In this document: piece by piece, positions 1 to 64,000 of the stretch
Numbering within the stretch: the first letter of the stretch is position 1
Layout: each line of letters starts with the position of its first letter
Virus record (IMG/VR): IMGVR_UViG_3300032307_000652
Span: 1 to 64,000 of that record
Direction: 5' to 3' (one strand)
Origin: a virus
Length of the DNA: 64,000 bases
Translations under genes and position numbers: made by a program
Notes under the pieces: model-generated
The model's database searches: none
The model's input: the letters and a program-made list of their open reading frames with translations, nothing else
What the model was told of the DNA's origin: nothing

Positions 1-625
1 CATTTTTATTAAATTTATTATTGTCAGTTGCTGGAAATATTGTTTCGTAATTGTCTAAAATATCAATAAGCGCTAAACCTAATTTTAATTCATTATCATT
101 TAACTCACCTTCTTCTATTGTTGTTTTAATATAATCTTTTAATATAGGAATTACATTATATTCTTGAACAGGTTCGAGTTCTAAATAATAAATCATTTCA
201 GGTCTATTTTCTAAATCACTTGAAATATCTTCGTATGAAATTTTTCTATTTGTTTCTTTTTGGTCTTTTAATATTTGACCCATAAGATAATTCTTACAAA
301 TAGTTCCAAAATATGAGTAAGCTTTCTTTTCTTTTGACGGACTAAATTTGTCAATTTTTGTCATCAAAAAAGAATGTGTATCGGTATGAATTTCAGTAAA
401 ATTCATATCTTTTCTATACAATTTATATCTTCTTATTATAGAGGATATCATCTTATCTAAAGGAAATCTTAAAAATTCATTATAAATTTTATTTTTTTCC
501 TCAAAAGTAGATGCGGTTAGAAATAATCTAACCGCATTTTCCTCTCTTATATCAAAATAATTTTCTGTGGTCGGTTTTTTCTTCTTAGTTAAAGAATCTT
601 GGACAGACGTTGCACTTAAAATCAT
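1..625 (-). CDS. T4 gp55-like late-transcription sigma factor (3' end truncated by window edge)
   Basis: Not in the ORF track. ATG at 625 overlaps the TGA of the upstream gene and the frame is open to the edge. Hand translation: MILSATSVQDSLTKKKKPTTENYFDIREENAV...FLMTKIDKFSPSKEKKAYSYFGTICKNYLMGQI, resembling sigma region 2 of gp55 (F.P.K...AY.YF..I..N). Confidence 0.7.
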   Translation of the reverse strand, partial: MILSATSVQDSLTKKKKPTTENYFDIREENAVRLFLTASTFEEKNKIYNEFLRFPLDKMISSIIRRYKLYRKDMNFTEIHTDTHSFLMTKIDKFSPSKEKKAYSYFGTICKNYLMGQILKDQKETNRKISYEDISSDLENRPEMIYYLELEPVQEYNVIPILKDYIKTTIEEGELNDNELKLGLALIDILDNYETIFPATDNNKFNKN

Positions 626-1443
626 CAAACATTTTCAGGTGTATATTTTATGTTTCTGTCTTGGCTAAAGAAATATTCTTTTTTTGCAGTATTAACCCAA
701 AACTTCACTTCATTTTCTGTTAACACATTTTCACCATTTTTATAATCCCAAAAAATAGAACCTTCTCTTAAATTCATGTGTTTATATCCAATTCTTGGAA
801 TTGTCATGAATTTAACTGAATTATAAGTCATTCTTAATAAGAACTCGTAAACAAATGTTAGTTTAAATCCTGGTTTAAATCCTCCATAATCCTCAATAAT
901 TTGTTTTTTAAATACCATTCCTGAAGTTTGAAAATTTTGGTAATTTAATAATGTTTCATTTGTTAATGTTCCCATTTCTTGGGAGAAATTAGCCGCAAAT
1001 GTTGCTTCATTTGTAAAACCTGCAAATACAGATTTATTATCAACATCAACAACAATTGGCATGAATACGTCTATATCAGTATAAATTTCTGAATATTTTT
1101 TAACATTTTTAAACCAAATTTTAGAAAACTCATCATCAAATTCTAAAATAGTATTCCATTCAGTTTTTGAGTTTTTAATACCTGTGTTAACTTGTTCACA
1201 GAAATTAGGTTTTCCATTAAATTTAATTTTATTAACTTTTAAATTACCAAAATCAAAATTATTTAAATAATTGATTAAACTTTCTTCTTCAGAGTGAACA
1301 ATTATAAGTTCGGTTGGTAGTATATCTTGTATTGTTAATGATTCAATACTCTTTTTGAAAAACTCGTCAAAATCTCTAGCCACTGAGCTTTTTAATGGTA
1401 GTATAACACTTAATTCAAATTCTTTTTTCATATTATTGTTCAA
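625..1443 (-). CDS. GT-A fold glycosyltransferase (GT2-like)
   Basis: N-terminal LSVILP strand, NFCEQVNTG helix, LEFDDEF DxD-type motif. Confidence 0.8.
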   Translation of the reverse strand: MNNNMKKEFELSVILPLKSSVARDFDEFFKKSIESLTIQDILPTELIIVHSEEESLINYLNNFDFGNLKVNKIKFNGKPNFCEQVNTGIKNSKTEWNTILEFDDEFSKIWFKNVKKYSEIYTDIDVFMPIVVDVDNKSVFAGFTNEATFAANFSQEMGTLTNETLLNYQNFQTSGMVFKKQIIEDYGGFKPGFKLTFVYEFLLRMTYNSVKFMTIPRIGYKHMNLREGSIFWDYKNGENVLTENEVKFWVNTAKKEYFFSQDRNIKYTPENV

Positions 1444-2491
1444 TTAATTGTAGTTTATTTATTTCTTCTTGAAATCCCTGAGTTCTTTTAGTGAAATAAT
1501 TTGAAAATAATTCAATAACATTCTTTTCAAATTTTTCAAAATCCGAAAACTTAGATGATGTTTCTTGACCATTATCGTATAATTTTTCAGAGATATTATC
1601 TTCTAACCAATTTTGTATAAATTCGGCAACAAAATCAACTAACTTAATTTCTTCTTGAATCCAAATACCATTCTCTTCATTTAACCATGATGGAATCATT
1701 TTAGGAACTACTCCTAAAACAGGAACATTAGACTTCATTGATTCTAATGGGAACGTCCCAAAAGAACTTGTTTTATCAATCCAAACTGATAACATACAAT
1801 CTTTTAAAGTATTCGCAAATTCCTCTTCAGAAATTCCTCTCATATCTCTAAATGTTACCCATCTAAATTGAGGATATTTTTGATAAAAAGTTTTAATTAA
1901 ATTAATTGCTTCACGTTGTTCTCTTGATGAAACCGCAATTATTGGTTTTGCTGGAAATTTAGATTTTGTAAATACAGGTGAAACAACAGGTTCTAAGATA
2001 TCTATTGAAAAGTTTCTCATAATATCTGAAATGTACTTTTTCTGATTTTCAGAAGTTGTGATACATTTTGTAAAACCGAATTGACTCCATACTTGACCTG
2101 GTTGTAAAGTTTCAAAAATATGGTCATACGCTTGTGATAAAACAATTTTAGTACAAGGTAAATTAGTTAATTGTGACATAATATAACCAAAAATTTCAGG
2201 GATTATAATAAAATCTTCAGGTGAAATCGACAAATTTTGACCCTCAACAGATTGGTGAGGGAGATTTGAATATTTTTCACCTAACCATCCTGAAACTCCA
2301 AAATAATCAGGTTTTTCATGTAACATAATCGGATTATATCCGTTTTCTTTTAACGTTAATGCCATTTGGTAGATGTATCTTACCGAGGCGTTAGCATTTC
2401 CTTTTGTGTCTTGAACAAAAAAATAAATTTTTGATTTTTTATTTTTAAGATTTTCAATAGAACTTTCAATTTTTAAAACTCTTTCTTCCAT
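1433..2491 (-). CDS. GT-B fold glycosyltransferase (GT4-like)
   Basis: SSFGTFPLESMKSNVPVLG corresponds to the GT4 E-x-F-G-x-x-x-x-E-A-M-x-x-G-x-P-V motif. Confidence 0.75.
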   Translation of the reverse strand: MEERVLKIESSIENLKNKKSKIYFFVQDTKGNANASVRYIYQMALTLKENGYNPIMLHEKPDYFGVSGWLGEKYSNLPHQSVEGQNLSISPEDFIIIPEIFGYIMSQLTNLPCTKIVLSQAYDHIFETLQPGQVWSQFGFTKCITTSENQKKYISDIMRNFSIDILEPVVSPVFTKSKFPAKPIIAVSSREQREAINLIKTFYQKYPQFRWVTFRDMRGISEEEFANTLKDCMLSVWIDKTSSFGTFPLESMKSNVPVLGVVPKMIPSWLNEENGIWIQEEIKLVDFVAEFIQNWLEDNISEKLYDNGQETSSKFSDFEKFEKNVIELFSNYFTKRTQGFQEEINKLQLIEQ

Positions 2492-2494
2492 ATT

Positions 2495-2755
2495 TTAATA
2501 TTTGTTTATTATTTTATTATTTAATAAAGTGTTGAACGCCAATTTAAATGGTATTGATAAATTTGATTTATTACCAAGTTTTTCATCAGTTTCTTCACTT
2601 TCTGATAGAACAACATCTATCATAATTTTTATTAGTTCATATTTTACAACACTTATATGTTGTTCACTATCTCCGCTAATACTAGCGTCATAGGTTACAC
2701 TGTCATTAATTAAGTCTAAATCAATATAATAGTGTTCGTTAAGAATTGGTAGCAT
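2495..2755 (-). CDS. hypothetical protein (86 aa)
   Basis: Tightly coupled ORF within the operon; no recognised motif. Confidence 0.7.
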   Translation of the reverse strand: MLPILNEHYYIDLDLINDSVTYDASISGDSEQHISVVKYELIKIMIDVVLSESEETDEKLGNKSNLSIPFKLAFNTLLNNKIINKY

Positions 2756-3344
2756 TTAATTTATTTTTTAAAATTAACTTTAGTTCTTCGATAGAATTAA
2801 TTGATTTATCACAATTAATTTTTTCGTTATAAATTGTATTGAATTTAATACAATTATTATAATTAATAAGAATATCAGGATTGGAAGTAACTATTAAATC
2901 AAAATCTCCTAAAACTTTGGACTTATTTGAGTCATTGTAGAATAAAATTGATTCGATTAAACACCCAAACTTTGATAAGAAAAATAAAGTTGCGGGTTTT
3001 GTTTTACCAATCTCATCTGAAATTATAACAATATCATTTTTATCTCTAAAATCTAAATAAAAATCATTTAGATAATTAAAACTTAACAACTCAGTTGATG
3101 GAGAATGACCAAAAATCTCCATTGGGAATTCTTCGTATAAAAAACTAAAAAATTCTTCTTTTGATTGAAATGAAAAATGATTCATTAAATCTAAAGAATC
3201 AATTGGCTCATTAATTTTATATTCAAACGGATTTTCAGACTCAGAATTTTCTGAGTTATTTTCTATTAAAAATTTTTCATAAGTAGTTTTAAATTTACCT
3301 ATGGTATCTCTTAAAACACCATTAACATCAATTCCTATCTTCAT
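2739..3344 (-). CDS. HAD-family 5'(3')-deoxyribonucleotidase-like protein
   Basis: MKIGIDVNGVLRD motif I, with N at the second Asp position; NT5C-like length and layout. Confidence 0.65.
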   Translation of the reverse strand: MKIGIDVNGVLRDTIGKFKTTYEKFLIENNSENSESENPFEYKINEPIDSLDLMNHFSFQSKEEFFSFLYEEFPMEIFGHSPSTELLSFNYLNDFYLDFRDKNDIVIISDEIGKTKPATLFFLSKFGCLIESILFYNDSNKSKVLGDFDLIVTSNPDILINYNNCIKFNTIYNEKINCDKSINSIEELKLILKNKLNATNS

Positions 3345-4068
3345 ATCTTTTTAAGATTTCAGTAATTAATGGGTTTCTAACAACATCTTCATCTCCAAAT
3401 TCATGAACACCAATTTCGGAAATATTTTTAAATTTCTCAATAGCGTCCCACAAACCTGAATGTTTTTTATCTTTATATCTGTCAGTTTGTTCTAAGTCAC
3501 CGGATATAAAAAATTTACTATCTGTTCCAATACGAGTTAACAACAATTTCATTTGTTTTGGAGTTGCGTTTTGTGCTTCTTCAAATATTAAAATAGAATT
3601 ATCAATATTCATCCCTCTCATATACGCCAAAGCAAAAACTTCAATAACCTCCATTTGTTTTAATTTTTCTCTAGCTTCTTTACCTATAATTTTATTTAAT
3701 AGATAGTAAGATGGGAAAATATACGGGTCCAATTTTTCTTCAACATTACCGGGTAATGAACCAAGTTTTTCCTCAGCTTCAACAGCCGGTCTAACTATGA
3801 TAATTTTTTCATAAGGTGAAGTATGGTCGGCAATTAAATCAACTGCCGCTTTCATAGCTATAAAACTTTTACCTACACCCGCCGGACCTGAACAAATAGT
3901 AATTTGATTTTTCTTTAATTTGTCGTAATACTCTCTTTGACTTTGAGTTAAGAATTTATCTTTACTCTTTTTAATCATCCCACTAATTTGGTCTTTTTTA
4001 GACATTTTTGGTTTAGCATCAGTAGGAATATACTGACCGTCTTTGCTAATTGTTTTTTTTCTTGTCAT
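3328..4068 (-). CDS. phoH: PhoH-like ATPase
   Basis: GPAGVGKS Walker A, RPAVEAEEKLGSLPG, LAYMRG, EEAQN, GDLEQTD, VVRNPLI. Confidence 0.95.
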   Translation of the reverse strand: MTRKKTISKDGQYIPTDAKPKMSKKDQISGMIKKSKDKFLTQSQREYYDKLKKNQITICSGPAGVGKSFIAMKAAVDLIADHTSPYEKIIIVRPAVEAEEKLGSLPGNVEEKLDPYIFPSYYLLNKIIGKEAREKLKQMEVIEVFALAYMRGMNIDNSILIFEEAQNATPKQMKLLLTRIGTDSKFFISGDLEQTDRYKDKKHSGLWDAIEKFKNISEIGVHEFGDEDVVRNPLITEILKRYEDRN

Positions 4069-5042
4069 TATTTAATTGTATAATAATCCATCCAGTAGTC
4101 AATCATTTCATCTAGCATTGTCTCAAATGTGTAATCATGAGACCACCCCGTTGATTTAATCAGTTTGGAAGAATCTCCTTTTAAATCGTGTAATTCTTCA
4201 GGTCTTAAGAACTTTTCATCTTGGATAACGTATTCTTTATAATCTAACCCTAAAGATGAAAATACATAATCACAAAGTTCTCTAACTGAATGTGATATTC
4301 CTGTTGAACAAACAAAATCATCAGGATTTTCTAATTGTAGGATTTCCCACATTGCTTTTACATAATCTTTGGCATGACCCCAATCCCGTGTAGCATCAAG
4401 ATTACCCAATTTTAATTCATTAGATAGTCCTAATTTAATCTTAACAGCTTCTTTACATACTTTATTAGTTACAAAGTTTGTTCCTCTTCTTGGTGATTCA
4501 TGGTTAAATAAAATACCATTAGAAATAAACATACCATATGAGTTTCTATAGTTACGACAAATATTATAACTGAATACTTTAGCACAACCATATGGTGACA
4601 CGGGGTTCATTGGGGTTGTTTCTCTTTGAAATCCGTCAGAATCAATTGAATTCCCAAACATCTCTGAAGAAGACGCCTGATAAATCTTTGTATCAGGTTT
4701 TATTAATTTAACAGCTTCAAGGAGATTCAAAGTTCCAATACCAGTTACTTGAGATGTATAAATTGGTTGGTCAAATGAAATTCTAACGTGTGACTGAGCT
4801 GCCAAATTATATATTTCATCAGGTTGTGTTTTTTGAATAACTGAAATTAATGAAGATAAATCAATCAAGTCTCCGTAATGTAATTGTATTTTATTATACA
4901 CACTATCAAGTCTCGCGGTTTGATTTTCTGCAACTGAATTTCTTTTAAGAATTCCATGTACCTCATAACCTTTATTCAGTAAAAATTCCGATAAATAAGA
5001 ACCATCCTGTCCATTTATTCCAGTTATTAATGCTTTTTTCAT
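4068..5042 (-). CDS. gmd: GDP-mannose 4,6-dehydratase
   Basis: ALITGINGQDGSYL, YNLAAQSHV, QASSSEMFG, SPYGCAK, FNHESPRRG, RDWGHAKDYV. Confidence 0.97.
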   Translation of the reverse strand: MKKALITGINGQDGSYLSEFLLNKGYEVHGILKRNSVAENQTARLDSVYNKIQLHYGDLIDLSSLISVIQKTQPDEIYNLAAQSHVRISFDQPIYTSQVTGIGTLNLLEAVKLIKPDTKIYQASSSEMFGNSIDSDGFQRETTPMNPVSPYGCAKVFSYNICRNYRNSYGMFISNGILFNHESPRRGTNFVTNKVCKEAVKIKLGLSNELKLGNLDATRDWGHAKDYVKAMWEILQLENPDDFVCSTGISHSVRELCDYVFSSLGLDYKEYVIQDEKFLRPEELHDLKGDSSKLIKSTGWSHDYTFETMLDEMIDYWMDYYTIK

Positions 5043-6202
5043 AAATTTTCGTTAACTATTTTAATTACTTTACTTATTTCATCACTAGTCATTTGATGGT
5101 TATTTGGGATATATATACCAAATTCATGTATCATTTTAGAATTAGGTAAAGAACTTTTACCATATCGTTCATACCAAAATGGATGTTCATTAATTGAACC
5201 ACATATTAATGGACGACACTCAATATTATTATCTATTAATGCTTTAGTTAAAGATTTAATATTTTTAGTTATAATTGGAAATGAAAAATTTGATATAAAA
5301 GAATTTTTTGGTGGGGTAATGTTCCAATAATCATTAACAATTTCATTTTTATATCTGATATAATTTTTATTACGGTTATTAACTATTATATCAATTCTTT
5401 TTAGTTGTTCTAACCCAATGAATGCTTGTAAATCAGTTGCCCTTAAATTAAATCCTGGATAATAAAAAGTGTAAAGTGACCTAAAATCATCTACCTCATA
5501 TTTTTTTCTTAATGATTCTTGTTTTTCTTTAGGTAAATCTCTATCCCATCCATGTGAACGTATTGATAAAAGAATATGGTATAATTCTTCATCATTAGTT
5601 GATACCATACCACCTTCTATGGTTGACATGTGATGTCCAAAATAAAATGAGAATGTTGATAAATCTCCAAAAGTCCCTAATTTTTTGTTTTCATATTCAG
5701 AACCAATAGATTCACAAGTATCCTCAATTAATAAAATATTATTTTCTTGACATAACTTGATAATTTCATCCATATGATTTGGGAATCCTAACACGTGTAC
5801 TAAAATTATTGCCGAAGGACTTTCGTTTTTAATAATCTCTTTTAAATGATTAATATCTAAACCTAAATTATCCATATCACATTCACACATTATTGGTTCC
5901 ATACCTAATTGTATGGCAGGTGTTACGGTAGTTACCCAAGATACTGCGGGTACAACAATTTTTTTGTTTTTTAACTTACCTGATAAAATTAATGAGTAAA
6001 CAGCCGCTAAGTTTGCGGATGACCCTGAATTTACAAAAACTGAATACTTAACTCCTAACCATTCTGACCATTTTTTTTCAAATTCGACAGTTAAATTACC
6101 TTTAGTAAGTTTTGGATTGGTTTCTAACCAAGATATAAGTTTTTTAATATCGTTAAAATCAATAGTGTCTTTAACCAAATTTATTTTTTCTGATATCATC
6201 AT
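5039..6202 (-). CDS. colD: PLP-dependent GDP-4-keto-6-deoxymannose 3-dehydratase (ColD-like, DegT/DnrJ family)
   Basis: VNSGSSANL, IEDTCES; SFYFGHHMSTIEGG has His at the Schiff-base Lys position; RSHGWDR lacks the Cys-rich Fe-S segment of E1/RfbH. Confidence 0.8.
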   Translation of the reverse strand: MMISEKINLVKDTIDFNDIKKLISWLETNPKLTKGNLTVEFEKKWSEWLGVKYSVFVNSGSSANLAAVYSLILSGKLKNKKIVVPAVSWVTTVTPAIQLGMEPIMCECDMDNLGLDINHLKEIIKNESPSAIILVHVLGFPNHMDEIIKLCQENNILLIEDTCESIGSEYENKKLGTFGDLSTFSFYFGHHMSTIEGGMVSTNDEELYHILLSIRSHGWDRDLPKEKQESLRKKYEVDDFRSLYTFYYPGFNLRATDLQAFIGLEQLKRIDIIVNNRNKNYIRYKNEIVNDYWNITPPKNSFISNFSFPIITKNIKSLTKALIDNNIECRPLICGSINEHPFWYERYGKSSLPNSKMIHEFGIYIPNNHQMTSDEISKVIKIVNENL

Positions 6203-6956
6203 ATGTTAAATTTAATAGTTCTGTATAATCCGAATATTTTATTTTTGATAAATAATTTTTCCTATGATTTGGTAAATTATTTTCATTATTTAGTTTAATA
6301 TAATCATTTGGATTTACATTGTGTAGTTGAAATAACTCATTAACAAAATCTTTAATATTAATTAATTCACCAGAACCAACTAATATATCTTGATTAGTGT
6401 TTATTGACTCTCTAACTATAATGGACGGGTGAATTATATCACGACTAAAATTTAAATCTCCAACATAGTTAATATTTTTATTGATTAAAGAATCAAATAT
6501 TTTACTAAAAAGATATCCTTGTTTTCTATAAATCGAATTGAAATTAAATGGGTATACAATATGAATATTTTGATAATCTTTTTTATTATCATTTATATAG
6601 TTACATAAAATTTCTTTTGATTTAATATATGGGGTATAATTATAATTAAATTTCAAATCGATTGAAACTTCACCTTCATAATTATTCCATAATTCAGACG
6701 TTGAATAAATAACAATTCGTTTAACGTAATCTTTGATTTTATTAATTAAATCTAATGTATAGTAAAAATTAATTTTTAAAAAAAAATCATCATTTTCATT
6801 TAAAAATGTTCGTTGTTCGGCAAATAAAATGTAAACATTTTCATAACCATCATTAATAATTGAATTAACATCAATATTCCTTGAAGAAATTCTTTTATAA
6901 TTTAATGGAAAATAATTAGATAACTGTGAGGTTGAACCAATAATTAAATTATTCAT
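6171..6956 (-). CDS. NAD(P)-dependent sugar epimerase/reductase (extended SDR; candidate ColC/WcaG-like)
   Basis: Likely start ATG 6956 (MNNLIIGSTSQLS, degenerate Rossmann motif), YSTSE, YIKSK (YxxxK), FSRDIIHP. Confidence 0.7.
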   Translation of the reverse strand: MNNLIIGSTSQLSNYFPLNYKRISSRNIDVNSIINDGYENVYILFAEQRTFLNENDDFFLKINFYYTLDLINKIKDYVKRIVIYSTSELWNNYEGEVSIDLKFNYNYTPYIKSKEILCNYINDNKKDYQNIHIVYPFNFNSIYRKQGYLFSKIFDSLINKNINYVGDLNFSRDIIHPSIIVRESINTNQDILVGSGELINIKDFVNELFQLHNVNPNDYIKLNNENNLPNHRKNYLSKIKYSDYTELLNLTYDDIRKNKFG

Positions 6957-7296
6957 CAAAACCTTTATAATGTTTAACTGAGTCTTCAATCAAAGATTTT
7001 CCAGTTATTACTGAATTTTCAATCATTCTATTAACCGCTTCAACATATTTTGGTCTTTTAATTTTAAAACAAATGTCAATTTTTCGTTTTAAATCCGCTA
7101 TTTCGGTATCGGTAGTTGCTTGACTAATAGAATCTTCCAAATACCACATACGACAATGTAAAATTGCTAATTTTTCAATGACCTCGCCAATATTATCAGT
7201 TTCTATGATATCCTCAGGTAATTCAACATTTTTATTTTTATTTAAAATCTCTAAAATTTTAGATTCAATTATATTTTCAATACTCTGACCAACCAT
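6949..7296 (-). CDS. small helical protein of glycan clusters (DUF4254/DUF6165-like)
   Basis: IGEVIEKLAIL...MWYLEDSI...KRKID...KR...VN pattern. Confidence 0.5.
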   Translation of the reverse strand: MVGQSIENIIESKILEILNKNKNVELPEDIIETDNIGEVIEKLAILHCRMWYLEDSISQATTDTEIADLKRKIDICFKIKRPKYVEAVNRMIENSVITGKSLIEDSVKHYKGFDE

Positions 7297-7297
7297 A

Positions 7298-8161
7298 TTA
7301 ATTAATTAAATTATTTTTTATTATTTCAAACATATTTACATAATCAAAATTATTTGACCATATAAAATTTGCTTTTAAATTTGAATAAAATTTACCCTCA
7401 TTTGGATTAAAGTTAAATGAGATAAAAGTTTTGTTAACGTCCAATAAATTTTCTTTTACTTGTGCGAAACAATATGGTCCTGATGCTCTCCCAATAATAA
7501 CATCACAAAATGTTGAGATTTGACTAATATATAATAAATCAGGTAATACTTGAGTTATTGTATCAACATTAACCATATTATCATTAATACAATTAACTGA
7601 TTTTGAACATATAAATAATATGTCAGGAAATTCAGAAGATAATTGGGTTATTAATGGATAAAAATCGAAATTATGAGATTGACCTGAGTGAACATCCCCA
7701 TTAGAAATTAAAACAATTTTTTTAAATTTTTCTTTATATAAAATTATTTTAGAATTAATTAAATCAAAATTTGGTAAATTACTATAATTTATAGTTGGTA
7801 AATGCTCTTCAATGTTACTAATCTGTATATCAAAATTACTAATAATTTCTTTAGCTAATTCCATATGGTTTTCAAAAGAACACCCATCATTAACTCTGTT
7901 CAAATAACTAACACTACCTTGTCCTATCCATGTATTAATTGCGTCAAATTTTAAACTTTCTGAAAAATGGTCGGTATGTTTAAATTCAGATGGAATACCT
8001 GAAATCTCTTCAATGTCTAAACAATCTTGGAATAATGGTGGTGTTAAATTATGGTAGAATCTGACGTTAAATTTATTTTTTAATAAATTAGTCACCATTC
8101 TTGCAAATAATACGTCTCCATTATGGAAGTGATTATATAAATTTATTGTAGTTTTTGACAT
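7298..8161 (-). CDS. putative GT-B glycosyltransferase (GT9-like)
   Basis: HNGDVLF at the N-terminus and CDVIIGRASGPYCFA resemble GT9 (GD...; IG.DSGP.H). Confidence 0.55.
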   Translation of the reverse strand: MSKTTINLYNHFHNGDVLFARMVTNLLKNKFNVRFYHNLTPPLFQDCLDIEEISGIPSEFKHTDHFSESLKFDAINTWIGQGSVSYLNRVNDGCSFENHMELAKEIISNFDIQISNIEEHLPTINYSNLPNFDLINSKIILYKEKFKKIVLISNGDVHSGQSHNFDFYPLITQLSSEFPDILFICSKSVNCINDNMVNVDTITQVLPDLLYISQISTFCDVIIGRASGPYCFAQVKENLLDVNKTFISFNFNPNEGKFYSNLKANFIWSNNFDYVNMFEIIKNNLIN

Positions 8162-8243
8162 GATTATTTAAATTTTTTAAAAATGATATATATTGAAATA
8201 ATTTAAAAAATTAATTTTTTTAGTCAATAAATTATATATTATT

Positions 8244-8798
8244 TTAATTTTTAATATAGTACCAGCAGGGACCATTTACTTTAACATTATACTCTCCAAA
8301 AATTTCATTTACTGCCATTGCAACTTCGTTTGTATAATAATAATCATGACCACCAATTATACTATTTGGTTTTAATTTTGGAAGCCAACTTTTTATATCG
8401 TTATAAACACTATCGTAATCATGTGCGGCATCTATAAAAATAAAATCAAAATACGAATCTTCAAAATCTTTAGATACTACAATAGATTTTCCTTTTATTG
8501 GTGTAATCATGTCTTTAACTCTATCAATATTTGATAAAAATGTAGTATAGGCGCCATCATTTTCAAAAATTGGATGATTATTAATTTCAGAATATGGTTC
8601 CCATATATCAACACAGTAACAATCTACATTTTTACTTTGTATTTTACATTCAACTGCAAAATATGAGATACTTCTACCTAACCAACTCCCAATTTCAATC
8701 ATTTTAGAATTTTCAGGTAATTGGTTAATAACAAATTGATAAAATTCTTCATAGTTAAACCAGTTTTCTCCAGGTAATGTTTTATAATAATGTTCCAT
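8244..8798 (-). CDS. class I SAM-dependent methyltransferase (Methyltransf_24-like)
   Basis: IEIGSWLGRS, FIFIDAAHDYDSV, GGHDY. Confidence 0.9.
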   Translation of the reverse strand: MEHYYKTLPGENWFNYEEFYQFVINQLPENSKMIEIGSWLGRSISYFAVECKIQSKNVDCYCVDIWEPYSEINNHPIFENDGAYTTFLSNIDRVKDMITPIKGKSIVVSKDFEDSYFDFIFIDAAHDYDSVYNDIKSWLPKLKPNSIIGGHDYYYTNEVAMAVNEIFGEYNVKVNGPCWYYIKN

Positions 8799-8807
8799 TT
8801 TTTTATT

Positions 8808-9380
8808 TTAATTTATTTTTATTGCTAAATCACACCAACCATTTGTTCCAACATTTTTTATAATATCGTAATTTTTTGATTTTAATATATCATAAATTTC
8901 TATATTTTTAATATGTAGATTTTCAAAATAAATTTTGTTAATGTTAAAATCATCAAAATTTATTGATTTTATAATTTTATCATCATGACCTTCAGCGTCT
9001 ATAAATAATATATCAATGTTGGTTAAATTGTATTTTTTAAATAAATCATTAATATTTAATGATTTTATTTTTATAGATGTTATTCTATCCTCAGATAAGT
9101 GAGTATGTCTTTCATAAATATGTTTTGGGTCTAATGACGAGACTTCATATCCTGGTCCATCATCTAAATGGTAATAAAAGGTAATTTCAGAATTACTTTC
9201 ATCATCAATTACGACATTCTCAACAAATAAGTTATTAACCCATCCATAAAAACTTTTTAAGTTTTCATTATGAATTGACATTGGTTCTACTAATAGTAAA
9301 ACATTTGGTTGAGTTTCTCCAATAAGGACTGTTAAATCATCATTTCCTTTATTTGCACCTATTTGCACAATATTAATCAT
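8808..9380 (-). CDS. FkbM-family methyltransferase
   Basis: VQIGANKG, LVEP, ILFIDAEGHD. Confidence 0.88.
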   Translation of the reverse strand: MINIVQIGANKGNDDLTVLIGETQPNVLLLVEPMSIHNENLKSFYGWVNNLFVENVVIDDESNSEITFYYHLDDGPGYEVSSLDPKHIYERHTHLSEDRITSIKIKSLNINDLFKKYNLTNIDILFIDAEGHDDKIIKSINFDDFNINKIYFENLHIKNIEIYDILKSKNYDIIKNVGTNGWCDLAIKIN

Positions 9381-10204
9381 TGTAAAATGTTTTGTATTAT
9401 ATTTTTAGTTGTTAAATTTCTTTTTGTATAATCTAAAATAAAATCATTTTGTTCTAAATTTTGTTCTTTATATTTAGAAAAATTAATAATTTTTTTTTTT
9501 GGTAAATTAACTAATGTATTTATCGGACAGTTTTCTAAATCTTCAAATAATGGGATACATCCATTCATCATTATTTCATAGTGTCTAAGACAGTCCCATC
9601 CGGCCTTTTTTTTAGTGTGAGCATACCAAGAATTAGAATATTCGATGTAATAATCTTTTTCATCACTAAATGAATAATTTTTATTCGAATTTGGTATAAT
9701 ATCCGAAATTAATTTTTTTTTATCCCCAATTTTATCTATAACTAATTCACTTGGAACACCAAAGTTAATTGGATAAACCCCATTAATTTTATTATGATAT
9801 TCTCTTTTAAAATATAATCCACCACCTAAATAGTTGTAATTAATCCTATCCATTTCATCTTCTCCATCAATGATTATAATATCTTCTTTAGAGTATGATT
9901 TTGATACTATATTAAAATAGTCGTCACATCTCCATATTGAACCATATATGATTTTATCAAAAAATTTATTTTGTATTAGTTCCGACACATCTGAAGGCAT
10001 TTCTAAAAATAAAGATGAGTTTATTTTCCCATATATTGTAAATCCTCGGCCATATAAATTATTCTTATTAGTTAAATCATCATACATGTAAGAAAGTTTT
10101 GTGCTTTCATACATTTCTATACCTTCAGTAGTTTTACCACCATGAAAAACCATGTCAGACATATAGTCTGGACCTGATGCGTTAGTTACAAATAAAATTT
10201 TCAT
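9377..10204 (-). CDS. putative glycosyltransferase (GT-B C-terminal motif)
   Basis: GWDCLRHYEIMMNGCIP motif; IIDGED; cluster context. Confidence 0.65.
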   Translation of the reverse strand: MKILFVTNASGPDYMSDMVFHGGKTTEGIEMYESTKLSYMYDDLTNKNNLYGRGFTIYGKINSSLFLEMPSDVSELIQNKFFDKIIYGSIWRCDDYFNIVSKSYSKEDIIIIDGEDEMDRINYNYLGGGLYFKREYHNKINGVYPINFGVPSELVIDKIGDKKKLISDIIPNSNKNYSFSDEKDYYIEYSNSWYAHTKKKAGWDCLRHYEIMMNGCIPLFEDLENCPINTLVNLPKKKIINFSKYKEQNLEQNDFILDYTKRNLTTKNIIQNILQ

Positions 10205-20321: not shown

Positions 20322-20894
20322 TTATTGGACTTTTTTAACTTTAGATATTTTTCCTTCAAATATATGTTTACCTACTTTAATTGTCATTGTTTCACTAGAT
20401 TTTTGAGTTGACTCAACCATTAATCCGTTTTCACTTAACACCTCTTCAACGGTTTCTCTAACAATTTTTCTTATGTCATTTGCGCTTAATCCAACACCAA
20501 CATTTGATGGTTGATGTTGTGTTGTGTTTTCCGTAACAGTTTCTTTATGGTTACCCATAAGTCTTGATGCTTTTTCAATTATATCATTAGATAATGTTGG
20601 TTGATATTGTTGTTGTTGTTGTATTGGGTGTTCCATCATTAATTTTTTAATTGCATCAGGTAACTTAGAATTTTTTATCCTATCTTCGGTTATTACTGGT
20701 GCAGATTTTTGAGATTGTGGTGATGGTGTTAAAAATTCTTGTGGTATATTATAAGTTGATGGAATTGGAGTTTCATCAAATTCTCTAACCAAACTTTGTG
20801 GCGTTGATTTTTTAGGTGTAACACCTCTATCCATATCATTATGTCTATCCATTATCTGTTTAGACACCATTAATTTTTGCATTAAACTATCCAT
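20322..20894 (-). CDS. hypothetical protein (190 aa)
   Basis: Coupled ORF, Q/P-rich middle. Confidence 0.75.
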   Translation of the reverse strand: MDSLMQKLMVSKQIMDRHNDMDRGVTPKKSTPQSLVREFDETPIPSTYNIPQEFLTPSPQSQKSAPVITEDRIKNSKLPDAIKKLMMEHPIQQQQQYQPTLSNDIIEKASRLMGNHKETVTENTTQHQPSNVGVGLSANDIRKIVRETVEEVLSENGLMVESTQKSSETMTIKVGKHIFEGKISKVKKVQ

Positions 20895-21282
20895 TGTTTT
20901 CTAATTCAAATTTTGTACAAACTTTTAATCCTACCATTCCTTTATCGTCAGGATTATAATTTGGTCTTATTATATCAAATTTATCTCTTGGGTCAACTGA
21001 AAAGTTACCAATTCTATCAACCCTAAATAATCTCCATCCCGGTAACGGTTGGTCCCCAATTTGTGCGGTATGAGAAGCACCTTCTCTTTCCCAAGCTCTT
21101 ATTACTCTATTACCTCTTTTTGATGTTCCGTAACAAAAAGGTTCTATAACACGAAGTCCCTTACCTCCATTATCATTACCATTGTAGTAAATTGTAACCA
21201 AATTTCTATTTTTAATAGCATTGGTTATTTCATCGCTACTTGCTTCAAAAATAAGTTGTTTTATTACGTTGTAAAGCTTCAT
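20887..21282 (-). CDS. stand-alone WYL-domain protein
   Basis: AIKNRNLVTIYY...RVIEPFCYG...IRAW...WRLFRVDRI. Confidence 0.82.
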   Translation of the reverse strand: MKLYNVIKQLIFEASSDEITNAIKNRNLVTIYYNGNDNGGKGLRVIEPFCYGTSKRGNRVIRAWEREGASHTAQIGDQPLPGWRLFRVDRIGNFSVDPRDKFDIIRPNYNPDDKGMVGLKVCTKFELENNG

Positions 21283-21572
21283 TCTGCAGATGGAAACTGA
21301 TATGGTTTACTTGAGTTAAATTTATTAATTTTAATATCGTCTTTTCTTTCGATTTGGTCTTGTCTTGAGCCTCCATTTGCGACATCTAAGAAAATACCCG
21401 TTCCTTTCCCTTTATCATCACCATCAGCAATTGCGTCAGGATTTGTAACTCCATATTCGTTTTTTTCAGGTTTATAGTCATTTCTAACTAATAAATCTTT
21501 TCTAATTTTATCAGCAATTGTTGATAAATTATTAGACGGTTGTTCTAAACTTATTGGGTCATTTGTGGCCAT
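21279..21572 (-). CDS. hypothetical protein (97 aa)
   Basis: Coupled ORF in late operon. Confidence 0.7.
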   Translation of the reverse strand: MATNDPISLEQPSNNLSTIADKIRKDLLVRNDYKPEKNEYGVTNPDAIADGDDKGKGTGIFLDVANGGSRQDQIERKDDIKINKFNSSKPYQFPSAE

Positions 21573-21576
21573 AGTT

Positions 21577-21987
21577 TTATAATTTTTTCATTATTTCGTT
21601 TATTCTTTTTAAACTGTCAACAACTTCTTGATTATAATTTTCGTATAATTTTGAGTGTGGTTTATCTGTTATATTTCTTGGGTCATTTTTTGAGTGTGAT
21701 GATAAATATTGGTTTTGCATACCTGAATCACTAGCATCTCTTTTTTGTCTACGAATACTTCCTCTATCTGAACCTAAATTTTGTGTTATAAATGATTTCA
21801 AAGCACCTAAATCTTTATCACCAAATTTACCATTATCAATATCGTGAAGTATTTTTTTCATATTTTGATATGTTAAATAACCATTTGTAAAAATATTATG
21901 AATAGTTCTTTCGTCTTTAAAATTCTCTAAAGACGTTAATACGTTGTGTGGAACTTCGTATTGATTTCCATACATTTCACTATTCAT
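21577..21987 (-). CDS. hypothetical protein (136 aa)
   Basis: Coupled ORF; C-terminal LKRINEIM helix. Confidence 0.7.
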   Translation of the reverse strand: MNSEMYGNQYEVPHNVLTSLENFKDERTIHNIFTNGYLTYQNMKKILHDIDNGKFGDKDLGALKSFITQNLGSDRGSIRRQKRDASDSGMQNQYLSSHSKNDPRNITDKPHSKLYENYNQEVVDSLKRINEIMKKL

Positions 21988-22853
21988 TTCTTCAGTATTT
22001 TAATCAAGTCATTTATTTCAATACCTTCTTTGTCCGCCAATTTTTTTATATTTTCTAAATTTTTCATTAAAATTTTACTTAAACCTGTTTTTTTAGACAC
22101 TTCTTTATCACCTGATTTTTTCTTAAGAACAATATCCTCAACCATTTTTTTCATCATGGCTTTCTTTTCTTCTTCCAAATTTTCTTTTTCTGAAATGGTC
22201 ATTCTGTCAATAAAACCTTTTTGTTTTTTAATTTTTTTTGGAACTCTATCTAATTTTTGTTTGTGTTTTTTTGGGTCGGGTTCTTTACCTTGTTGTCTTG
22301 TTCTTTCTGCCGCTTCATCTTTATCTAATCCTAATTCTTTAACAAATGTTTTGAAAGTTTCAGGACCATTTTTATCTTTTGTTTCTTCATATCCAAAAGC
22401 ATCAGAAAAATCAGTTTCGTTAATTACCTCATCAGTTTCTTCCTGACCCTCACCCCAATAAACACGATAGCCACGAGTGACAGGATTATTTGTTTGTCTT
22501 GTTGCAACCACCTCTTGGTCCATAGTACTTTTTGGTGAAAGATATGGATTATGTATTCTAATTTTAGAACTTAAAAAACTTCCGTCATAATCAACTAATT
22601 CCCCAAGTTCATCTTTCTTTTTTGTTAAAGTTTTTTTAACGTCAGAATTATTTTTTAATTTTTTTTCTTTTTGAATTTTTGAAATTGTTTTTTCTACTTC
22701 TTTTCTATTTTTTTTATCAAATTTTACAATTTCATCTTTTTTTCTAGCCTCAGTTAAAGTATTACTAACGCTAAAATAAACGGAAATAGTATCTTTACCC
22801 TCTTTGATAAAGAAGTAATAAGGTGATGAAAAATATTCTTTATTAAATTCCAT
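21984..22853 (-). CDS. hypothetical Lys/Glu-rich protein (289 aa)
   Basis: First gene downstream of a TATTTATA motif. Confidence 0.75.
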   Translation of the reverse strand: MEFNKEYFSSPYYFFIKEGKDTISVYFSVSNTLTEARKKDEIVKFDKKNRKEVEKTISKIQKEKKLKNNSDVKKTLTKKKDELGELVDYDGSFLSSKIRIHNPYLSPKSTMDQEVVATRQTNNPVTRGYRVYWGEGQEETDEVINETDFSDAFGYEETKDKNGPETFKTFVKELGLDKDEAAERTRQQGKEPDPKKHKQKLDRVPKKIKKQKGFIDRMTISEKENLEEEKKAMMKKMVEDIVLKKKSGDKEVSKKTGLSKILMKNLENIKKLADKEGIEINDLIKILKK

Positions 22854-22866
22854 TTGGTATTTTACA

Positions 22867-22894
22867 TATAAATACTTGGATTTAACTATTTATC
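22867..22894. promoter_or_regulatory. back-to-back putative late promoters (TATTTAT motif)
   Basis: TATTTATA on minus (22874-22867) before ATG 22853; TATTTATC on plus (22887-22894) before ATG 22901. Confidence 0.7.
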
Positions 22895-22900
22895 AATAGA

Positions 22901-25900
22901 ATGGCTCAACAGAATATAAATCAATTCAATTTTAAAAAGTGGTATGTTAAACCTGTCCCAAAAATTTTTGACATTTGTTTAGCATCAGATGAAAAAGATT
23001 ATAACGAAGAAGTTGTATTTTCAACTAATCTTATTGGTTATAATGATGGTAATAGATTACCTATTTATTTTGATTTAAATAATCCTTTATCATCACAAGA
23101 ACTAACAATTAACTATGGTGATTTTTTATCAGGTAATACTTTAGTATCATTAAATTACTACAATCCACTAAATGAAGATTTAAATTGTTTAACTGCATCT
23201 ACATTATGCGATATTGGATTAACAGGTATAGATAATGGTTTAGTACCACAAATGACTGGTGAAACAATTAATTATACGATGGGTCTATTTACTGGGTCAA
23301 GTAAATGGGATAGATATCATTTTGATAGAAGAACAAAATTATTTCAGGTAACTGGATATACTAATCCACCAAATGAAAGATTTTCAGGAAATACAAAACA
23401 AACTTTGTATAACATGGTTTCAGAATCAGGTTATACCATTACATATTACAATCAATTGTATGGAGGATTTTATCAAGGTTTCTTTAGATTGTTTGGATAT
23501 GACTACGAAACATTTCCAAGTAGAACAAACGAAGGATGGACTGTTGAGATGTTAATTAGACCAAGATATGTTGATGAATTTGCTCCGACATCATCTCAAA
23601 CAACTTTAAATTTAACATATCCTGAAAATGAAAATACTTTTTTCTACTTTGGAGCAAGAGCTGAAAATAAATTTTACCATCACGCTTCAGGTTCACCTGC
23701 TTCAGATAGTGGTTATACAAGAGTTACTAGTGTTTTAGAAGGGTGTTTAGAAACTTGTGCTTGTTCGAATACAGGTATAACCAATTCAAGATGTGTTGAA
23801 GTTTATGAACCATTAGTTTATACCCCACAACATAATACCGATTGTAACTGTGGGTGTAACGCAACCACCGAAGTCCCAAATAGTGACAAAGACCCTTTAT
23901 ACGATTCAATGTCAAATTCATTTTCATTGAGATTATCTGGTGACCCTAAAAACCCAAAAGTTTGTGTTAAAGTTTTGACATTTACAGGTGGATGTGTTAC
24001 TACGGGTACTTGTCCAACAACGGGAATTACATATCAAACAGGTTATACGATAACTGAATATTGTTCATCTAATCAAATTTTTGATTATTGTGAAAATTTA
24101 AATTCTGATTATACAACAAAAGAACATTGGATTTTAGTGGATTGTGTGTGGGAAAGAAGTACCTATTTTGATACTTGTGATTTATATTATCGAGGCGGTT
24201 TAGGATTGATTAGTGAAACAGAATATGTTGATAGTTTATCAAACAACAGTATTTTACTTATTCAACCACCAATCACACACGAAGGCTCACCACCTGCGGA
24301 ACAAGTCGAAATAGTTAACCTAAATGAAAGATGGTTAATTGAAAGAGAAGATAGGTTAGGGGTTTTAAAAATTTATATTAACGGAAGATTATTTTATGTT
24401 ATAAATGGATTTGAAGAAGTTATTCCGAGAGCTTTAAATACTGAAAAAGAAAAACAATTAGGTGTTCCGTTTAATATTTCATGGGGTGGTGGAACACAAG
24501 GTTTAAGAGAAAGTTTAACTTTCACAGGATGTCCAACAACCTTAACAGGATTGACATACATGCAAGACCCTGAGGTTATGCCAAATCAAACATTGTCAGG
24601 AACTTCATTATCAGGTTTAACAACCAATATATTATTAGAACCAACTTTTGGTGGGACGTTTGATGGAGCAATTTCTCAATTTAGAATGTATACTGAACCA
24701 TTAACTTATCCTGAAGTTATACATAATTTTGATATTTTAAAAAGTCCGTTTTTACTTTTTGACTACGGATGTCCAGATTGTTCTGACGGATTGATTAACG
24801 ATATTTGTTTATTAGTTTCAGGTAATAATCTTACAGTTACCTCAACTACTTTTGCTGATAGAACATTTAACTTATATTATGAAGTTTCAGAATCAAATCC
24901 AAGATATTTGATTACATCAGGTCAGACATTTCCATTTACAGTTAACAATACTACAATACCTAATTGTTGTTATAATAACTTTTATTTACATTTAATTGAG
25001 GATGACCAAACTTTAATTTTAACTTGTTTTATTCCTAGTGAACCAACCCCAACTCCAACACCGACTATAACACCAACCATAACACCTACAAATACAATTA
25101 CCCCAACACCAACTGTAACGTCAACTAAAACACCGACACCAACAATAACCCCAACCCCAACGGTAACTCAAAGTACGGGAGCGTTAGTTGTTCCGTTATG
25201 TTCGGTAATTTATGTTGATGATATTAATGACATTTATAGTTATAACGTTAGTACCAATACTAGTACATTACTACCAATACCATTTACAATTTATAATGGA
25301 GATATTGGTCACACTCAAAATAAATTATGGACAACAAGTTATACCTCAGTTAGAGAATGGAATATTACTTTAAATCCATTTACCGCAACTTATAATAGAG
25401 ATTTAAATTTCCCATTCACAATAGGTGTAGGATTAGGGGTTATTAATAATACAACACTTATTGTTACAAATACTAACCCTCCACAATCAATTTATGAAAT
25501 GGACATTACAACAAACACACCTGTCCCAACGTATAAGTTTGATTTACCTGCAGGTCATAGTGTAGCTGGTGATATTTTATTAACAACAACTAATAAACTT
25601 TTAGTAACAACTTCTCAAATTACTAACATATACTTATTACAGTACGATTATTTAACAGGTAATTTAGAATTAACCATATCCCTTAATGGTACTGTAAGTG
25701 GTGGACCTTGGGGTATATTTGAAGATTCAGGTAATATTTATGTTGGTACAGGTACTGGTAATGTTTATTCTGTTGATACAACATATCCGTATAACATTAC
25801 TTTTATTAATAATACAGGGAACCCAATATATGGAGCATCTCAAATACCATCTTGTTTAGATAGTGAATTTATTATTCCTACAGTTGAATTAAATTCATAT

Positions 25901-26812
25901 ATAAATCCTGGGTCTATTGTTGTTAATTACGAAGCAACTTTAAATGAAAGCATCGGGGTTAATACAAATATATCATTTGAACAATCTTTAGGTATAATTG
26001 GTGGAGGTTTTTATAGTATTACATCGGGAATTACTATAAATTCAGGTACTACTTCCGCAACAACTTACGTTAATTTATCGTCGGCGAATTTTAATTTATT
26101 AGATAGAACATCAACAATTTCAGTATCAGGTTTATCACCTATTATTTTATCGGTATCATCTAATGAAATTTTTGCAACACCGACCCCAACACCTAGTATC
26201 ACACCAACTAATACGATAACACCAACAGTGACTCCAAGTGTTACACCAACAATGACTCAAAGTCAAACCCCTACAAATACACCAACAGTAACACAAACTC
26301 CAACCGTAACTAAAACACCAACCAACACACCAACAGTAACTAAAACACCAACGGTAACTCCTACAACTAGTTTAACTCCATCACCATCACCTGCAGAACC
26401 TTTAAATATGTATGTGATTGGTAATCAAAAGAATGGTGATTGTTCAGTATCAAGTATGGTTATTCAGTATAGAAATATAAATGGTAATTATATTAGTCAA
26501 ACTTTAGGTTCTCTTAGTGATATTGGTTATATGACAGTTGTGTCTTATGCGAGTTACCCACCAAGATGGATATCAGGACCTGCTTCACCTGATGGATTTG
26601 ATTTAATTGATTTAGGAACTTATTCATCTACAAGTTGTTATAATTTCCAAGCGACGACTTATTGTCAAACATTACCACCTGACTTAACTTTAAATTATGT
26701 TGATTGTAATGGTGTAAGTCAAACTATAGACTACGCAGGTGAAAGTGTTTACACATTCTCAGCCAGAACATTCACAGCAGAAAACAAAATACAAATTCAA
26801 AAACTACCTTAA
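22901..26812 (+). CDS. large virion-surface protein: LamG/ConA-like domain, Cys-rich inserts, two Pro-Thr linkers, propeller-like domain
   Basis: WTVEMLIRP...LKIYINGRL...FDGAISQFRMYTEPLTYPEV (LamG); PT repeats; late motif upstream. Confidence 0.7.
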   Translation: MAQQNINQFNFKKWYVKPVPKIFDICLASDEKDYNEEVVFSTNLIGYNDGNRLPIYFDLNNPLSSQELTINYGDFLSGNTLVSLNYYNPLNEDLNCLTASTLCDIGLTGIDNGLVPQMTGETINYTMGLFTGSSKWDRYHFDRRTKLFQVTGYTNPPNERFSGNTKQTLYNMVSESGYTITYYNQLYGGFYQGFFRLFGYDYETFPSRTNEGWTVEMLIRPRYVDEFAPTSSQTTLNLTYPENENTFFYFGARAENKFYHHASGSPASDSGYTRVTSVLEGCLETCACSNTGITNSRCVEVYEPLVYTPQHNTDCNCGCNATTEVPNSDKDPLYDSMSNSFSLRLSGDPKNPKVCVKVLTFTGGCVTTGTCPTTGITYQTGYTITEYCSSNQIFDYCENLNSDYTTKEHWILVDCVWERSTYFDTCDLYYRGGLGLISETEYVDSLSNNSILLIQPPITHEGSPPAEQVEIVNLNERWLIEREDRLGVLKIYINGRLFYVINGFEEVIPRALNTEKEKQLGVPFNISWGGGTQGLRESLTFTGCPTTLTGLTYMQDPEVMPNQTLSGTSLSGLTTNILLEPTFGGTFDGAISQFRMYTEPLTYPEVIHNFDILKSPFLLFDYGCPDCSDGLINDICLLVSGNNLTVTSTTFADRTFNLYYEVSESNPRYLITSGQTFPFTVNNTTIPNCCYNNFYLHLIEDDQTLILTCFIPSEPTPTPTPTITPTITPTNTITPTPTVTSTKTPTPTITPTPTVTQSTGALVVPLCSVIYVDDINDIYSYNVSTNTSTLLPIPFTIYNGDIGHTQNKLWTTSYTSVREWNITLNPFTATYNRDLNFPFTIGVGLGVINNTTLIVTNTNPPQSIYEMDITTNTPVPTYKFDLPAGHSVAGDILLTTTNKLLVTTSQITNIYLLQYDYLTGNLELTISLNGTVSGGPWGIFEDSGNIYVGTGTGNVYSVDTTYPYNITFINNTGNPIYGASQIPSCLDSEFIIPTVELNSYINPGSIVVNYEATLNESIGVNTNISFEQSLGIIGGGFYSITSGITINSGTTSATTYVNLSSANFNLLDRTSTISVSGLSPIILSVSSNEIFATPTPTPSITPTNTITPTVTPSVTPTMTQSQTPTNTPTVTQTPTVTKTPTNTPTVTKTPTVTPTTSLTPSPSPAEPLNMYVIGNQKNGDCSVSSMVIQYRNINGNYISQTLGSLSDIGYMTVVSYASYPPRWISGPASPDGFDLIDLGTYSSTSCYNFQATTYCQTLPPDLTLNYVDCNGVSQTIDYAGESVYTFSARTFTAENKIQIQKLP
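25043..25168 (+). repeat. Pro-Thr low-complexity repeat 1
   Basis: Encodes PTPTPTPTITPTITPTNTITPTPTVTSTKTPTPTITPTPTVT with degenerate codons. Confidence 0.95.
26177..26392 (+). repeat. Pro-Thr low-complexity repeat 2
   Basis: Encodes TPTPTPSITPTNTITPTVTPSVTP...TPTVTKTPTNTPTVTKTPTVTPTTSLTPSPSP. Confidence 0.95.
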
Positions 26813-26819
26813 TTTAAAT

Positions 26820-26848
26820 TTGACTTATAATCTTTGATTGGTTAAACT
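26820..26848 (+). promoter_or_regulatory. sigma70-like early/middle promoter of DNA polymerase
   Basis: AAAT-TTGACT-N17-TAAACT; same -35 context as the SSB promoter. Confidence 0.7.
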
Positions 26849-26856
26849 TACCACAC

Positions 26857-26884
26857 AAGGTAAATTCCGACCTTAATTTCGGAA
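26857..26884 (+). promoter_or_regulatory. putative H-type RNA pseudoknot in the polymerase leader
   Basis: AAGGT (26857-61) pairs with ACCTT (26870-74); TTCCG (26865-69) pairs with CGGAA (26880-84). Confidence 0.5.
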
Positions 26885-26907
26885 GCAAATACACCATTTT
26901 AAATTTT

Positions 26908-29835
26908 ATGATATCAAACGAAGAAATTGAAAATTTCCTTCAGGGAAATGATGACGAAAAATATATCGTCAGTGTCGAATACGATTATGTTAAAGATTGT
27001 GTTTGGAAAATTATCGAACACCCAATTCACGGAAAACAAATTAAGAAAGATACCTTTATCCCATTTGCTTGGGTAGGTGATTTACGTGGGTTAAACTTCT
27101 ACAAATCCTCAAAAGCATTACAGAAAGAGGCAATGACAAAACATAAAATTGTTATTGAAAAATTAAGAACCGATGGTAACGAAAGATTAGAAAAAGGTTT
27201 AACCTTTATGGTTAAATCATTGAACGGTTATCGCTCACTTATTCAGTTTTTCAGAGACGGTGGCGTTGACCCTTGGGGTGAAACAACCAAAGGTTTAGTT
27301 TTAATATTACCTCCTGTAGAACAATTCTTGGTTACAAAAGAAAAACGATTATTCAAAGGATTTGATGATTACAATAGTATTACAAGGTTTGTATTTGACT
27401 TGGAGACGACCGCATTAGAACCAAAGGATGGTCGTATCTTTATGATAGGAATGAAAACCAATAAAGGTTTTAGTCAAGTAATTGAGTGTTCAACTGAAGA
27501 ACAAGAAAGAGAAGGTATTATCAAATTCTTTAATACCATAGATGAACTTAAACCAAGTATCATTGCGTCTTACAACGGATTTAACTTTGACTGGTTTTGG
27601 TTATTTGAAAGAGCCAAAGCTTTAAAGTTGGATATTAAAAAAATTGCTAAAACTCTTAACCCAATCAACCCAATCAAACAATCTGAAAGTTTATTGAAAC
27701 TGGCAAACGAGGTTGAGCGATTTAACCAAACATCTATGTGGGGTTATAACGTCGTTGATACGTTACACGCAGTTAGAAGAGCTCAAGCAATTAACTCATC
27801 TATCAAATCTGCGGGTTTGAAATATATTAGCCAATATATTAAGGCTGAGGCACCTGACCGTGTTTATATTGACCACACAGATATTGGTCCGTTCTACGCA
27901 AAGAAAGAAGAGTTTTGGTTAAACATTCAAAACGGAAAATACAAGAAAGTAGGTGTTGACCCAAAGATTGACGAAGCGTGTTCTAAACATTCAAACATAT
28001 ATATTAAAACAACAGGAGATGATTTAGTTGAACGATATCTTGACGATGACTTGGAGGAAACCTTAACTGTTGACGAAGAATTTAATCAGGGTTCGTTCTT
28101 ACTTGCGTCTTTGGTCCCAACAACATACGAAAGGGTTTCTACAATGGGAACTGCAACATTATGGGAAATCCAAATGAGAGCGTGGTCTTATAAACACATG
28201 TTGGCCATTCCTGCTAAGAATGAAAAGACAGAATTTGTTGGTGGTTTATCACGATTACTTAAAGTAGGTTATTCAACTGACGTATTGAAACTTGACTTCT
28301 CGTCACTTTATCCGTCAATACAACTTGTTCACGATGTATTCCCAACCTGTGATATTACAGGAGCAATGAAGGGTATGTTAAATTACTTCCGTAATACTCG
28401 TATCAAGTATAAAAACTTGGCAAAGGAATATCAGGATATTGATAAAAAACAAGCAACATCTTACGACAGAAAACAATTGCCGATTAAGATTTTCATTAAC
28501 TCAATGTTCGGAGCATTATCCGCTCCACAAGTATATCACTGGGGTGATATGTATATGGGTGAACAGATTACCTGTACAGGACGACAATACCTTCGTCAGA
28601 TGTTACGTTTCTTTATGAAACGAGGTTATACACCACTTGTATGTGATACGGATGGTATGAACTTCTCATTACCTGAAGGTGGTGTAGAAGATAGAAGATA
28701 CATTGGTAAGGGTAAGAATTGGCTTGTTAAAGAAGGTAAGGAATACAAAGGTTATGATGCAGATGTTGCCGAGTTTAACGATATGTTTATGAAAGGTGCG
28801 ATGGGTCTTGATTGTGATGGAACATGGAAATCCTGTATGAACATTGCTCGTAAGAACTACGCAACAATGGAACATAATGGTAAGATTAAACTTACAGGTA
28901 ACTCAATCAAGAGTAAAAAACTTCCACTTTATATTGAGGACTTTTTGGATAAAGGAATTAAGATGTTACTTGAAGGTAATGGACAAGCATTTGTTGAGTG
29001 GTATTATGAGTACTTAGAAGTAATCTTTAACCAACAAATTCCATTAATGAAGATTGCTCAAAGAGCGAAAGTAAAACTATCTATTGACGATTATAACAAA
29101 CGTTCAAAAGAAAAAACCAAGGCGGGAAATGAAATGTCTCGTATGGCTCATATGGAATTAGCGATGAGAGATGGAATTGCAGTTAGTTTAGGTGATGTAA
29201 TATTTTATGTTAACAACGGTGTTAAAGCATCACACGGAGATGTTCAAAAGGTTAATAAACCTAAAAAAGGATGGTCTCAAGAACAATTAGATATGTTTTT
29301 CAAAACCAATGAAGATAGAAAAGAAAAGGTAAAATTTTTACAAAAAAATGGATGGGAACAATCTTGGGGTGAGGATAACTGGGTTCGTAGTGATGCGACA
29401 AATAAGGAAGCGAATACAGGAATTTCAACAGACCGCGCATATCAAATAGCATTTTCAGATATAGTCGGTTCAGTAGTTCAACTTAATTGTTATCGTCTTG
29501 ACCCATCTGAATTGGAATCAAACCCTGATATGACAGGTGAATACAACGTAGCAAGAGCAATTGTTACCTTTAACAAAAGAATTGAACCATTATTAATTGT
29601 GTTTAATGAAGAGGTTAGAAATAATCTAATTGTAACTGACCCTAAAGACAGAGGTTTATTTACCAAAGAACAATGTAAACTAATTAATGGCGTTCCTTTT
29701 GAACCTGCCGACCAAGATAGTATTGAAGATTTGTTAACAATAACAGACCAAGAAATGGTGTATTGGGGTAAACGAGGAATTGACCCTGAATATATTTACG
29801 AATTAGCTGAAGAAGGATGGGAAGAAATGGTTTAA
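26908..29835 (+). CDS. family B DNA polymerase with 3'-5' exonuclease
   Basis: FDLETT, YNGFNFDW, YLDDD; LDFSSLYPS, KIFINSMFG, CDTDG, KNYA. Confidence 0.95.
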   Translation: MISNEEIENFLQGNDDEKYIVSVEYDYVKDCVWKIIEHPIHGKQIKKDTFIPFAWVGDLRGLNFYKSSKALQKEAMTKHKIVIEKLRTDGNERLEKGLTFMVKSLNGYRSLIQFFRDGGVDPWGETTKGLVLILPPVEQFLVTKEKRLFKGFDDYNSITRFVFDLETTALEPKDGRIFMIGMKTNKGFSQVIECSTEEQEREGIIKFFNTIDELKPSIIASYNGFNFDWFWLFERAKALKLDIKKIAKTLNPINPIKQSESLLKLANEVERFNQTSMWGYNVVDTLHAVRRAQAINSSIKSAGLKYISQYIKAEAPDRVYIDHTDIGPFYAKKEEFWLNIQNGKYKKVGVDPKIDEACSKHSNIYIKTTGDDLVERYLDDDLEETLTVDEEFNQGSFLLASLVPTTYERVSTMGTATLWEIQMRAWSYKHMLAIPAKNEKTEFVGGLSRLLKVGYSTDVLKLDFSSLYPSIQLVHDVFPTCDITGAMKGMLNYFRNTRIKYKNLAKEYQDIDKKQATSYDRKQLPIKIFINSMFGALSAPQVYHWGDMYMGEQITCTGRQYLRQMLRFFMKRGYTPLVCDTDGMNFSLPEGGVEDRRYIGKGKNWLVKEGKEYKGYDADVAEFNDMFMKGAMGLDCDGTWKSCMNIARKNYATMEHNGKIKLTGNSIKSKKLPLYIEDFLDKGIKMLLEGNGQAFVEWYYEYLEVIFNQQIPLMKIAQRAKVKLSIDDYNKRSKEKTKAGNEMSRMAHMELAMRDGIAVSLGDVIFYVNNGVKASHGDVQKVNKPKKGWSQEQLDMFFKTNEDRKEKVKFLQKNGWEQSWGEDNWVRSDATNKEANTGISTDRAYQIAFSDIVGSVVQLNCYRLDPSELESNPDMTGEYNVARAIVTFNKRIEPLLIVFNEEVRNNLIVTDPKDRGLFTKEQCKLINGVPFEPADQDSIEDLLTITDQEMVYWGKRGIDPEYIYELAEEGWEEMV

Positions 29836-30167
29836 GACTGTTTCAACCCGTCTGATGAAACTATATACCAACTACCAAATGCGTAATATAGTTCAACACA
29901 AGCACCTTTTTCAATATTAATTTCATTAAACTCTTCATCAATCAAACCCTCAATGGGTTTGATTTTTGTTTTTGTAAGTGCTTTTACTATTACGTGGTCA
30001 GTATTGTTATGGTTTAAAATAATTTCAATTTCATCCAATTCTTTTGTAATCACAACACTCTCACCTTCTGTTGTATATTTTTCATCTGAAATCATACATA
30101 CTTCAGAAGTTGTTAATACTTGGTTTCCGATAACTCTTCTCATCGGAATTGATTTTTGAACGCTCAT
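29832..30167 (-). CDS. small beta-rich putative virion protein (111 aa)
   Basis: Follows the neck gene; C-terminal ID...VELYY..GSWYI resembles tail-associated beta domains. Confidence 0.55.
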   Translation of the reverse strand: MSVQKSIPMRRVIGNQVLTTSEVCMISDEKYTTEGESVVITKELDEIEIILNHNNTDHVIVKALTKTKIKPIEGLIDEEFNEINIEKGACVELYYAFGSWYIVSSDGLKQS

Positions 30168-30170
30168 AAA

Positions 30171-31301
30171 TTAAATAACATACATATTTCTTGGGAACGC
30201 TCTAAACTTCATTTGTTTGTTTAAGTTTTCAGCAAGTAATGCTTCTCGTTCCATTATTTTTTCAGGACGTAACCTTGTTAATCTGCCATCGGCACCAATT
30301 AACTCTTCAATTAATTTTAATTTTTCGTCTTTACCTTCAGTCGCCAATGAAGCGTAATCCATTGTTAATTCAGAATCAGGTGTTTTTAAATTTCCTGAGT
30401 ATTTTCCTCTTACTTTGGCTAGTGTTTCTTTACATCCCGCAACAAAATATCTTCTAACCCATTGTTGTGCCGGTTCATTTAAATCCGCCCAAGCAATTGA
30501 ATTCATAGGGACATCTGAAGGTAGTTTAATAATATCAGGGTTGGCGGCCAAACAAGCATCTCTATCTTCAGGGCCAACATCATAATACCAATACCAAACT
30601 TGTGAGTGTCTTAAAGATGAATTACCAAAGTCAAATTTACCGCCAGGTGTCTGCATCAAATGAATCGCTTTTTTACCATTAGGTAAACCTGTAATTCTAT
30701 AAGTTAAATCACCGGCAATAATTCTTCTTTGAATATTAATTTCTTGTAATCTTAGTAACATATCAAATGCTGGCATCATAAAGTATGAACCAGTATAACC
30801 CATTTGTGAATAACCTGCCGGTCCACCCATACCATAACCACCTAACGCCCCAAAACTCCATGGGTCAAATAATACATTTGTTAATTCAGATGGTGTAAAC
30901 CATAATAATTCATTAATTTCACGACCTGCTGGAATTTCATAAATTTGTTGGTTTGGGACTAACGTGATATAATCTTTTTTAAGAACCCAATCTCCAAGTG
31001 GGGATGATTGTAAACCAACTATTTTAGAATATGCTTGGGCATATCTATTTTCAAAATCTAAACTTTTAGTAACGAAAGCTCTTGATAAAGATTGTGTATC
31101 TAAATTTAAGTTATTTAATGAAGTCCATTGTGACTCAATTAACCAATCTTGAACGTATTGGGCGTAATCCCCAATAGAAAATTCTAAGATTGAGTCCATT
31201 TGTTCATCTTCCAATTCAATAGAACGAATTGGAGCTCCTAATACGTGTCTAACTTTTGTGTATAGTTGACTTCTGTATGGTTCGGCGATTATTGTATTCA
31301 T
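30171..31301 (-). CDS. neck protein (T4 gp13-like)
   Basis: LGAPIRSIELEDEQMD; WVRRYFVAGCKETLAKVRGKY...EGKDEKLKLIEEL; TATTTATA at 31324-31317. Confidence 0.75.
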   Translation of the reverse strand: MNTIIAEPYRSQLYTKVRHVLGAPIRSIELEDEQMDSILEFSIGDYAQYVQDWLIESQWTSLNNLNLDTQSLSRAFVTKSLDFENRYAQAYSKIVGLQSSPLGDWVLKKDYITLVPNQQIYEIPAGREINELLWFTPSELTNVLFDPWSFGALGGYGMGGPAGYSQMGYTGSYFMMPAFDMLLRLQEINIQRRIIAGDLTYRITGLPNGKKAIHLMQTPGGKFDFGNSSLRHSQVWYWYYDVGPEDRDACLAANPDIIKLPSDVPMNSIAWADLNEPAQQWVRRYFVAGCKETLAKVRGKYSGNLKTPDSELTMDYASLATEGKDEKLKLIEELIGADGRLTRLRPEKIMEREALLAENLNKQMKFRAFPRNMYVI

Positions 31302-31324
31302 GAAGTGATATTTTTATATAAATA

Positions 31325-32830
31325 TCAATTCAGAGTATAAATTAAATCTTGTGTTGGGATTTTAAACATACTTGAACTAAAAGCTACTGTTTTGTTTTTA
31401 AAAATATAAACTTCTTTGTTAAGATTTGAGAAAATTAATAAGTCGGTATTAAATTTTTTGACAAACCCTTTGATTTTAATATGGTAAAAACCTTCAATTA
31501 CTTCCATATTTAAAATTGGTTTTACTTGAGCTGTTTGTATTTTATCATCAAAATTAACTGTTAAATCTGTACCCGCAAAATCTTCTTTTGAACCTAAACT
31601 ACCTACGATAACCGCGGTACCATCTCCGAATTCTTTATTGATTTTTTTAGCGACATACTCCTCAAGTTGACCACCTTTGTCATGTGTTCTTTTTAAAAGT
31701 TTCATAATTTTATCAAGAGTTTTAGAACCTTTAAAAATTCTTTCACCAAAAAAACTCAGATATTCACAAAATTTATTTATTTCTTCTACTTGTTGTGAAG
31801 GTGTTACCCCAATAAAATTTAATGTGGGTTTATTTAGTTTTGTAAGAACAGCATTTAAATCATCAACTAAAATTTTAAACCCAATATAGTTTGTATTTAA
31901 TTTATTAATTACTGAACGACCTGGTTGTTCTAAGTCGTAAATACCTGAAGACGAACCTTCAGAGTATTGATTGTTTTCACGCCACTTATCAGATAAAACT
32001 CTTTTTAATGTATTATCAATACATCTTCTATAAGTCCAAAGAACATTTTTATTATTACTAAAAATATCTGAATAATCAGATACGTTTTCGTATAAAAGTT
32101 TTTTTTGTGAAATTGACTCGTTCAATTTTTTTTCAGTTTTTGATTTGTATAACTCGTTAACAAATTCCCAATTAATTACGTCCCAAAAATTTTCAATATA
32201 TTCGTCTCTTTTGTTTTGGTATTTTAAATAATAAGCGTGTTCCCACAAATCTAAACCTAACAACGGAAAACCACCTTTGTTTATTATGTTCATAAGTGGG
32301 TTGTCCTGATTTGAAGTTGACATAACTTTTAATCTACCAGTATCGGTTAACACTAACCAACACCATCCTGAACCAAATCTTTTTCTTGAGATTTCTTCAA
32401 ATTTAGTTTTGAAGTTACGATATGTTCCAAATTGTTTAACAATCTTTTCAAACACTTCACCACTTGGTTTTTGTGGGGTTGGTGATAACATCTTCCAAAA
32501 CAATGCGTGATTAAATGCTCCACCTGCGTTGTTTCTTATTGTTGTATTATACTTTGAAATTTGTTTAACAATGTTTTCTAATTCAACATCACCATAATCT
32601 TTTTTACGAAGAGCTGAATTTAATTTTTTCACATACCCCTTGTAATGTTTTTGATAATGAAACTTCATTGTTTCGGGGTCAATAAATCTTCTTAATGATG
32701 CGTATCCATAAGGTAATTTATCAATACCTATGGTTTTCATTTCGTTAATAAAAAATTTGGTTTCAGGTTGAGTTTCCTCACCTAATATGCGACTAACTAA
32801 TGACTCTGATACTAAATTTAACGATTTCAT
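31325..32830 (-). CDS. Mn/Fe superoxide dismutase fused to a C-terminal PD-(D/E)XK-like domain
   Basis: HYQKHYKGY, NNAGGAFNHALFW, FGSGWCWL, NQDNP, DLWEHAYY; ~250 extra aa with GGQLEEYV...DFAGTDL...AQVKP; TATTTATA at 32842-32835. Confidence 0.85.
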   Translation of the reverse strand: MKSLNLVSESLVSRILGEETQPETKFFINEMKTIGIDKLPYGYASLRRFIDPETMKFHYQKHYKGYVKKLNSALRKKDYGDVELENIVKQISKYNTTIRNNAGGAFNHALFWKMLSPTPQKPSGEVFEKIVKQFGTYRNFKTKFEEISRKRFGSGWCWLVLTDTGRLKVMSTSNQDNPLMNIINKGGFPLLGLDLWEHAYYLKYQNKRDEYIENFWDVINWEFVNELYKSKTEKKLNESISQKKLLYENVSDYSDIFSNNKNVLWTYRRCIDNTLKRVLSDKWRENNQYSEGSSSGIYDLEQPGRSVINKLNTNYIGFKILVDDLNAVLTKLNKPTLNFIGVTPSQQVEEINKFCEYLSFFGERIFKGSKTLDKIMKLLKRTHDKGGQLEEYVAKKINKEFGDGTAVIVGSLGSKEDFAGTDLTVNFDDKIQTAQVKPILNMEVIEGFYHIKIKGFVKKFNTDLLIFSNLNKEVYIFKNKTVAFSSSMFKIPTQDLIYTLN

Positions 32831-32843
32831 TAATTATAAATAC

Positions 32844-34604
32844 TTACTTACTATTGATTTCGTTAAGTATTTGTTCAACAATATCTACAGAATTTTCATC
32901 TACATCACCCATAACCGTACCAATAATCTGTTTCTTCTTTATAAGAATGTCGTAGATAACACCTTCGATTGTATTTTCAAATAGTGGGTAGTACACTGAA
33001 ACTGAATTTTTTTGACCGTATCTGTAAGCTCTGTCTTCCGCCTGACTATGTTCTGCAGGAACAAATGATAAGTCATTCATAATAACCGCTTCACCTGCCG
33101 TGAGTGTTAATCCAACACCTGCCGCTTTCATATTACCACAAAAAACTTGTATTTTATCACTTTCTTGGAACTTGTCAACAGCATCTTGTCTTGCAGGTTT
33201 TGATGTTGACCCATCTAAATAAACAGATTTCTTACCAAAATGTTCGTGTATCTTTTTAAGTGGTTCAGTAAAGTTACTGAAGATAATAACTTTTTTACCC
33301 TGCTCAATAATGTTCTCAGCAAGTTCAATTGTAATCGGTATTTTTTCTTCTGCAATAACTTGTCTTACTTTCATAAGTTTTGTAAACTGAACTGATAATG
33401 ATTTTGATTCATCTTGTCTGTTATTATACCAATCATAATACTCACCCATCAAACCTTCGTATAATCTTGATTTCAAACGAAGGTAAACAGGTGTCATAAT
33501 TTTTTCAGGTAAATCTAAAACATCAGTTTTTAATCTTCTCAAAATTTGACGAGAAGTTCTTTCTCTTAACTCCTCCAAGTTTGATGCTCCTGTCACATTC
33601 CAAATCTTTTTACCTCCAACTCTAAACTGATATCCACCACAATATCTAATAGCATATGCTTGCCAGTTTTGACTTACAGGACTATCAATAAGTTTTAAAA
33701 TATTGTAGTAATTCATTGGACGAGAAGTCATTGGTGTTCCCGTTAGTAACCATAATTTTTTAATATTTTTGGTTACATCCATTATAATCTTTGTTCTTTG
33801 AGCTTGAGCATTTGAAACGTAATGTGCTTCGTCAATTACAACCAAATCAAATTTTGAATTAAGGATTGTTGAGTTTAATTTATCTTTTGGGTCGTGGAAG
33901 TTTTTAAGAATGTCGTAGTTAACAATCACGTAATCCGCTTGTTCAAACTTTTTACCCTCACAGATATAAACTGACTTGTCGGTATAGTTTTTAATTTCTC
34001 TTTCCCAATTTATTTTGAGTGATGCTGGACAAATAATTAAAACTCTATTTGCTCCACTTTCTAAAGATGCAATAACGGTACTTGTTGTTTTACCAAGTCC
34101 CATATCATCCGCTAAAATAAACTTGTCGTTCTTTAATAACTTTTCAATTGCTTCTTTTTGGTGAGCAAGTGGTGGTCGGTTCTCATATTTTGTATAATCA
34201 ACATCAACCAAGTTTTCAGTGTATTGTTTAATAACCGCTGCTTTGGGTATCCAAAAATCATGAATAGTCTCACCACTAAAAATCTTACCCCAAATATGAT
34301 ATGATTTATCTTTCTCAATTAAAATCTTTTCAACATAGATTTTATCAGGTTCCTTAATAAATGGATTATCGGCAACAAGTTTTTGAGAAAAATACGAGTC
34401 AATCTCAACCCATTTCTTGGCAACTTTTGGAACTACTGAATTATATTCAATAACATAATCACATTGGGCTCTCGTAGGGACATATTTTTTATTTGACTCA
34501 ATCTGTTTTTTTAATTTAAGGATATAGTTATTTGAGCCCTGATAATTTTCAAGAATGGATATTGCCTGTTGTTCAACACTTAAATGTCCCGTGGAAGTCG
34601 TCAA
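32844..34604 (-). CDS. SNF2-family (SMARCAL1/HARP-like) helicase
   Basis: LADDMGLGKT, ICPASL, DEAH, LTGTP, GVGLTLT, QAEDRAYRYGQ. Confidence 0.92.
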   Translation of the reverse strand: MTTSTGHLSVEQQAISILENYQGSNNYILKLKKQIESNKKYVPTRAQCDYVIEYNSVVPKVAKKWVEIDSYFSQKLVADNPFIKEPDKIYVEKILIEKDKSYHIWGKIFSGETIHDFWIPKAAVIKQYTENLVDVDYTKYENRPPLAHQKEAIEKLLKNDKFILADDMGLGKTTSTVIASLESGANRVLIICPASLKINWEREIKNYTDKSVYICEGKKFEQADYVIVNYDILKNFHDPKDKLNSTILNSKFDLVVIDEAHYVSNAQAQRTKIIMDVTKNIKKLWLLTGTPMTSRPMNYYNILKLIDSPVSQNWQAYAIRYCGGYQFRVGGKKIWNVTGASNLEELRERTSRQILRRLKTDVLDLPEKIMTPVYLRLKSRLYEGLMGEYYDWYNNRQDESKSLSVQFTKLMKVRQVIAEEKIPITIELAENIIEQGKKVIIFSNFTEPLKKIHEHFGKKSVYLDGSTSKPARQDAVDKFQESDKIQVFCGNMKAAGVGLTLTAGEAVIMNDLSFVPAEHSQAEDRAYRYGQKNSVSVYYPLFENTIEGVIYDILIKKKQIIGTVMGDVDENSVDIVEQILNEINSK

Positions 34605-34661
34605 AATATTTTAATTAACTATACAACTATAATAATAATCAAAAAAGAAATATTTATCAAT

Positions 34662-35177
34662 ATGTCAAATAGAATAGTTCCAATAACAAGATTAGGTAAA
34701 TTTTTCGGAGCGGAAGATTACAACTTAGATATTAGTATGGGGAGAGAATGGTTAGAAGGTGATATGAACTTCACTCTTGTACTATATCGTGTTGACAAAC
34801 AGAAGACAAATGTTGATGATGTTTATGGTGAGGCGTCGGTTGATGGGATTAAATTTTTACCCCCTGTTGAGTTTAAGGCTTTTTTACAAATTGTTGCCCC
34901 TGAAAATAAATTTCTTGGGTCAAGTAAGATTAATCAAATGGAACCAGGTAACGCAAGAATTTCTGTTTACCAAAAACATTTAGATGAATTAGAAATCGAT
35001 ATTGAACTTGGAGATTATATTGGATATTATGAAACTGAAACCCAAGTGAGGTATTATGTGGTTAATAATGATGGTCGTGTTGTTTCAGATAACAAACACA
35101 CATACGCAGGATATAAACCATTTTATAGAACAATAAACGCATCTCCTGTAATGGAAAACGAATTTAGAGGATTATAA
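34662..35177 (+). CDS. head-closure/neck protein (T4 gp14-like)
   Basis: Likely start ATG 34662 after TATTTATC (34651-58); VLYRVD...DDVYGE...F.PPVE; precedes the tail terminator. Confidence 0.55.
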   Translation: MSNRIVPITRLGKFFGAEDYNLDISMGREWLEGDMNFTLVLYRVDKQKTNVDDVYGEASVDGIKFLPPVEFKAFLQIVAPENKFLGSSKINQMEPGNARISVYQKHLDELEIDIELGDYIGYYETETQVRYYVVNNDGRVVSDNKHTYAGYKPFYRTINASPVMENEFRGL

Positions 35178-35178
35178 A

Positions 35179-35337
35179 ATGAAAATTATTATTTCTGAAA
35201 AACAATTAAGAATGATTGTTGAGACAATACAAGATGGTAGGGTGATTTGTGATTGTGGTTGGTCTTGGGACTTATCTGACGGAGGAAACGACCCATATAT
35301 TTGTCATAAATGTGGTAATAATAATGAAGAAAAATAA
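35179..35337 (+). CDS. 52-aa zinc-ribbon protein (not in ORF track)
   Basis: MKIIISEKQLRMIVETIQDGRVICDCGWSWDLSDGGNDPYICHKCGNNNEEK; fills the gap exactly and its TAA overlaps the next ATG. Confidence 0.8.
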   Translation: MKIIISEKQLRMIVETIQDGRVICDCGWSWDLSDGGNDPYICHKCGNNNEEK

Positions 35338-36389
35338 TGGCGTTACCTAAAATTAAAAAAACTTTACCTTTAACATACCCTCCTGTCGGTTATGAAAGAA
35401 GATTAGAACTTCTTGAAGATATCAATAAGGACGGAACTTACTTGCCTAAATCTATTTTACATGAAGATTTAGATAGAGGTTTTTTGGATTTTGTTAAAAA
35501 CGATTTAAAAACGGTTGTTGGTGGAAAAGTTGTCAGAGTTGTTGATATATTAATGACAACTCAGAATTGGGCTCAATTCACACAAACTTGGGATTTTAAT
35601 AACATTGATAAAAATGTTCAACCTCCAATTATTACAACAGTAAGAACACCTGAAGTAAAATTTGGGTCATTACCTTCATTAAGATATAATATACCAAATA
35701 GAAAACAATATTATTATGCTGCGGTCCCAACATGGGATGGACAAAGAAAAGGTATGGATATATATACTATTCCACAACCAGTTCCTGTTGATATAAAATT
35801 TTCAGTTAAAATTATCTGTAATAGAATGAGAGAATTGAATAAATTCAATCAAATTGTTATCGAAAAATTTGCGTCTCGTCAAGCTTATACTCAAATTAAA
35901 GGACATTACATTCCAATAACACTTGACGAAGTATCTGATGAATCGGTTATGGATGTGGAAAAAAGAAGATATTATATACAATCTTACGCTTTCACACTAC
36001 AAGGATTTTTAAGTGATGAAGAAGAATATGAAGTTAAACCTGCAATTAGTAGGAGTTTAATGTTAGTTGAGTTAGACAACAGAAAGAAAAAAGTAAAAAG
36101 AAAACAATACCCACCAAATCCTGACCAATATGTTTTTAATGCTAATTTTCCTGTAGGTGTAACTTCTTATACTCAAACATTTAGTTATTCGGCAAATATT
36201 AATATTAATGGTGATGTTAATATAAACACGTATGAATTCTTAATTAACGGGTTATATTATGGAAACAATATTACAACATTACCCGCTGGTGTGATACAAA
36301 TTAATACAAATGATATTTTAACTATTAATATTGTTAAAACAAATAACGCTCAACCATCGTCATTTAATTTAGTTTCAACACTAATCTAA
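35337..36389 (+). CDS. tail terminator / sheath stabiliser (T4 gp15-like)
   Basis: PQPVPVDIKFSVKI...LNKFNQIVIEKF; position before the sheath gene. Confidence 0.65.
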   Translation: MALPKIKKTLPLTYPPVGYERRLELLEDINKDGTYLPKSILHEDLDRGFLDFVKNDLKTVVGGKVVRVVDILMTTQNWAQFTQTWDFNNIDKNVQPPIITTVRTPEVKFGSLPSLRYNIPNRKQYYYAAVPTWDGQRKGMDIYTIPQPVPVDIKFSVKIICNRMRELNKFNQIVIEKFASRQAYTQIKGHYIPITLDEVSDESVMDVEKRRYYIQSYAFTLQGFLSDEEEYEVKPAISRSLMLVELDNRKKKVKRKQYPPNPDQYVFNANFPVGVTSYTQTFSYSANININGDVNINTYEFLINGLYYGNNITTLPAGVIQINTNDILTINIVKTNNAQPSSFNLVSTLI

Positions 36390-36535
36390 CGTTCCCCGTA
36401 GATATCTTTTTTTTCCTCACAATTATCCTTAATTAGTTTTTCTAAAAACTTATGAATTTTTAAACCATGTTTCATACAGTAGTCCTTTAGGATTTTATGA
36501 CTGTCAGGGGATATTTTTATATTCTTAATTTCCAA
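36386..36535 (-). CDS. 49-aa ribbon-helix-helix DNA-binding protein (not in ORF track)
   Basis: TTG start; MEIKNIKISPDSHKILKDYCMKHGLKIHKFLEKLIKDNCEEKKDIYGER; TATTTATA at 36577-36570 upstream. Confidence 0.7.
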   Translation of the reverse strand: MEIKNIKISPDSHKILKDYCMKHGLKIHKFLEKLIKDNCEEKKDIYGER

Positions 36536-36553
36536 GGTAGAAAAAAGGTAGAA
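36534..36553. promoter_or_regulatory. direct repeat AAGGTAGAA x2 (11-bp period), putative operator
   Basis: Copies at 36534-42 and 36545-53, between the late motif and the RHH start. Confidence 0.5.
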
Positions 36554-36569
36554 TTTATTCTTACTGATT

Positions 36570-36621
36570 TATAAATAGTTAGTAATGCCATTAGTTTTTG
36601 ATTAGAATGACAATATTTATC
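36570..36621. promoter_or_regulatory. divergent putative late promoters (RHH gene / tail sheath)
   Basis: TATTTATA on minus at 36577-36570; TATTTATC on plus at 36614-36621. Confidence 0.65.
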
Positions 36622-36655
36622 AATAAATAAATTTTTAAAAACATTTAAAATAAAC

Positions 36656-39600
36656 ATGGCAACATCAAACAAAGTTTTCGTCTCGCCGGGTGTATATACA
36701 TCAGAAAGAGACTTATCATTTGTTTCACAAAGTGTCGGAGTTACTACTTTAGGTATAGTTGGGGAAACCTTGAGAGGTCCAGCGTTTGAACCTATATTCA
36801 TTTCAAGCTACGGAGAATTTGAAACTTACTTCGGTAGTACACTTCCTGAAAAATTTGTGAATACACAAATCCCAAAATATGAAGCTGCATACATTGCTAA
36901 ATCATATTTACAACAATCAAATCAACTTTTTGTAACAAGAGTTTTAGGTTTATCAGGTTATGACGCAGGTCCTTCTTGGTCTATCACAACAGTTGCTAAT
37001 GTTGATTGTAATACTATTGGAATTACTGGTGGAACTTCATTTAGTTTTGACTTTACGGGTTCAACCGCATCAACAACTTCAATACAGTTTACTTCAGCAG
37101 TCCCTTCAGTGATTTCAGGTAATACTTATTACTCAAATAACTACACAGCATTTGATGGTACTAATTCATCAATATTGTCAGATTTAAGAAGTCAGATATC
37201 AAGTATTTTATCAACTAATTCATTATCTGCAACATCAGCATATTATTTTGGTCCTGTTTCAGGAACTCAAGTTAACGCAAATGTTGTTGCGGGTTTAACT
37301 TCCGCAACAAATGTGTTTGATGTTGATAGTATAAGTGCTTCAACAATAGATTATTGTTCAGGTACAAATGACGCTTGGTTCTATGCTAACTTCGTACCGC
37401 CAGCAACAGGTGAGGCGTATTACGGAAACTCTTTCTATACTAATATTAGTTCTTTATCAGGAAGTGCGTTTAGTACCGCTGGAAGTTTTACAGGAACTGT
37501 TTCAGGTTATTATTATGGATTTTCAGGTTTAACTTATTCAGGTTATAATGATTTAGTAATTGCGACACTTCGTTCAAGAGGGGTAACTAATTATTCATCT
37601 ACTCAACATGGTCCTGAATATCAAGTAACAGGAACTTCTGACGTTCAAATGATTTGTACAGGAAGTTACTCTGCGGTAACTCAAAATCCATTTGCGACAT
37701 TTGTAATTTCAGGTTTAAGTTACGATTCAACATCATTTAGTTTTGAAACGTCTTTTACACCTTCAAACGCTAACTTTATAACTAAAGTATTTGGAGTTGA
37801 AAACTTCGCTAAAGACCAATCTGAAGTTCCTTTGTTTGTTGAAGAAAGATATTCTACATTGTTATCTTACGGATATAATAAAGGATTTATTAGAGGATTA
37901 AATTGTTCTTTAATATCTTTACCTGAAGCAAGAAATAATAATATTGATTCAATCGCATATTATTTAGAAAGATATCAAACTCCACAATCACCATGGGTTG
38001 TTTCAGAATTACGTGGTAATTTAGTTTACAGATTATTCAGAGCTGTTACAATTTCTGACGGAAATGATGCGAACGCTGAAATTAAAATTTCAATCGCAAA
38101 CATTTCATTTAACAATGGAACATTTGATTTAATTGTTAGAGATTTCTTTGACACAGATTCTAACCCTGTTGTTTTAGAGAAATTCACTAATTGTAGTATG
38201 AATCCTGGTGAAAACAACTACGTAGCTAAAAAAGTTGGTAGTTCAGATGGTGAGTTCGCAATAAAATCAAAATTCATTATGGTTGAAATTAACACGGAAG
38301 CTCCAGTTGACGCTCTTCCTTGTGGTTTTGAAGGTTTTGAAACTCGTAAATACACAGGTGCTAAATCACCGTTCCAAATTTATAAAACAAAGTATGACTA
38401 TCCTGGTGAAGTTATTTACAACCCACCATTTGGAACTACTGCTGGTTTAGATAATGCGGTTCAAAGTTCAGGTGATAACATAAGAAGAACTTATTTAGGT
38501 ATTTCTTCAGCAGTGGCTTTCTCATCAGACTCACCAGGTTATGACCCTGATTTCTTCCAATATAAAGGAATGCCAAATCCAATAACAACAACTTGTACTG
38601 AGCCAAGTCATGTAAGTTGGGGATTACAAACTAAAGGTTTCCACATGGATAGTGGAGCAACTTCGGTAACAATAGCAAATGTTTACTCAAATAGTGGACA
38701 AACAGCGTTTTATGTTGGAGCTGGGTCATTTAGTTCTGAACCTACTTCACAAACTAGCCCATATTACTTCTTGTATTCTCGTAAGTTTACTTTCTTGGTA
38801 CAAGGTGGTTTTGATGGATGGGATATCTATCGTGAATACAGAACAAATGCTGACCGTTACAGATTAGGTAACACTGGTTATAAACAAGGAGCGTTAGCGG
38901 GTTGTGTACCTTACACAGATGCTACAGGATGGGGAGCGTTTAAACAAATCACAGTTGGTGATAACACAGTTGATTACGCAAACACTGACTATTATGCATA
39001 CCTATTGGGTGTTCAACAATTCGCAAATCCTGAGGTAACAAATATCAATGTGTTAGTAACACCTGGTATTGATTATGTTAACAATGGTGATTTAGTAGAA
39101 CAAGTAATTGATATTGTTGAGAATGACAGAGCGGACTCAATCTACATCTGTACAACTCCTGATTTCAATTTATTACAACCTTCAACTTCAATGGATAATT
39201 TAATTTACCCACAAGAAGCGGTTGATAACTTGGAAAACACTAATATTGATTCTAACTATACCGCAACTTACTACCCATGGGTTCTTACTCGTGATACGGT
39301 AAATAACACTCAAATCTATATTCCAGCAACGGCTGAAGCAACAAGAAACTTCGCGTTAACAGATAACATCGCGTTCCCATGGTTCGCAACTGCTGGTTAT
39401 ACAAGAGGTGTGGTAAATGCGGTTAGAGCTCGTAAGAGATTAACTCAAGAAGATAGAGATACTCTTTACAAAGGAAGAATTAACCCAATCGCAACTTTCA
39501 ACGACGTTGGAACTGTTATTTGGGGTAATAAAACTCTTCAAATTAGAGAGTCAGCTCTTGACAGAATTAACGTAAGAAGATTGTTATTACAAGCTCGTAA

Positions 39601-39871
39601 GTTGATTTCAGCAGTAGCCGTAAGATTATTGTTCGAACAAAACGACAACTTAGTAAGACAACAATTCTTAGATTCTGTTAACCCAATCTTAGATGCGATT
39701 CGTAGAGATAGAGGTTTGTATGACTTCAGAGTTACTGTTCAAAACACACCTGAAGACTTAGACGCTAACCAAATGGTAGGTAAGATTTACATCAAACCAA
39801 CTAAAGCTCTTGAATTCATTGATATTGAGTTCTTAATCACTCCAACAGGAGCATCGTTTGAAAATATCTAA
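36656..39871 (+). CDS. contractile tail sheath protein (T4 gp18-like) with S/T/G-rich insertion
   Basis: FVSPGVYTSERDLS, GPAFEP, PWFATAGYTRG, LYKGRINPI, WGNKTLQ, RINVRRLL, IKPTKALEFI. Confidence 0.96.
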   Translation: MATSNKVFVSPGVYTSERDLSFVSQSVGVTTLGIVGETLRGPAFEPIFISSYGEFETYFGSTLPEKFVNTQIPKYEAAYIAKSYLQQSNQLFVTRVLGLSGYDAGPSWSITTVANVDCNTIGITGGTSFSFDFTGSTASTTSIQFTSAVPSVISGNTYYSNNYTAFDGTNSSILSDLRSQISSILSTNSLSATSAYYFGPVSGTQVNANVVAGLTSATNVFDVDSISASTIDYCSGTNDAWFYANFVPPATGEAYYGNSFYTNISSLSGSAFSTAGSFTGTVSGYYYGFSGLTYSGYNDLVIATLRSRGVTNYSSTQHGPEYQVTGTSDVQMICTGSYSAVTQNPFATFVISGLSYDSTSFSFETSFTPSNANFITKVFGVENFAKDQSEVPLFVEERYSTLLSYGYNKGFIRGLNCSLISLPEARNNNIDSIAYYLERYQTPQSPWVVSELRGNLVYRLFRAVTISDGNDANAEIKISIANISFNNGTFDLIVRDFFDTDSNPVVLEKFTNCSMNPGENNYVAKKVGSSDGEFAIKSKFIMVEINTEAPVDALPCGFEGFETRKYTGAKSPFQIYKTKYDYPGEVIYNPPFGTTAGLDNAVQSSGDNIRRTYLGISSAVAFSSDSPGYDPDFFQYKGMPNPITTTCTEPSHVSWGLQTKGFHMDSGATSVTIANVYSNSGQTAFYVGAGSFSSEPTSQTSPYYFLYSRKFTFLVQGGFDGWDIYREYRTNADRYRLGNTGYKQGALAGCVPYTDATGWGAFKQITVGDNTVDYANTDYYAYLLGVQQFANPEVTNINVLVTPGIDYVNNGDLVEQVIDIVENDRADSIYICTTPDFNLLQPSTSMDNLIYPQEAVDNLENTNIDSNYTATYYPWVLTRDTVNNTQIYIPATAEATRNFALTDNIAFPWFATAGYTRGVVNAVRARKRLTQEDRDTLYKGRINPIATFNDVGTVIWGNKTLQIRESALDRINVRRLLLQARKLISAVAVRLLFEQNDNLVRQQFLDSVNPILDAIRRDRGLYDFRVTVQNTPEDLDANQMVGKIYIKPTKALEFIDIEFLITPTGASFENI

Positions 39872-39889
39872 AAAATAATATCTAAAAAG

Positions 39890-39916
39890 ACCCTCACAGA
39901 AATGTGGGGGTTTTTT
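39890..39916 (+). terminator. intrinsic terminator (GAAA tetraloop)
   Basis: ACCCTCACA-GAAA-TGTGGGGGT followed by TTTTT. Confidence 0.88.
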
Positions 39917-39937
39917 ATTTTGTTAATATTTATAGTT

Positions 39938-40753
39938 ATGAAAATGTTTTTAGTAGAAAAATTTGAGGAAGAAGTTACACCCGATTTAAAGTATTATGCT
40001 TTTGACTGGGATGATAATATTCTTACAATGCCGACACAAATAATACTTCGTACTGAAGGTGGTGAAGAAGTTGGTATGTCAACAGAAGACTTTGCGGAAT
40101 ATCGTGTTAAAGTTGGAGTTGAACCTTTTGAATATAAAAAGAAAACTATTGTTGGGTTTGCTGACGACCCATTCAGAAATTTTGGAACCAAAGGGGATAA
40201 GAGGTTCATTATTGACGCAATGATGGCAAAAGAAGGTCCGGCATGGGATGACTTTGTTGAAGCGATTAATGGAGGCTCAATCTTTTCAATAGTTACTGCA
40301 AGAGGACATTCACCATTAGCGTTACGTAGAGCAATCGAAAATATGATTGAAACTAATTTTAAAGGGATATCTAAAAAAGAATTAGTTAAAAATTTAAGAA
40401 AGTTTAGAAAGTTCGCGGGTGAAGAAGATATGAGTGATAAAGAACTTATTAATGCTTATATGGATATGAACAAGTATTATCCTGTAACATTTGGAGCCGG
40501 TTCGGCACAAAGTCCTGAAAAAGGAAAAGTAGATGCTTTAAGAGAGTTCCAACAATACGTGAAATATTTGGCGGGAAGATTAAAAAAACCTATAATGTTT
40601 AAAGATGATATTAGTAATAGATTCATACCTAAAATAGGTTTTTCAGATGATGATTTAAGAAATCTGGAAAAAGTTAAAGATGAATTATCAAAAGACCCAG
40701 AAAATATTATTCAAACAATATCAACACATGGAGGAGAAAAGAAATTATATTAA
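39938..40753 (+). CDS. HAD-superfamily phosphatase
   Basis: Likely start ATG 39938 after TATTTATA (39927-34); FDWDDNI, VTARGH, K, GFSDDD. Confidence 0.75.
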   Translation: MKMFLVEKFEEEVTPDLKYYAFDWDDNILTMPTQIILRTEGGEEVGMSTEDFAEYRVKVGVEPFEYKKKTIVGFADDPFRNFGTKGDKRFIIDAMMAKEGPAWDDFVEAINGGSIFSIVTARGHSPLALRRAIENMIETNFKGISKKELVKNLRKFRKFAGEEDMSDKELINAYMDMNKYYPVTFGAGSAQSPEKGKVDALREFQQYVKYLAGRLKKPIMFKDDISNRFIPKIGFSDDDLRNLEKVKDELSKDPENIIQTISTHGGEKKLY

Positions 40754-40869
40754 TATTTATAAACTGGACTTATAGCAAGTTTGACTGAAAAAAAATTCAA
40801 AGTAAATAGAAAAATATTTAATTGACACTATTTATAATAAAATAAAAGAAAATTTAAAAACAAAATAAT

Positions 40870-41358
40870 ATGGCTGATTTACTGATGAAAATGCCTTTTC
40901 CGTATGAACCCAAAAAGAAAAATAGATTTATTCTAAGATTTCCTTCTGAATTGGGTATAAACGAATGGTTTGTAGAAACAACAAATAGACCTAAAATAAC
41001 TATAAACCCTATTGATATTCCTTTTCTAAATACTAAAAGATATGTTGCGGGAAAATACGAATGGAATACTATTGGTGTTACACTACGTGACCCAATTGGA
41101 CCTTCAGCCGCTCAAGCAATGATGGAATGGGTTCGTTTACACGCTGAATCAGTAACGGGTCGTATGGGTTATGCAGCAGGATATAAGAAAGACGTTGAAC
41201 TTGAAATGTTAGACCCGACAGGTGTTGTTATTGAAAAGTGGTCTTTAATCCAATGTTTCTTGACTGACGTTGATTTTGGTTCTCTTGGTTATGCGGACGA
41301 CGCATTGGCTAATATTACATTGACACTTCGTCCTGACTATTGTGTATTACTTTACTAA
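40870..41358 (+). CDS. tail tube protein (T4 gp19-like)
   Basis: EPKKKNRFIL, RYVAGKYEWNTIGVTLRD, YKKDVELEMLDPTG.VIEKW; TATTTATA at 40754-61 and 40829-36. Confidence 0.9.
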   Translation: MADLLMKMPFPYEPKKKNRFILRFPSELGINEWFVETTNRPKITINPIDIPFLNTKRYVAGKYEWNTIGVTLRDPIGPSAAQAMMEWVRLHAESVTGRMGYAAGYKKDVELEMLDPTGVVIEKWSLIQCFLTDVDFGSLGYADDALANITLTLRPDYCVLLY

Positions 41359-41382
41359 TACTATTACAAATATTATATTAAG

Positions 41383-41405
41383 ACCCACAGAAATGTGGGT
41401 TTTTT
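41383..41405 (+). terminator. intrinsic terminator (GAAA tetraloop)
   Basis: ACCCACA-GAAA-TGTGGGT followed by TTTTT. Confidence 0.9.
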
Positions 41406-41452
41406 ATTTACAATAAATTAAACTATTATATGTTATAAACAAAAACGAATTT

Positions 41453-42205
41453 ATGGAAGAACAAAATGTTAATCAAATGAATTTTAATTTACCACATGAT
41501 GTAATAACTTTACCAAGTGGAGGTAAATTTTATAAAAACAAAAAAAAATCGGTTAAAGTTGGTTTTTTAACTGCAGCTGATGAAAATATTTTGGCAAACG
41601 CTTCTAATATGTCTGGTGACCAAGTTATCCAACAATTAATTCGTTCTAAAGTTTATGAACCTGATTTGAAGGTTGATGATATGTTAGAAGGTGATATTGA
41701 AGCAATTTTAGTTTTTTTAAGAAATACCGCATTTGGTCCTGAATACACTGTTAATTTAACTGACCCTGAAACAGGTAATAAATTTGAATCAACTTTTTCT
41801 TTAGAGGAGTTAAACTTTTCTAAACCTGAGGTTGACCCTGATGAAAATGGTCACTACACAGCAACACTCCCAAAAAGTGGAAAAACCGTAAAATTAAAAT
41901 TATTGACGTTTGGTGATAAAAAAGAATTATCTGATAGAGAAAATTCATACCCAAAAAACATGGTTGCTCCTAAAGTTACTTGGAGATTGGTAAAACAAAT
42001 TATTAGTATTGACAACAATGAGGATAAAACAGAAATTGCTAAGTTTGTTGAAAAAATGCCGATAATGGATTCCAAATTTATTACCAATTTTATAAATAAA
42101 AATCAACCGTCATTAGACTTAATCAAAGAAATTATAGCCCCATCTGGAAAAAGTGTACTCACTCGAGTTACCTTTGGGGCTGAGTTTTTTCGCCCTTTCT
42201 TCTGA
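41453..42205 (+). CDS. tail assembly chaperone / T4 gp26-like baseplate hub protein
   Basis: ITLPSGGKFY, LTAADENIL, ends ..EFFRPFF; lies between tube and tape measure. Confidence 0.75.
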   Translation: MEEQNVNQMNFNLPHDVITLPSGGKFYKNKKKSVKVGFLTAADENILANASNMSGDQVIQQLIRSKVYEPDLKVDDMLEGDIEAILVFLRNTAFGPEYTVNLTDPETGNKFESTFSLEELNFSKPEVDPDENGHYTATLPKSGKTVKLKLLTFGDKKELSDRENSYPKNMVAPKVTWRLVKQIISIDNNEDKTEIAKFVEKMPIMDSKFITNFINKNQPSLDLIKEIIAPSGKSVLTRVTFGAEFFRPFF

Positions 42206-42347
42206 TTATACCAAACATCTTTTAGACCAATATCTTTTATTAAGTAGGTTTTTACATATTCCGTATTCGGATTTTATGTTAATTCCTACGTCTCACCGTC
42301 TTTATTTGGTTAATACTGTTATAGAAATGAATACACCTAAAAGTTAG
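42189..42347 (+). CDS. tail assembly chaperone C-terminal extension (gpT-like), probably reached by frameshift
   Basis: +1-frame ORF overlapping the end of the chaperone gene, with no credible start; ..YSDFMLIPTSHRLYLV.. pattern. Confidence 0.6.
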   Translation, partial: FALSSDYTKHLLDQYLLLSRFLHIPYSDFMLIPTSHRLYLVNTVIEMNTPKS

Positions 42348-42375
42348 ACCTAAAGTATTTATTTAAAAAATACGT

Positions 42376-44397
42376 ATGTTACAAACAGATGATGTTAGTG
42401 GTAAAATACCTATAACCGCAGAAGAAACCAAATTTATTGGTGAAAATATAGCTCAGTTATTAATTAATGTTAATGCTATTCAAAAACCTGCATTAGGTTT
42501 AATTAATAGTTTTTTAGAAGTTAACAAAAGAATTGCAGAAGCCGACAAAGGTGCGTTTTCCTTAGTTGGAAAAATGGGACTAAATGAAGAGGCAGCTAAA
42601 AGAATTAAAAGAACTTTTGGTGAAGCTTATAATGAATTAGGTTTAATTGGTGCTGATTTTGGAACATTTGTAAAAACACAGGAGTTATTCAATACTGCTA
42701 CAGGTCGTAATGTTGTATTAACCAAAGAAAATTTAAACGATTTAATTTCAACAAATAAAGTTACGGGACTTGCGGCTGATACACTATTAACGAGTTTTCA
42801 GAATGCTGGTTTTTCAATGTCACAGATTACTCAAAATATGGAGAAAGTGGTTACACTTGCTTCAAGTATGGGGTTAAATAGTCAAGTGGTGTCTAAATTG
42901 GTAACCGATAATTTAGAAAAACTAAATAAGTTTGGTTTTGGTAATGGGGTTGAAGGTTTGGCAAAAATGGCGGCAAAAGCAGCATCTATGAGAATAGATA
43001 TGAAGTCAGCTTTTCAAGTTGCGGACGACATCTTCAATAAAGGACCTGAAGCTGCTATAGAAATTTCTGCGACTTTACAAAGATTAGGGGCAACGTCAGG
43101 TGCATTACTTGACCCATTAAAATTGATGGATTTAGCTCAAAACAATCTTCCTGAGTTACAAAATCAACTTGTTGATTTATCAAAACAATATACCGTATTT
43201 AACGAAGATACTAAACAATTTGAAATCATGCCTGGTGCTAGAAAGCAATTAAATGAAGTAGCTAAGTCTTTAGGTATAAGTTATGAAGAATTCGCAAAAA
43301 TGTCTTTAGAAAGTTCTAAAATGGAAAAAAAACTTTCTGAAATTGATTTTAGCAGGTTTAGTCTGAATATGACCGAAGAACAAAAAGCTTTGATTACAAA
43401 CATGGCTGAAATGAATACTCAGGGTGAGTATGTTGTTAAGGTAAAAGATGAAAATGGTGAATATATTGAAAAAGCGATAACTCAATTAGGTCAAGAAGAT
43501 TTAGTTTCATTACAAAAAGAAACTTTAACTGAAGGTGAAAAAATGTATGATATTGCTTCACAAAGTTTGAGTCAACTTGAAAGAATTGGTAATTTACAAG
43601 AAACTTTTAATAATTCATTAAGTACTATGTTAGCAACAGGTGAATATGGAAATGCTATTTTACAAACATTAGCGGCTAGCAATGAAAAATTATATGGTGT
43701 AAATGACGCTTCAAAAAATGAGACTTTAAAACTTCTTACAATAAATAACAAGGATATGAATGAAAATGCCGTAAATATGGCAAATTCAACAAAGTCATTA
43801 ATTGAAACGGCTTCTATTGGTGGTGCGGGTAATTTAGCTTCTGCGACATTGGCTTTAGAAGACCTTGGTAAAAGTATGTTTGATATTAGTAAAAAAGGGT
43901 TGGGGGCAGCGTATGAAAATACCACACCTACTGACGTGTTAAAGGCGGTTATAACTACTACCGCGGCTCAAACCGCTGTTGATATTGGAAAAGAAATTGG
44001 TCAATACATAACAGGTGAAAAAAAAATAACGGATTTATTAATACCAAAATCTGGAGGTGATATTGCGGTAACTGCTGACGGAATACACTATTCTTTAGAT
44101 AAAGGAGATATGTTAATGGCTGTAAATCAACAAAAATTAGCATCCGCAATTGGTGCATCATCACCATCACCAATATTACCAACTGCGGTTGAAAATAATT
44201 ACGCTTCTACTGAAGTAAAAAAAGAATCAACCCCAAAAGAACTTAATGTGAATATCAACTTTACACATGAGTCCAAAGGAGCTGATATAAATGTTGCTCA
44301 AGAATTTTCAAAATCTTTAAGAGATAATACATCATTACAACAACAACTTGTTCAACAGATAACTGAAAATATTAAAAACTACGGTTTAACCGCCTGA
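42376..44397 (+). CDS. tape measure protein
   Basis: Helical, Ala/Leu/Gln-rich; canonical position after the chaperones; TATTTATT at 42356-63. Confidence 0.75.
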   Translation: MLQTDDVSGKIPITAEETKFIGENIAQLLINVNAIQKPALGLINSFLEVNKRIAEADKGAFSLVGKMGLNEEAAKRIKRTFGEAYNELGLIGADFGTFVKTQELFNTATGRNVVLTKENLNDLISTNKVTGLAADTLLTSFQNAGFSMSQITQNMEKVVTLASSMGLNSQVVSKLVTDNLEKLNKFGFGNGVEGLAKMAAKAASMRIDMKSAFQVADDIFNKGPEAAIEISATLQRLGATSGALLDPLKLMDLAQNNLPELQNQLVDLSKQYTVFNEDTKQFEIMPGARKQLNEVAKSLGISYEEFAKMSLESSKMEKKLSEIDFSRFSLNMTEEQKALITNMAEMNTQGEYVVKVKDENGEYIEKAITQLGQEDLVSLQKETLTEGEKMYDIASQSLSQLERIGNLQETFNNSLSTMLATGEYGNAILQTLAASNEKLYGVNDASKNETLKLLTINNKDMNENAVNMANSTKSLIETASIGGAGNLASATLALEDLGKSMFDISKKGLGAAYENTTPTDVLKAVITTTAAQTAVDIGKEIGQYITGEKKITDLLIPKSGGDIAVTADGIHYSLDKGDMLMAVNQQKLASAIGASSPSPILPTAVENNYASTEVKKESTPKELNVNINFTHESKGADINVAQEFSKSLRDNTSLQQQLVQQITENIKNYGLTA

Positions 44398-44435
44398 TAA
44401 AATCTGTTTCATTCTATTTATTATAAAAAGATTTG

Positions 44436-47400
44436 ATGCAAGAAAATATTCTTTCTTTTAACGGTTCGGAAAATTTTAGAAAAACACTTGTTTCTCGAAA
44501 CTTAAAGCCTTATAAAATTGAGGGTTCATTTTCCAGTGCCGAATCTCAACAAAATTACACAACAAATTTAACGGATAGTTCACCTGTTGATACTCCTAAT
44601 GTTAGTGATAGTATATACGAGGAACCAAAATTAAATACAATTATAAACATTTACGGACCAGCTGGAAATTTTATTGACGGTGCCGAATTAGTTAACTCTC
44701 TTGATATACCACAACCCCCAAGACCTGTATCTACAGGTGAGGAAATTGGACAAAACGAATATAACCCAAATTTTACTAAACTTGATATTATCAATGAAAG
44801 TTTTATTGATAACGCTGCGGTTGTAAATAGATATACACCTGAAGGTAGTTATGATGATTTATTCGTGGTTGATGAAAAAATACTGGCAAAAACATTAGAA
44901 CAAAGTGGAATTTATGGTGATGGTGTTTTATTCCCAATAAATTTTGTTCAGGGTGATTATACAGTAACAGAAATATTAAATAACGACCCTGAATTAATAA
45001 GTGATTCTTATATACAAAGAATCGGTGCGGAAAGATTAACATATGCGTTTGAACAAAGAATTGCTCGTGAAATTGAAAGAAATACAGTTGGCGCGATTAA
45101 TTTAGGTGTTTTAACAAGTCCGTTTGAAGCAACATTAGTTGCCACAGGACAAGAACCTTTTATACAGAGAAATTATACAATTACAGTTCCTAATGGTGTC
45201 ATAGATTACGCAGCATATTTTTTACAAAGAGTCGCAGGTTTTTTATTACCCTATTCACCAATCGAAGGAAGTTATTTTTCAGATGTTGAAAGACAACGAA
45301 TTAAACCACAACAAACTTTAGGTAATTTAGGTGGTAATCTTTTAAATAGACAAAATCCTTCTATAATTTTTTTACAAAATACAGGTTCAGGACAAAAAAG
45401 TGTATTATTTAATACTATTGCGTATAACAGATATAAACCTGATTATTCATTTAATCTAACTCAACTTGGTACTTTTCTTTCTGACTTTTTTGAAAACCCT
45501 AATTCTATTGGTAATTTATATGTTGGTAGACAAGAATCGGATATTACAAACGTTATATCACCTCCAAATGCTAGTCCAACTAATGCTTATGGTATACCAA
45601 CAAGGACACCTGTATACGGACCTGATAAGGTTGGAATACTTTACGAAGGTGACCAAAACTTTCAATTTGGTTTAGCGGGACAAGATTATAGTAAAAGACC
45701 TGTTTTTGACGGTGGGTTTGTTTGGATTTCAGAACTTACGAAGGTTGAGGCCGGAAGAACTGTGGGACAAGATGGTAGAATTTATGGTAATAATAAAACA
45801 TTTACACCATTAAGTTCATCTTATCAACAGGTATTATCTACAGGTTATGATTTCAGACCAGGTTCTATATTAGACGTTACTCAAAGAATAATTGACTCCA
45901 CACCTGCACAGGGTAAAGATAGATTGGCTCATGTTGGTAACGCAATGAACCAAGTGTCAAAAGTTTTTTGGGATGGATATAAGGAGTTAACAAAGGGTTC
46001 TAAGGTTAAAAAATATGTTAATGAAAATGGTTCTATTGTTGGAACTGAATATGGTAGAATTTTCTCAAAAGACAGACCTTATTATACTTACGGAGATTTA
46101 CAAGGAACTTACGCCAATACAAGTGGTACGGATACAAATGGTAATATCAGAAGGTATTCATATTCAGTACTAGATAGTGCTTACAACCTTAATATTGTTC
46201 CGTATAAAAATGGAGGAACTTCAACCCAAGGAGGAAGTGTTAAAAAATATATGTTTTCATTAGAAAACTTAGCTTGGAAATCAACACCCGAATTTAATAA
46301 CTTACCTGATATTGAGAAGGGCCCAAATGGGGGTAGAATTATGTGGTTTCCACCATATGAATTAACTTTTGGAGATAGCTCAAATGCGAACTTTAACGCA
46401 ACTAATTTTATCGGAAGACCTGAACCAATTTACACATATAACAATACAACAAGACAAGGAGATATTTCGTTTAAAATTGTTGTTGACCATCCGTCAGTAT
46501 TAAACTTAATTGTTAATAGAGAATTAGAAAATCAAAATAGTGATTTAATAAATGGTGTTGTTAATTCATTTTTTGCGGGATGTAGAAAATACGACATTTA
46601 TGAATTAGCTAAAAACTTCGGAAGTCTAAGTTTAAACACTATAGAAGACATATATCAGCAAGTTTTAGAAAGTGACCAAACATCTGAAGAAGATAAACTT
46701 GAGGCTTTAGAATCATTACCACAGGATGAAGGTAATCCTACTGATTCCCAAAGAGTTGGTTTAAGTCAAAATTACAATGATTTTGGATTTTATTTTGATG
46801 CATATAATGGTATTGAATCAAGCACTGATTACGAAATTTTATACGCTGATTATATAAATGTTGAAGGGTTTTATAATGAACAACAACCCCAAGAACCTGT
46901 GAGTAGTTTTTTTGAAAAAGTTATAACAGAAAATTATAATAAATTATTATTGTTGAGGGATGAAATTGTTGAAATTTTAATCGCAGGGGGTGAAGTAAGT
47001 TTAGAACTTGTTGGTACTTTGGATGTTGAGACAAATGCTAGTGAATCGACAACATATAATAATGATAGATTATCATCAATTAAAATATTTTTTGAAGAAT
47101 ATATTTTCCAAAGTTCACCACTTGGAAAATATGTTCAAAATGGTAAATTTAAAATTACATTAAGTAGTGATATACAATCTTCTGCAATTATAAAATCAAG
47201 TGAACCTTTTGACTCGTTTGATTGTACTACAATTATTAACAATACTAATACACCATTTTCAATTCAAGCGATGGCTTGTAGAGGAATGAGAGTAAAAAAT
47301 ATAACGGTTACCGCACAACCTCCTGATAGTGAAAATAGTGGTGCGGTTAATACAAACAGTAATGATACTAATAGTAATTTAAGAAGAAGTACTGGACAAT

Positions 47401-49268
47401 TTTTATCAGATGTTTTTGGTAATAAGAAAAAGAAAAAAGAAAGTGTTGAGTCTAAAGTTAAAAATTTAAGTAAAACAATTCTATCAGAATTATTAAATGA
47501 GAAAAATTATTTTGAAATAATCAAACAAGAAGACCCATTTTTATACGATAGTTTTAAAACAAAAATTAAATTCTTTAATCCGGCATTCCACTCTATTACA
47601 CCTGAAGGATTTAATTCAAGATTAACTTTTTTAAATCAATGTGTTAGACCTGGTAATACAATACCAACAAAAACGTCTTCAGGTGATTTTGAAACTAAAG
47701 ATTCTTTAAATACAAATTTTGGTTCACCACCTATCTTAGTATTAAGAATTGGTGATTTTTACAATTGTAAAATCGTACCTGAAAGTTTAAGTTTTTCATA
47801 CGAAACATTAGATTTTAATCCTGAAGGTATTGGCGTTCAACCAATGATTGTTACCGCAAAATTAGGTTTTAAAATGATTGGTGGACATGGTTTGAAAGAA
47901 CCAATTGACAGATTACAAAATGCATTATCATTTAATTACTATGCTAATACTGAAATGTATGATGAAAGGTCAATTCCTACCGACACAACTAAATTAACTG
48001 CGATTATAACTGGTGAAGATAGTTTAGGTTCAAATCTAAGGACTTTACAAAATTTGTCAAATCAAACTAATAATCAAAACTTAGCAAGTAATCAGGCAAC
48101 AAATCAAAACCCAACAGACGGTGGTAATTTTATTGGAAATGTATCAGAATCTACAAATACTAATGGTGTTTTAACTGGTACTATACAATATAAAAATTTA
48201 GTTGATTCTGCAGTTGACAATAGTCAAAATTATATGAATTTAGTTGAAAGTTTCATCACAAGCGTTACCAAAGAGTATAACTATGGTGTTTTAACTCAAA
48301 TATATAATGAAAGATTATTTAAAAATGGAACTTTTAATTCTTTACAAGCACCTGTTTCAGATGTGAAAATTTTGGGTAAATTTAATAATTACCCAAATTA
48401 TATTACAAGTGTAATGTCTGCTTTAATTACTGAGATTGAAAATGGAACAGACATGTTAACAATGTATTTGTTATCTAAAAATGTTCCTCAAAACGAAATT
48501 AGAATAGTCCAATCAAATTTTAAAGCGGCTTGTCAAAATAGAAAGAATACAATATTACAAGGTATTGGTAGTAAAATACAATCAATAACTAATCAACAAT
48601 CTGAGATTTATCAAATATTTAGAAGAATGGATTTAGTTTGTGATGCTACTGATGGTAAGTTAAATTCAAATGGCTCTATATTTGCGTTAACTAATACTGG
48701 AGAACCTTACGGAACTTCAGATACTTTAACTGATATTAGAACTGATTATACAAAAATCGCTAATGATTTTAAAAGTTATTACTCTTTATTGTTATCTAAT
48801 AACTTAATTATTGAACCAACAGTTTCAACTTTGTATTTTACTCCGTTCACTAATTATAGTTCAACAGGTGGGTTGAATTTATTTTTTACATTATTCTCAA
48901 ATGATTTTACAGATAATCAATCTATTGAAAATTTAAAGAATTTTTTAACACAGAATTATACACCTGTAAGTGAAAACACAAAGACGAAAGTTTTAACGTA
49001 TTTGGGTTCTATTTCTCAATCAATTATTGATGAAAAAAATGCTCAAACATCATATGTGAATAATTTTTTTACAGGTCAAAGTTATTTGATTTATAAGAAT
49101 TATAACCCACAAGTTGATGGTGTTAGTGTAAAAGGTAAAGACAGAGATTTTACATTTACTTCGGCAGGTTCAACATCAAATCAACAAACTAATGTTTCCA
49201 ACATTTATAAAAATGTTAATATTGATAATAATCAATCAACATATAACGGAAAGAAATATTTTAACTAA
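44436..49268 (+). CDS. large baseplate protein with tube-like domain and degenerate OmpA-like insertion
   Basis: MWFPPYELTF...FIGRPEPIYTYNNTTRQGDISFKI; PPILVLRIGDFYN; central FYFD...LELVG...YNNDRLSSI...CR; TATTTATT at 44415-22. Confidence 0.6.
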   Translation: MQENILSFNGSENFRKTLVSRNLKPYKIEGSFSSAESQQNYTTNLTDSSPVDTPNVSDSIYEEPKLNTIINIYGPAGNFIDGAELVNSLDIPQPPRPVSTGEEIGQNEYNPNFTKLDIINESFIDNAAVVNRYTPEGSYDDLFVVDEKILAKTLEQSGIYGDGVLFPINFVQGDYTVTEILNNDPELISDSYIQRIGAERLTYAFEQRIAREIERNTVGAINLGVLTSPFEATLVATGQEPFIQRNYTITVPNGVIDYAAYFLQRVAGFLLPYSPIEGSYFSDVERQRIKPQQTLGNLGGNLLNRQNPSIIFLQNTGSGQKSVLFNTIAYNRYKPDYSFNLTQLGTFLSDFFENPNSIGNLYVGRQESDITNVISPPNASPTNAYGIPTRTPVYGPDKVGILYEGDQNFQFGLAGQDYSKRPVFDGGFVWISELTKVEAGRTVGQDGRIYGNNKTFTPLSSSYQQVLSTGYDFRPGSILDVTQRIIDSTPAQGKDRLAHVGNAMNQVSKVFWDGYKELTKGSKVKKYVNENGSIVGTEYGRIFSKDRPYYTYGDLQGTYANTSGTDTNGNIRRYSYSVLDSAYNLNIVPYKNGGTSTQGGSVKKYMFSLENLAWKSTPEFNNLPDIEKGPNGGRIMWFPPYELTFGDSSNANFNATNFIGRPEPIYTYNNTTRQGDISFKIVVDHPSVLNLIVNRELENQNSDLINGVVNSFFAGCRKYDIYELAKNFGSLSLNTIEDIYQQVLESDQTSEEDKLEALESLPQDEGNPTDSQRVGLSQNYNDFGFYFDAYNGIESSTDYEILYADYINVEGFYNEQQPQEPVSSFFEKVITENYNKLLLLRDEIVEILIAGGEVSLELVGTLDVETNASESTTYNNDRLSSIKIFFEEYIFQSSPLGKYVQNGKFKITLSSDIQSSAIIKSSEPFDSFDCTTIINNTNTPFSIQAMACRGMRVKNITVTAQPPDSENSGAVNTNSNDTNSNLRRSTGQFLSDVFGNKKKKKESVESKVKNLSKTILSELLNEKNYFEIIKQEDPFLYDSFKTKIKFFNPAFHSITPEGFNSRLTFLNQCVRPGNTIPTKTSSGDFETKDSLNTNFGSPPILVLRIGDFYNCKIVPESLSFSYETLDFNPEGIGVQPMIVTAKLGFKMIGGHGLKEPIDRLQNALSFNYYANTEMYDERSIPTDTTKLTAIITGEDSLGSNLRTLQNLSNQTNNQNLASNQATNQNPTDGGNFIGNVSESTNTNGVLTGTIQYKNLVDSAVDNSQNYMNLVESFITSVTKEYNYGVLTQIYNERLFKNGTFNSLQAPVSDVKILGKFNNYPNYITSVMSALITEIENGTDMLTMYLLSKNVPQNEIRIVQSNFKAACQNRKNTILQGIGSKIQSITNQQSEIYQIFRRMDLVCDATDGKLNSNGSIFALTNTGEPYGTSDTLTDIRTDYTKIANDFKSYYSLLLSNNLIIEPTVSTLYFTPFTNYSSTGGLNLFFTLFSNDFTDNQSIENLKNFLTQNYTPVSENTKTKVLTYLGSISQSIIDEKNAQTSYVNNFFTGQSYLIYKNYNPQVDGVSVKGKDRDFTFTSAGSTSNQQTNVSNIYKNVNIDNNQSTYNGKKYFN

Positions 49269-49594
49269 TGGCTAACGAATATTTAAACAGGTATCAACTT
49301 TTTACGGCAAATGACCAACAAAATACTATTCCGTATATTACTATTCCTGCGAAAAACTCCGACAAAAAATATATTTATAAACTTGGTGTTTCTCGTTTAG
49401 ATAAGATATCCCAACTTTATTATGACTCACCTTATTTTGGTTGGTTTATTTTACAATCAAACTCACAATATGGAGGTTCGGAATTAAACATTCCTGACAA
49501 TGCCGTTCTTAACATACCCTTCCCTTTAACATCTTCTTTATTAGATTATAAATCAGCTTTAGAGCGTTATTTCTATTATTATGGCGAACAATAA
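49268..49594 (+). CDS. LysM-like baseplate wedge protein (gp53/tail X-like)
   Basis: RLDKISQLYYDSPYFGWFILQSN...IPDNAVLNIP. Confidence 0.75.
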   Translation: MANEYLNRYQLFTANDQQNTIPYITIPAKNSDKKYIYKLGVSRLDKISQLYYDSPYFGWFILQSNSQYGGSELNIPDNAVLNIPFPLTSSLLDYKSALERYFYYYGEQ

Positions 49595-52500
49595 TATTTT
49601 TATTGAAAAAGATGTAAATAATATCTTCATAGTTAATCCTAATAAAGTTACCAACCAGTTTGGTAACGCTGAAGATAGAAATATTCCTATGGAAGATTTG
49701 GTTTATTATGTCAATTTAGAATGTGATATTAAACCAAGAAGTAGATTAATTGGAGGTATTGATGGTAATCAAACTACAACACAAATTGCGTATGGTAAAA
49801 TTAATTTTTTAAAACCTAACGACCAAGAATACTTAACAACAAATTGGACTAAATTACAAACTGATGTAGATGACCCTAATATTATTAATGGTGAATTATT
49901 AGGTTTAAAGACTGTAACGTATAAAGTTAACACATCGTTTGTTCCAACAATAACTATAACTTTAGAAGACTCAAAAGGTAGAGCTTTAATGGAAAGTGGG
50001 GACAACTCTCTTTATTCTGCTTTTTTTAATTTACCATACCCAACTTTTTATCTAACTATTAAAGGTTATTATGGTAAGGCAATTAGATATCCTATAATAT
50101 TACAAAAATTTAATTCATCGTTTAACTCAAGTACAGGTAATTTTGAGTTAACGTTAAATTTTATTGCATATCAGTTTAATGTATTAACCGATATTACAAT
50201 GGCTTCTCTTTTTGCGGTACCTCAAATGTATTTAAAAAGGACTACAACAAATGTTCCTTTACAGGCATCTAATGGACAAACTGCCGCTAGAGAACAGTTA
50301 GCTCCACAAACACAGACTTCTAATGAATACATTCAACAAAAAGGGATGGAAAAATTAAAAGAAGTTTACAAAAAATATAAAACAAGAAATTTAATTGATG
50401 AAAATGTTCCTGAATTAACAATACAAGAACTTATAACAAAATTAGATAATTTTATTAATTATAGTTTAGAACAATTTGGTCAAGTTTCACTATCGGCATT
50501 AAATGATGTTAAAGAATATTCAGACGCAATTACGGATTATCGAAAGGGTATTTACACAGGTAGAGGGACATCGTGGTTTGACGTTTATTTATCGAGACAA
50601 AAATTTTTTATTAAAAATGGTGATGTAAATGAAAACCAACAGATAGAACCTAATGAAATAAAATTTTATACATTTTCAGAAATACAAGGTTCTTCTGAAA
50701 TTTTAACAGATAATAATACTGTTAACAGTAGAAAAATTACGGGATTTAAAGAATTAGAACCATTAATTAAAAGTTATAATGATAAACTTTTAAATAATGC
50801 GACTTTTGGTAAAAATGGGAAATATCCTATACCTGTAAATATAACTTTAGAAAGTGTTGGAATTATCAAACCAAATTCAATTAACGAAGAAAAAACTTAT
50901 AAATTAAGAAACGGTGGTAATGTAATTACTGAAGAAGAAATAAACTCAATTAAAAACGAAATAGACGAGTTACATCGTATAAATGACCCATTAACGAGTG
51001 CTGGATTAATTTATTATTATTTTGACTTTGATTCTCCGAATCAGTTTAATGATTTATTAAATAAAATACAAGATAATTTACAAGACGCTTCACAAAAAAT
51101 TGAAAAAGAGTTAACTGATGAGTTAGCTAAATTTATCGCGTCATCAACAGGGTTAGGATTTGTCCCTTCTTTAAAAAATATAATGGGAATTATATTGGCG
51201 TCAACTGAAGCGTTTTTACTTCTAATGGATGATGTTCATGTCGCAGCGTACCAAGTTAGAAATAATAAAAAGAAACAAACTTCTGTTGGAAATGTTGACA
51301 TTAAAGGACTTCCTGATTCTCCAGTTTATCCATGGCCGTTATATACCCGAATAAAAGAATGTAATAAATATGAAATTAAGTACCCTGGTGATAATGATGT
51401 GATTAATGATACAAAGGCGTATGATTATGAAATATGGCCTGAAGTGGAATTTGTTGAAGAGTTTTTAAAGGGTTATATGCAAAGACAAACACCACCAGCA
51501 TCAGTTAGCCCATTAGAACCAACAAGTGAAGTTAATCGAATAATGGTTTCGGCGTTTGATACTATACCAACAAATGTCCCATATTCAAATTTAGAAGAAG
51601 TTAGTTTCTTTTATGAATTTTACGAAAGATTAATTTCATTAGTTGAGTATAATGGATTCCTTAAAAAGAAATTATCAGACCCACAATATAGCGCTCAACT
51701 TATCAATTATTTAGTAGAGTCTGAAGGAACCAATATTGTTAACTCAATACTAACCTTTTCACCTAGTATTGTTTCTAAATTTACAAATACTCCATTTACA
51801 GATATCGCAACATTCGGTGAATATTTAAAATCAATATCTAATGATGGAACTGGTTTATTTTGGAATAATAAAGAAGCTGGTGTTTTTAATACAAAATATT
51901 TAAAAGAAAAAATAATAGATTCACCAAGTGGGTTTTTAATTTCGGATTTACCGTCAATTAAAATAACGTTAAAAACCGAGACTAATATGACAAATTATAT
52001 GTCAAGTTCTGTTCACAATACTCAAACTATTTTTGACTTATTACCATATACTAATGAAAATTGGAGAATAAATAATTTATCAAACGGTGAGTCAGAATTT
52101 TCTTTTGAAAATTCTTACAATAAAACTAATTTTTCATTATTTTACAATACATACACAAAGAAAATTAGTAATTATAAAACACCTGCGGGATACGGTACAA
52201 ATAATGAAAAAAACATTATTAAACCTTTTACTAATTTTAAACCATTCTATAACACAATTACACCGCCTGTTGATTTAAATTCATTTTATAATAACAGAAA
52301 ACCAAAAGACTATATTTTAACTGAAGGTAAAACAAAGTATTCAACAAATGAGGAAACTACCTCAATAATGAACACACCGTATTTCATTAATGCGATTCAA
52401 GAAGGTATTAATAATTTAAGAAATAATACTCCTTATCCGTTTAAGGCTGCGTCATATTTGTTTTTAAATAGTTTACCGTTATCAACGTTAAGAGAAAAGT

Positions 52501-55500
52501 ATTTATCTTTTATTGATAATGAAAATGTTCATTTAAATTTTATATCGTCTTCATTAAATAAATTTTCAGGTGTCCATTCTTTACCAAAATTATGGGTTTG
52601 TAAAATCGGTTCTATTTGGCACAGATATAAAAATTATATTTTAAATGATGAAGATATATTAACATCTATATGGACTAATTTTGACGTTTTAAATAATTAT
52701 TACCCTACGTCTAACCCTACATTAGATTATCTTTATTATTTTTCAGGGCAAACAGTTGGTGGTAATAACTATGAATATAAGATTAAATGTTCAGGTTCTA
52801 CAGGAACATCTTCAGGTACTTTAAATGAAATAAATTTAGGATTTTATCCGAAAATTATTAATGATTTTTATTATTTAATTTACAAACAAAATTTATTTTT
52901 ATCATCGGATACTATAACCCAAATAACTGAAAAAATTAATACTCAAATTAAATTAGGAAATTTAATATTATTATCACCATCAGAATCATATTTCCAAACA
53001 GTTAAAACATGGTCTATATTAATTAAGAGTCAATATCTTAATGACTATTATGTTTTACCATCTTTTGGTTTGGGTAAAAACCAACTACAAAATTTATATT
53101 CAAACAACATATCTGAAATAAATACGGACGGAAATTTATTTAATGGTTCTGTTAGATTATTATGGGGGGGACCAAATTACGGATATTTCAACAGTACAAA
53201 CATAGTTAAACCAACAATAAAACAACATTTAAAGAAAGTTTATAAAGATTTAATCGAACAGGAAAGTTTTGAATTAAGGACCGACAGTGATTATTCTTCA
53301 ATCGAAGAAATTTTTGGAGTTTTTACAAAAACTGAATTAGACCAATTTGAATCAGAATTTCTAAGATTTTCAGAAAAAAAAGAGGTTGAATTAAGTCATA
53401 TAAATTTTGAAAAGATTTTATTAATCATTAGTTCAAAGAATTATACTGTAACAGGCTCAAGTGAGAATGATATAGTTGTAGGAATTCAAAAATTACAATT
53501 AAATTCTTTAAACACTTTTTTACCACCATTAATGACTAATAATACGTTATTTAAAAAAGGTAATACTACGGGATTTGATTTACCAACATTTAATTATTTT
53601 AGAGTAAATCCACAGTTAACACCAATAAATGTTGAACTTGGTTACACTGGAAATTTACCACCTGGTTTACCTGGCTCGACAATAACTTTACAACAATCAC
53701 AAGAACAATATCCTGAATCATGGAAAGAGCTACAATTACAGGTAGGATTTTCAACAATTAATGGTGTTAGTTACACTGATGACGGTTCTGCTTTAACTGA
53801 TTTTTTTGTTGATTTTGATATTCCTTTTAATGTTGAAAACATACAAAGGTTTACAACTATTATAAAAATGTATGCTAGTTATAAACATACAACAACAATT
53901 GATAATGTTAGTGATTTATTTAAAGAAAGAGTATCAATAATTTTTGGTAACGATGATTTATTGTATAGTGAGTTATTTAACGGAGTTATTAATTACGTTA
54001 AAAAGAATCTACCACAGACCGACACCACGCAAGTCGAAGAAATTGATAGTGTAATACAAGGATTTCAAAGTAAGATTGAACTTTATGACATGTTTAAAGC
54101 GGTTAATGATAAATGGGTTTCAGCGAATGACTATAATGAAAAAACTCTATTTGAAGATTTTTTATTTTTAGATAGAGCTAATAGAGATATTGGTGGTGAA
54201 ATATACTTGGATATTAATTCAATTACTAAATTTTTAAAAAACACATCACCAAAAACAAATGTATTTACAGTTTTAGATTCTATTTTTAAAACACATAATT
54301 TTATAACATTTTCAATGCCATCGTATATAAATTTTTATAACAATTATACACCTTCTAAAAATTCAGAAAATAAACAAGAAGACCCTGACAGTTTTGCGAA
54401 TAATTTATTTGGTATTTTTAAAAATGTTGATTATCAAAAAACCGCAGCTAAATTAGTAAGTATATACACTGAAAAACCTTCGACACAGTTAAATAACAAA
54501 AGTAAAAACAACGGATATAAAGATGATGGTTTAAATATTATGAATGACGGTGACACATTAAGAGAATGTGACACAAGTAAAGTTCAGGATTTTGCGAAAT
54601 CAAATAAAGTTGTTGGGTTTGCTGTGGATTTTAATTTACAAAATCAAAGTGTATTTGAAAATATTAATGTTAGTCAAGATTTAGGTAAGGCGACTTCTGA
54701 GTCTTTAACTGCGGAATATAATTTAGCAAATGGTACTGCGGGAACTAATACATCGACTCAAAACGTTAGTTTATACAATATATATAAAGACAGAAGTTAT
54801 TCATGTTCTGTTGATGGTTTTGGTAATGCTATGATACAACCTACCATGTATTTTGTTTTAAGAAACGTCCCATTATTTGCTGGTTCTTATTACATAACTG
54901 AAGTTACTCACACTATTAATACAGATAGTTTTAAAACTTCATTTACAGGGACAAGACAAAACAAATATACTTTACCTAAAGTTGAAAATACTTTCCAAAC
55001 ATTAAAAACTGAACTGTTAAAAACTTTAAATAAAAACTACAATAATAAAATCTCAAGTAACGCACCGTTATCACAAAATAAAAATAACATAAAGACTCAA
55101 ATAACTAATGGTATTAAAAATAATGATACTGTTATTGGTGTAAGTAGCTGTTCTTCATCATTGTTTGCTGATTACCAAACGTATGTTCCATTAACTACTC
55201 CGATAATTGCTTACTCCCCTGAGGTAATTATTACTAATATTCTTAATTCAACTATAACAACAACTGAATTCTTTACAACTTATTTTATATTTAAAATTGC
55301 GTCGTATGTTAATGATAATAAAGGTAATTCTTCTTTTAATGCTACGGGATTTAATTTCGCGGATATTACTTTGGATATACCGTATAAAGGTGAATTAACT
55401 AGTTTATTTTTACCAAACTTTATATGTGTTTCTCAAAATGATAAGACAACAAAACCATATGCGGTTTTTGGAAATGATGTTGATTGTGTCACATTAGTTA

Positions 55501-55742
55501 AAAAAAGATATACGGAATATTTTAAAGGTATATTTGATGATTCGATTAGTAATGAACAAACTATTAATGATTTTAATCAAAAAAACAGTGTTCAGCAGTT
55601 AGAATTTAAAGAACAAATTGCTAAAGCTTGGATTGAATATTTTCCTTATAATAAGGTAAAAGAATATCCTAGTATTTTTGAAGATTATAAGAAAAATAAC
55701 CCTACGGAGTATAAAGAATTGTTAGATAAAATATCGTTTTAA
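49581..55742 (+). CDS. very large baseplate hub protein (gp27/gpD-like N- and C-terminal halves)
   Basis: PTITITLED...FYLTIKGYYG near the N-terminus; GNAMIQPTMYF...GSYYITEVTHTI...FKTSFTG near the C-terminus. Confidence 0.6.
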   Translation: MANNNIFIEKDVNNIFIVNPNKVTNQFGNAEDRNIPMEDLVYYVNLECDIKPRSRLIGGIDGNQTTTQIAYGKINFLKPNDQEYLTTNWTKLQTDVDDPNIINGELLGLKTVTYKVNTSFVPTITITLEDSKGRALMESGDNSLYSAFFNLPYPTFYLTIKGYYGKAIRYPIILQKFNSSFNSSTGNFELTLNFIAYQFNVLTDITMASLFAVPQMYLKRTTTNVPLQASNGQTAAREQLAPQTQTSNEYIQQKGMEKLKEVYKKYKTRNLIDENVPELTIQELITKLDNFINYSLEQFGQVSLSALNDVKEYSDAITDYRKGIYTGRGTSWFDVYLSRQKFFIKNGDVNENQQIEPNEIKFYTFSEIQGSSEILTDNNTVNSRKITGFKELEPLIKSYNDKLLNNATFGKNGKYPIPVNITLESVGIIKPNSINEEKTYKLRNGGNVITEEEINSIKNEIDELHRINDPLTSAGLIYYYFDFDSPNQFNDLLNKIQDNLQDASQKIEKELTDELAKFIASSTGLGFVPSLKNIMGIILASTEAFLLLMDDVHVAAYQVRNNKKKQTSVGNVDIKGLPDSPVYPWPLYTRIKECNKYEIKYPGDNDVINDTKAYDYEIWPEVEFVEEFLKGYMQRQTPPASVSPLEPTSEVNRIMVSAFDTIPTNVPYSNLEEVSFFYEFYERLISLVEYNGFLKKKLSDPQYSAQLINYLVESEGTNIVNSILTFSPSIVSKFTNTPFTDIATFGEYLKSISNDGTGLFWNNKEAGVFNTKYLKEKIIDSPSGFLISDLPSIKITLKTETNMTNYMSSSVHNTQTIFDLLPYTNENWRINNLSNGESEFSFENSYNKTNFSLFYNTYTKKISNYKTPAGYGTNNEKNIIKPFTNFKPFYNTITPPVDLNSFYNNRKPKDYILTEGKTKYSTNEETTSIMNTPYFINAIQEGINNLRNNTPYPFKAASYLFLNSLPLSTLREKYLSFIDNENVHLNFISSSLNKFSGVHSLPKLWVCKIGSIWHRYKNYILNDEDILTSIWTNFDVLNNYYPTSNPTLDYLYYFSGQTVGGNNYEYKIKCSGSTGTSSGTLNEINLGFYPKIINDFYYLIYKQNLFLSSDTITQITEKINTQIKLGNLILLSPSESYFQTVKTWSILIKSQYLNDYYVLPSFGLGKNQLQNLYSNNISEINTDGNLFNGSVRLLWGGPNYGYFNSTNIVKPTIKQHLKKVYKDLIEQESFELRTDSDYSSIEEIFGVFTKTELDQFESEFLRFSEKKEVELSHINFEKILLIISSKNYTVTGSSENDIVVGIQKLQLNSLNTFLPPLMTNNTLFKKGNTTGFDLPTFNYFRVNPQLTPINVELGYTGNLPPGLPGSTITLQQSQEQYPESWKELQLQVGFSTINGVSYTDDGSALTDFFVDFDIPFNVENIQRFTTIIKMYASYKHTTTIDNVSDLFKERVSIIFGNDDLLYSELFNGVINYVKKNLPQTDTTQVEEIDSVIQGFQSKIELYDMFKAVNDKWVSANDYNEKTLFEDFLFLDRANRDIGGEIYLDINSITKFLKNTSPKTNVFTVLDSIFKTHNFITFSMPSYINFYNNYTPSKNSENKQEDPDSFANNLFGIFKNVDYQKTAAKLVSIYTEKPSTQLNNKSKNNGYKDDGLNIMNDGDTLRECDTSKVQDFAKSNKVVGFAVDFNLQNQSVFENINVSQDLGKATSESLTAEYNLANGTAGTNTSTQNVSLYNIYKDRSYSCSVDGFGNAMIQPTMYFVLRNVPLFAGSYYITEVTHTINTDSFKTSFTGTRQNKYTLPKVENTFQTLKTELLKTLNKNYNNKISSNAPLSQNKNNIKTQITNGIKNNDTVIGVSSCSSSLFADYQTYVPLTTPIIAYSPEVIITNILNSTITTTEFFTTYFIFKIASYVNDNKGNSSFNATGFNFADITLDIPYKGELTSLFLPNFICVSQNDKTTKPYAVFGNDVDCVTLVKKRYTEYFKGIFDDSISNEQTINDFNQKNSVQQLEFKEQIAKAWIEYFPYNKVKEYPSIFEDYKKNNPTEYKELLDKISF

Positions 55743-55773
55743 TTTTAACATATATTTATAATAAAAAACTATT

Positions 55774-55998
55774 ATGGACACAAAAAAAGTTTTAGATAAT
55801 TATTTAGGTAAAAACACACGTATTACTGAAAAAGAAATTGGTAATGGATTTAAAGAAGTGTGTGATTTAGATACTGGGGATTGTTATTCAATTAGAATGA
55901 AAGATGGTTTAATTGAAAGAGTTGATAACACTTTAAGAACAAACAGAAAAATAAACGTTGAAACAACACAAGGTTTCAAACAACTATTAAACGGTTAA
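55774..55998 (+). CDS. hypothetical protein (74 aa)
   Basis: EVCDLDTGDC; TATTTATA at 55753-60. Confidence 0.7.
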   Translation: MDTKKVLDNYLGKNTRITEKEIGNGFKEVCDLDTGDCYSIRMKDGLIERVDNTLRTNRKINVETTQGFKQLLNG

Positions 55999-56002
55999 AA
56001 AA

Positions 56003-56647
56003 ATGTCAGGAATCGATAAAAAAATTTTAGAGGAAATATCAAGATATAAAAAAATAAATAACTATATCTTTGAACAAGATGCTACGGTACCAGAACCTGA
56101 AGGTGAAGTTCCGCCAGCACCTGACGCAGGAGCGTTGCCACCGGCACCTGAAGCAGGTGCACCAGCACCAACTGATACCGCTCCACAACCTATTGACGTT
56201 GCGTCAGACCCTGATGTTGAAAAAGTAGGTGAAGAAGAAAATGAATCGGAAGAACTTGAGATTACAGATTTAGTAAATTCTCAAAAAAATATCGAAACTA
56301 AACAAGAAGAGTATTTCAATAACCTTTTCAACCAATTAAATGGTTTAGAAAGTAAATTGAAAGATATGGAAGGTATTTTTACAAAATTAAATGATATTGA
56401 AGCTAAGATTGAAAAATACAGAGAAAAAACTCCACAAGAAAAACTTGAACTAAGAAGTTTAGACTCAGGACCGTTTAATCAAAAATTATCTGATTTTTTT
56501 GTGGATAAAGAACAAGAGATGGAAAAATCGGGAAAAAATGAATATGTTTTAACAACTGATGAAGTTGAAGATTTTACACCATCAGAAATTAAATCGACTT
56601 TTAACGATTACGGAGAAGAAACACAATACAAACCTTTGAAATTCTAA
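56003..56647 (+). CDS. hypothetical acidic Pro/Ala-rich coiled-coil protein
   Basis: ILEEISRYKKI leader, PPAPDAGA repeats, coiled coil. Confidence 0.75.
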   Translation: MSGIDKKILEEISRYKKINNYIFEQDATVPEPEGEVPPAPDAGALPPAPEAGAPAPTDTAPQPIDVASDPDVEKVGEEENESEELEITDLVNSQKNIETKQEEYFNNLFNQLNGLESKLKDMEGIFTKLNDIEAKIEKYREKTPQEKLELRSLDSGPFNQKLSDFFVDKEQEMEKSGKNEYVLTTDEVEDFTPSEIKSTFNDYGEETQYKPLKF

Positions 56648-56656
56648 ATTTCAAAT

Positions 56657-56685
56657 TTGACTATCACGGCTGACACACTTATACT
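56657..56685 (+). promoter_or_regulatory. sigma70-like promoter of the replication block
   Basis: AAAT-TTGACT-N17-TATACT. Confidence 0.8.
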
Positions 56686-56715
56686 TGAATATTAACTAAT
56701 AAATTATATACACAA

Positions 56716-57555
56716 ATGGCGACAAATTCCTTAGATGCTGTACTCGCTCAGTACGAAAAAGCGAAAAGTGGGGGTAACTCTGCAAACAAAATGTCTCAAG
56801 AAGACAGAATGAAAAAATATTTTGCGGCAATTTTAACGCAAAACGAGAACTCAGGACAGAAACGTCTTCGTATCTTACCTACCCCTGATGGGTCTTCACC
56901 TTTCAAAGAAGTATGGTATCACGAAGTACAAGTTGAGGGTAAATGGAATAAAATCTATGACCCAGGAAAGAACGATAACGAGCGTTCACCTTTGACTGAA
57001 ATTCATGATGAATTAATGTCAACAGGTAAAGAGTCTGATAAAGAACTCGCTAAATCTTACAAACCTCGTAAATTTTACATCGTTAAAGTAATTGACCGTG
57101 ATAACGAAGCGGACGGAGTTAAGTTCTGGCGTTTCAAACACAATTACAAGAACGAAGGTATCCTTGATAAAATCATTCCGATTTGGAAAGCTAAAGGTGA
57201 TATCACTGACCCTGTTAATGGACGTGACCTTATCATTGAGTTAACAAAGGCTAAGACTCCAAAAGGAGCAACTTATACGGTTATTCAAACAGTTATGCAT
57301 GACGACCCATCACCTGTTCACACAGATGCTGAAACGTCTAAGTCATGGATTGAAGACCCACTTACTTGGGCTGATGTTTACTCTAAAAAACCTGTTGAGT
57401 ACTTGGAAGCAATTGCTCGTGGAGAAACTCCAAGATGGTCATCTGATTTAGGTAAATATGTTTACGGTGATAGTTCATCTGATGAAGGTACTATCGGTGG
57501 TTCATATGTTGACCCACAGGCTGGTGACGAACCAGATGGTGATTTACCATTCTAA
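56716..57555 (+). CDS. single-stranded DNA-binding protein (T4 gp32-like)
   Basis: RLRILP, PFKEVWYH, FYIVKVIDR, DITDPVNGRD, acidic tail ending DLPF. Confidence 0.85.
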   Translation: MATNSLDAVLAQYEKAKSGGNSANKMSQEDRMKKYFAAILTQNENSGQKRLRILPTPDGSSPFKEVWYHEVQVEGKWNKIYDPGKNDNERSPLTEIHDELMSTGKESDKELAKSYKPRKFYIVKVIDRDNEADGVKFWRFKHNYKNEGILDKIIPIWKAKGDITDPVNGRDLIIELTKAKTPKGATYTVIQTVMHDDPSPVHTDAETSKSWIEDPLTWADVYSKKPVEYLEAIARGETPRWSSDLGKYVYGDSSSDEGTIGGSYVDPQAGDEPDGDLPF

Positions 57556-57561
57556 TTTATA

Positions 57562-57600
57562 AAAGGTTGGACACTAATATACACAAAGTGTCCAACCTTT
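57562..57600. repeat. perfect 14-bp inverted repeat (11-nt loop)
   Basis: AAAGGTTGGACACT / AGTGTCCAACCTTT. Confidence 0.9.
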
Positions 57601-57640
57601 GCTATTTTTAAACAACAAACAATTTAAATCATAGACATTT

Positions 57641-58639
57641 ATGGCAATAAAGAAAAAAGAATTTTCATTAGATGCGATTAAAGACAAATATTCAACCAAG
57701 ACAAAATATAAAGAAACAGACTTTTATGAAGTCGGTGAGGCTTTCCATAATAGTTGCGGTTTACCTGGTCCTGCTTTGGGTAACATCAACATGTTCTTGG
57801 GTCATTCGAACTCTTCAAAAACGACCGCGCTTGTCAAAGCCGCTGTGTCTACTCAGCAGAAGGGGCATTTGCCTGTTTTCATTATCACCGAGAAAAAATG
57901 GAGTTGGGACCACGCAGTAGAACTTGGTCTTAAAGCTGAAATGACTGATGGTGAATGGGACGGACAATTTATCTTTAATGATAATTTTGATTACATTGAA
58001 CAAGTTACTGACTACATCAACGAGTTATTAGACGAACAAGAAAAAGGTAATATTCCTTATTCTCTTTGTTTCCTTTGGGATTCAGTTGGTTCAGTTCCTT
58101 GTAAGATGACCTTTGATGGTAAAGGTGGTAAACAACATAACGCATCTGTATTGGCGGATAAAATTGGTATGGGTATCCAAGCCCGTATTACTAAATCTCG
58201 TAAAGAGGATTATCCATATACAAACACAATGGTTGTAGTTAATCAACCTTGGGTTGAATTACCTGATAATCCATTTGGACAACCAACAATTAAAGCAAAA
58301 GGTGGTGAAGCTCTTTGGTTAGCATCGGCTCTTGTATTCTTGTTTGGTAATCAGAAAAATGCTGGTATTAATCACATTACAGCAACTAAAAATGGTAGAA
58401 CGGTATCTTACGCCATCAGAACAAAAATCTCTGTCCTAAAGAACCATATCAATGGATTAGGATATAAAGATGGTAAGATTATCGCGACACCACAAGGATA
58501 TATTGCTGACGATAAAGACGCTCTTGAAAAATACAAAAAAGAGTATTCTCAGTATTGGAACGCAATTCTTTCAGGAACAGGTGAAATAACTCTTGATGAG
58601 ACTGAAGAAACTTTTACAAACGAAAACGAACCATTTTAA
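57641..58639 (+). CDS. RecA/UvsX-like recombinase
   Basis: GHSNSSKTT, IITE, LWDSVG, VVNQ, KGGEAL, KNH. Confidence 0.88.
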   Translation: MAIKKKEFSLDAIKDKYSTKTKYKETDFYEVGEAFHNSCGLPGPALGNINMFLGHSNSSKTTALVKAAVSTQQKGHLPVFIITEKKWSWDHAVELGLKAEMTDGEWDGQFIFNDNFDYIEQVTDYINELLDEQEKGNIPYSLCFLWDSVGSVPCKMTFDGKGGKQHNASVLADKIGMGIQARITKSRKEDYPYTNTMVVVNQPWVELPDNPFGQPTIKAKGGEALWLASALVFLFGNQKNAGINHITATKNGRTVSYAIRTKISVLKNHINGLGYKDGKIIATPQGYIADDKDALEKYKKEYSQYWNAILSGTGEITLDETEETFTNENEPF

Positions 58640-58648
58640 TTTTAGTTC

Positions 58649-59653
58649 GTGAAAAAAACACTACTTGTTGACGGAAATAATCTGATGAAGATTGGGTTTC
58701 ATGGTGTGAAGGATTACTTCCACAATGGGGAACACATCGGGGCGTTGTATCATTTTATGAATACACTTCGTAAGTTTATCAGTGAACATAACTTTGACAA
58801 GGTAGTAGTATTTTGGGATGGTGAAGACTCCACGAGTTTACGTGGAATTCTTTACCCCAAATACAAACAAAACCGACGATTGGTTATGGAGGACTCTATC
58901 TTTATGTCCTACTTAAAACAAAAAAATCGTATCAAACAATATTTGGAAGAAGTCTATATAAGACAATTAGAGATTAGTGGTAGAGAAGCCGATGATTTAA
59001 TTGCTTATTATTGTCAAGTATCTGAAAATGAGGATAAATTAATTTTTTCGTCAGACAGAGATTTAACACAACTTATTTCTGAAAATGTATCCATATACTC
59101 ACCATCAGTTAAAGCTACCTTTAAACACGGGGATAAGATTAAATTTGATGATTTTGAGTTCCCACACTATAACGTAAAAACTTTAAAGATATTAACTGGT
59201 GATAAGTCAGATAATATTGAAGGTATCTATCTTTTGGGTGAAAAAACTTTAGTTAAATTTTTCCCTGAGATACTTGAAAAAGAAGTTTCTTATAACGATA
59301 TTTTAACAAGAGCTGAAGATTTGTTAAAAGAACAAAAAGACAATCAGACCTTAAAAAATCTTTTAACGGGTAAAACAAAATCAGGTATCTTTGAACAAGA
59401 ATTTTTCCAAGTTAATGAACAGATTGTGGACTTATCTAATCCTTTATTGAGGGATGAAGACAAAGAAGAAATACAATCAATCGTTACTGAAAAATTGGAT
59501 ATCGAAGGTAGAAGTTACAAGAACTTAATTAAATATATGGTTGAGGACGGGTTGTTCAAATACCTACCAAAGGGTGACGACGCATGGACGTATTTCATCC
59601 AACCTTTTATGAAGTTAACAAGAAAAGAAAAAACAAAAACAAACAAAAAATAA
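58649..59653 (+). CDS. 5'-3' exonuclease / T4 RNase H-like flap nuclease
   Basis: LLVDGNN, WDG, YKQNR, EADDLIA, SSDRDLTQL, GDKSDNI.G. Confidence 0.93.
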   Translation: MKKTLLVDGNNLMKIGFHGVKDYFHNGEHIGALYHFMNTLRKFISEHNFDKVVVFWDGEDSTSLRGILYPKYKQNRRLVMEDSIFMSYLKQKNRIKQYLEEVYIRQLEISGREADDLIAYYCQVSENEDKLIFSSDRDLTQLISENVSIYSPSVKATFKHGDKIKFDDFEFPHYNVKTLKILTGDKSDNIEGIYLLGEKTLVKFFPEILEKEVSYNDILTRAEDLLKEQKDNQTLKNLLTGKTKSGIFEQEFFQVNEQIVDLSNPLLRDEDKEEIQSIVTEKLDIEGRSYKNLIKYMVEDGLFKYLPKGDDAWTYFIQPFMKLTRKEKTKTNKK

Positions 59654-59661
59654 AATAAATT

Positions 59662-60114
59662 ATGAAAGAACAAGACATTACCAAACTGGAATTCTTGATG
59701 ACGGTAAACAACAATTTTATCGTACAACGTTTTTTTAACGTTAAAGGGTATAACCCAAAGGCTCACAACTCAGCAGAGTTGATTGATTTGATGGATGGTT
59801 TCATTTCAGATTTGAAAGAAAATTTCAAGATGAAAACTGTAAACTACATGTTGGACAATCAATATCAGATTAGTGAAGACCCTGAGGTATTGAACACATC
59901 ATTCACTGATGGACCTGAGTCGTTTAACATCTATATCAAAAATGGTGATACGACAATGTGTCATTATTCATTTGATGCTAAACTTTATCCACCTAAGGTG
60001 AGATACACCGTAGACATACGCCCGTTCCTAAAAGGAATACTTTTTGGTCTTACTGACGTGTTGTCATCTAGAAATTTAACACACGAATACATGGGTTATC
60101 AGCTAGCTCGTTGA
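59662..60114 (+). CDS. hypothetical protein (150 aa) in replication block
   Basis: Coupled ORF; YPPKVRYTVDIRP. Confidence 0.75.
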   Translation: MKEQDITKLEFLMTVNNNFIVQRFFNVKGYNPKAHNSAELIDLMDGFISDLKENFKMKTVNYMLDNQYQISEDPEVLNTSFTDGPESFNIYIKNGDTTMCHYSFDAKLYPPKVRYTVDIRPFLKGILFGLTDVLSSRNLTHEYMGYQLAR

Positions 60115-60139
60115 TATTTATTCAAAAAACAAACATAAT

Positions 60140-61510
60140 ATGGCTGACAAAAATTTTGATTATTTGGGAGAGACCTTCCAATTACAACTTCTTAACCAAA
60201 TGATAGTTGATAAGGACTTTTCACACTCAATTATTGAGGTGATTGAACCTAACTATTTTGAAAACAAATACTTTCGTTTATTTGTTCAGATGGTAAAAGA
60301 ATACTATTCAAAGTTTGAACACAGTCCTAGTTTTGAGACAATTCAACAAAAAGCTAAGAGTGAAATTAGTCAGGAGTTATTATTAAAGATAACTCTTGAC
60401 ACTATTTCTGATATACAAAATGTTACCGAAGAAGGTACTCAGTTTGTTCAGGAGAAGGCTTTGAAGTTTTGTAAACAACAAGAACTTCAAAAGGTTATGG
60501 ATAAAGCTAAAAAAATCATTGACCACGGTGAGTTTGAAAACTACGACACTTTGGAAGAAATGGTTAGAGAGGCTTTACAGGTTGGAAACGTGGATAGAGG
60601 AACAGGGGATGTGTTTCAAGACTTAGATGAAGTATTAGCGGATGATTACAGACATCCAATCCCAATGGGAATACCGGGTATTGACAATCTTTTGAAAGGT
60701 GGTTTGGCAAAAGGAGAAATTGGTGTTATATTAGCACCCACAGGTGTTGGTAAATCAACATTAACAACAAAGATTGCCAATCACGCTTTTAATTTAGGAT
60801 TTAATGTTTTACAAATTTTCTTTGAAGATAATTATAAAATTATTCAGAGAAAACATTTTACATGTTGGACAGGTATTGCTCCTGATGAACTGAGTAATCA
60901 TAAAGAAACAGTATTGGCAAAGGTTGCTGAAATTAAAGAGAAAATGCCAAACAAGTTAGTGATGAAGAAGTTACCTTCTGACACATTAACTATGAATCAG
61001 ATTAAAAATCAGATTAGAAAAATGATTGCTGATGGGACAAAGATTGATATGGTTATTTTAGATTATATCGATTGTGTTACACCTGAGAAAATGATGGAAG
61101 ACGAATGGAAATCTGAGGGTTCAGTTATGAGAGCATTTGAATCTATGTGTCACGAATTGGACATCGCAGGGTGGACGGCGACACAAGGTAATAGAAGTTC
61201 TATTTCATCAGATGTGGTAACTACCGACCAAATGGGTGGTTCTATTAAGAAAGCTCAAGTAGGACACGTCATCATCACGGTGGCAAAATCACTACAACAA
61301 AAAGAATTGAATCTTGCGACTATTGCGATTACAAAGTCGAGAATTGGTAAAGACGGGGTAGTATTTGAGAACTGTAAATTCAATAACGAAATGTTAGAAA
61401 TTGATACAGAAAGTACTACAACATTCTTAGGACTTGAGGAACAAAAGGAAGAAAGAAATAGAAACAGGATTAAAGAAATTATGGAGAAAAGAAAACAACA
61501 AACAGTATAA
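60140..61510 (+). CDS. DnaB-like replicative helicase (T4 gp41-like)
   Basis: APTGVGKS, FFED, LDYID, TATQGNR, KSRIGKDG. Confidence 0.93.
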   Translation: MADKNFDYLGETFQLQLLNQMIVDKDFSHSIIEVIEPNYFENKYFRLFVQMVKEYYSKFEHSPSFETIQQKAKSEISQELLLKITLDTISDIQNVTEEGTQFVQEKALKFCKQQELQKVMDKAKKIIDHGEFENYDTLEEMVREALQVGNVDRGTGDVFQDLDEVLADDYRHPIPMGIPGIDNLLKGGLAKGEIGVILAPTGVGKSTLTTKIANHAFNLGFNVLQIFFEDNYKIIQRKHFTCWTGIAPDELSNHKETVLAKVAEIKEKMPNKLVMKKLPSDTLTMNQIKNQIRKMIADGTKIDMVILDYIDCVTPEKMMEDEWKSEGSVMRAFESMCHELDIAGWTATQGNRSSISSDVVTTDQMGGSIKKAQVGHVIITVAKSLQQKELNLATIAITKSRIGKDGVVFENCKFNNEMLEIDTESTTTFLGLEEQKEERNRNRIKEIMEKRKQQTV

Positions 61511-61523
61511 TTATTAAAACAAT

Positions 61524-62483
61524 ATGGAACAAAAAATGGAAAAAATTTTAGTAGAAAATCCAAATCGTTTTGTAATTTTCCCAATACAATATAATGATAT
61601 TTGGGAATTTTATAAGATGCATCAAGCTGCGTTTTGGACAGCAGAAGAAATCGATTTAAGCGGTGACCTACGTGACTGGGAAAACTTATCAGAAAATGAA
61701 CAATATTTTATCAAAAATATTTTATCGTTTTTCGCGGCATCAGATGGTATCGTAAATGAAAACTTGGCTGAAAATTTCTATAGAGAAGTACAATATCCTG
61801 AAGCTAAGTTTTTCTATGGTATGCAACTTGCTATGGAGAACATTCACAGTTTAATGTATTCACTTCTTATTGATACTTACGTGTCAAATGAAGAAGAAAA
61901 AAACAAATGTTTTACTGCGTTAGATAATTTACCTGCGGTTCAGAAGAAGGCTAAATGGGCTTTGGATTGGATTGAAAATGCGTCGTTCCAAGAAAGATTG
62001 GTGGCATTTGCGGCTGTTGAAGGCATCTTCTTTTCAGGTTCATTCTGTTCTATTTTCTGGTTAAAATCAAGAGGTATTATGCAAGGATTGTGTAATGCTA
62101 ACGCTTTGATTTTCAAAGACGAAAACCTACACTGTGACTTTGCAATTCACTTGTTAAACAATCACGTTGAAAACAAACCAAGTGAAAAGAGAATTAAAGA
62201 AATTCTACTTTCAGCTCTTGAGATTGAAAAAGAATTCATCACTGAATCACTACCTGTTTCTTTAATTGGTATGAACCAAAACTTAATGAAACAATATCTT
62301 GAGTTTGTTGTTGATGGTCTATTGGTAAAGTTTGGATGTAAAAAACAATTTAATGTTGAACAACCATTTAAGTTCATGGAACAAATTGCGGTTGAAACAA
62401 AAGGTAATTTCTTCGAGTCAAGAACTGTTGAATACCAAAAAGCTAAATTGAATGAAACATTGTCCTTTACTGACGATTTCTAA
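61524..62483 (+). CDS. nrdB: class Ia ribonucleotide reductase beta subunit
   Basis: [21 protein letters not shown] (radical Tyr), [19 protein letters not shown]. Confidence 0.96.
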
Positions 62484-62503
62484 TTTATTATTTTTATAGA
62501 ACT

Positions 62504-64000
62504 ATGATGTCACTTAAAATTAAAAAGAGAGGTGGAGATGATGCGTCATTTAATCCACAAAAAATTTATAACCGTATTAAAAGAGCTTCAAAGGGATTGA
62601 GTGTCAACTCCGATGAAATCTTTATTAAGGTTATCACTTCAGTACCAACTGAAGGTATTATTACAACAAAAGAATTAGATAAGTTAATCTATGAAATTGC
62701 TGCGGCATTTACAGGTAGTCATCACGATTATTCAAGACTAGCTTCATCAGTAGCTATTTCATCTTACCATAAAGAAACTGACCCAAGTTTTTCAAACACA
62801 ATGAATTTGCTACATGGTGAAGGTATCATCAATGATAAATTAATGGAAATTATTGAGGATTATGGGTCAAGTAATATTGATGCGATTATCAATCATGATA
62901 ATGATTATAACTTTGACTACTTTGCTTGGAGGTCACTTTCTGAAATGTATCTTTTGAAACTATCTGATGGTAAGGTAGTTGAACGTCCGCAACATATGTA
63001 TATGAGAGTTGCTCTTTGGGTAACTAATACATTTGAAGAAGCGGTTGAATACTATCAGGCGTTATCTAACCAAAGAATTTCACCGGCAACACCAATTATG
63101 ATTAATGCTGGTACAAAGGTTCCACAATTGGCATCTTGTGTTCTTCATTACAATGATTCAGATTCTCGTGAAGGTTTGTTGAATACTATGAGAGACATCT
63201 CAACCTATTCATCAGACGCTGCGGGTATCGGATTATCAATGTCTAACATTCGTAGTAAGGAGAGTCGTATTTCATCTTCAGGTGGATACGCTGGTGGATT
63301 GTTGAAGTATTTGAAGATTGTTAATGAGTCACTTCGTTTCTTTAACCAACAAGGACGTAGACCAGGTTCTGCGGCAATTTACTTGGAACCTTGGCATAAA
63401 GATATCTTTGATTTGTTGGATATTAAAAAGAACACAGGTGCTGAGGAATTAAGAGCACGTGATTTATTTACCGCTCTTTGGATACCTGATAACTTCATGA
63501 GGGCAGTTAAGAACAATGATGATTGGTATTTGTTCTGTCCTAATGATATTATTAAGGCAGGTATCAAACCATTACAAGAATCTTATGGTGATGAGTACGA
63601 GGAGAATTATGACAAAGCCGTTGAGTTAGGTCTTGGTAAAAAAGTTAAGGCTCAAGAAATTTGGAATAAAATTATTGAATCACAAGTTGAAACAGGTGTT
63701 CCATATCTATGTTCTAAAGATAGTGCCAACAGAAAAACAAACCATCAGAACATTGGTGTAATTAAACAATCAAATCTTTGTAATGAGATTTACCAATATA
63801 CTGACGAGAAAACAACTGCAATCTGTACTCTTTCATCTATGGTGTTAAAGAACTATGTAAAAGACGGTGAGTTTGATTTTAATGGGTTGTATGAAGAAAC
63901 TCGTAAAGTTGTAAGAGCGTTAAACAAAGTTGTTAACATCAACAATTACTCAACTGAAAAGGGACGTAAGGGTGGATTGGAACAAAGAGCAATTGCTATT
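62504..64000 (+). CDS. nrdA: class Ia ribonucleotide reductase alpha subunit with ATP cone (truncated by window edge)
   Basis: Not in the ORF track; MMSLKIKKRGG..FNPQKI, ERPQHMYMRVA, SPATP, QLASC, KQSNLCNEI, TAICTL. Confidence 0.95.
   Translation, partial: MMSLKIKKRGGDDASFNPQKIYNRIKRASKGLSVNSDEIFIKVITSVPTEGIITTKELDKLIYEIAAAFTGSHHDYSRLASSVAISSYHKETDPSFSNTMNLLHGEGIINDKLMEIIEDYGSSNIDAIINHDNDYNFDYFAWRSLSEMYLLKLSDGKVVERPQHMYMRVALWVTNTFEEAVEYYQALSNQRISPATPIMINAGTKVPQLASCVLHYNDSDSREGLLNTMRDISTYSSDAAGIGLSMSNIRSKESRISSSGGYAGGLLKYLKIVNESLRFFNQQGRRPGSAAIYLEPWHKDIFDLLDIKKNTGAEELRARDLFTALWIPDNFMRAVKNNDDWYLFCPNDIIKAGIKPLQESYGDEYEENYDKAVELGLGKKVKAQEIWNKIIESQVETGVPYLCSKDSANRKTNHQNIGVIKQSNLCNEIYQYTDEKTTAICTLSSMVLKNYVKDGEFDFNGLYEETRKVVRALNKVVNINNYSTEKGRKGGLEQRAIAI

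What the first reader, a model, noticed from the sequence alone, without database searches (positions are those of the whole stretch)
22901..39871. [ST]-G-x-T motif strongly enriched in structural proteins: candidate glycosylation sequon
Seen: by eye the 1303-aa protein has about 14 strict [ST]GxT tetrapeptides (SGNT x2, TGET, TGYT x2, SGYT x2, TGIT x2, TGLT, SGLT, SGQT, SGIT, SGTT); a rough composition estimate predicts only 2-3. The sheath has 6 (TGGT, TGST, SGNT, SGLT, SGAT, SGQT), four of them in its S/T/G-rich insertion, plus variants such as SATS and SAST. The hub protein has SGQT and SGST. I found none in the 975-aa polymerase. The copies sit in unrelated sequence contexts, so they are not a tandem repeat. 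Inference: a dispersed short motif concentrated in virion proteins behaves like an enzyme recognition sequon, plausibly for the initiating glycosyltransferase of the neighbouring operon.
Basis: partly seen in the sequence, partly recalled or inferred. Interest (0 to 1): 0.85.

Follow-up and report, generated by a model that had tools for sequence, protein, structure and literature searches.

The report
Ser/Thr-Gly-x-Thr tags on phage virion proteins
The outer virion proteins of this uncultured low-GC jumbo phage and its many relatives carry the four-residue pattern Ser/Thr-Gly(Ala)-x-Thr three to seven times more often than chance; this is best read as a docking site for the phage's own soluble sugar-adding enzymes, but no sugar has been shown.

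Summary

**Counts**
- They reproduce exactly: 14 [ST]GxT in the 1303-aa protein (about 3 expected), 6 in the sheath (about 1.9), 0 in PolB.
- Nine fibre/baseplate ORFs beyond the window add 44 (about 16 expected).

**Nature of the signal**
- It survives 10-40-aa local shuffles and is directional.
- It needs all three positions, uses synonymous codons freely, and is not a repeat.

**Spread**
- It is 1.7-7x enriched in every relative locus I sampled across a wide group of about 300-kb aquatic phages.
- It is absent from random S/T-rich viral proteins, T4 fibres, Mel-JY01 and XacN1.

**Behaviour within one protein family**
- In one baseplate family the sites turn over: 29 positions among 13 homologues, and three homologues have none.
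- A syntenic brine-lake relative has charged residues at the two hydroxyl positions.
- So the motif is exposed and not needed for the fold.

**Reading**
- This pattern suggests a trans-acting reader. The best candidate is the conserved core of the phage's membrane-free glycosyltransferase clusters (GT60-like, two GT-B, one GT-A).
- This is unproven: XacN1 has a GT60 homologue but no motif, and the hub protein is at chance.

First readers of this scan noted the same motif in at least six other genomes, and one of those has had a follow-up.

The parts
22901..26812 (+). 1303-aa Cys- and Thr-rich protein with 14 [ST]GxT (17 with Ala at +1). It has a ConA/LamG-like N-terminal part, two Pro-Thr linkers (about residues 713-757 and 1093-1160) and a C-terminal domain matching phrog_15511. 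Residues 1-708 and 757-990 match two separate ORFs that flank the GT60 cassette in relatives.
36656..39871 (+). Tail sheath, 1071 aa. It has 6 [ST]GxT (9 with Ala), all in the lineage-specific insertions (residues 124-339 and 666-680) and none in the conserved Phage_sheath_1/1C core (residues 789-1059).
625..20233 (-). Glycan-building cluster: GT2 x4, GT10-like, GT8, GT25, a GT2_5+GT4 fusion, two weak GT-B, GDP-mannose 4,6-dehydratase, a DegT aminotransferase and methyltransferases. PhoH, dUTPase and an exonuclease are interspersed. No ORF has a membrane segment.
19019..20233 (-). 404-aa GT-B-like enzyme. It is conserved in G001 (77%) and in the distant complete relative G004 (46%) and absent from XacN1. 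It belongs to the conserved GT core and is a candidate motif reader.
625..2491 (-). Two conserved-core genes: a 272-aa GT-A (weak GT2 match) and a 352-aa GT-B (weak GT1 match). Both are shared with G001 and G004.
6171..15491 (-). Variable middle of the cluster (GT10-like, GT2, GT8, methyltransferases). It has no BLAST counterpart in G001, apart from the FkbM-neighbouring methyltransferase with a weak G004 match. It looks like a strain-specific glycan-elaboration cassette.
26908..29835 (+).
49581..55742 (+).

Best explanation
**What it is.** [ST]-G/A-x-T is a short surface tag, selected at the protein level, on the exposed virion proteins: sheath insertions, distal baseplate and fibre proteins, a LamG-like Cys-rich protein, and weakly the capsid protein. 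It occurs across a large lineage of about 300-kb low-GC aquatic phages.

**Proposed mechanism (inferred, not shown).**
1. It is the acceptor or recognition site for one of the phage's conserved soluble glycosyltransferases, which works in the host cytoplasm on folded or folding virion proteins.
2. The enzyme places a first sugar on an exposed hydroxyl. Position 0 accepts Ser or Thr. Position +3 must be Thr.
3. The variable GT/methyltransferase cassette then extends that sugar into a strain-specific glycan coat.

**Shown here.**
- The enrichment, its direction, and its need for all three positions.
- Protein-level selection.
- Restriction to this lineage.
- Site turnover with the number of sites kept.
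- Exposure of the two hydroxyl positions, by substitution pattern.
- The GT clusters exist and have no membrane proteins.

**Inferred only.** That a GT reads the motif, which GT it is, and which residue is modified.
For: **Statistics**
- 11 proteins (6939 aa): [ST]G.T 64 against 20.5 (z 9.8); [ST]A.T 32 against 9.2. The reverse motif is only 1.4x.
- Breaking any one position removes the signal: [^ST]G.T 0.77x, [ST]G.[^ST] 0.97x, [ST][^G].T 0.79x.
- The rest of the proteome has 7 against 11.4.
- Independent out-of-window replication.

**Selection level and repeats**
- Codons at the motif follow background usage and both Ser codon families are used.
- BLAST finds no paralogy between the motif-bearing regions.

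**Lineage restriction**
- Complete relative G001 3.8x (z 18); complete distant relative G004 3.5x.
- All 67 further relative loci that were scored are 1.7-7x.
- Controls: random S/T-rich viral ORFs 1.09x, T4 fibres 0.98x, Mel-JY01 1.28x n.s., XacN1 0.80x.

**Trans-acting signature in the 360-aa baseplate family**
- S/T, G/A and T are kept while x varies.
- Motifs occupy 29 different positions in 13 homologues.
- Three orthologues have none.
- The syntenic brine relative L246 has 2 motifs in 7 ORFs (1.8 expected). At our motif sites it carries D/E/N/K at position 0 and a hydrophobic residue at x.

**Enzymes**
- At least 12 GT domains, a nucleotide-sugar pathway, and a PF11397 (GT60) gene at E 2.4e-68, with no membrane protein.
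- A GT core is conserved with G001 and G004, while the middle cassette is strain-specific.
- The GT60 cassette sits next to motif-rich genes in two different arrangements.
Against: - No glycan has been observed.
- XacN1 carries a GT60 homologue (47% identity) without any enrichment. GT60 alone is therefore not sufficient, or its specificity differs.
- The only motif-free relatives are short fragments, so whether they lack the GTs is unknown. The brine relative is also confounded by its habitat.
- Non-virion proteins show no motif-specific avoidance: in G001 the forward and reverse motifs are equally low (23 against 30.7 and 23 against 29.9).
- Six large late proteins with 15-17% S+T are not enriched.
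- Some sites are conserved with x (TGYT), which also fits a structural role.
- In one relative the motif sits four times in each unit of a 36-aa structural fibre repeat.
- The Pro-Thr linkers are the classical target type for GT60 enzymes.
Confidence: 0.45

Rival explanations
1. The motif is a lineage-specific structural or biophysical surface pattern with no modification. An exposed Ser/Thr is followed by a small residue at a turn or bulge, a buried residue, and an exposed Thr that starts or caps a beta-strand. Selection would be for uncharged, hydroxyl-rich, water- or polysaccharide-friendly surfaces. This resembles the T-A/G-X-T/N ice-binding motif of Flavobacterium frigoris IBP.
For: - Flanks are hydrophobic at -1 and +4.
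- The brine orthologues have turn-formers (G/N/D/S) at +1 and hydrophobic residues at x.
- In the AF2 model the motifs lie at hairpin turns and strand ends of beta-sandwich domains.
- Several sites are conserved together with x.
- A 36-aa fibre repeat contains four copies per unit.
- A published motif of the same form exists on a Flavobacterium beta-helix (PMC5334608).
- Thr is preferred over Ser at +3, as beta-propensity predicts.
Against: - Random S/T-rich viral proteins and T4 fibres show no enrichment.
- The reverse motif is not enriched.
- Asn at +1, also a turn former, is depleted here (0.31x).
- Ala replaces Gly at the same sites, so a positive-phi turn is not required.
- The same fold exists with no motif at all.
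- Sites turn over across 29 positions in one family.
- The motif occurs in unrelated folds with no single secondary-structure context.
- No tested protein matched the DUF3494 family.
Confidence: 0.3
2. The motif is read by a different trans-acting factor: a Ser/Thr kinase or other modifying enzyme, a chaperone, a cement or decoration protein, or a host component. The glycosyltransferases would then serve another target, such as the Pro-Thr linkers, DNA, or host surface glycans.
For: - The turnover-with-density pattern demands a trans-acting reader but does not name it.
- GT60 enzymes are known (from established knowledge of Dictyostelium and Trypanosoma enzymes) to modify Thr-rich mucin-like stretches. 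Such linkers are present at residues 713-757 and 1093-1160 of the 1303-aa protein.
- XacN1 has GT60 without the motif.
Against: - No kinase or other protein-modifying enzyme turned up among the ORFs scanned with Pfam or PHROGs; these cover most ORFs of the window and some beyond it.
- The GT clusters are by far the largest set of candidate protein-modifying genes, and they have no export machinery that would suit a host-surface role.
Confidence: 0.13
3. The enrichment comes from diverged copies of short fibre modules spread by recombination among virion genes, i.e. hidden repeats rather than selection on the tetrapeptide itself.
For: - A 36-aa tandem fibre repeat in L046 carries four motif copies per unit.
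- Its 'SATTY.NL' piece recurs in the window's 1303-aa protein and in fibre 80463-82679.
Against: - All-against-all BLAST of 17 late proteins finds only Pro-Thr linker matches.
- Sequence contexts are diverse.
- Motifs arise at new positions inside one orthologous family.
- The motif occurs in PKD-like, LamG-like, SprB-repeat, collagen-flanking and sheath-insertion contexts.
Confidence: 0.07
4. It is a chance or composition artefact of S/T/G-rich proteins, picked out after the fact.
For: The proteins are rich in S, T and G.
Against: - 0 of 2000 local shuffles reach the observed counts.
- It is the top non-linker signal in an unbiased pattern scan.
Confidence: 0.02

Closest known systems
Virion O-glycosylation of mycobacteriophages (Che8, Corndog, Myrna; Freeman et al. 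2023, as cited in PMC12619734)
   Same: Phage-encoded soluble glycosyltransferases lie near structural genes. Modification of virion proteins inside the host cytoplasm is proposed, and a glycan coat is the suggested outcome.
   Different: There the glycans were shown by experiment and sit on C-terminal parts of the capsid and tail-tube subunits. Two or so GTs are involved, and no dispersed short sequon is described. Here nothing has been shown by experiment, there are more than 15 GT domains, and the candidate sites are dispersed tetrapeptides in sheath insertions, baseplate and fibre proteins.
GT60 polypeptide alpha-GlcNAc-transferases (Pfam PF11397; Dictyostelium and Trypanosoma enzymes)
   Same: The phage gene at genome 90311-91555 matches the family at E 2.4e-68. 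The family starts O-glycans on Thr/Ser of proteins, and Thr is preferred at the strict position of the motif.
   Different: Known members act on Thr-rich mucin-like stretches (or on hydroxyproline of Skp1), not on an [ST]-G-x-T site. A phage with a 47%-identical homologue (XacN1) lacks the motif.
T-A/G-X-T/N ice-binding motif of Flavobacterium frigoris IBP (DUF3494 fold; PMC5334608), and the Ala-Ala-Thr repeat of fish antifreeze glycoproteins
   Same: The residue pattern is the same: hydroxyl, small residue, any residue, Thr. The probable host phylum (Bacteroidota) is also shared. In the fish antifreeze glycoproteins each Thr of the repeat carries an O-linked disaccharide.
   Different: Those motifs form regular arrays on one flat face of a beta-helix, or a strict tandem repeat. 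Here the copies are dispersed, sit in beta-sandwich and other folds, and move between homologues. No DUF3494 match was found in the proteins scanned.
Bacteroidota general O-glycosylation sequon D-[ST]-[AILVMT]
   Same: It is a three-residue O-glycosylation sequon used in the probable host phylum.
   Different: It is periplasmic and depends on a lipid-linked donor. It is not enriched in these proteins (23 against 24.2).
'Moraphages', aquatic jumbo phages predicted to infect Flavobacteriia (PMC12619734)
   Same: They are aquatic phages of more than 200 kb with a predicted Bacteroidota host, several core glycosyltransferase families, and DnaK. DnaK was found here in G001 and G002.
   Different: Identity of the two lineages was not tested. 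In the passages read, the paper raises virion glycosylation only as a possibility, and no motif was seen.

Membership tests
Protein glycosylation sequon (general concept) | Over-represented in target proteins relative to composition, and direction-specific | tested here: met
   3.1x (z 9.8) against 1.4x for the reverse motif, and all three positions are needed. 0 of 2000 local shuffles reach the counts.
Protein glycosylation sequon (general concept) | Sites lie on solvent-exposed parts of the folded substrate | tested here: inconclusive
   The evidence is indirect. Motif-free orthologues carry D/E/N/K at position 0 (11 of 18) and mostly polar residues at +3. Sheath sites lie only in the insertions. 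No coordinates were available to measure accessibility. The AF2 models were weak to moderate (pLDDT 41 and 63.5).
Protein glycosylation sequon (general concept) | Presence of the motif tracks presence of the enzyme across lineages | tested here: inconclusive
   Two complete motif-rich relatives (G001, G004) carry GT60 and the core GTs. XacN1 has GT60 but no motif. The motif-free relatives are fragments of 3-12 kb.
Protein glycosylation sequon (general concept) | A glycan is attached at the site | not testable with these tools
   This needs mass spectrometry or an enzymatic assay.
GT60 / PF11397 polypeptide GlcNAc-transferase | Sequence match above the family's curated threshold | tested here: met
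   231.6 bits against a cut-off of 21, E 2.4e-68, for genome 90311-91555. Homologues are present in G001-G004 and XacN1.
GT60 / PF11397 polypeptide GlcNAc-transferase | Transfers GlcNAc to Thr/Ser of a protein acceptor | not testable with these tools
   No assay was possible. The catalytic motifs were not examined here.
Mycobacteriophage-type virion glycosylation | Phage-encoded soluble GTs without export machinery, next to virion genes | tested here: met
   GT domains. No membrane segment in either cluster. The GT60 cassette directly follows the fibre genes here and the LamG-like protein in relatives.
Mycobacteriophage-type virion glycosylation | Glycans on the C-termini of capsid and tail-tube subunits | tested here: not met
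   This was tested only through motif location. The tail tube has 0 motifs and the capsid protein only 3-4 (1.0-1.6 expected). The motif is concentrated in the sheath insertions, baseplate and fibres.
IBP-1 (DUF3494) ice-binding T-A/G-X-T/N surface | Tetrapeptide pattern Thr - Ala/Gly - x - Thr/Asn | tested here: met
   [ST][GA].T is enriched. However [ST]G.N is not enriched in relatives.
IBP-1 (DUF3494) ice-binding T-A/G-X-T/N surface | Beta-helix fold with the motifs stacked in register on one flat face | tested here: not met
   No DUF3494 match was found in the proteins scanned. The modelled protein is PKD-like plus a second beta-sandwich. Motif spacing is irregular.
Bacteroidota O-glycosylation sequon D-[ST]-[AILVMT] | Enrichment of that sequon in the candidate substrates | tested here: not met
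   23 observed against 24.2 expected.
Tandem or dispersed repeat family | Copies share flanking sequence or a fixed period | tested here: not met
   No BLAST paralogy beyond the Pro-Thr linkers. Contexts are diverse. The exception is a 36-aa fibre repeat in relative L046.

The most novel reading that the evidence does not exclude
A whole lineage of aquatic jumbo phages, probably infecting Flavobacteriia, runs a general sequon-directed cytoplasmic O-glycosylation system. A conserved soluble GT reads [ST]-G-x-T on exposed turns of many unrelated virion proteins, and a fast-evolving GT cassette builds strain-specific glycans on it. The virion thereby gets a variable sugar coat. The accepted motif itself drifts between sublineages: Gly only in G004, Gly or Ala in this clade.
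Probability: 0.4. Interest if true: 0.88.

Novelty: new variant of a known kind. Interest (0 to 1): 0.72.

Why it matters
Protein glycosylation of phage particles has been shown by experiment only in a few mycobacteriophages, and I know of no phage sequon, though my literature search was limited.

If [ST]-G-x-T is read by a phage glycosyltransferase:
- It would be a simple, portable, cytoplasmic O-glycosylation tag, which is of interest for glyco-engineering.
- It would explain why these phages spend 20-25 kb on sugar genes.
- It would point to glycan coats as a variable outer layer in phage-host and phage-grazer interactions in lakes.

Even if no sugar is attached, the pattern is unusual. A three-position motif has been gained again and again in dozens of unrelated proteins across a deep lineage and is absent from the same folds elsewhere. 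That is a rare and clean signature of a trans-acting reader, and it can be tested directly with a handful of recombinant proteins.

Tried and rejected
**Explanations tested and rejected**
- Composition artefact: rejected by global shuffles and by 10-, 20- and 40-aa local shuffles.
- DNA-level word (methylation or restriction site, promoter): rejected. Codons follow background usage, both Ser codon families are used, and the top hexamers occur only in frame 0.
- General property of S/T-rich fibres: rejected with 80 random IMG/VR loci, T4 fibres and Mel-JY01.
- GT60 as a sufficient cause: rejected with XacN1.
- N-x-S/T and D-[ST]-[AILVMT] sequons: not enriched.
- Avoidance of the motif in non-virion proteins: no motif-specific signal, because the reverse motif is equally low.

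**Steps that led nowhere**
- The AF2 model of the 1303-aa N-terminal 720 residues was unusable (pLDDT 41).
- A PDB sequence search with the repeat-bearing fibre of L046 found nothing.
- Literature searches for GT60 in phages found nothing relevant.
- IMG/VR holds no close relative of P0143. The one metagenome hit is a 9.3-kb contig.
- A further scan seeded with the brine relative's conserved baseplate gene returned only motif-rich lineages.
Full report
**What the window is.**
- The window is the first 64 kb of a single 94,876-bp, 30%-GC viral contig.
- It encodes a contractile-tail sheath, a tail tube and a family-B polymerase.
- It also encodes a 20-kb minus-strand cluster of sugar genes: four GT2, a GT10-like, a GT8, a GT25, a GT2_5+GT4 fusion, two weak GT-B, GDP-mannose 4,6-dehydratase, a DegT aminotransferase and methyltransferases.
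- A second GT cluster at the contig's far end starts with a strong PF11397 (GT60, polypeptide GlcNAc-transferase family) match, E 2.4e-68.
- No ORF in either cluster has a membrane segment.
- The GT60 gene has 225 relatives in IMG/VR on contigs of up to 294 kb. One of these, G001, is rated 100% complete. The contig is therefore a fragment of a jumbo phage of about 290 kb.
- Three observations fit a Bacteroidota host and possibly the 'moraphage' lineage, though that identity was not tested: an SprB-repeat match in one fibre, DnaK in G001 and G002, and the description of aquatic 'moraphages' in PMC12619734.

- Counts reproduce exactly: 14 [ST]GxT in the 1303-aa ORF, 6 in the sheath, 2 in the 2053-aa protein and 0 in PolB.
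- For the 1303-aa ORF none of 2000 shuffles reaches 14, whether residues are shuffled globally or within 10-, 20- or 40-aa blocks; about 3 are expected.
- The sheath is significant but modest: 6 against about 1.9, with 16-25 of 2000 shuffles reaching it.
PolB's zero has an expectation of only 0.34, and the 'hub' is at chance.
- Six other large late proteins together show nothing (4 against 5.9). The motif marks a subset of late proteins.

- Nine fibre/baseplate ORFs at genome 75512-90257 carry 44 [ST]GxT (15-17 expected) and 70 [ST][GA]xT (22-24 expected). None of 2000 shuffles reaches either count.
- An unbiased scan of all three-residue gapped patterns in the S/T-rich proteins of G001 puts SA.T, SG.T and TG.T at the top, once the Pro-Thr linker patterns are set aside.

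**Anatomy of the signal.** Pooled over 11 proteins:
- [ST]G.T is 3.1x (z 9.8) and [ST]A.T is 3.5x.
- The reversed motif is 1.4x and [ST]G.S is 1.8x.
- [ST]N.T is depleted (0.31x).
- Breaking any one of the three positions abolishes the effect: [^ST]G.T 0.77x, [ST]G.[^ST] 0.97x, [ST][^G].T 0.79x.

Further properties:
- Positions -1 and +4 favour hydrophobic residues.
- Codons at the motif mirror background usage, with both Ser codon families, and the commonest hexamers occur only in frame. Selection is therefore on the protein.
- All-against-all BLAST of 17 late proteins finds only Pro-Thr linker similarity, so the copies are not detectable paralogous modules.
- The motif occurs in a LamG-like protein, the sheath insertions, a PKD-like baseplate protein, an SprB-repeat fibre, a collagen-like fibre and others.

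**It is specific to a lineage.**

| Set | Result |
|---|---|
| 80 GT60-anchored relative loci | 2.6x in S/T-rich ORFs |
| G001 (complete) | 167 against 43.5 (z 18); reverse 1.09x |
| G004 (310 kb, terminal repeats, distant) | 3.5x |
| 67 further relative loci scored | each 1.7-7x |
| 80 randomly hit IMG/VR loci | 1.09x in S/T-rich ORFs; no single protein stands out |
| T4 fibres | 0.98x |
| Mel-JY01 (nearest isolate by sheath; has GTs, no GT60) | 1.28x, not significant |
| XacN1 (GT60 homologue, 47% identity) | 0.80x |

The 67 further loci were reached through three different, very diverged baseplate queries.

- The flavour of the motif varies. Most sublineages, including G004, enrich only Gly at +1 and never Ser at +3. 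This clade and one other also use S-A-x-T.

**The motif is not needed for the fold, and its sites move.**
- The 360-aa baseplate protein (genome 75512-76594) has more than 1500 homologues.
- In 121 of them, several sites keep S/T, G/A and T while x varies freely; Gly and Ala alternate at the same column.
- Among 13 homologues spanning 25-45% identity, the motif occupies 29 different positions. Distant pairs share only 2-4 of 8-14 sites, and three orthologues have none.
- One of these lies on a syntenic 9.3-kb brine-lake contig. Its seven ORFs hold 2 motifs (1.8 expected), against 16 in the two main orthologues here.
- At our 18 motif sites the brine proteins carry D/E/N/K at position 0 in 11 cases, G/N/D/S at +1, hydrophobic residues at x, and mostly polar residues at +3.
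- The two hydroxyl positions are therefore exposed and x tends to be buried.
- In the moderate AF2 model (pLDDT 63.5; PKD-like plus a second beta-sandwich) the sites fall at a hairpin turn, at strand starts, inside a strand and just after a strand. There is no single structural context.

**Reading.**
- The tri-residue pattern has been gained repeatedly, at changing positions, on exposed parts of many unrelated proteins. It occurs throughout one lineage and not elsewhere. This suggests a trans-acting reader rather than a folding rule.
- The obvious candidates are the glycosyltransferases. They are soluble and numerous.
- They are split into two parts:
  - a core conserved with G001 and G004 (GT60, the 404-aa and 352-aa GT-B, the 272-aa GT-A, the 549-aa fusion);
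  - a middle cassette with no counterpart even in G001.
- This layout matches a conserved initiating step followed by strain-specific elaboration.
- The GT60 cassette lies directly after motif-rich genes in two different arrangements. One of these is conserved synteny and so is not independent evidence.
- I put this reading at about 0.45.

**Why not higher.**
- Nothing shows a sugar.
- XacN1 breaks a simple link between GT60 and the motif.
- The motif-free relatives are fragments, and the brine one differs in habitat.
- Non-virion proteins show no motif-specific avoidance.
- Some sites are conserved together with x.
- In relative L046 the motif sits four times in each unit of a 36-aa fibre repeat.
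- A motif of the same form, T-A/G-X-T/N, is a known ice-binding surface element of a Flavobacterium protein (PMC5334608).
- The Pro-Thr linkers in the same proteins are the more orthodox GT60 targets.

**The 1303-aa protein.**
- Its status as a virion component is not shown.
- It is a fusion of two ORFs that flank the GT60 cassette in relatives: residues 1-708 and 757-990 each match at 82% identity.

**Limits.**
- One of the two structure predictions failed.
- No model coordinates were available to measure accessibility.
- ORFs in relatives were called mechanically.

**Earlier notes of this scan.**
- First readers of this scan noted the same motif in at least six other phage genomes, and one of those notes has a follow-up that partly supports the same reading.
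- These are leads, not independent evidence.
- They agree with the lineage-wide enrichment measured here.

Noticed in passing
window 22901-26812; L013 4449-6578 and 15390-18647: The 1303-aa ORF is a fusion. Residues 1-708 and 757-990 each match (82% identity) separate ORFs that flank the GT60 cassette in relatives. Here the cassette sits after the fibre genes instead. The join falls in a Pro-Thr linker, which suggests recombination between linkers.
   Followed up: partly
window 6171-15491 and 17129-17758: The middle of the GT cluster (GT10-like, GT2, GT8, GT25, methyltransferases) has no counterpart in the 75-87%-identical relative G001, while the flanking GT genes are conserved. It looks like a hypervariable glycan-elaboration cassette.
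   Followed up: partly
L046 2749-6771: A 1340-aa fibre protein in a relative has 50 motif copies. Most lie in a tandem repeat of about 36 aa with four copies per unit. It has no PDB sequence match.
   Followed up: partly
L246 (metagenome contig SL_7KL_010_BRINEDRAFT_10002124): This brine-lake relative (26% GC) has six syntenic baseplate genes at 34-66% identity. It has lower S+T, and charged residues where this phage has the motif.
   Followed up: yes
G004 (L318-L333), whole genome: This complete 310-kb distant relative enriches only [ST]-G-x-T (about 4x) and not the Ala variant. This clade uses both. The accepted motif seems to drift between sublineages.
   Followed up: partly
G001 S/T-rich proteins: A second family of over-represented triplets (NIA, IAI, AIG, IIG, NIG, AIR) suggests an N-I-A-I-G-type repeat, reminiscent of YadA-head repeats, in one fibre of the relative.
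   Followed up: no
window 31325-32830 (-): A complete Fe/Mn superoxide dismutase (both Pfam domains) occupies the first 226 residues of a 501-aa protein. The C-terminal half is unassigned.
   Followed up: no
genome 86092-87651 (L002 9092-10651): A collagen-like (Gly-X-Y, Ser/Thr-rich) fibre protein, next to a LamG-domain protein (genome 87621-89312).
   Followed up: no
G001 228880-230661; G002 268472-270250: Full-length DnaK (HSP70) genes occur in two relatives, as reported for the 'moraphage' lineage of aquatic jumbo phages (PMC12619734).
   Followed up: partly
window 17758-18327 and 18324-19022 (-): A dUTPase/dCTP-deaminase-like gene and a PolB-type 3'-5' exonuclease gene lie inside the GT cluster. 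A role for some of the GTs in DNA modification was not excluded.
   Followed up: no
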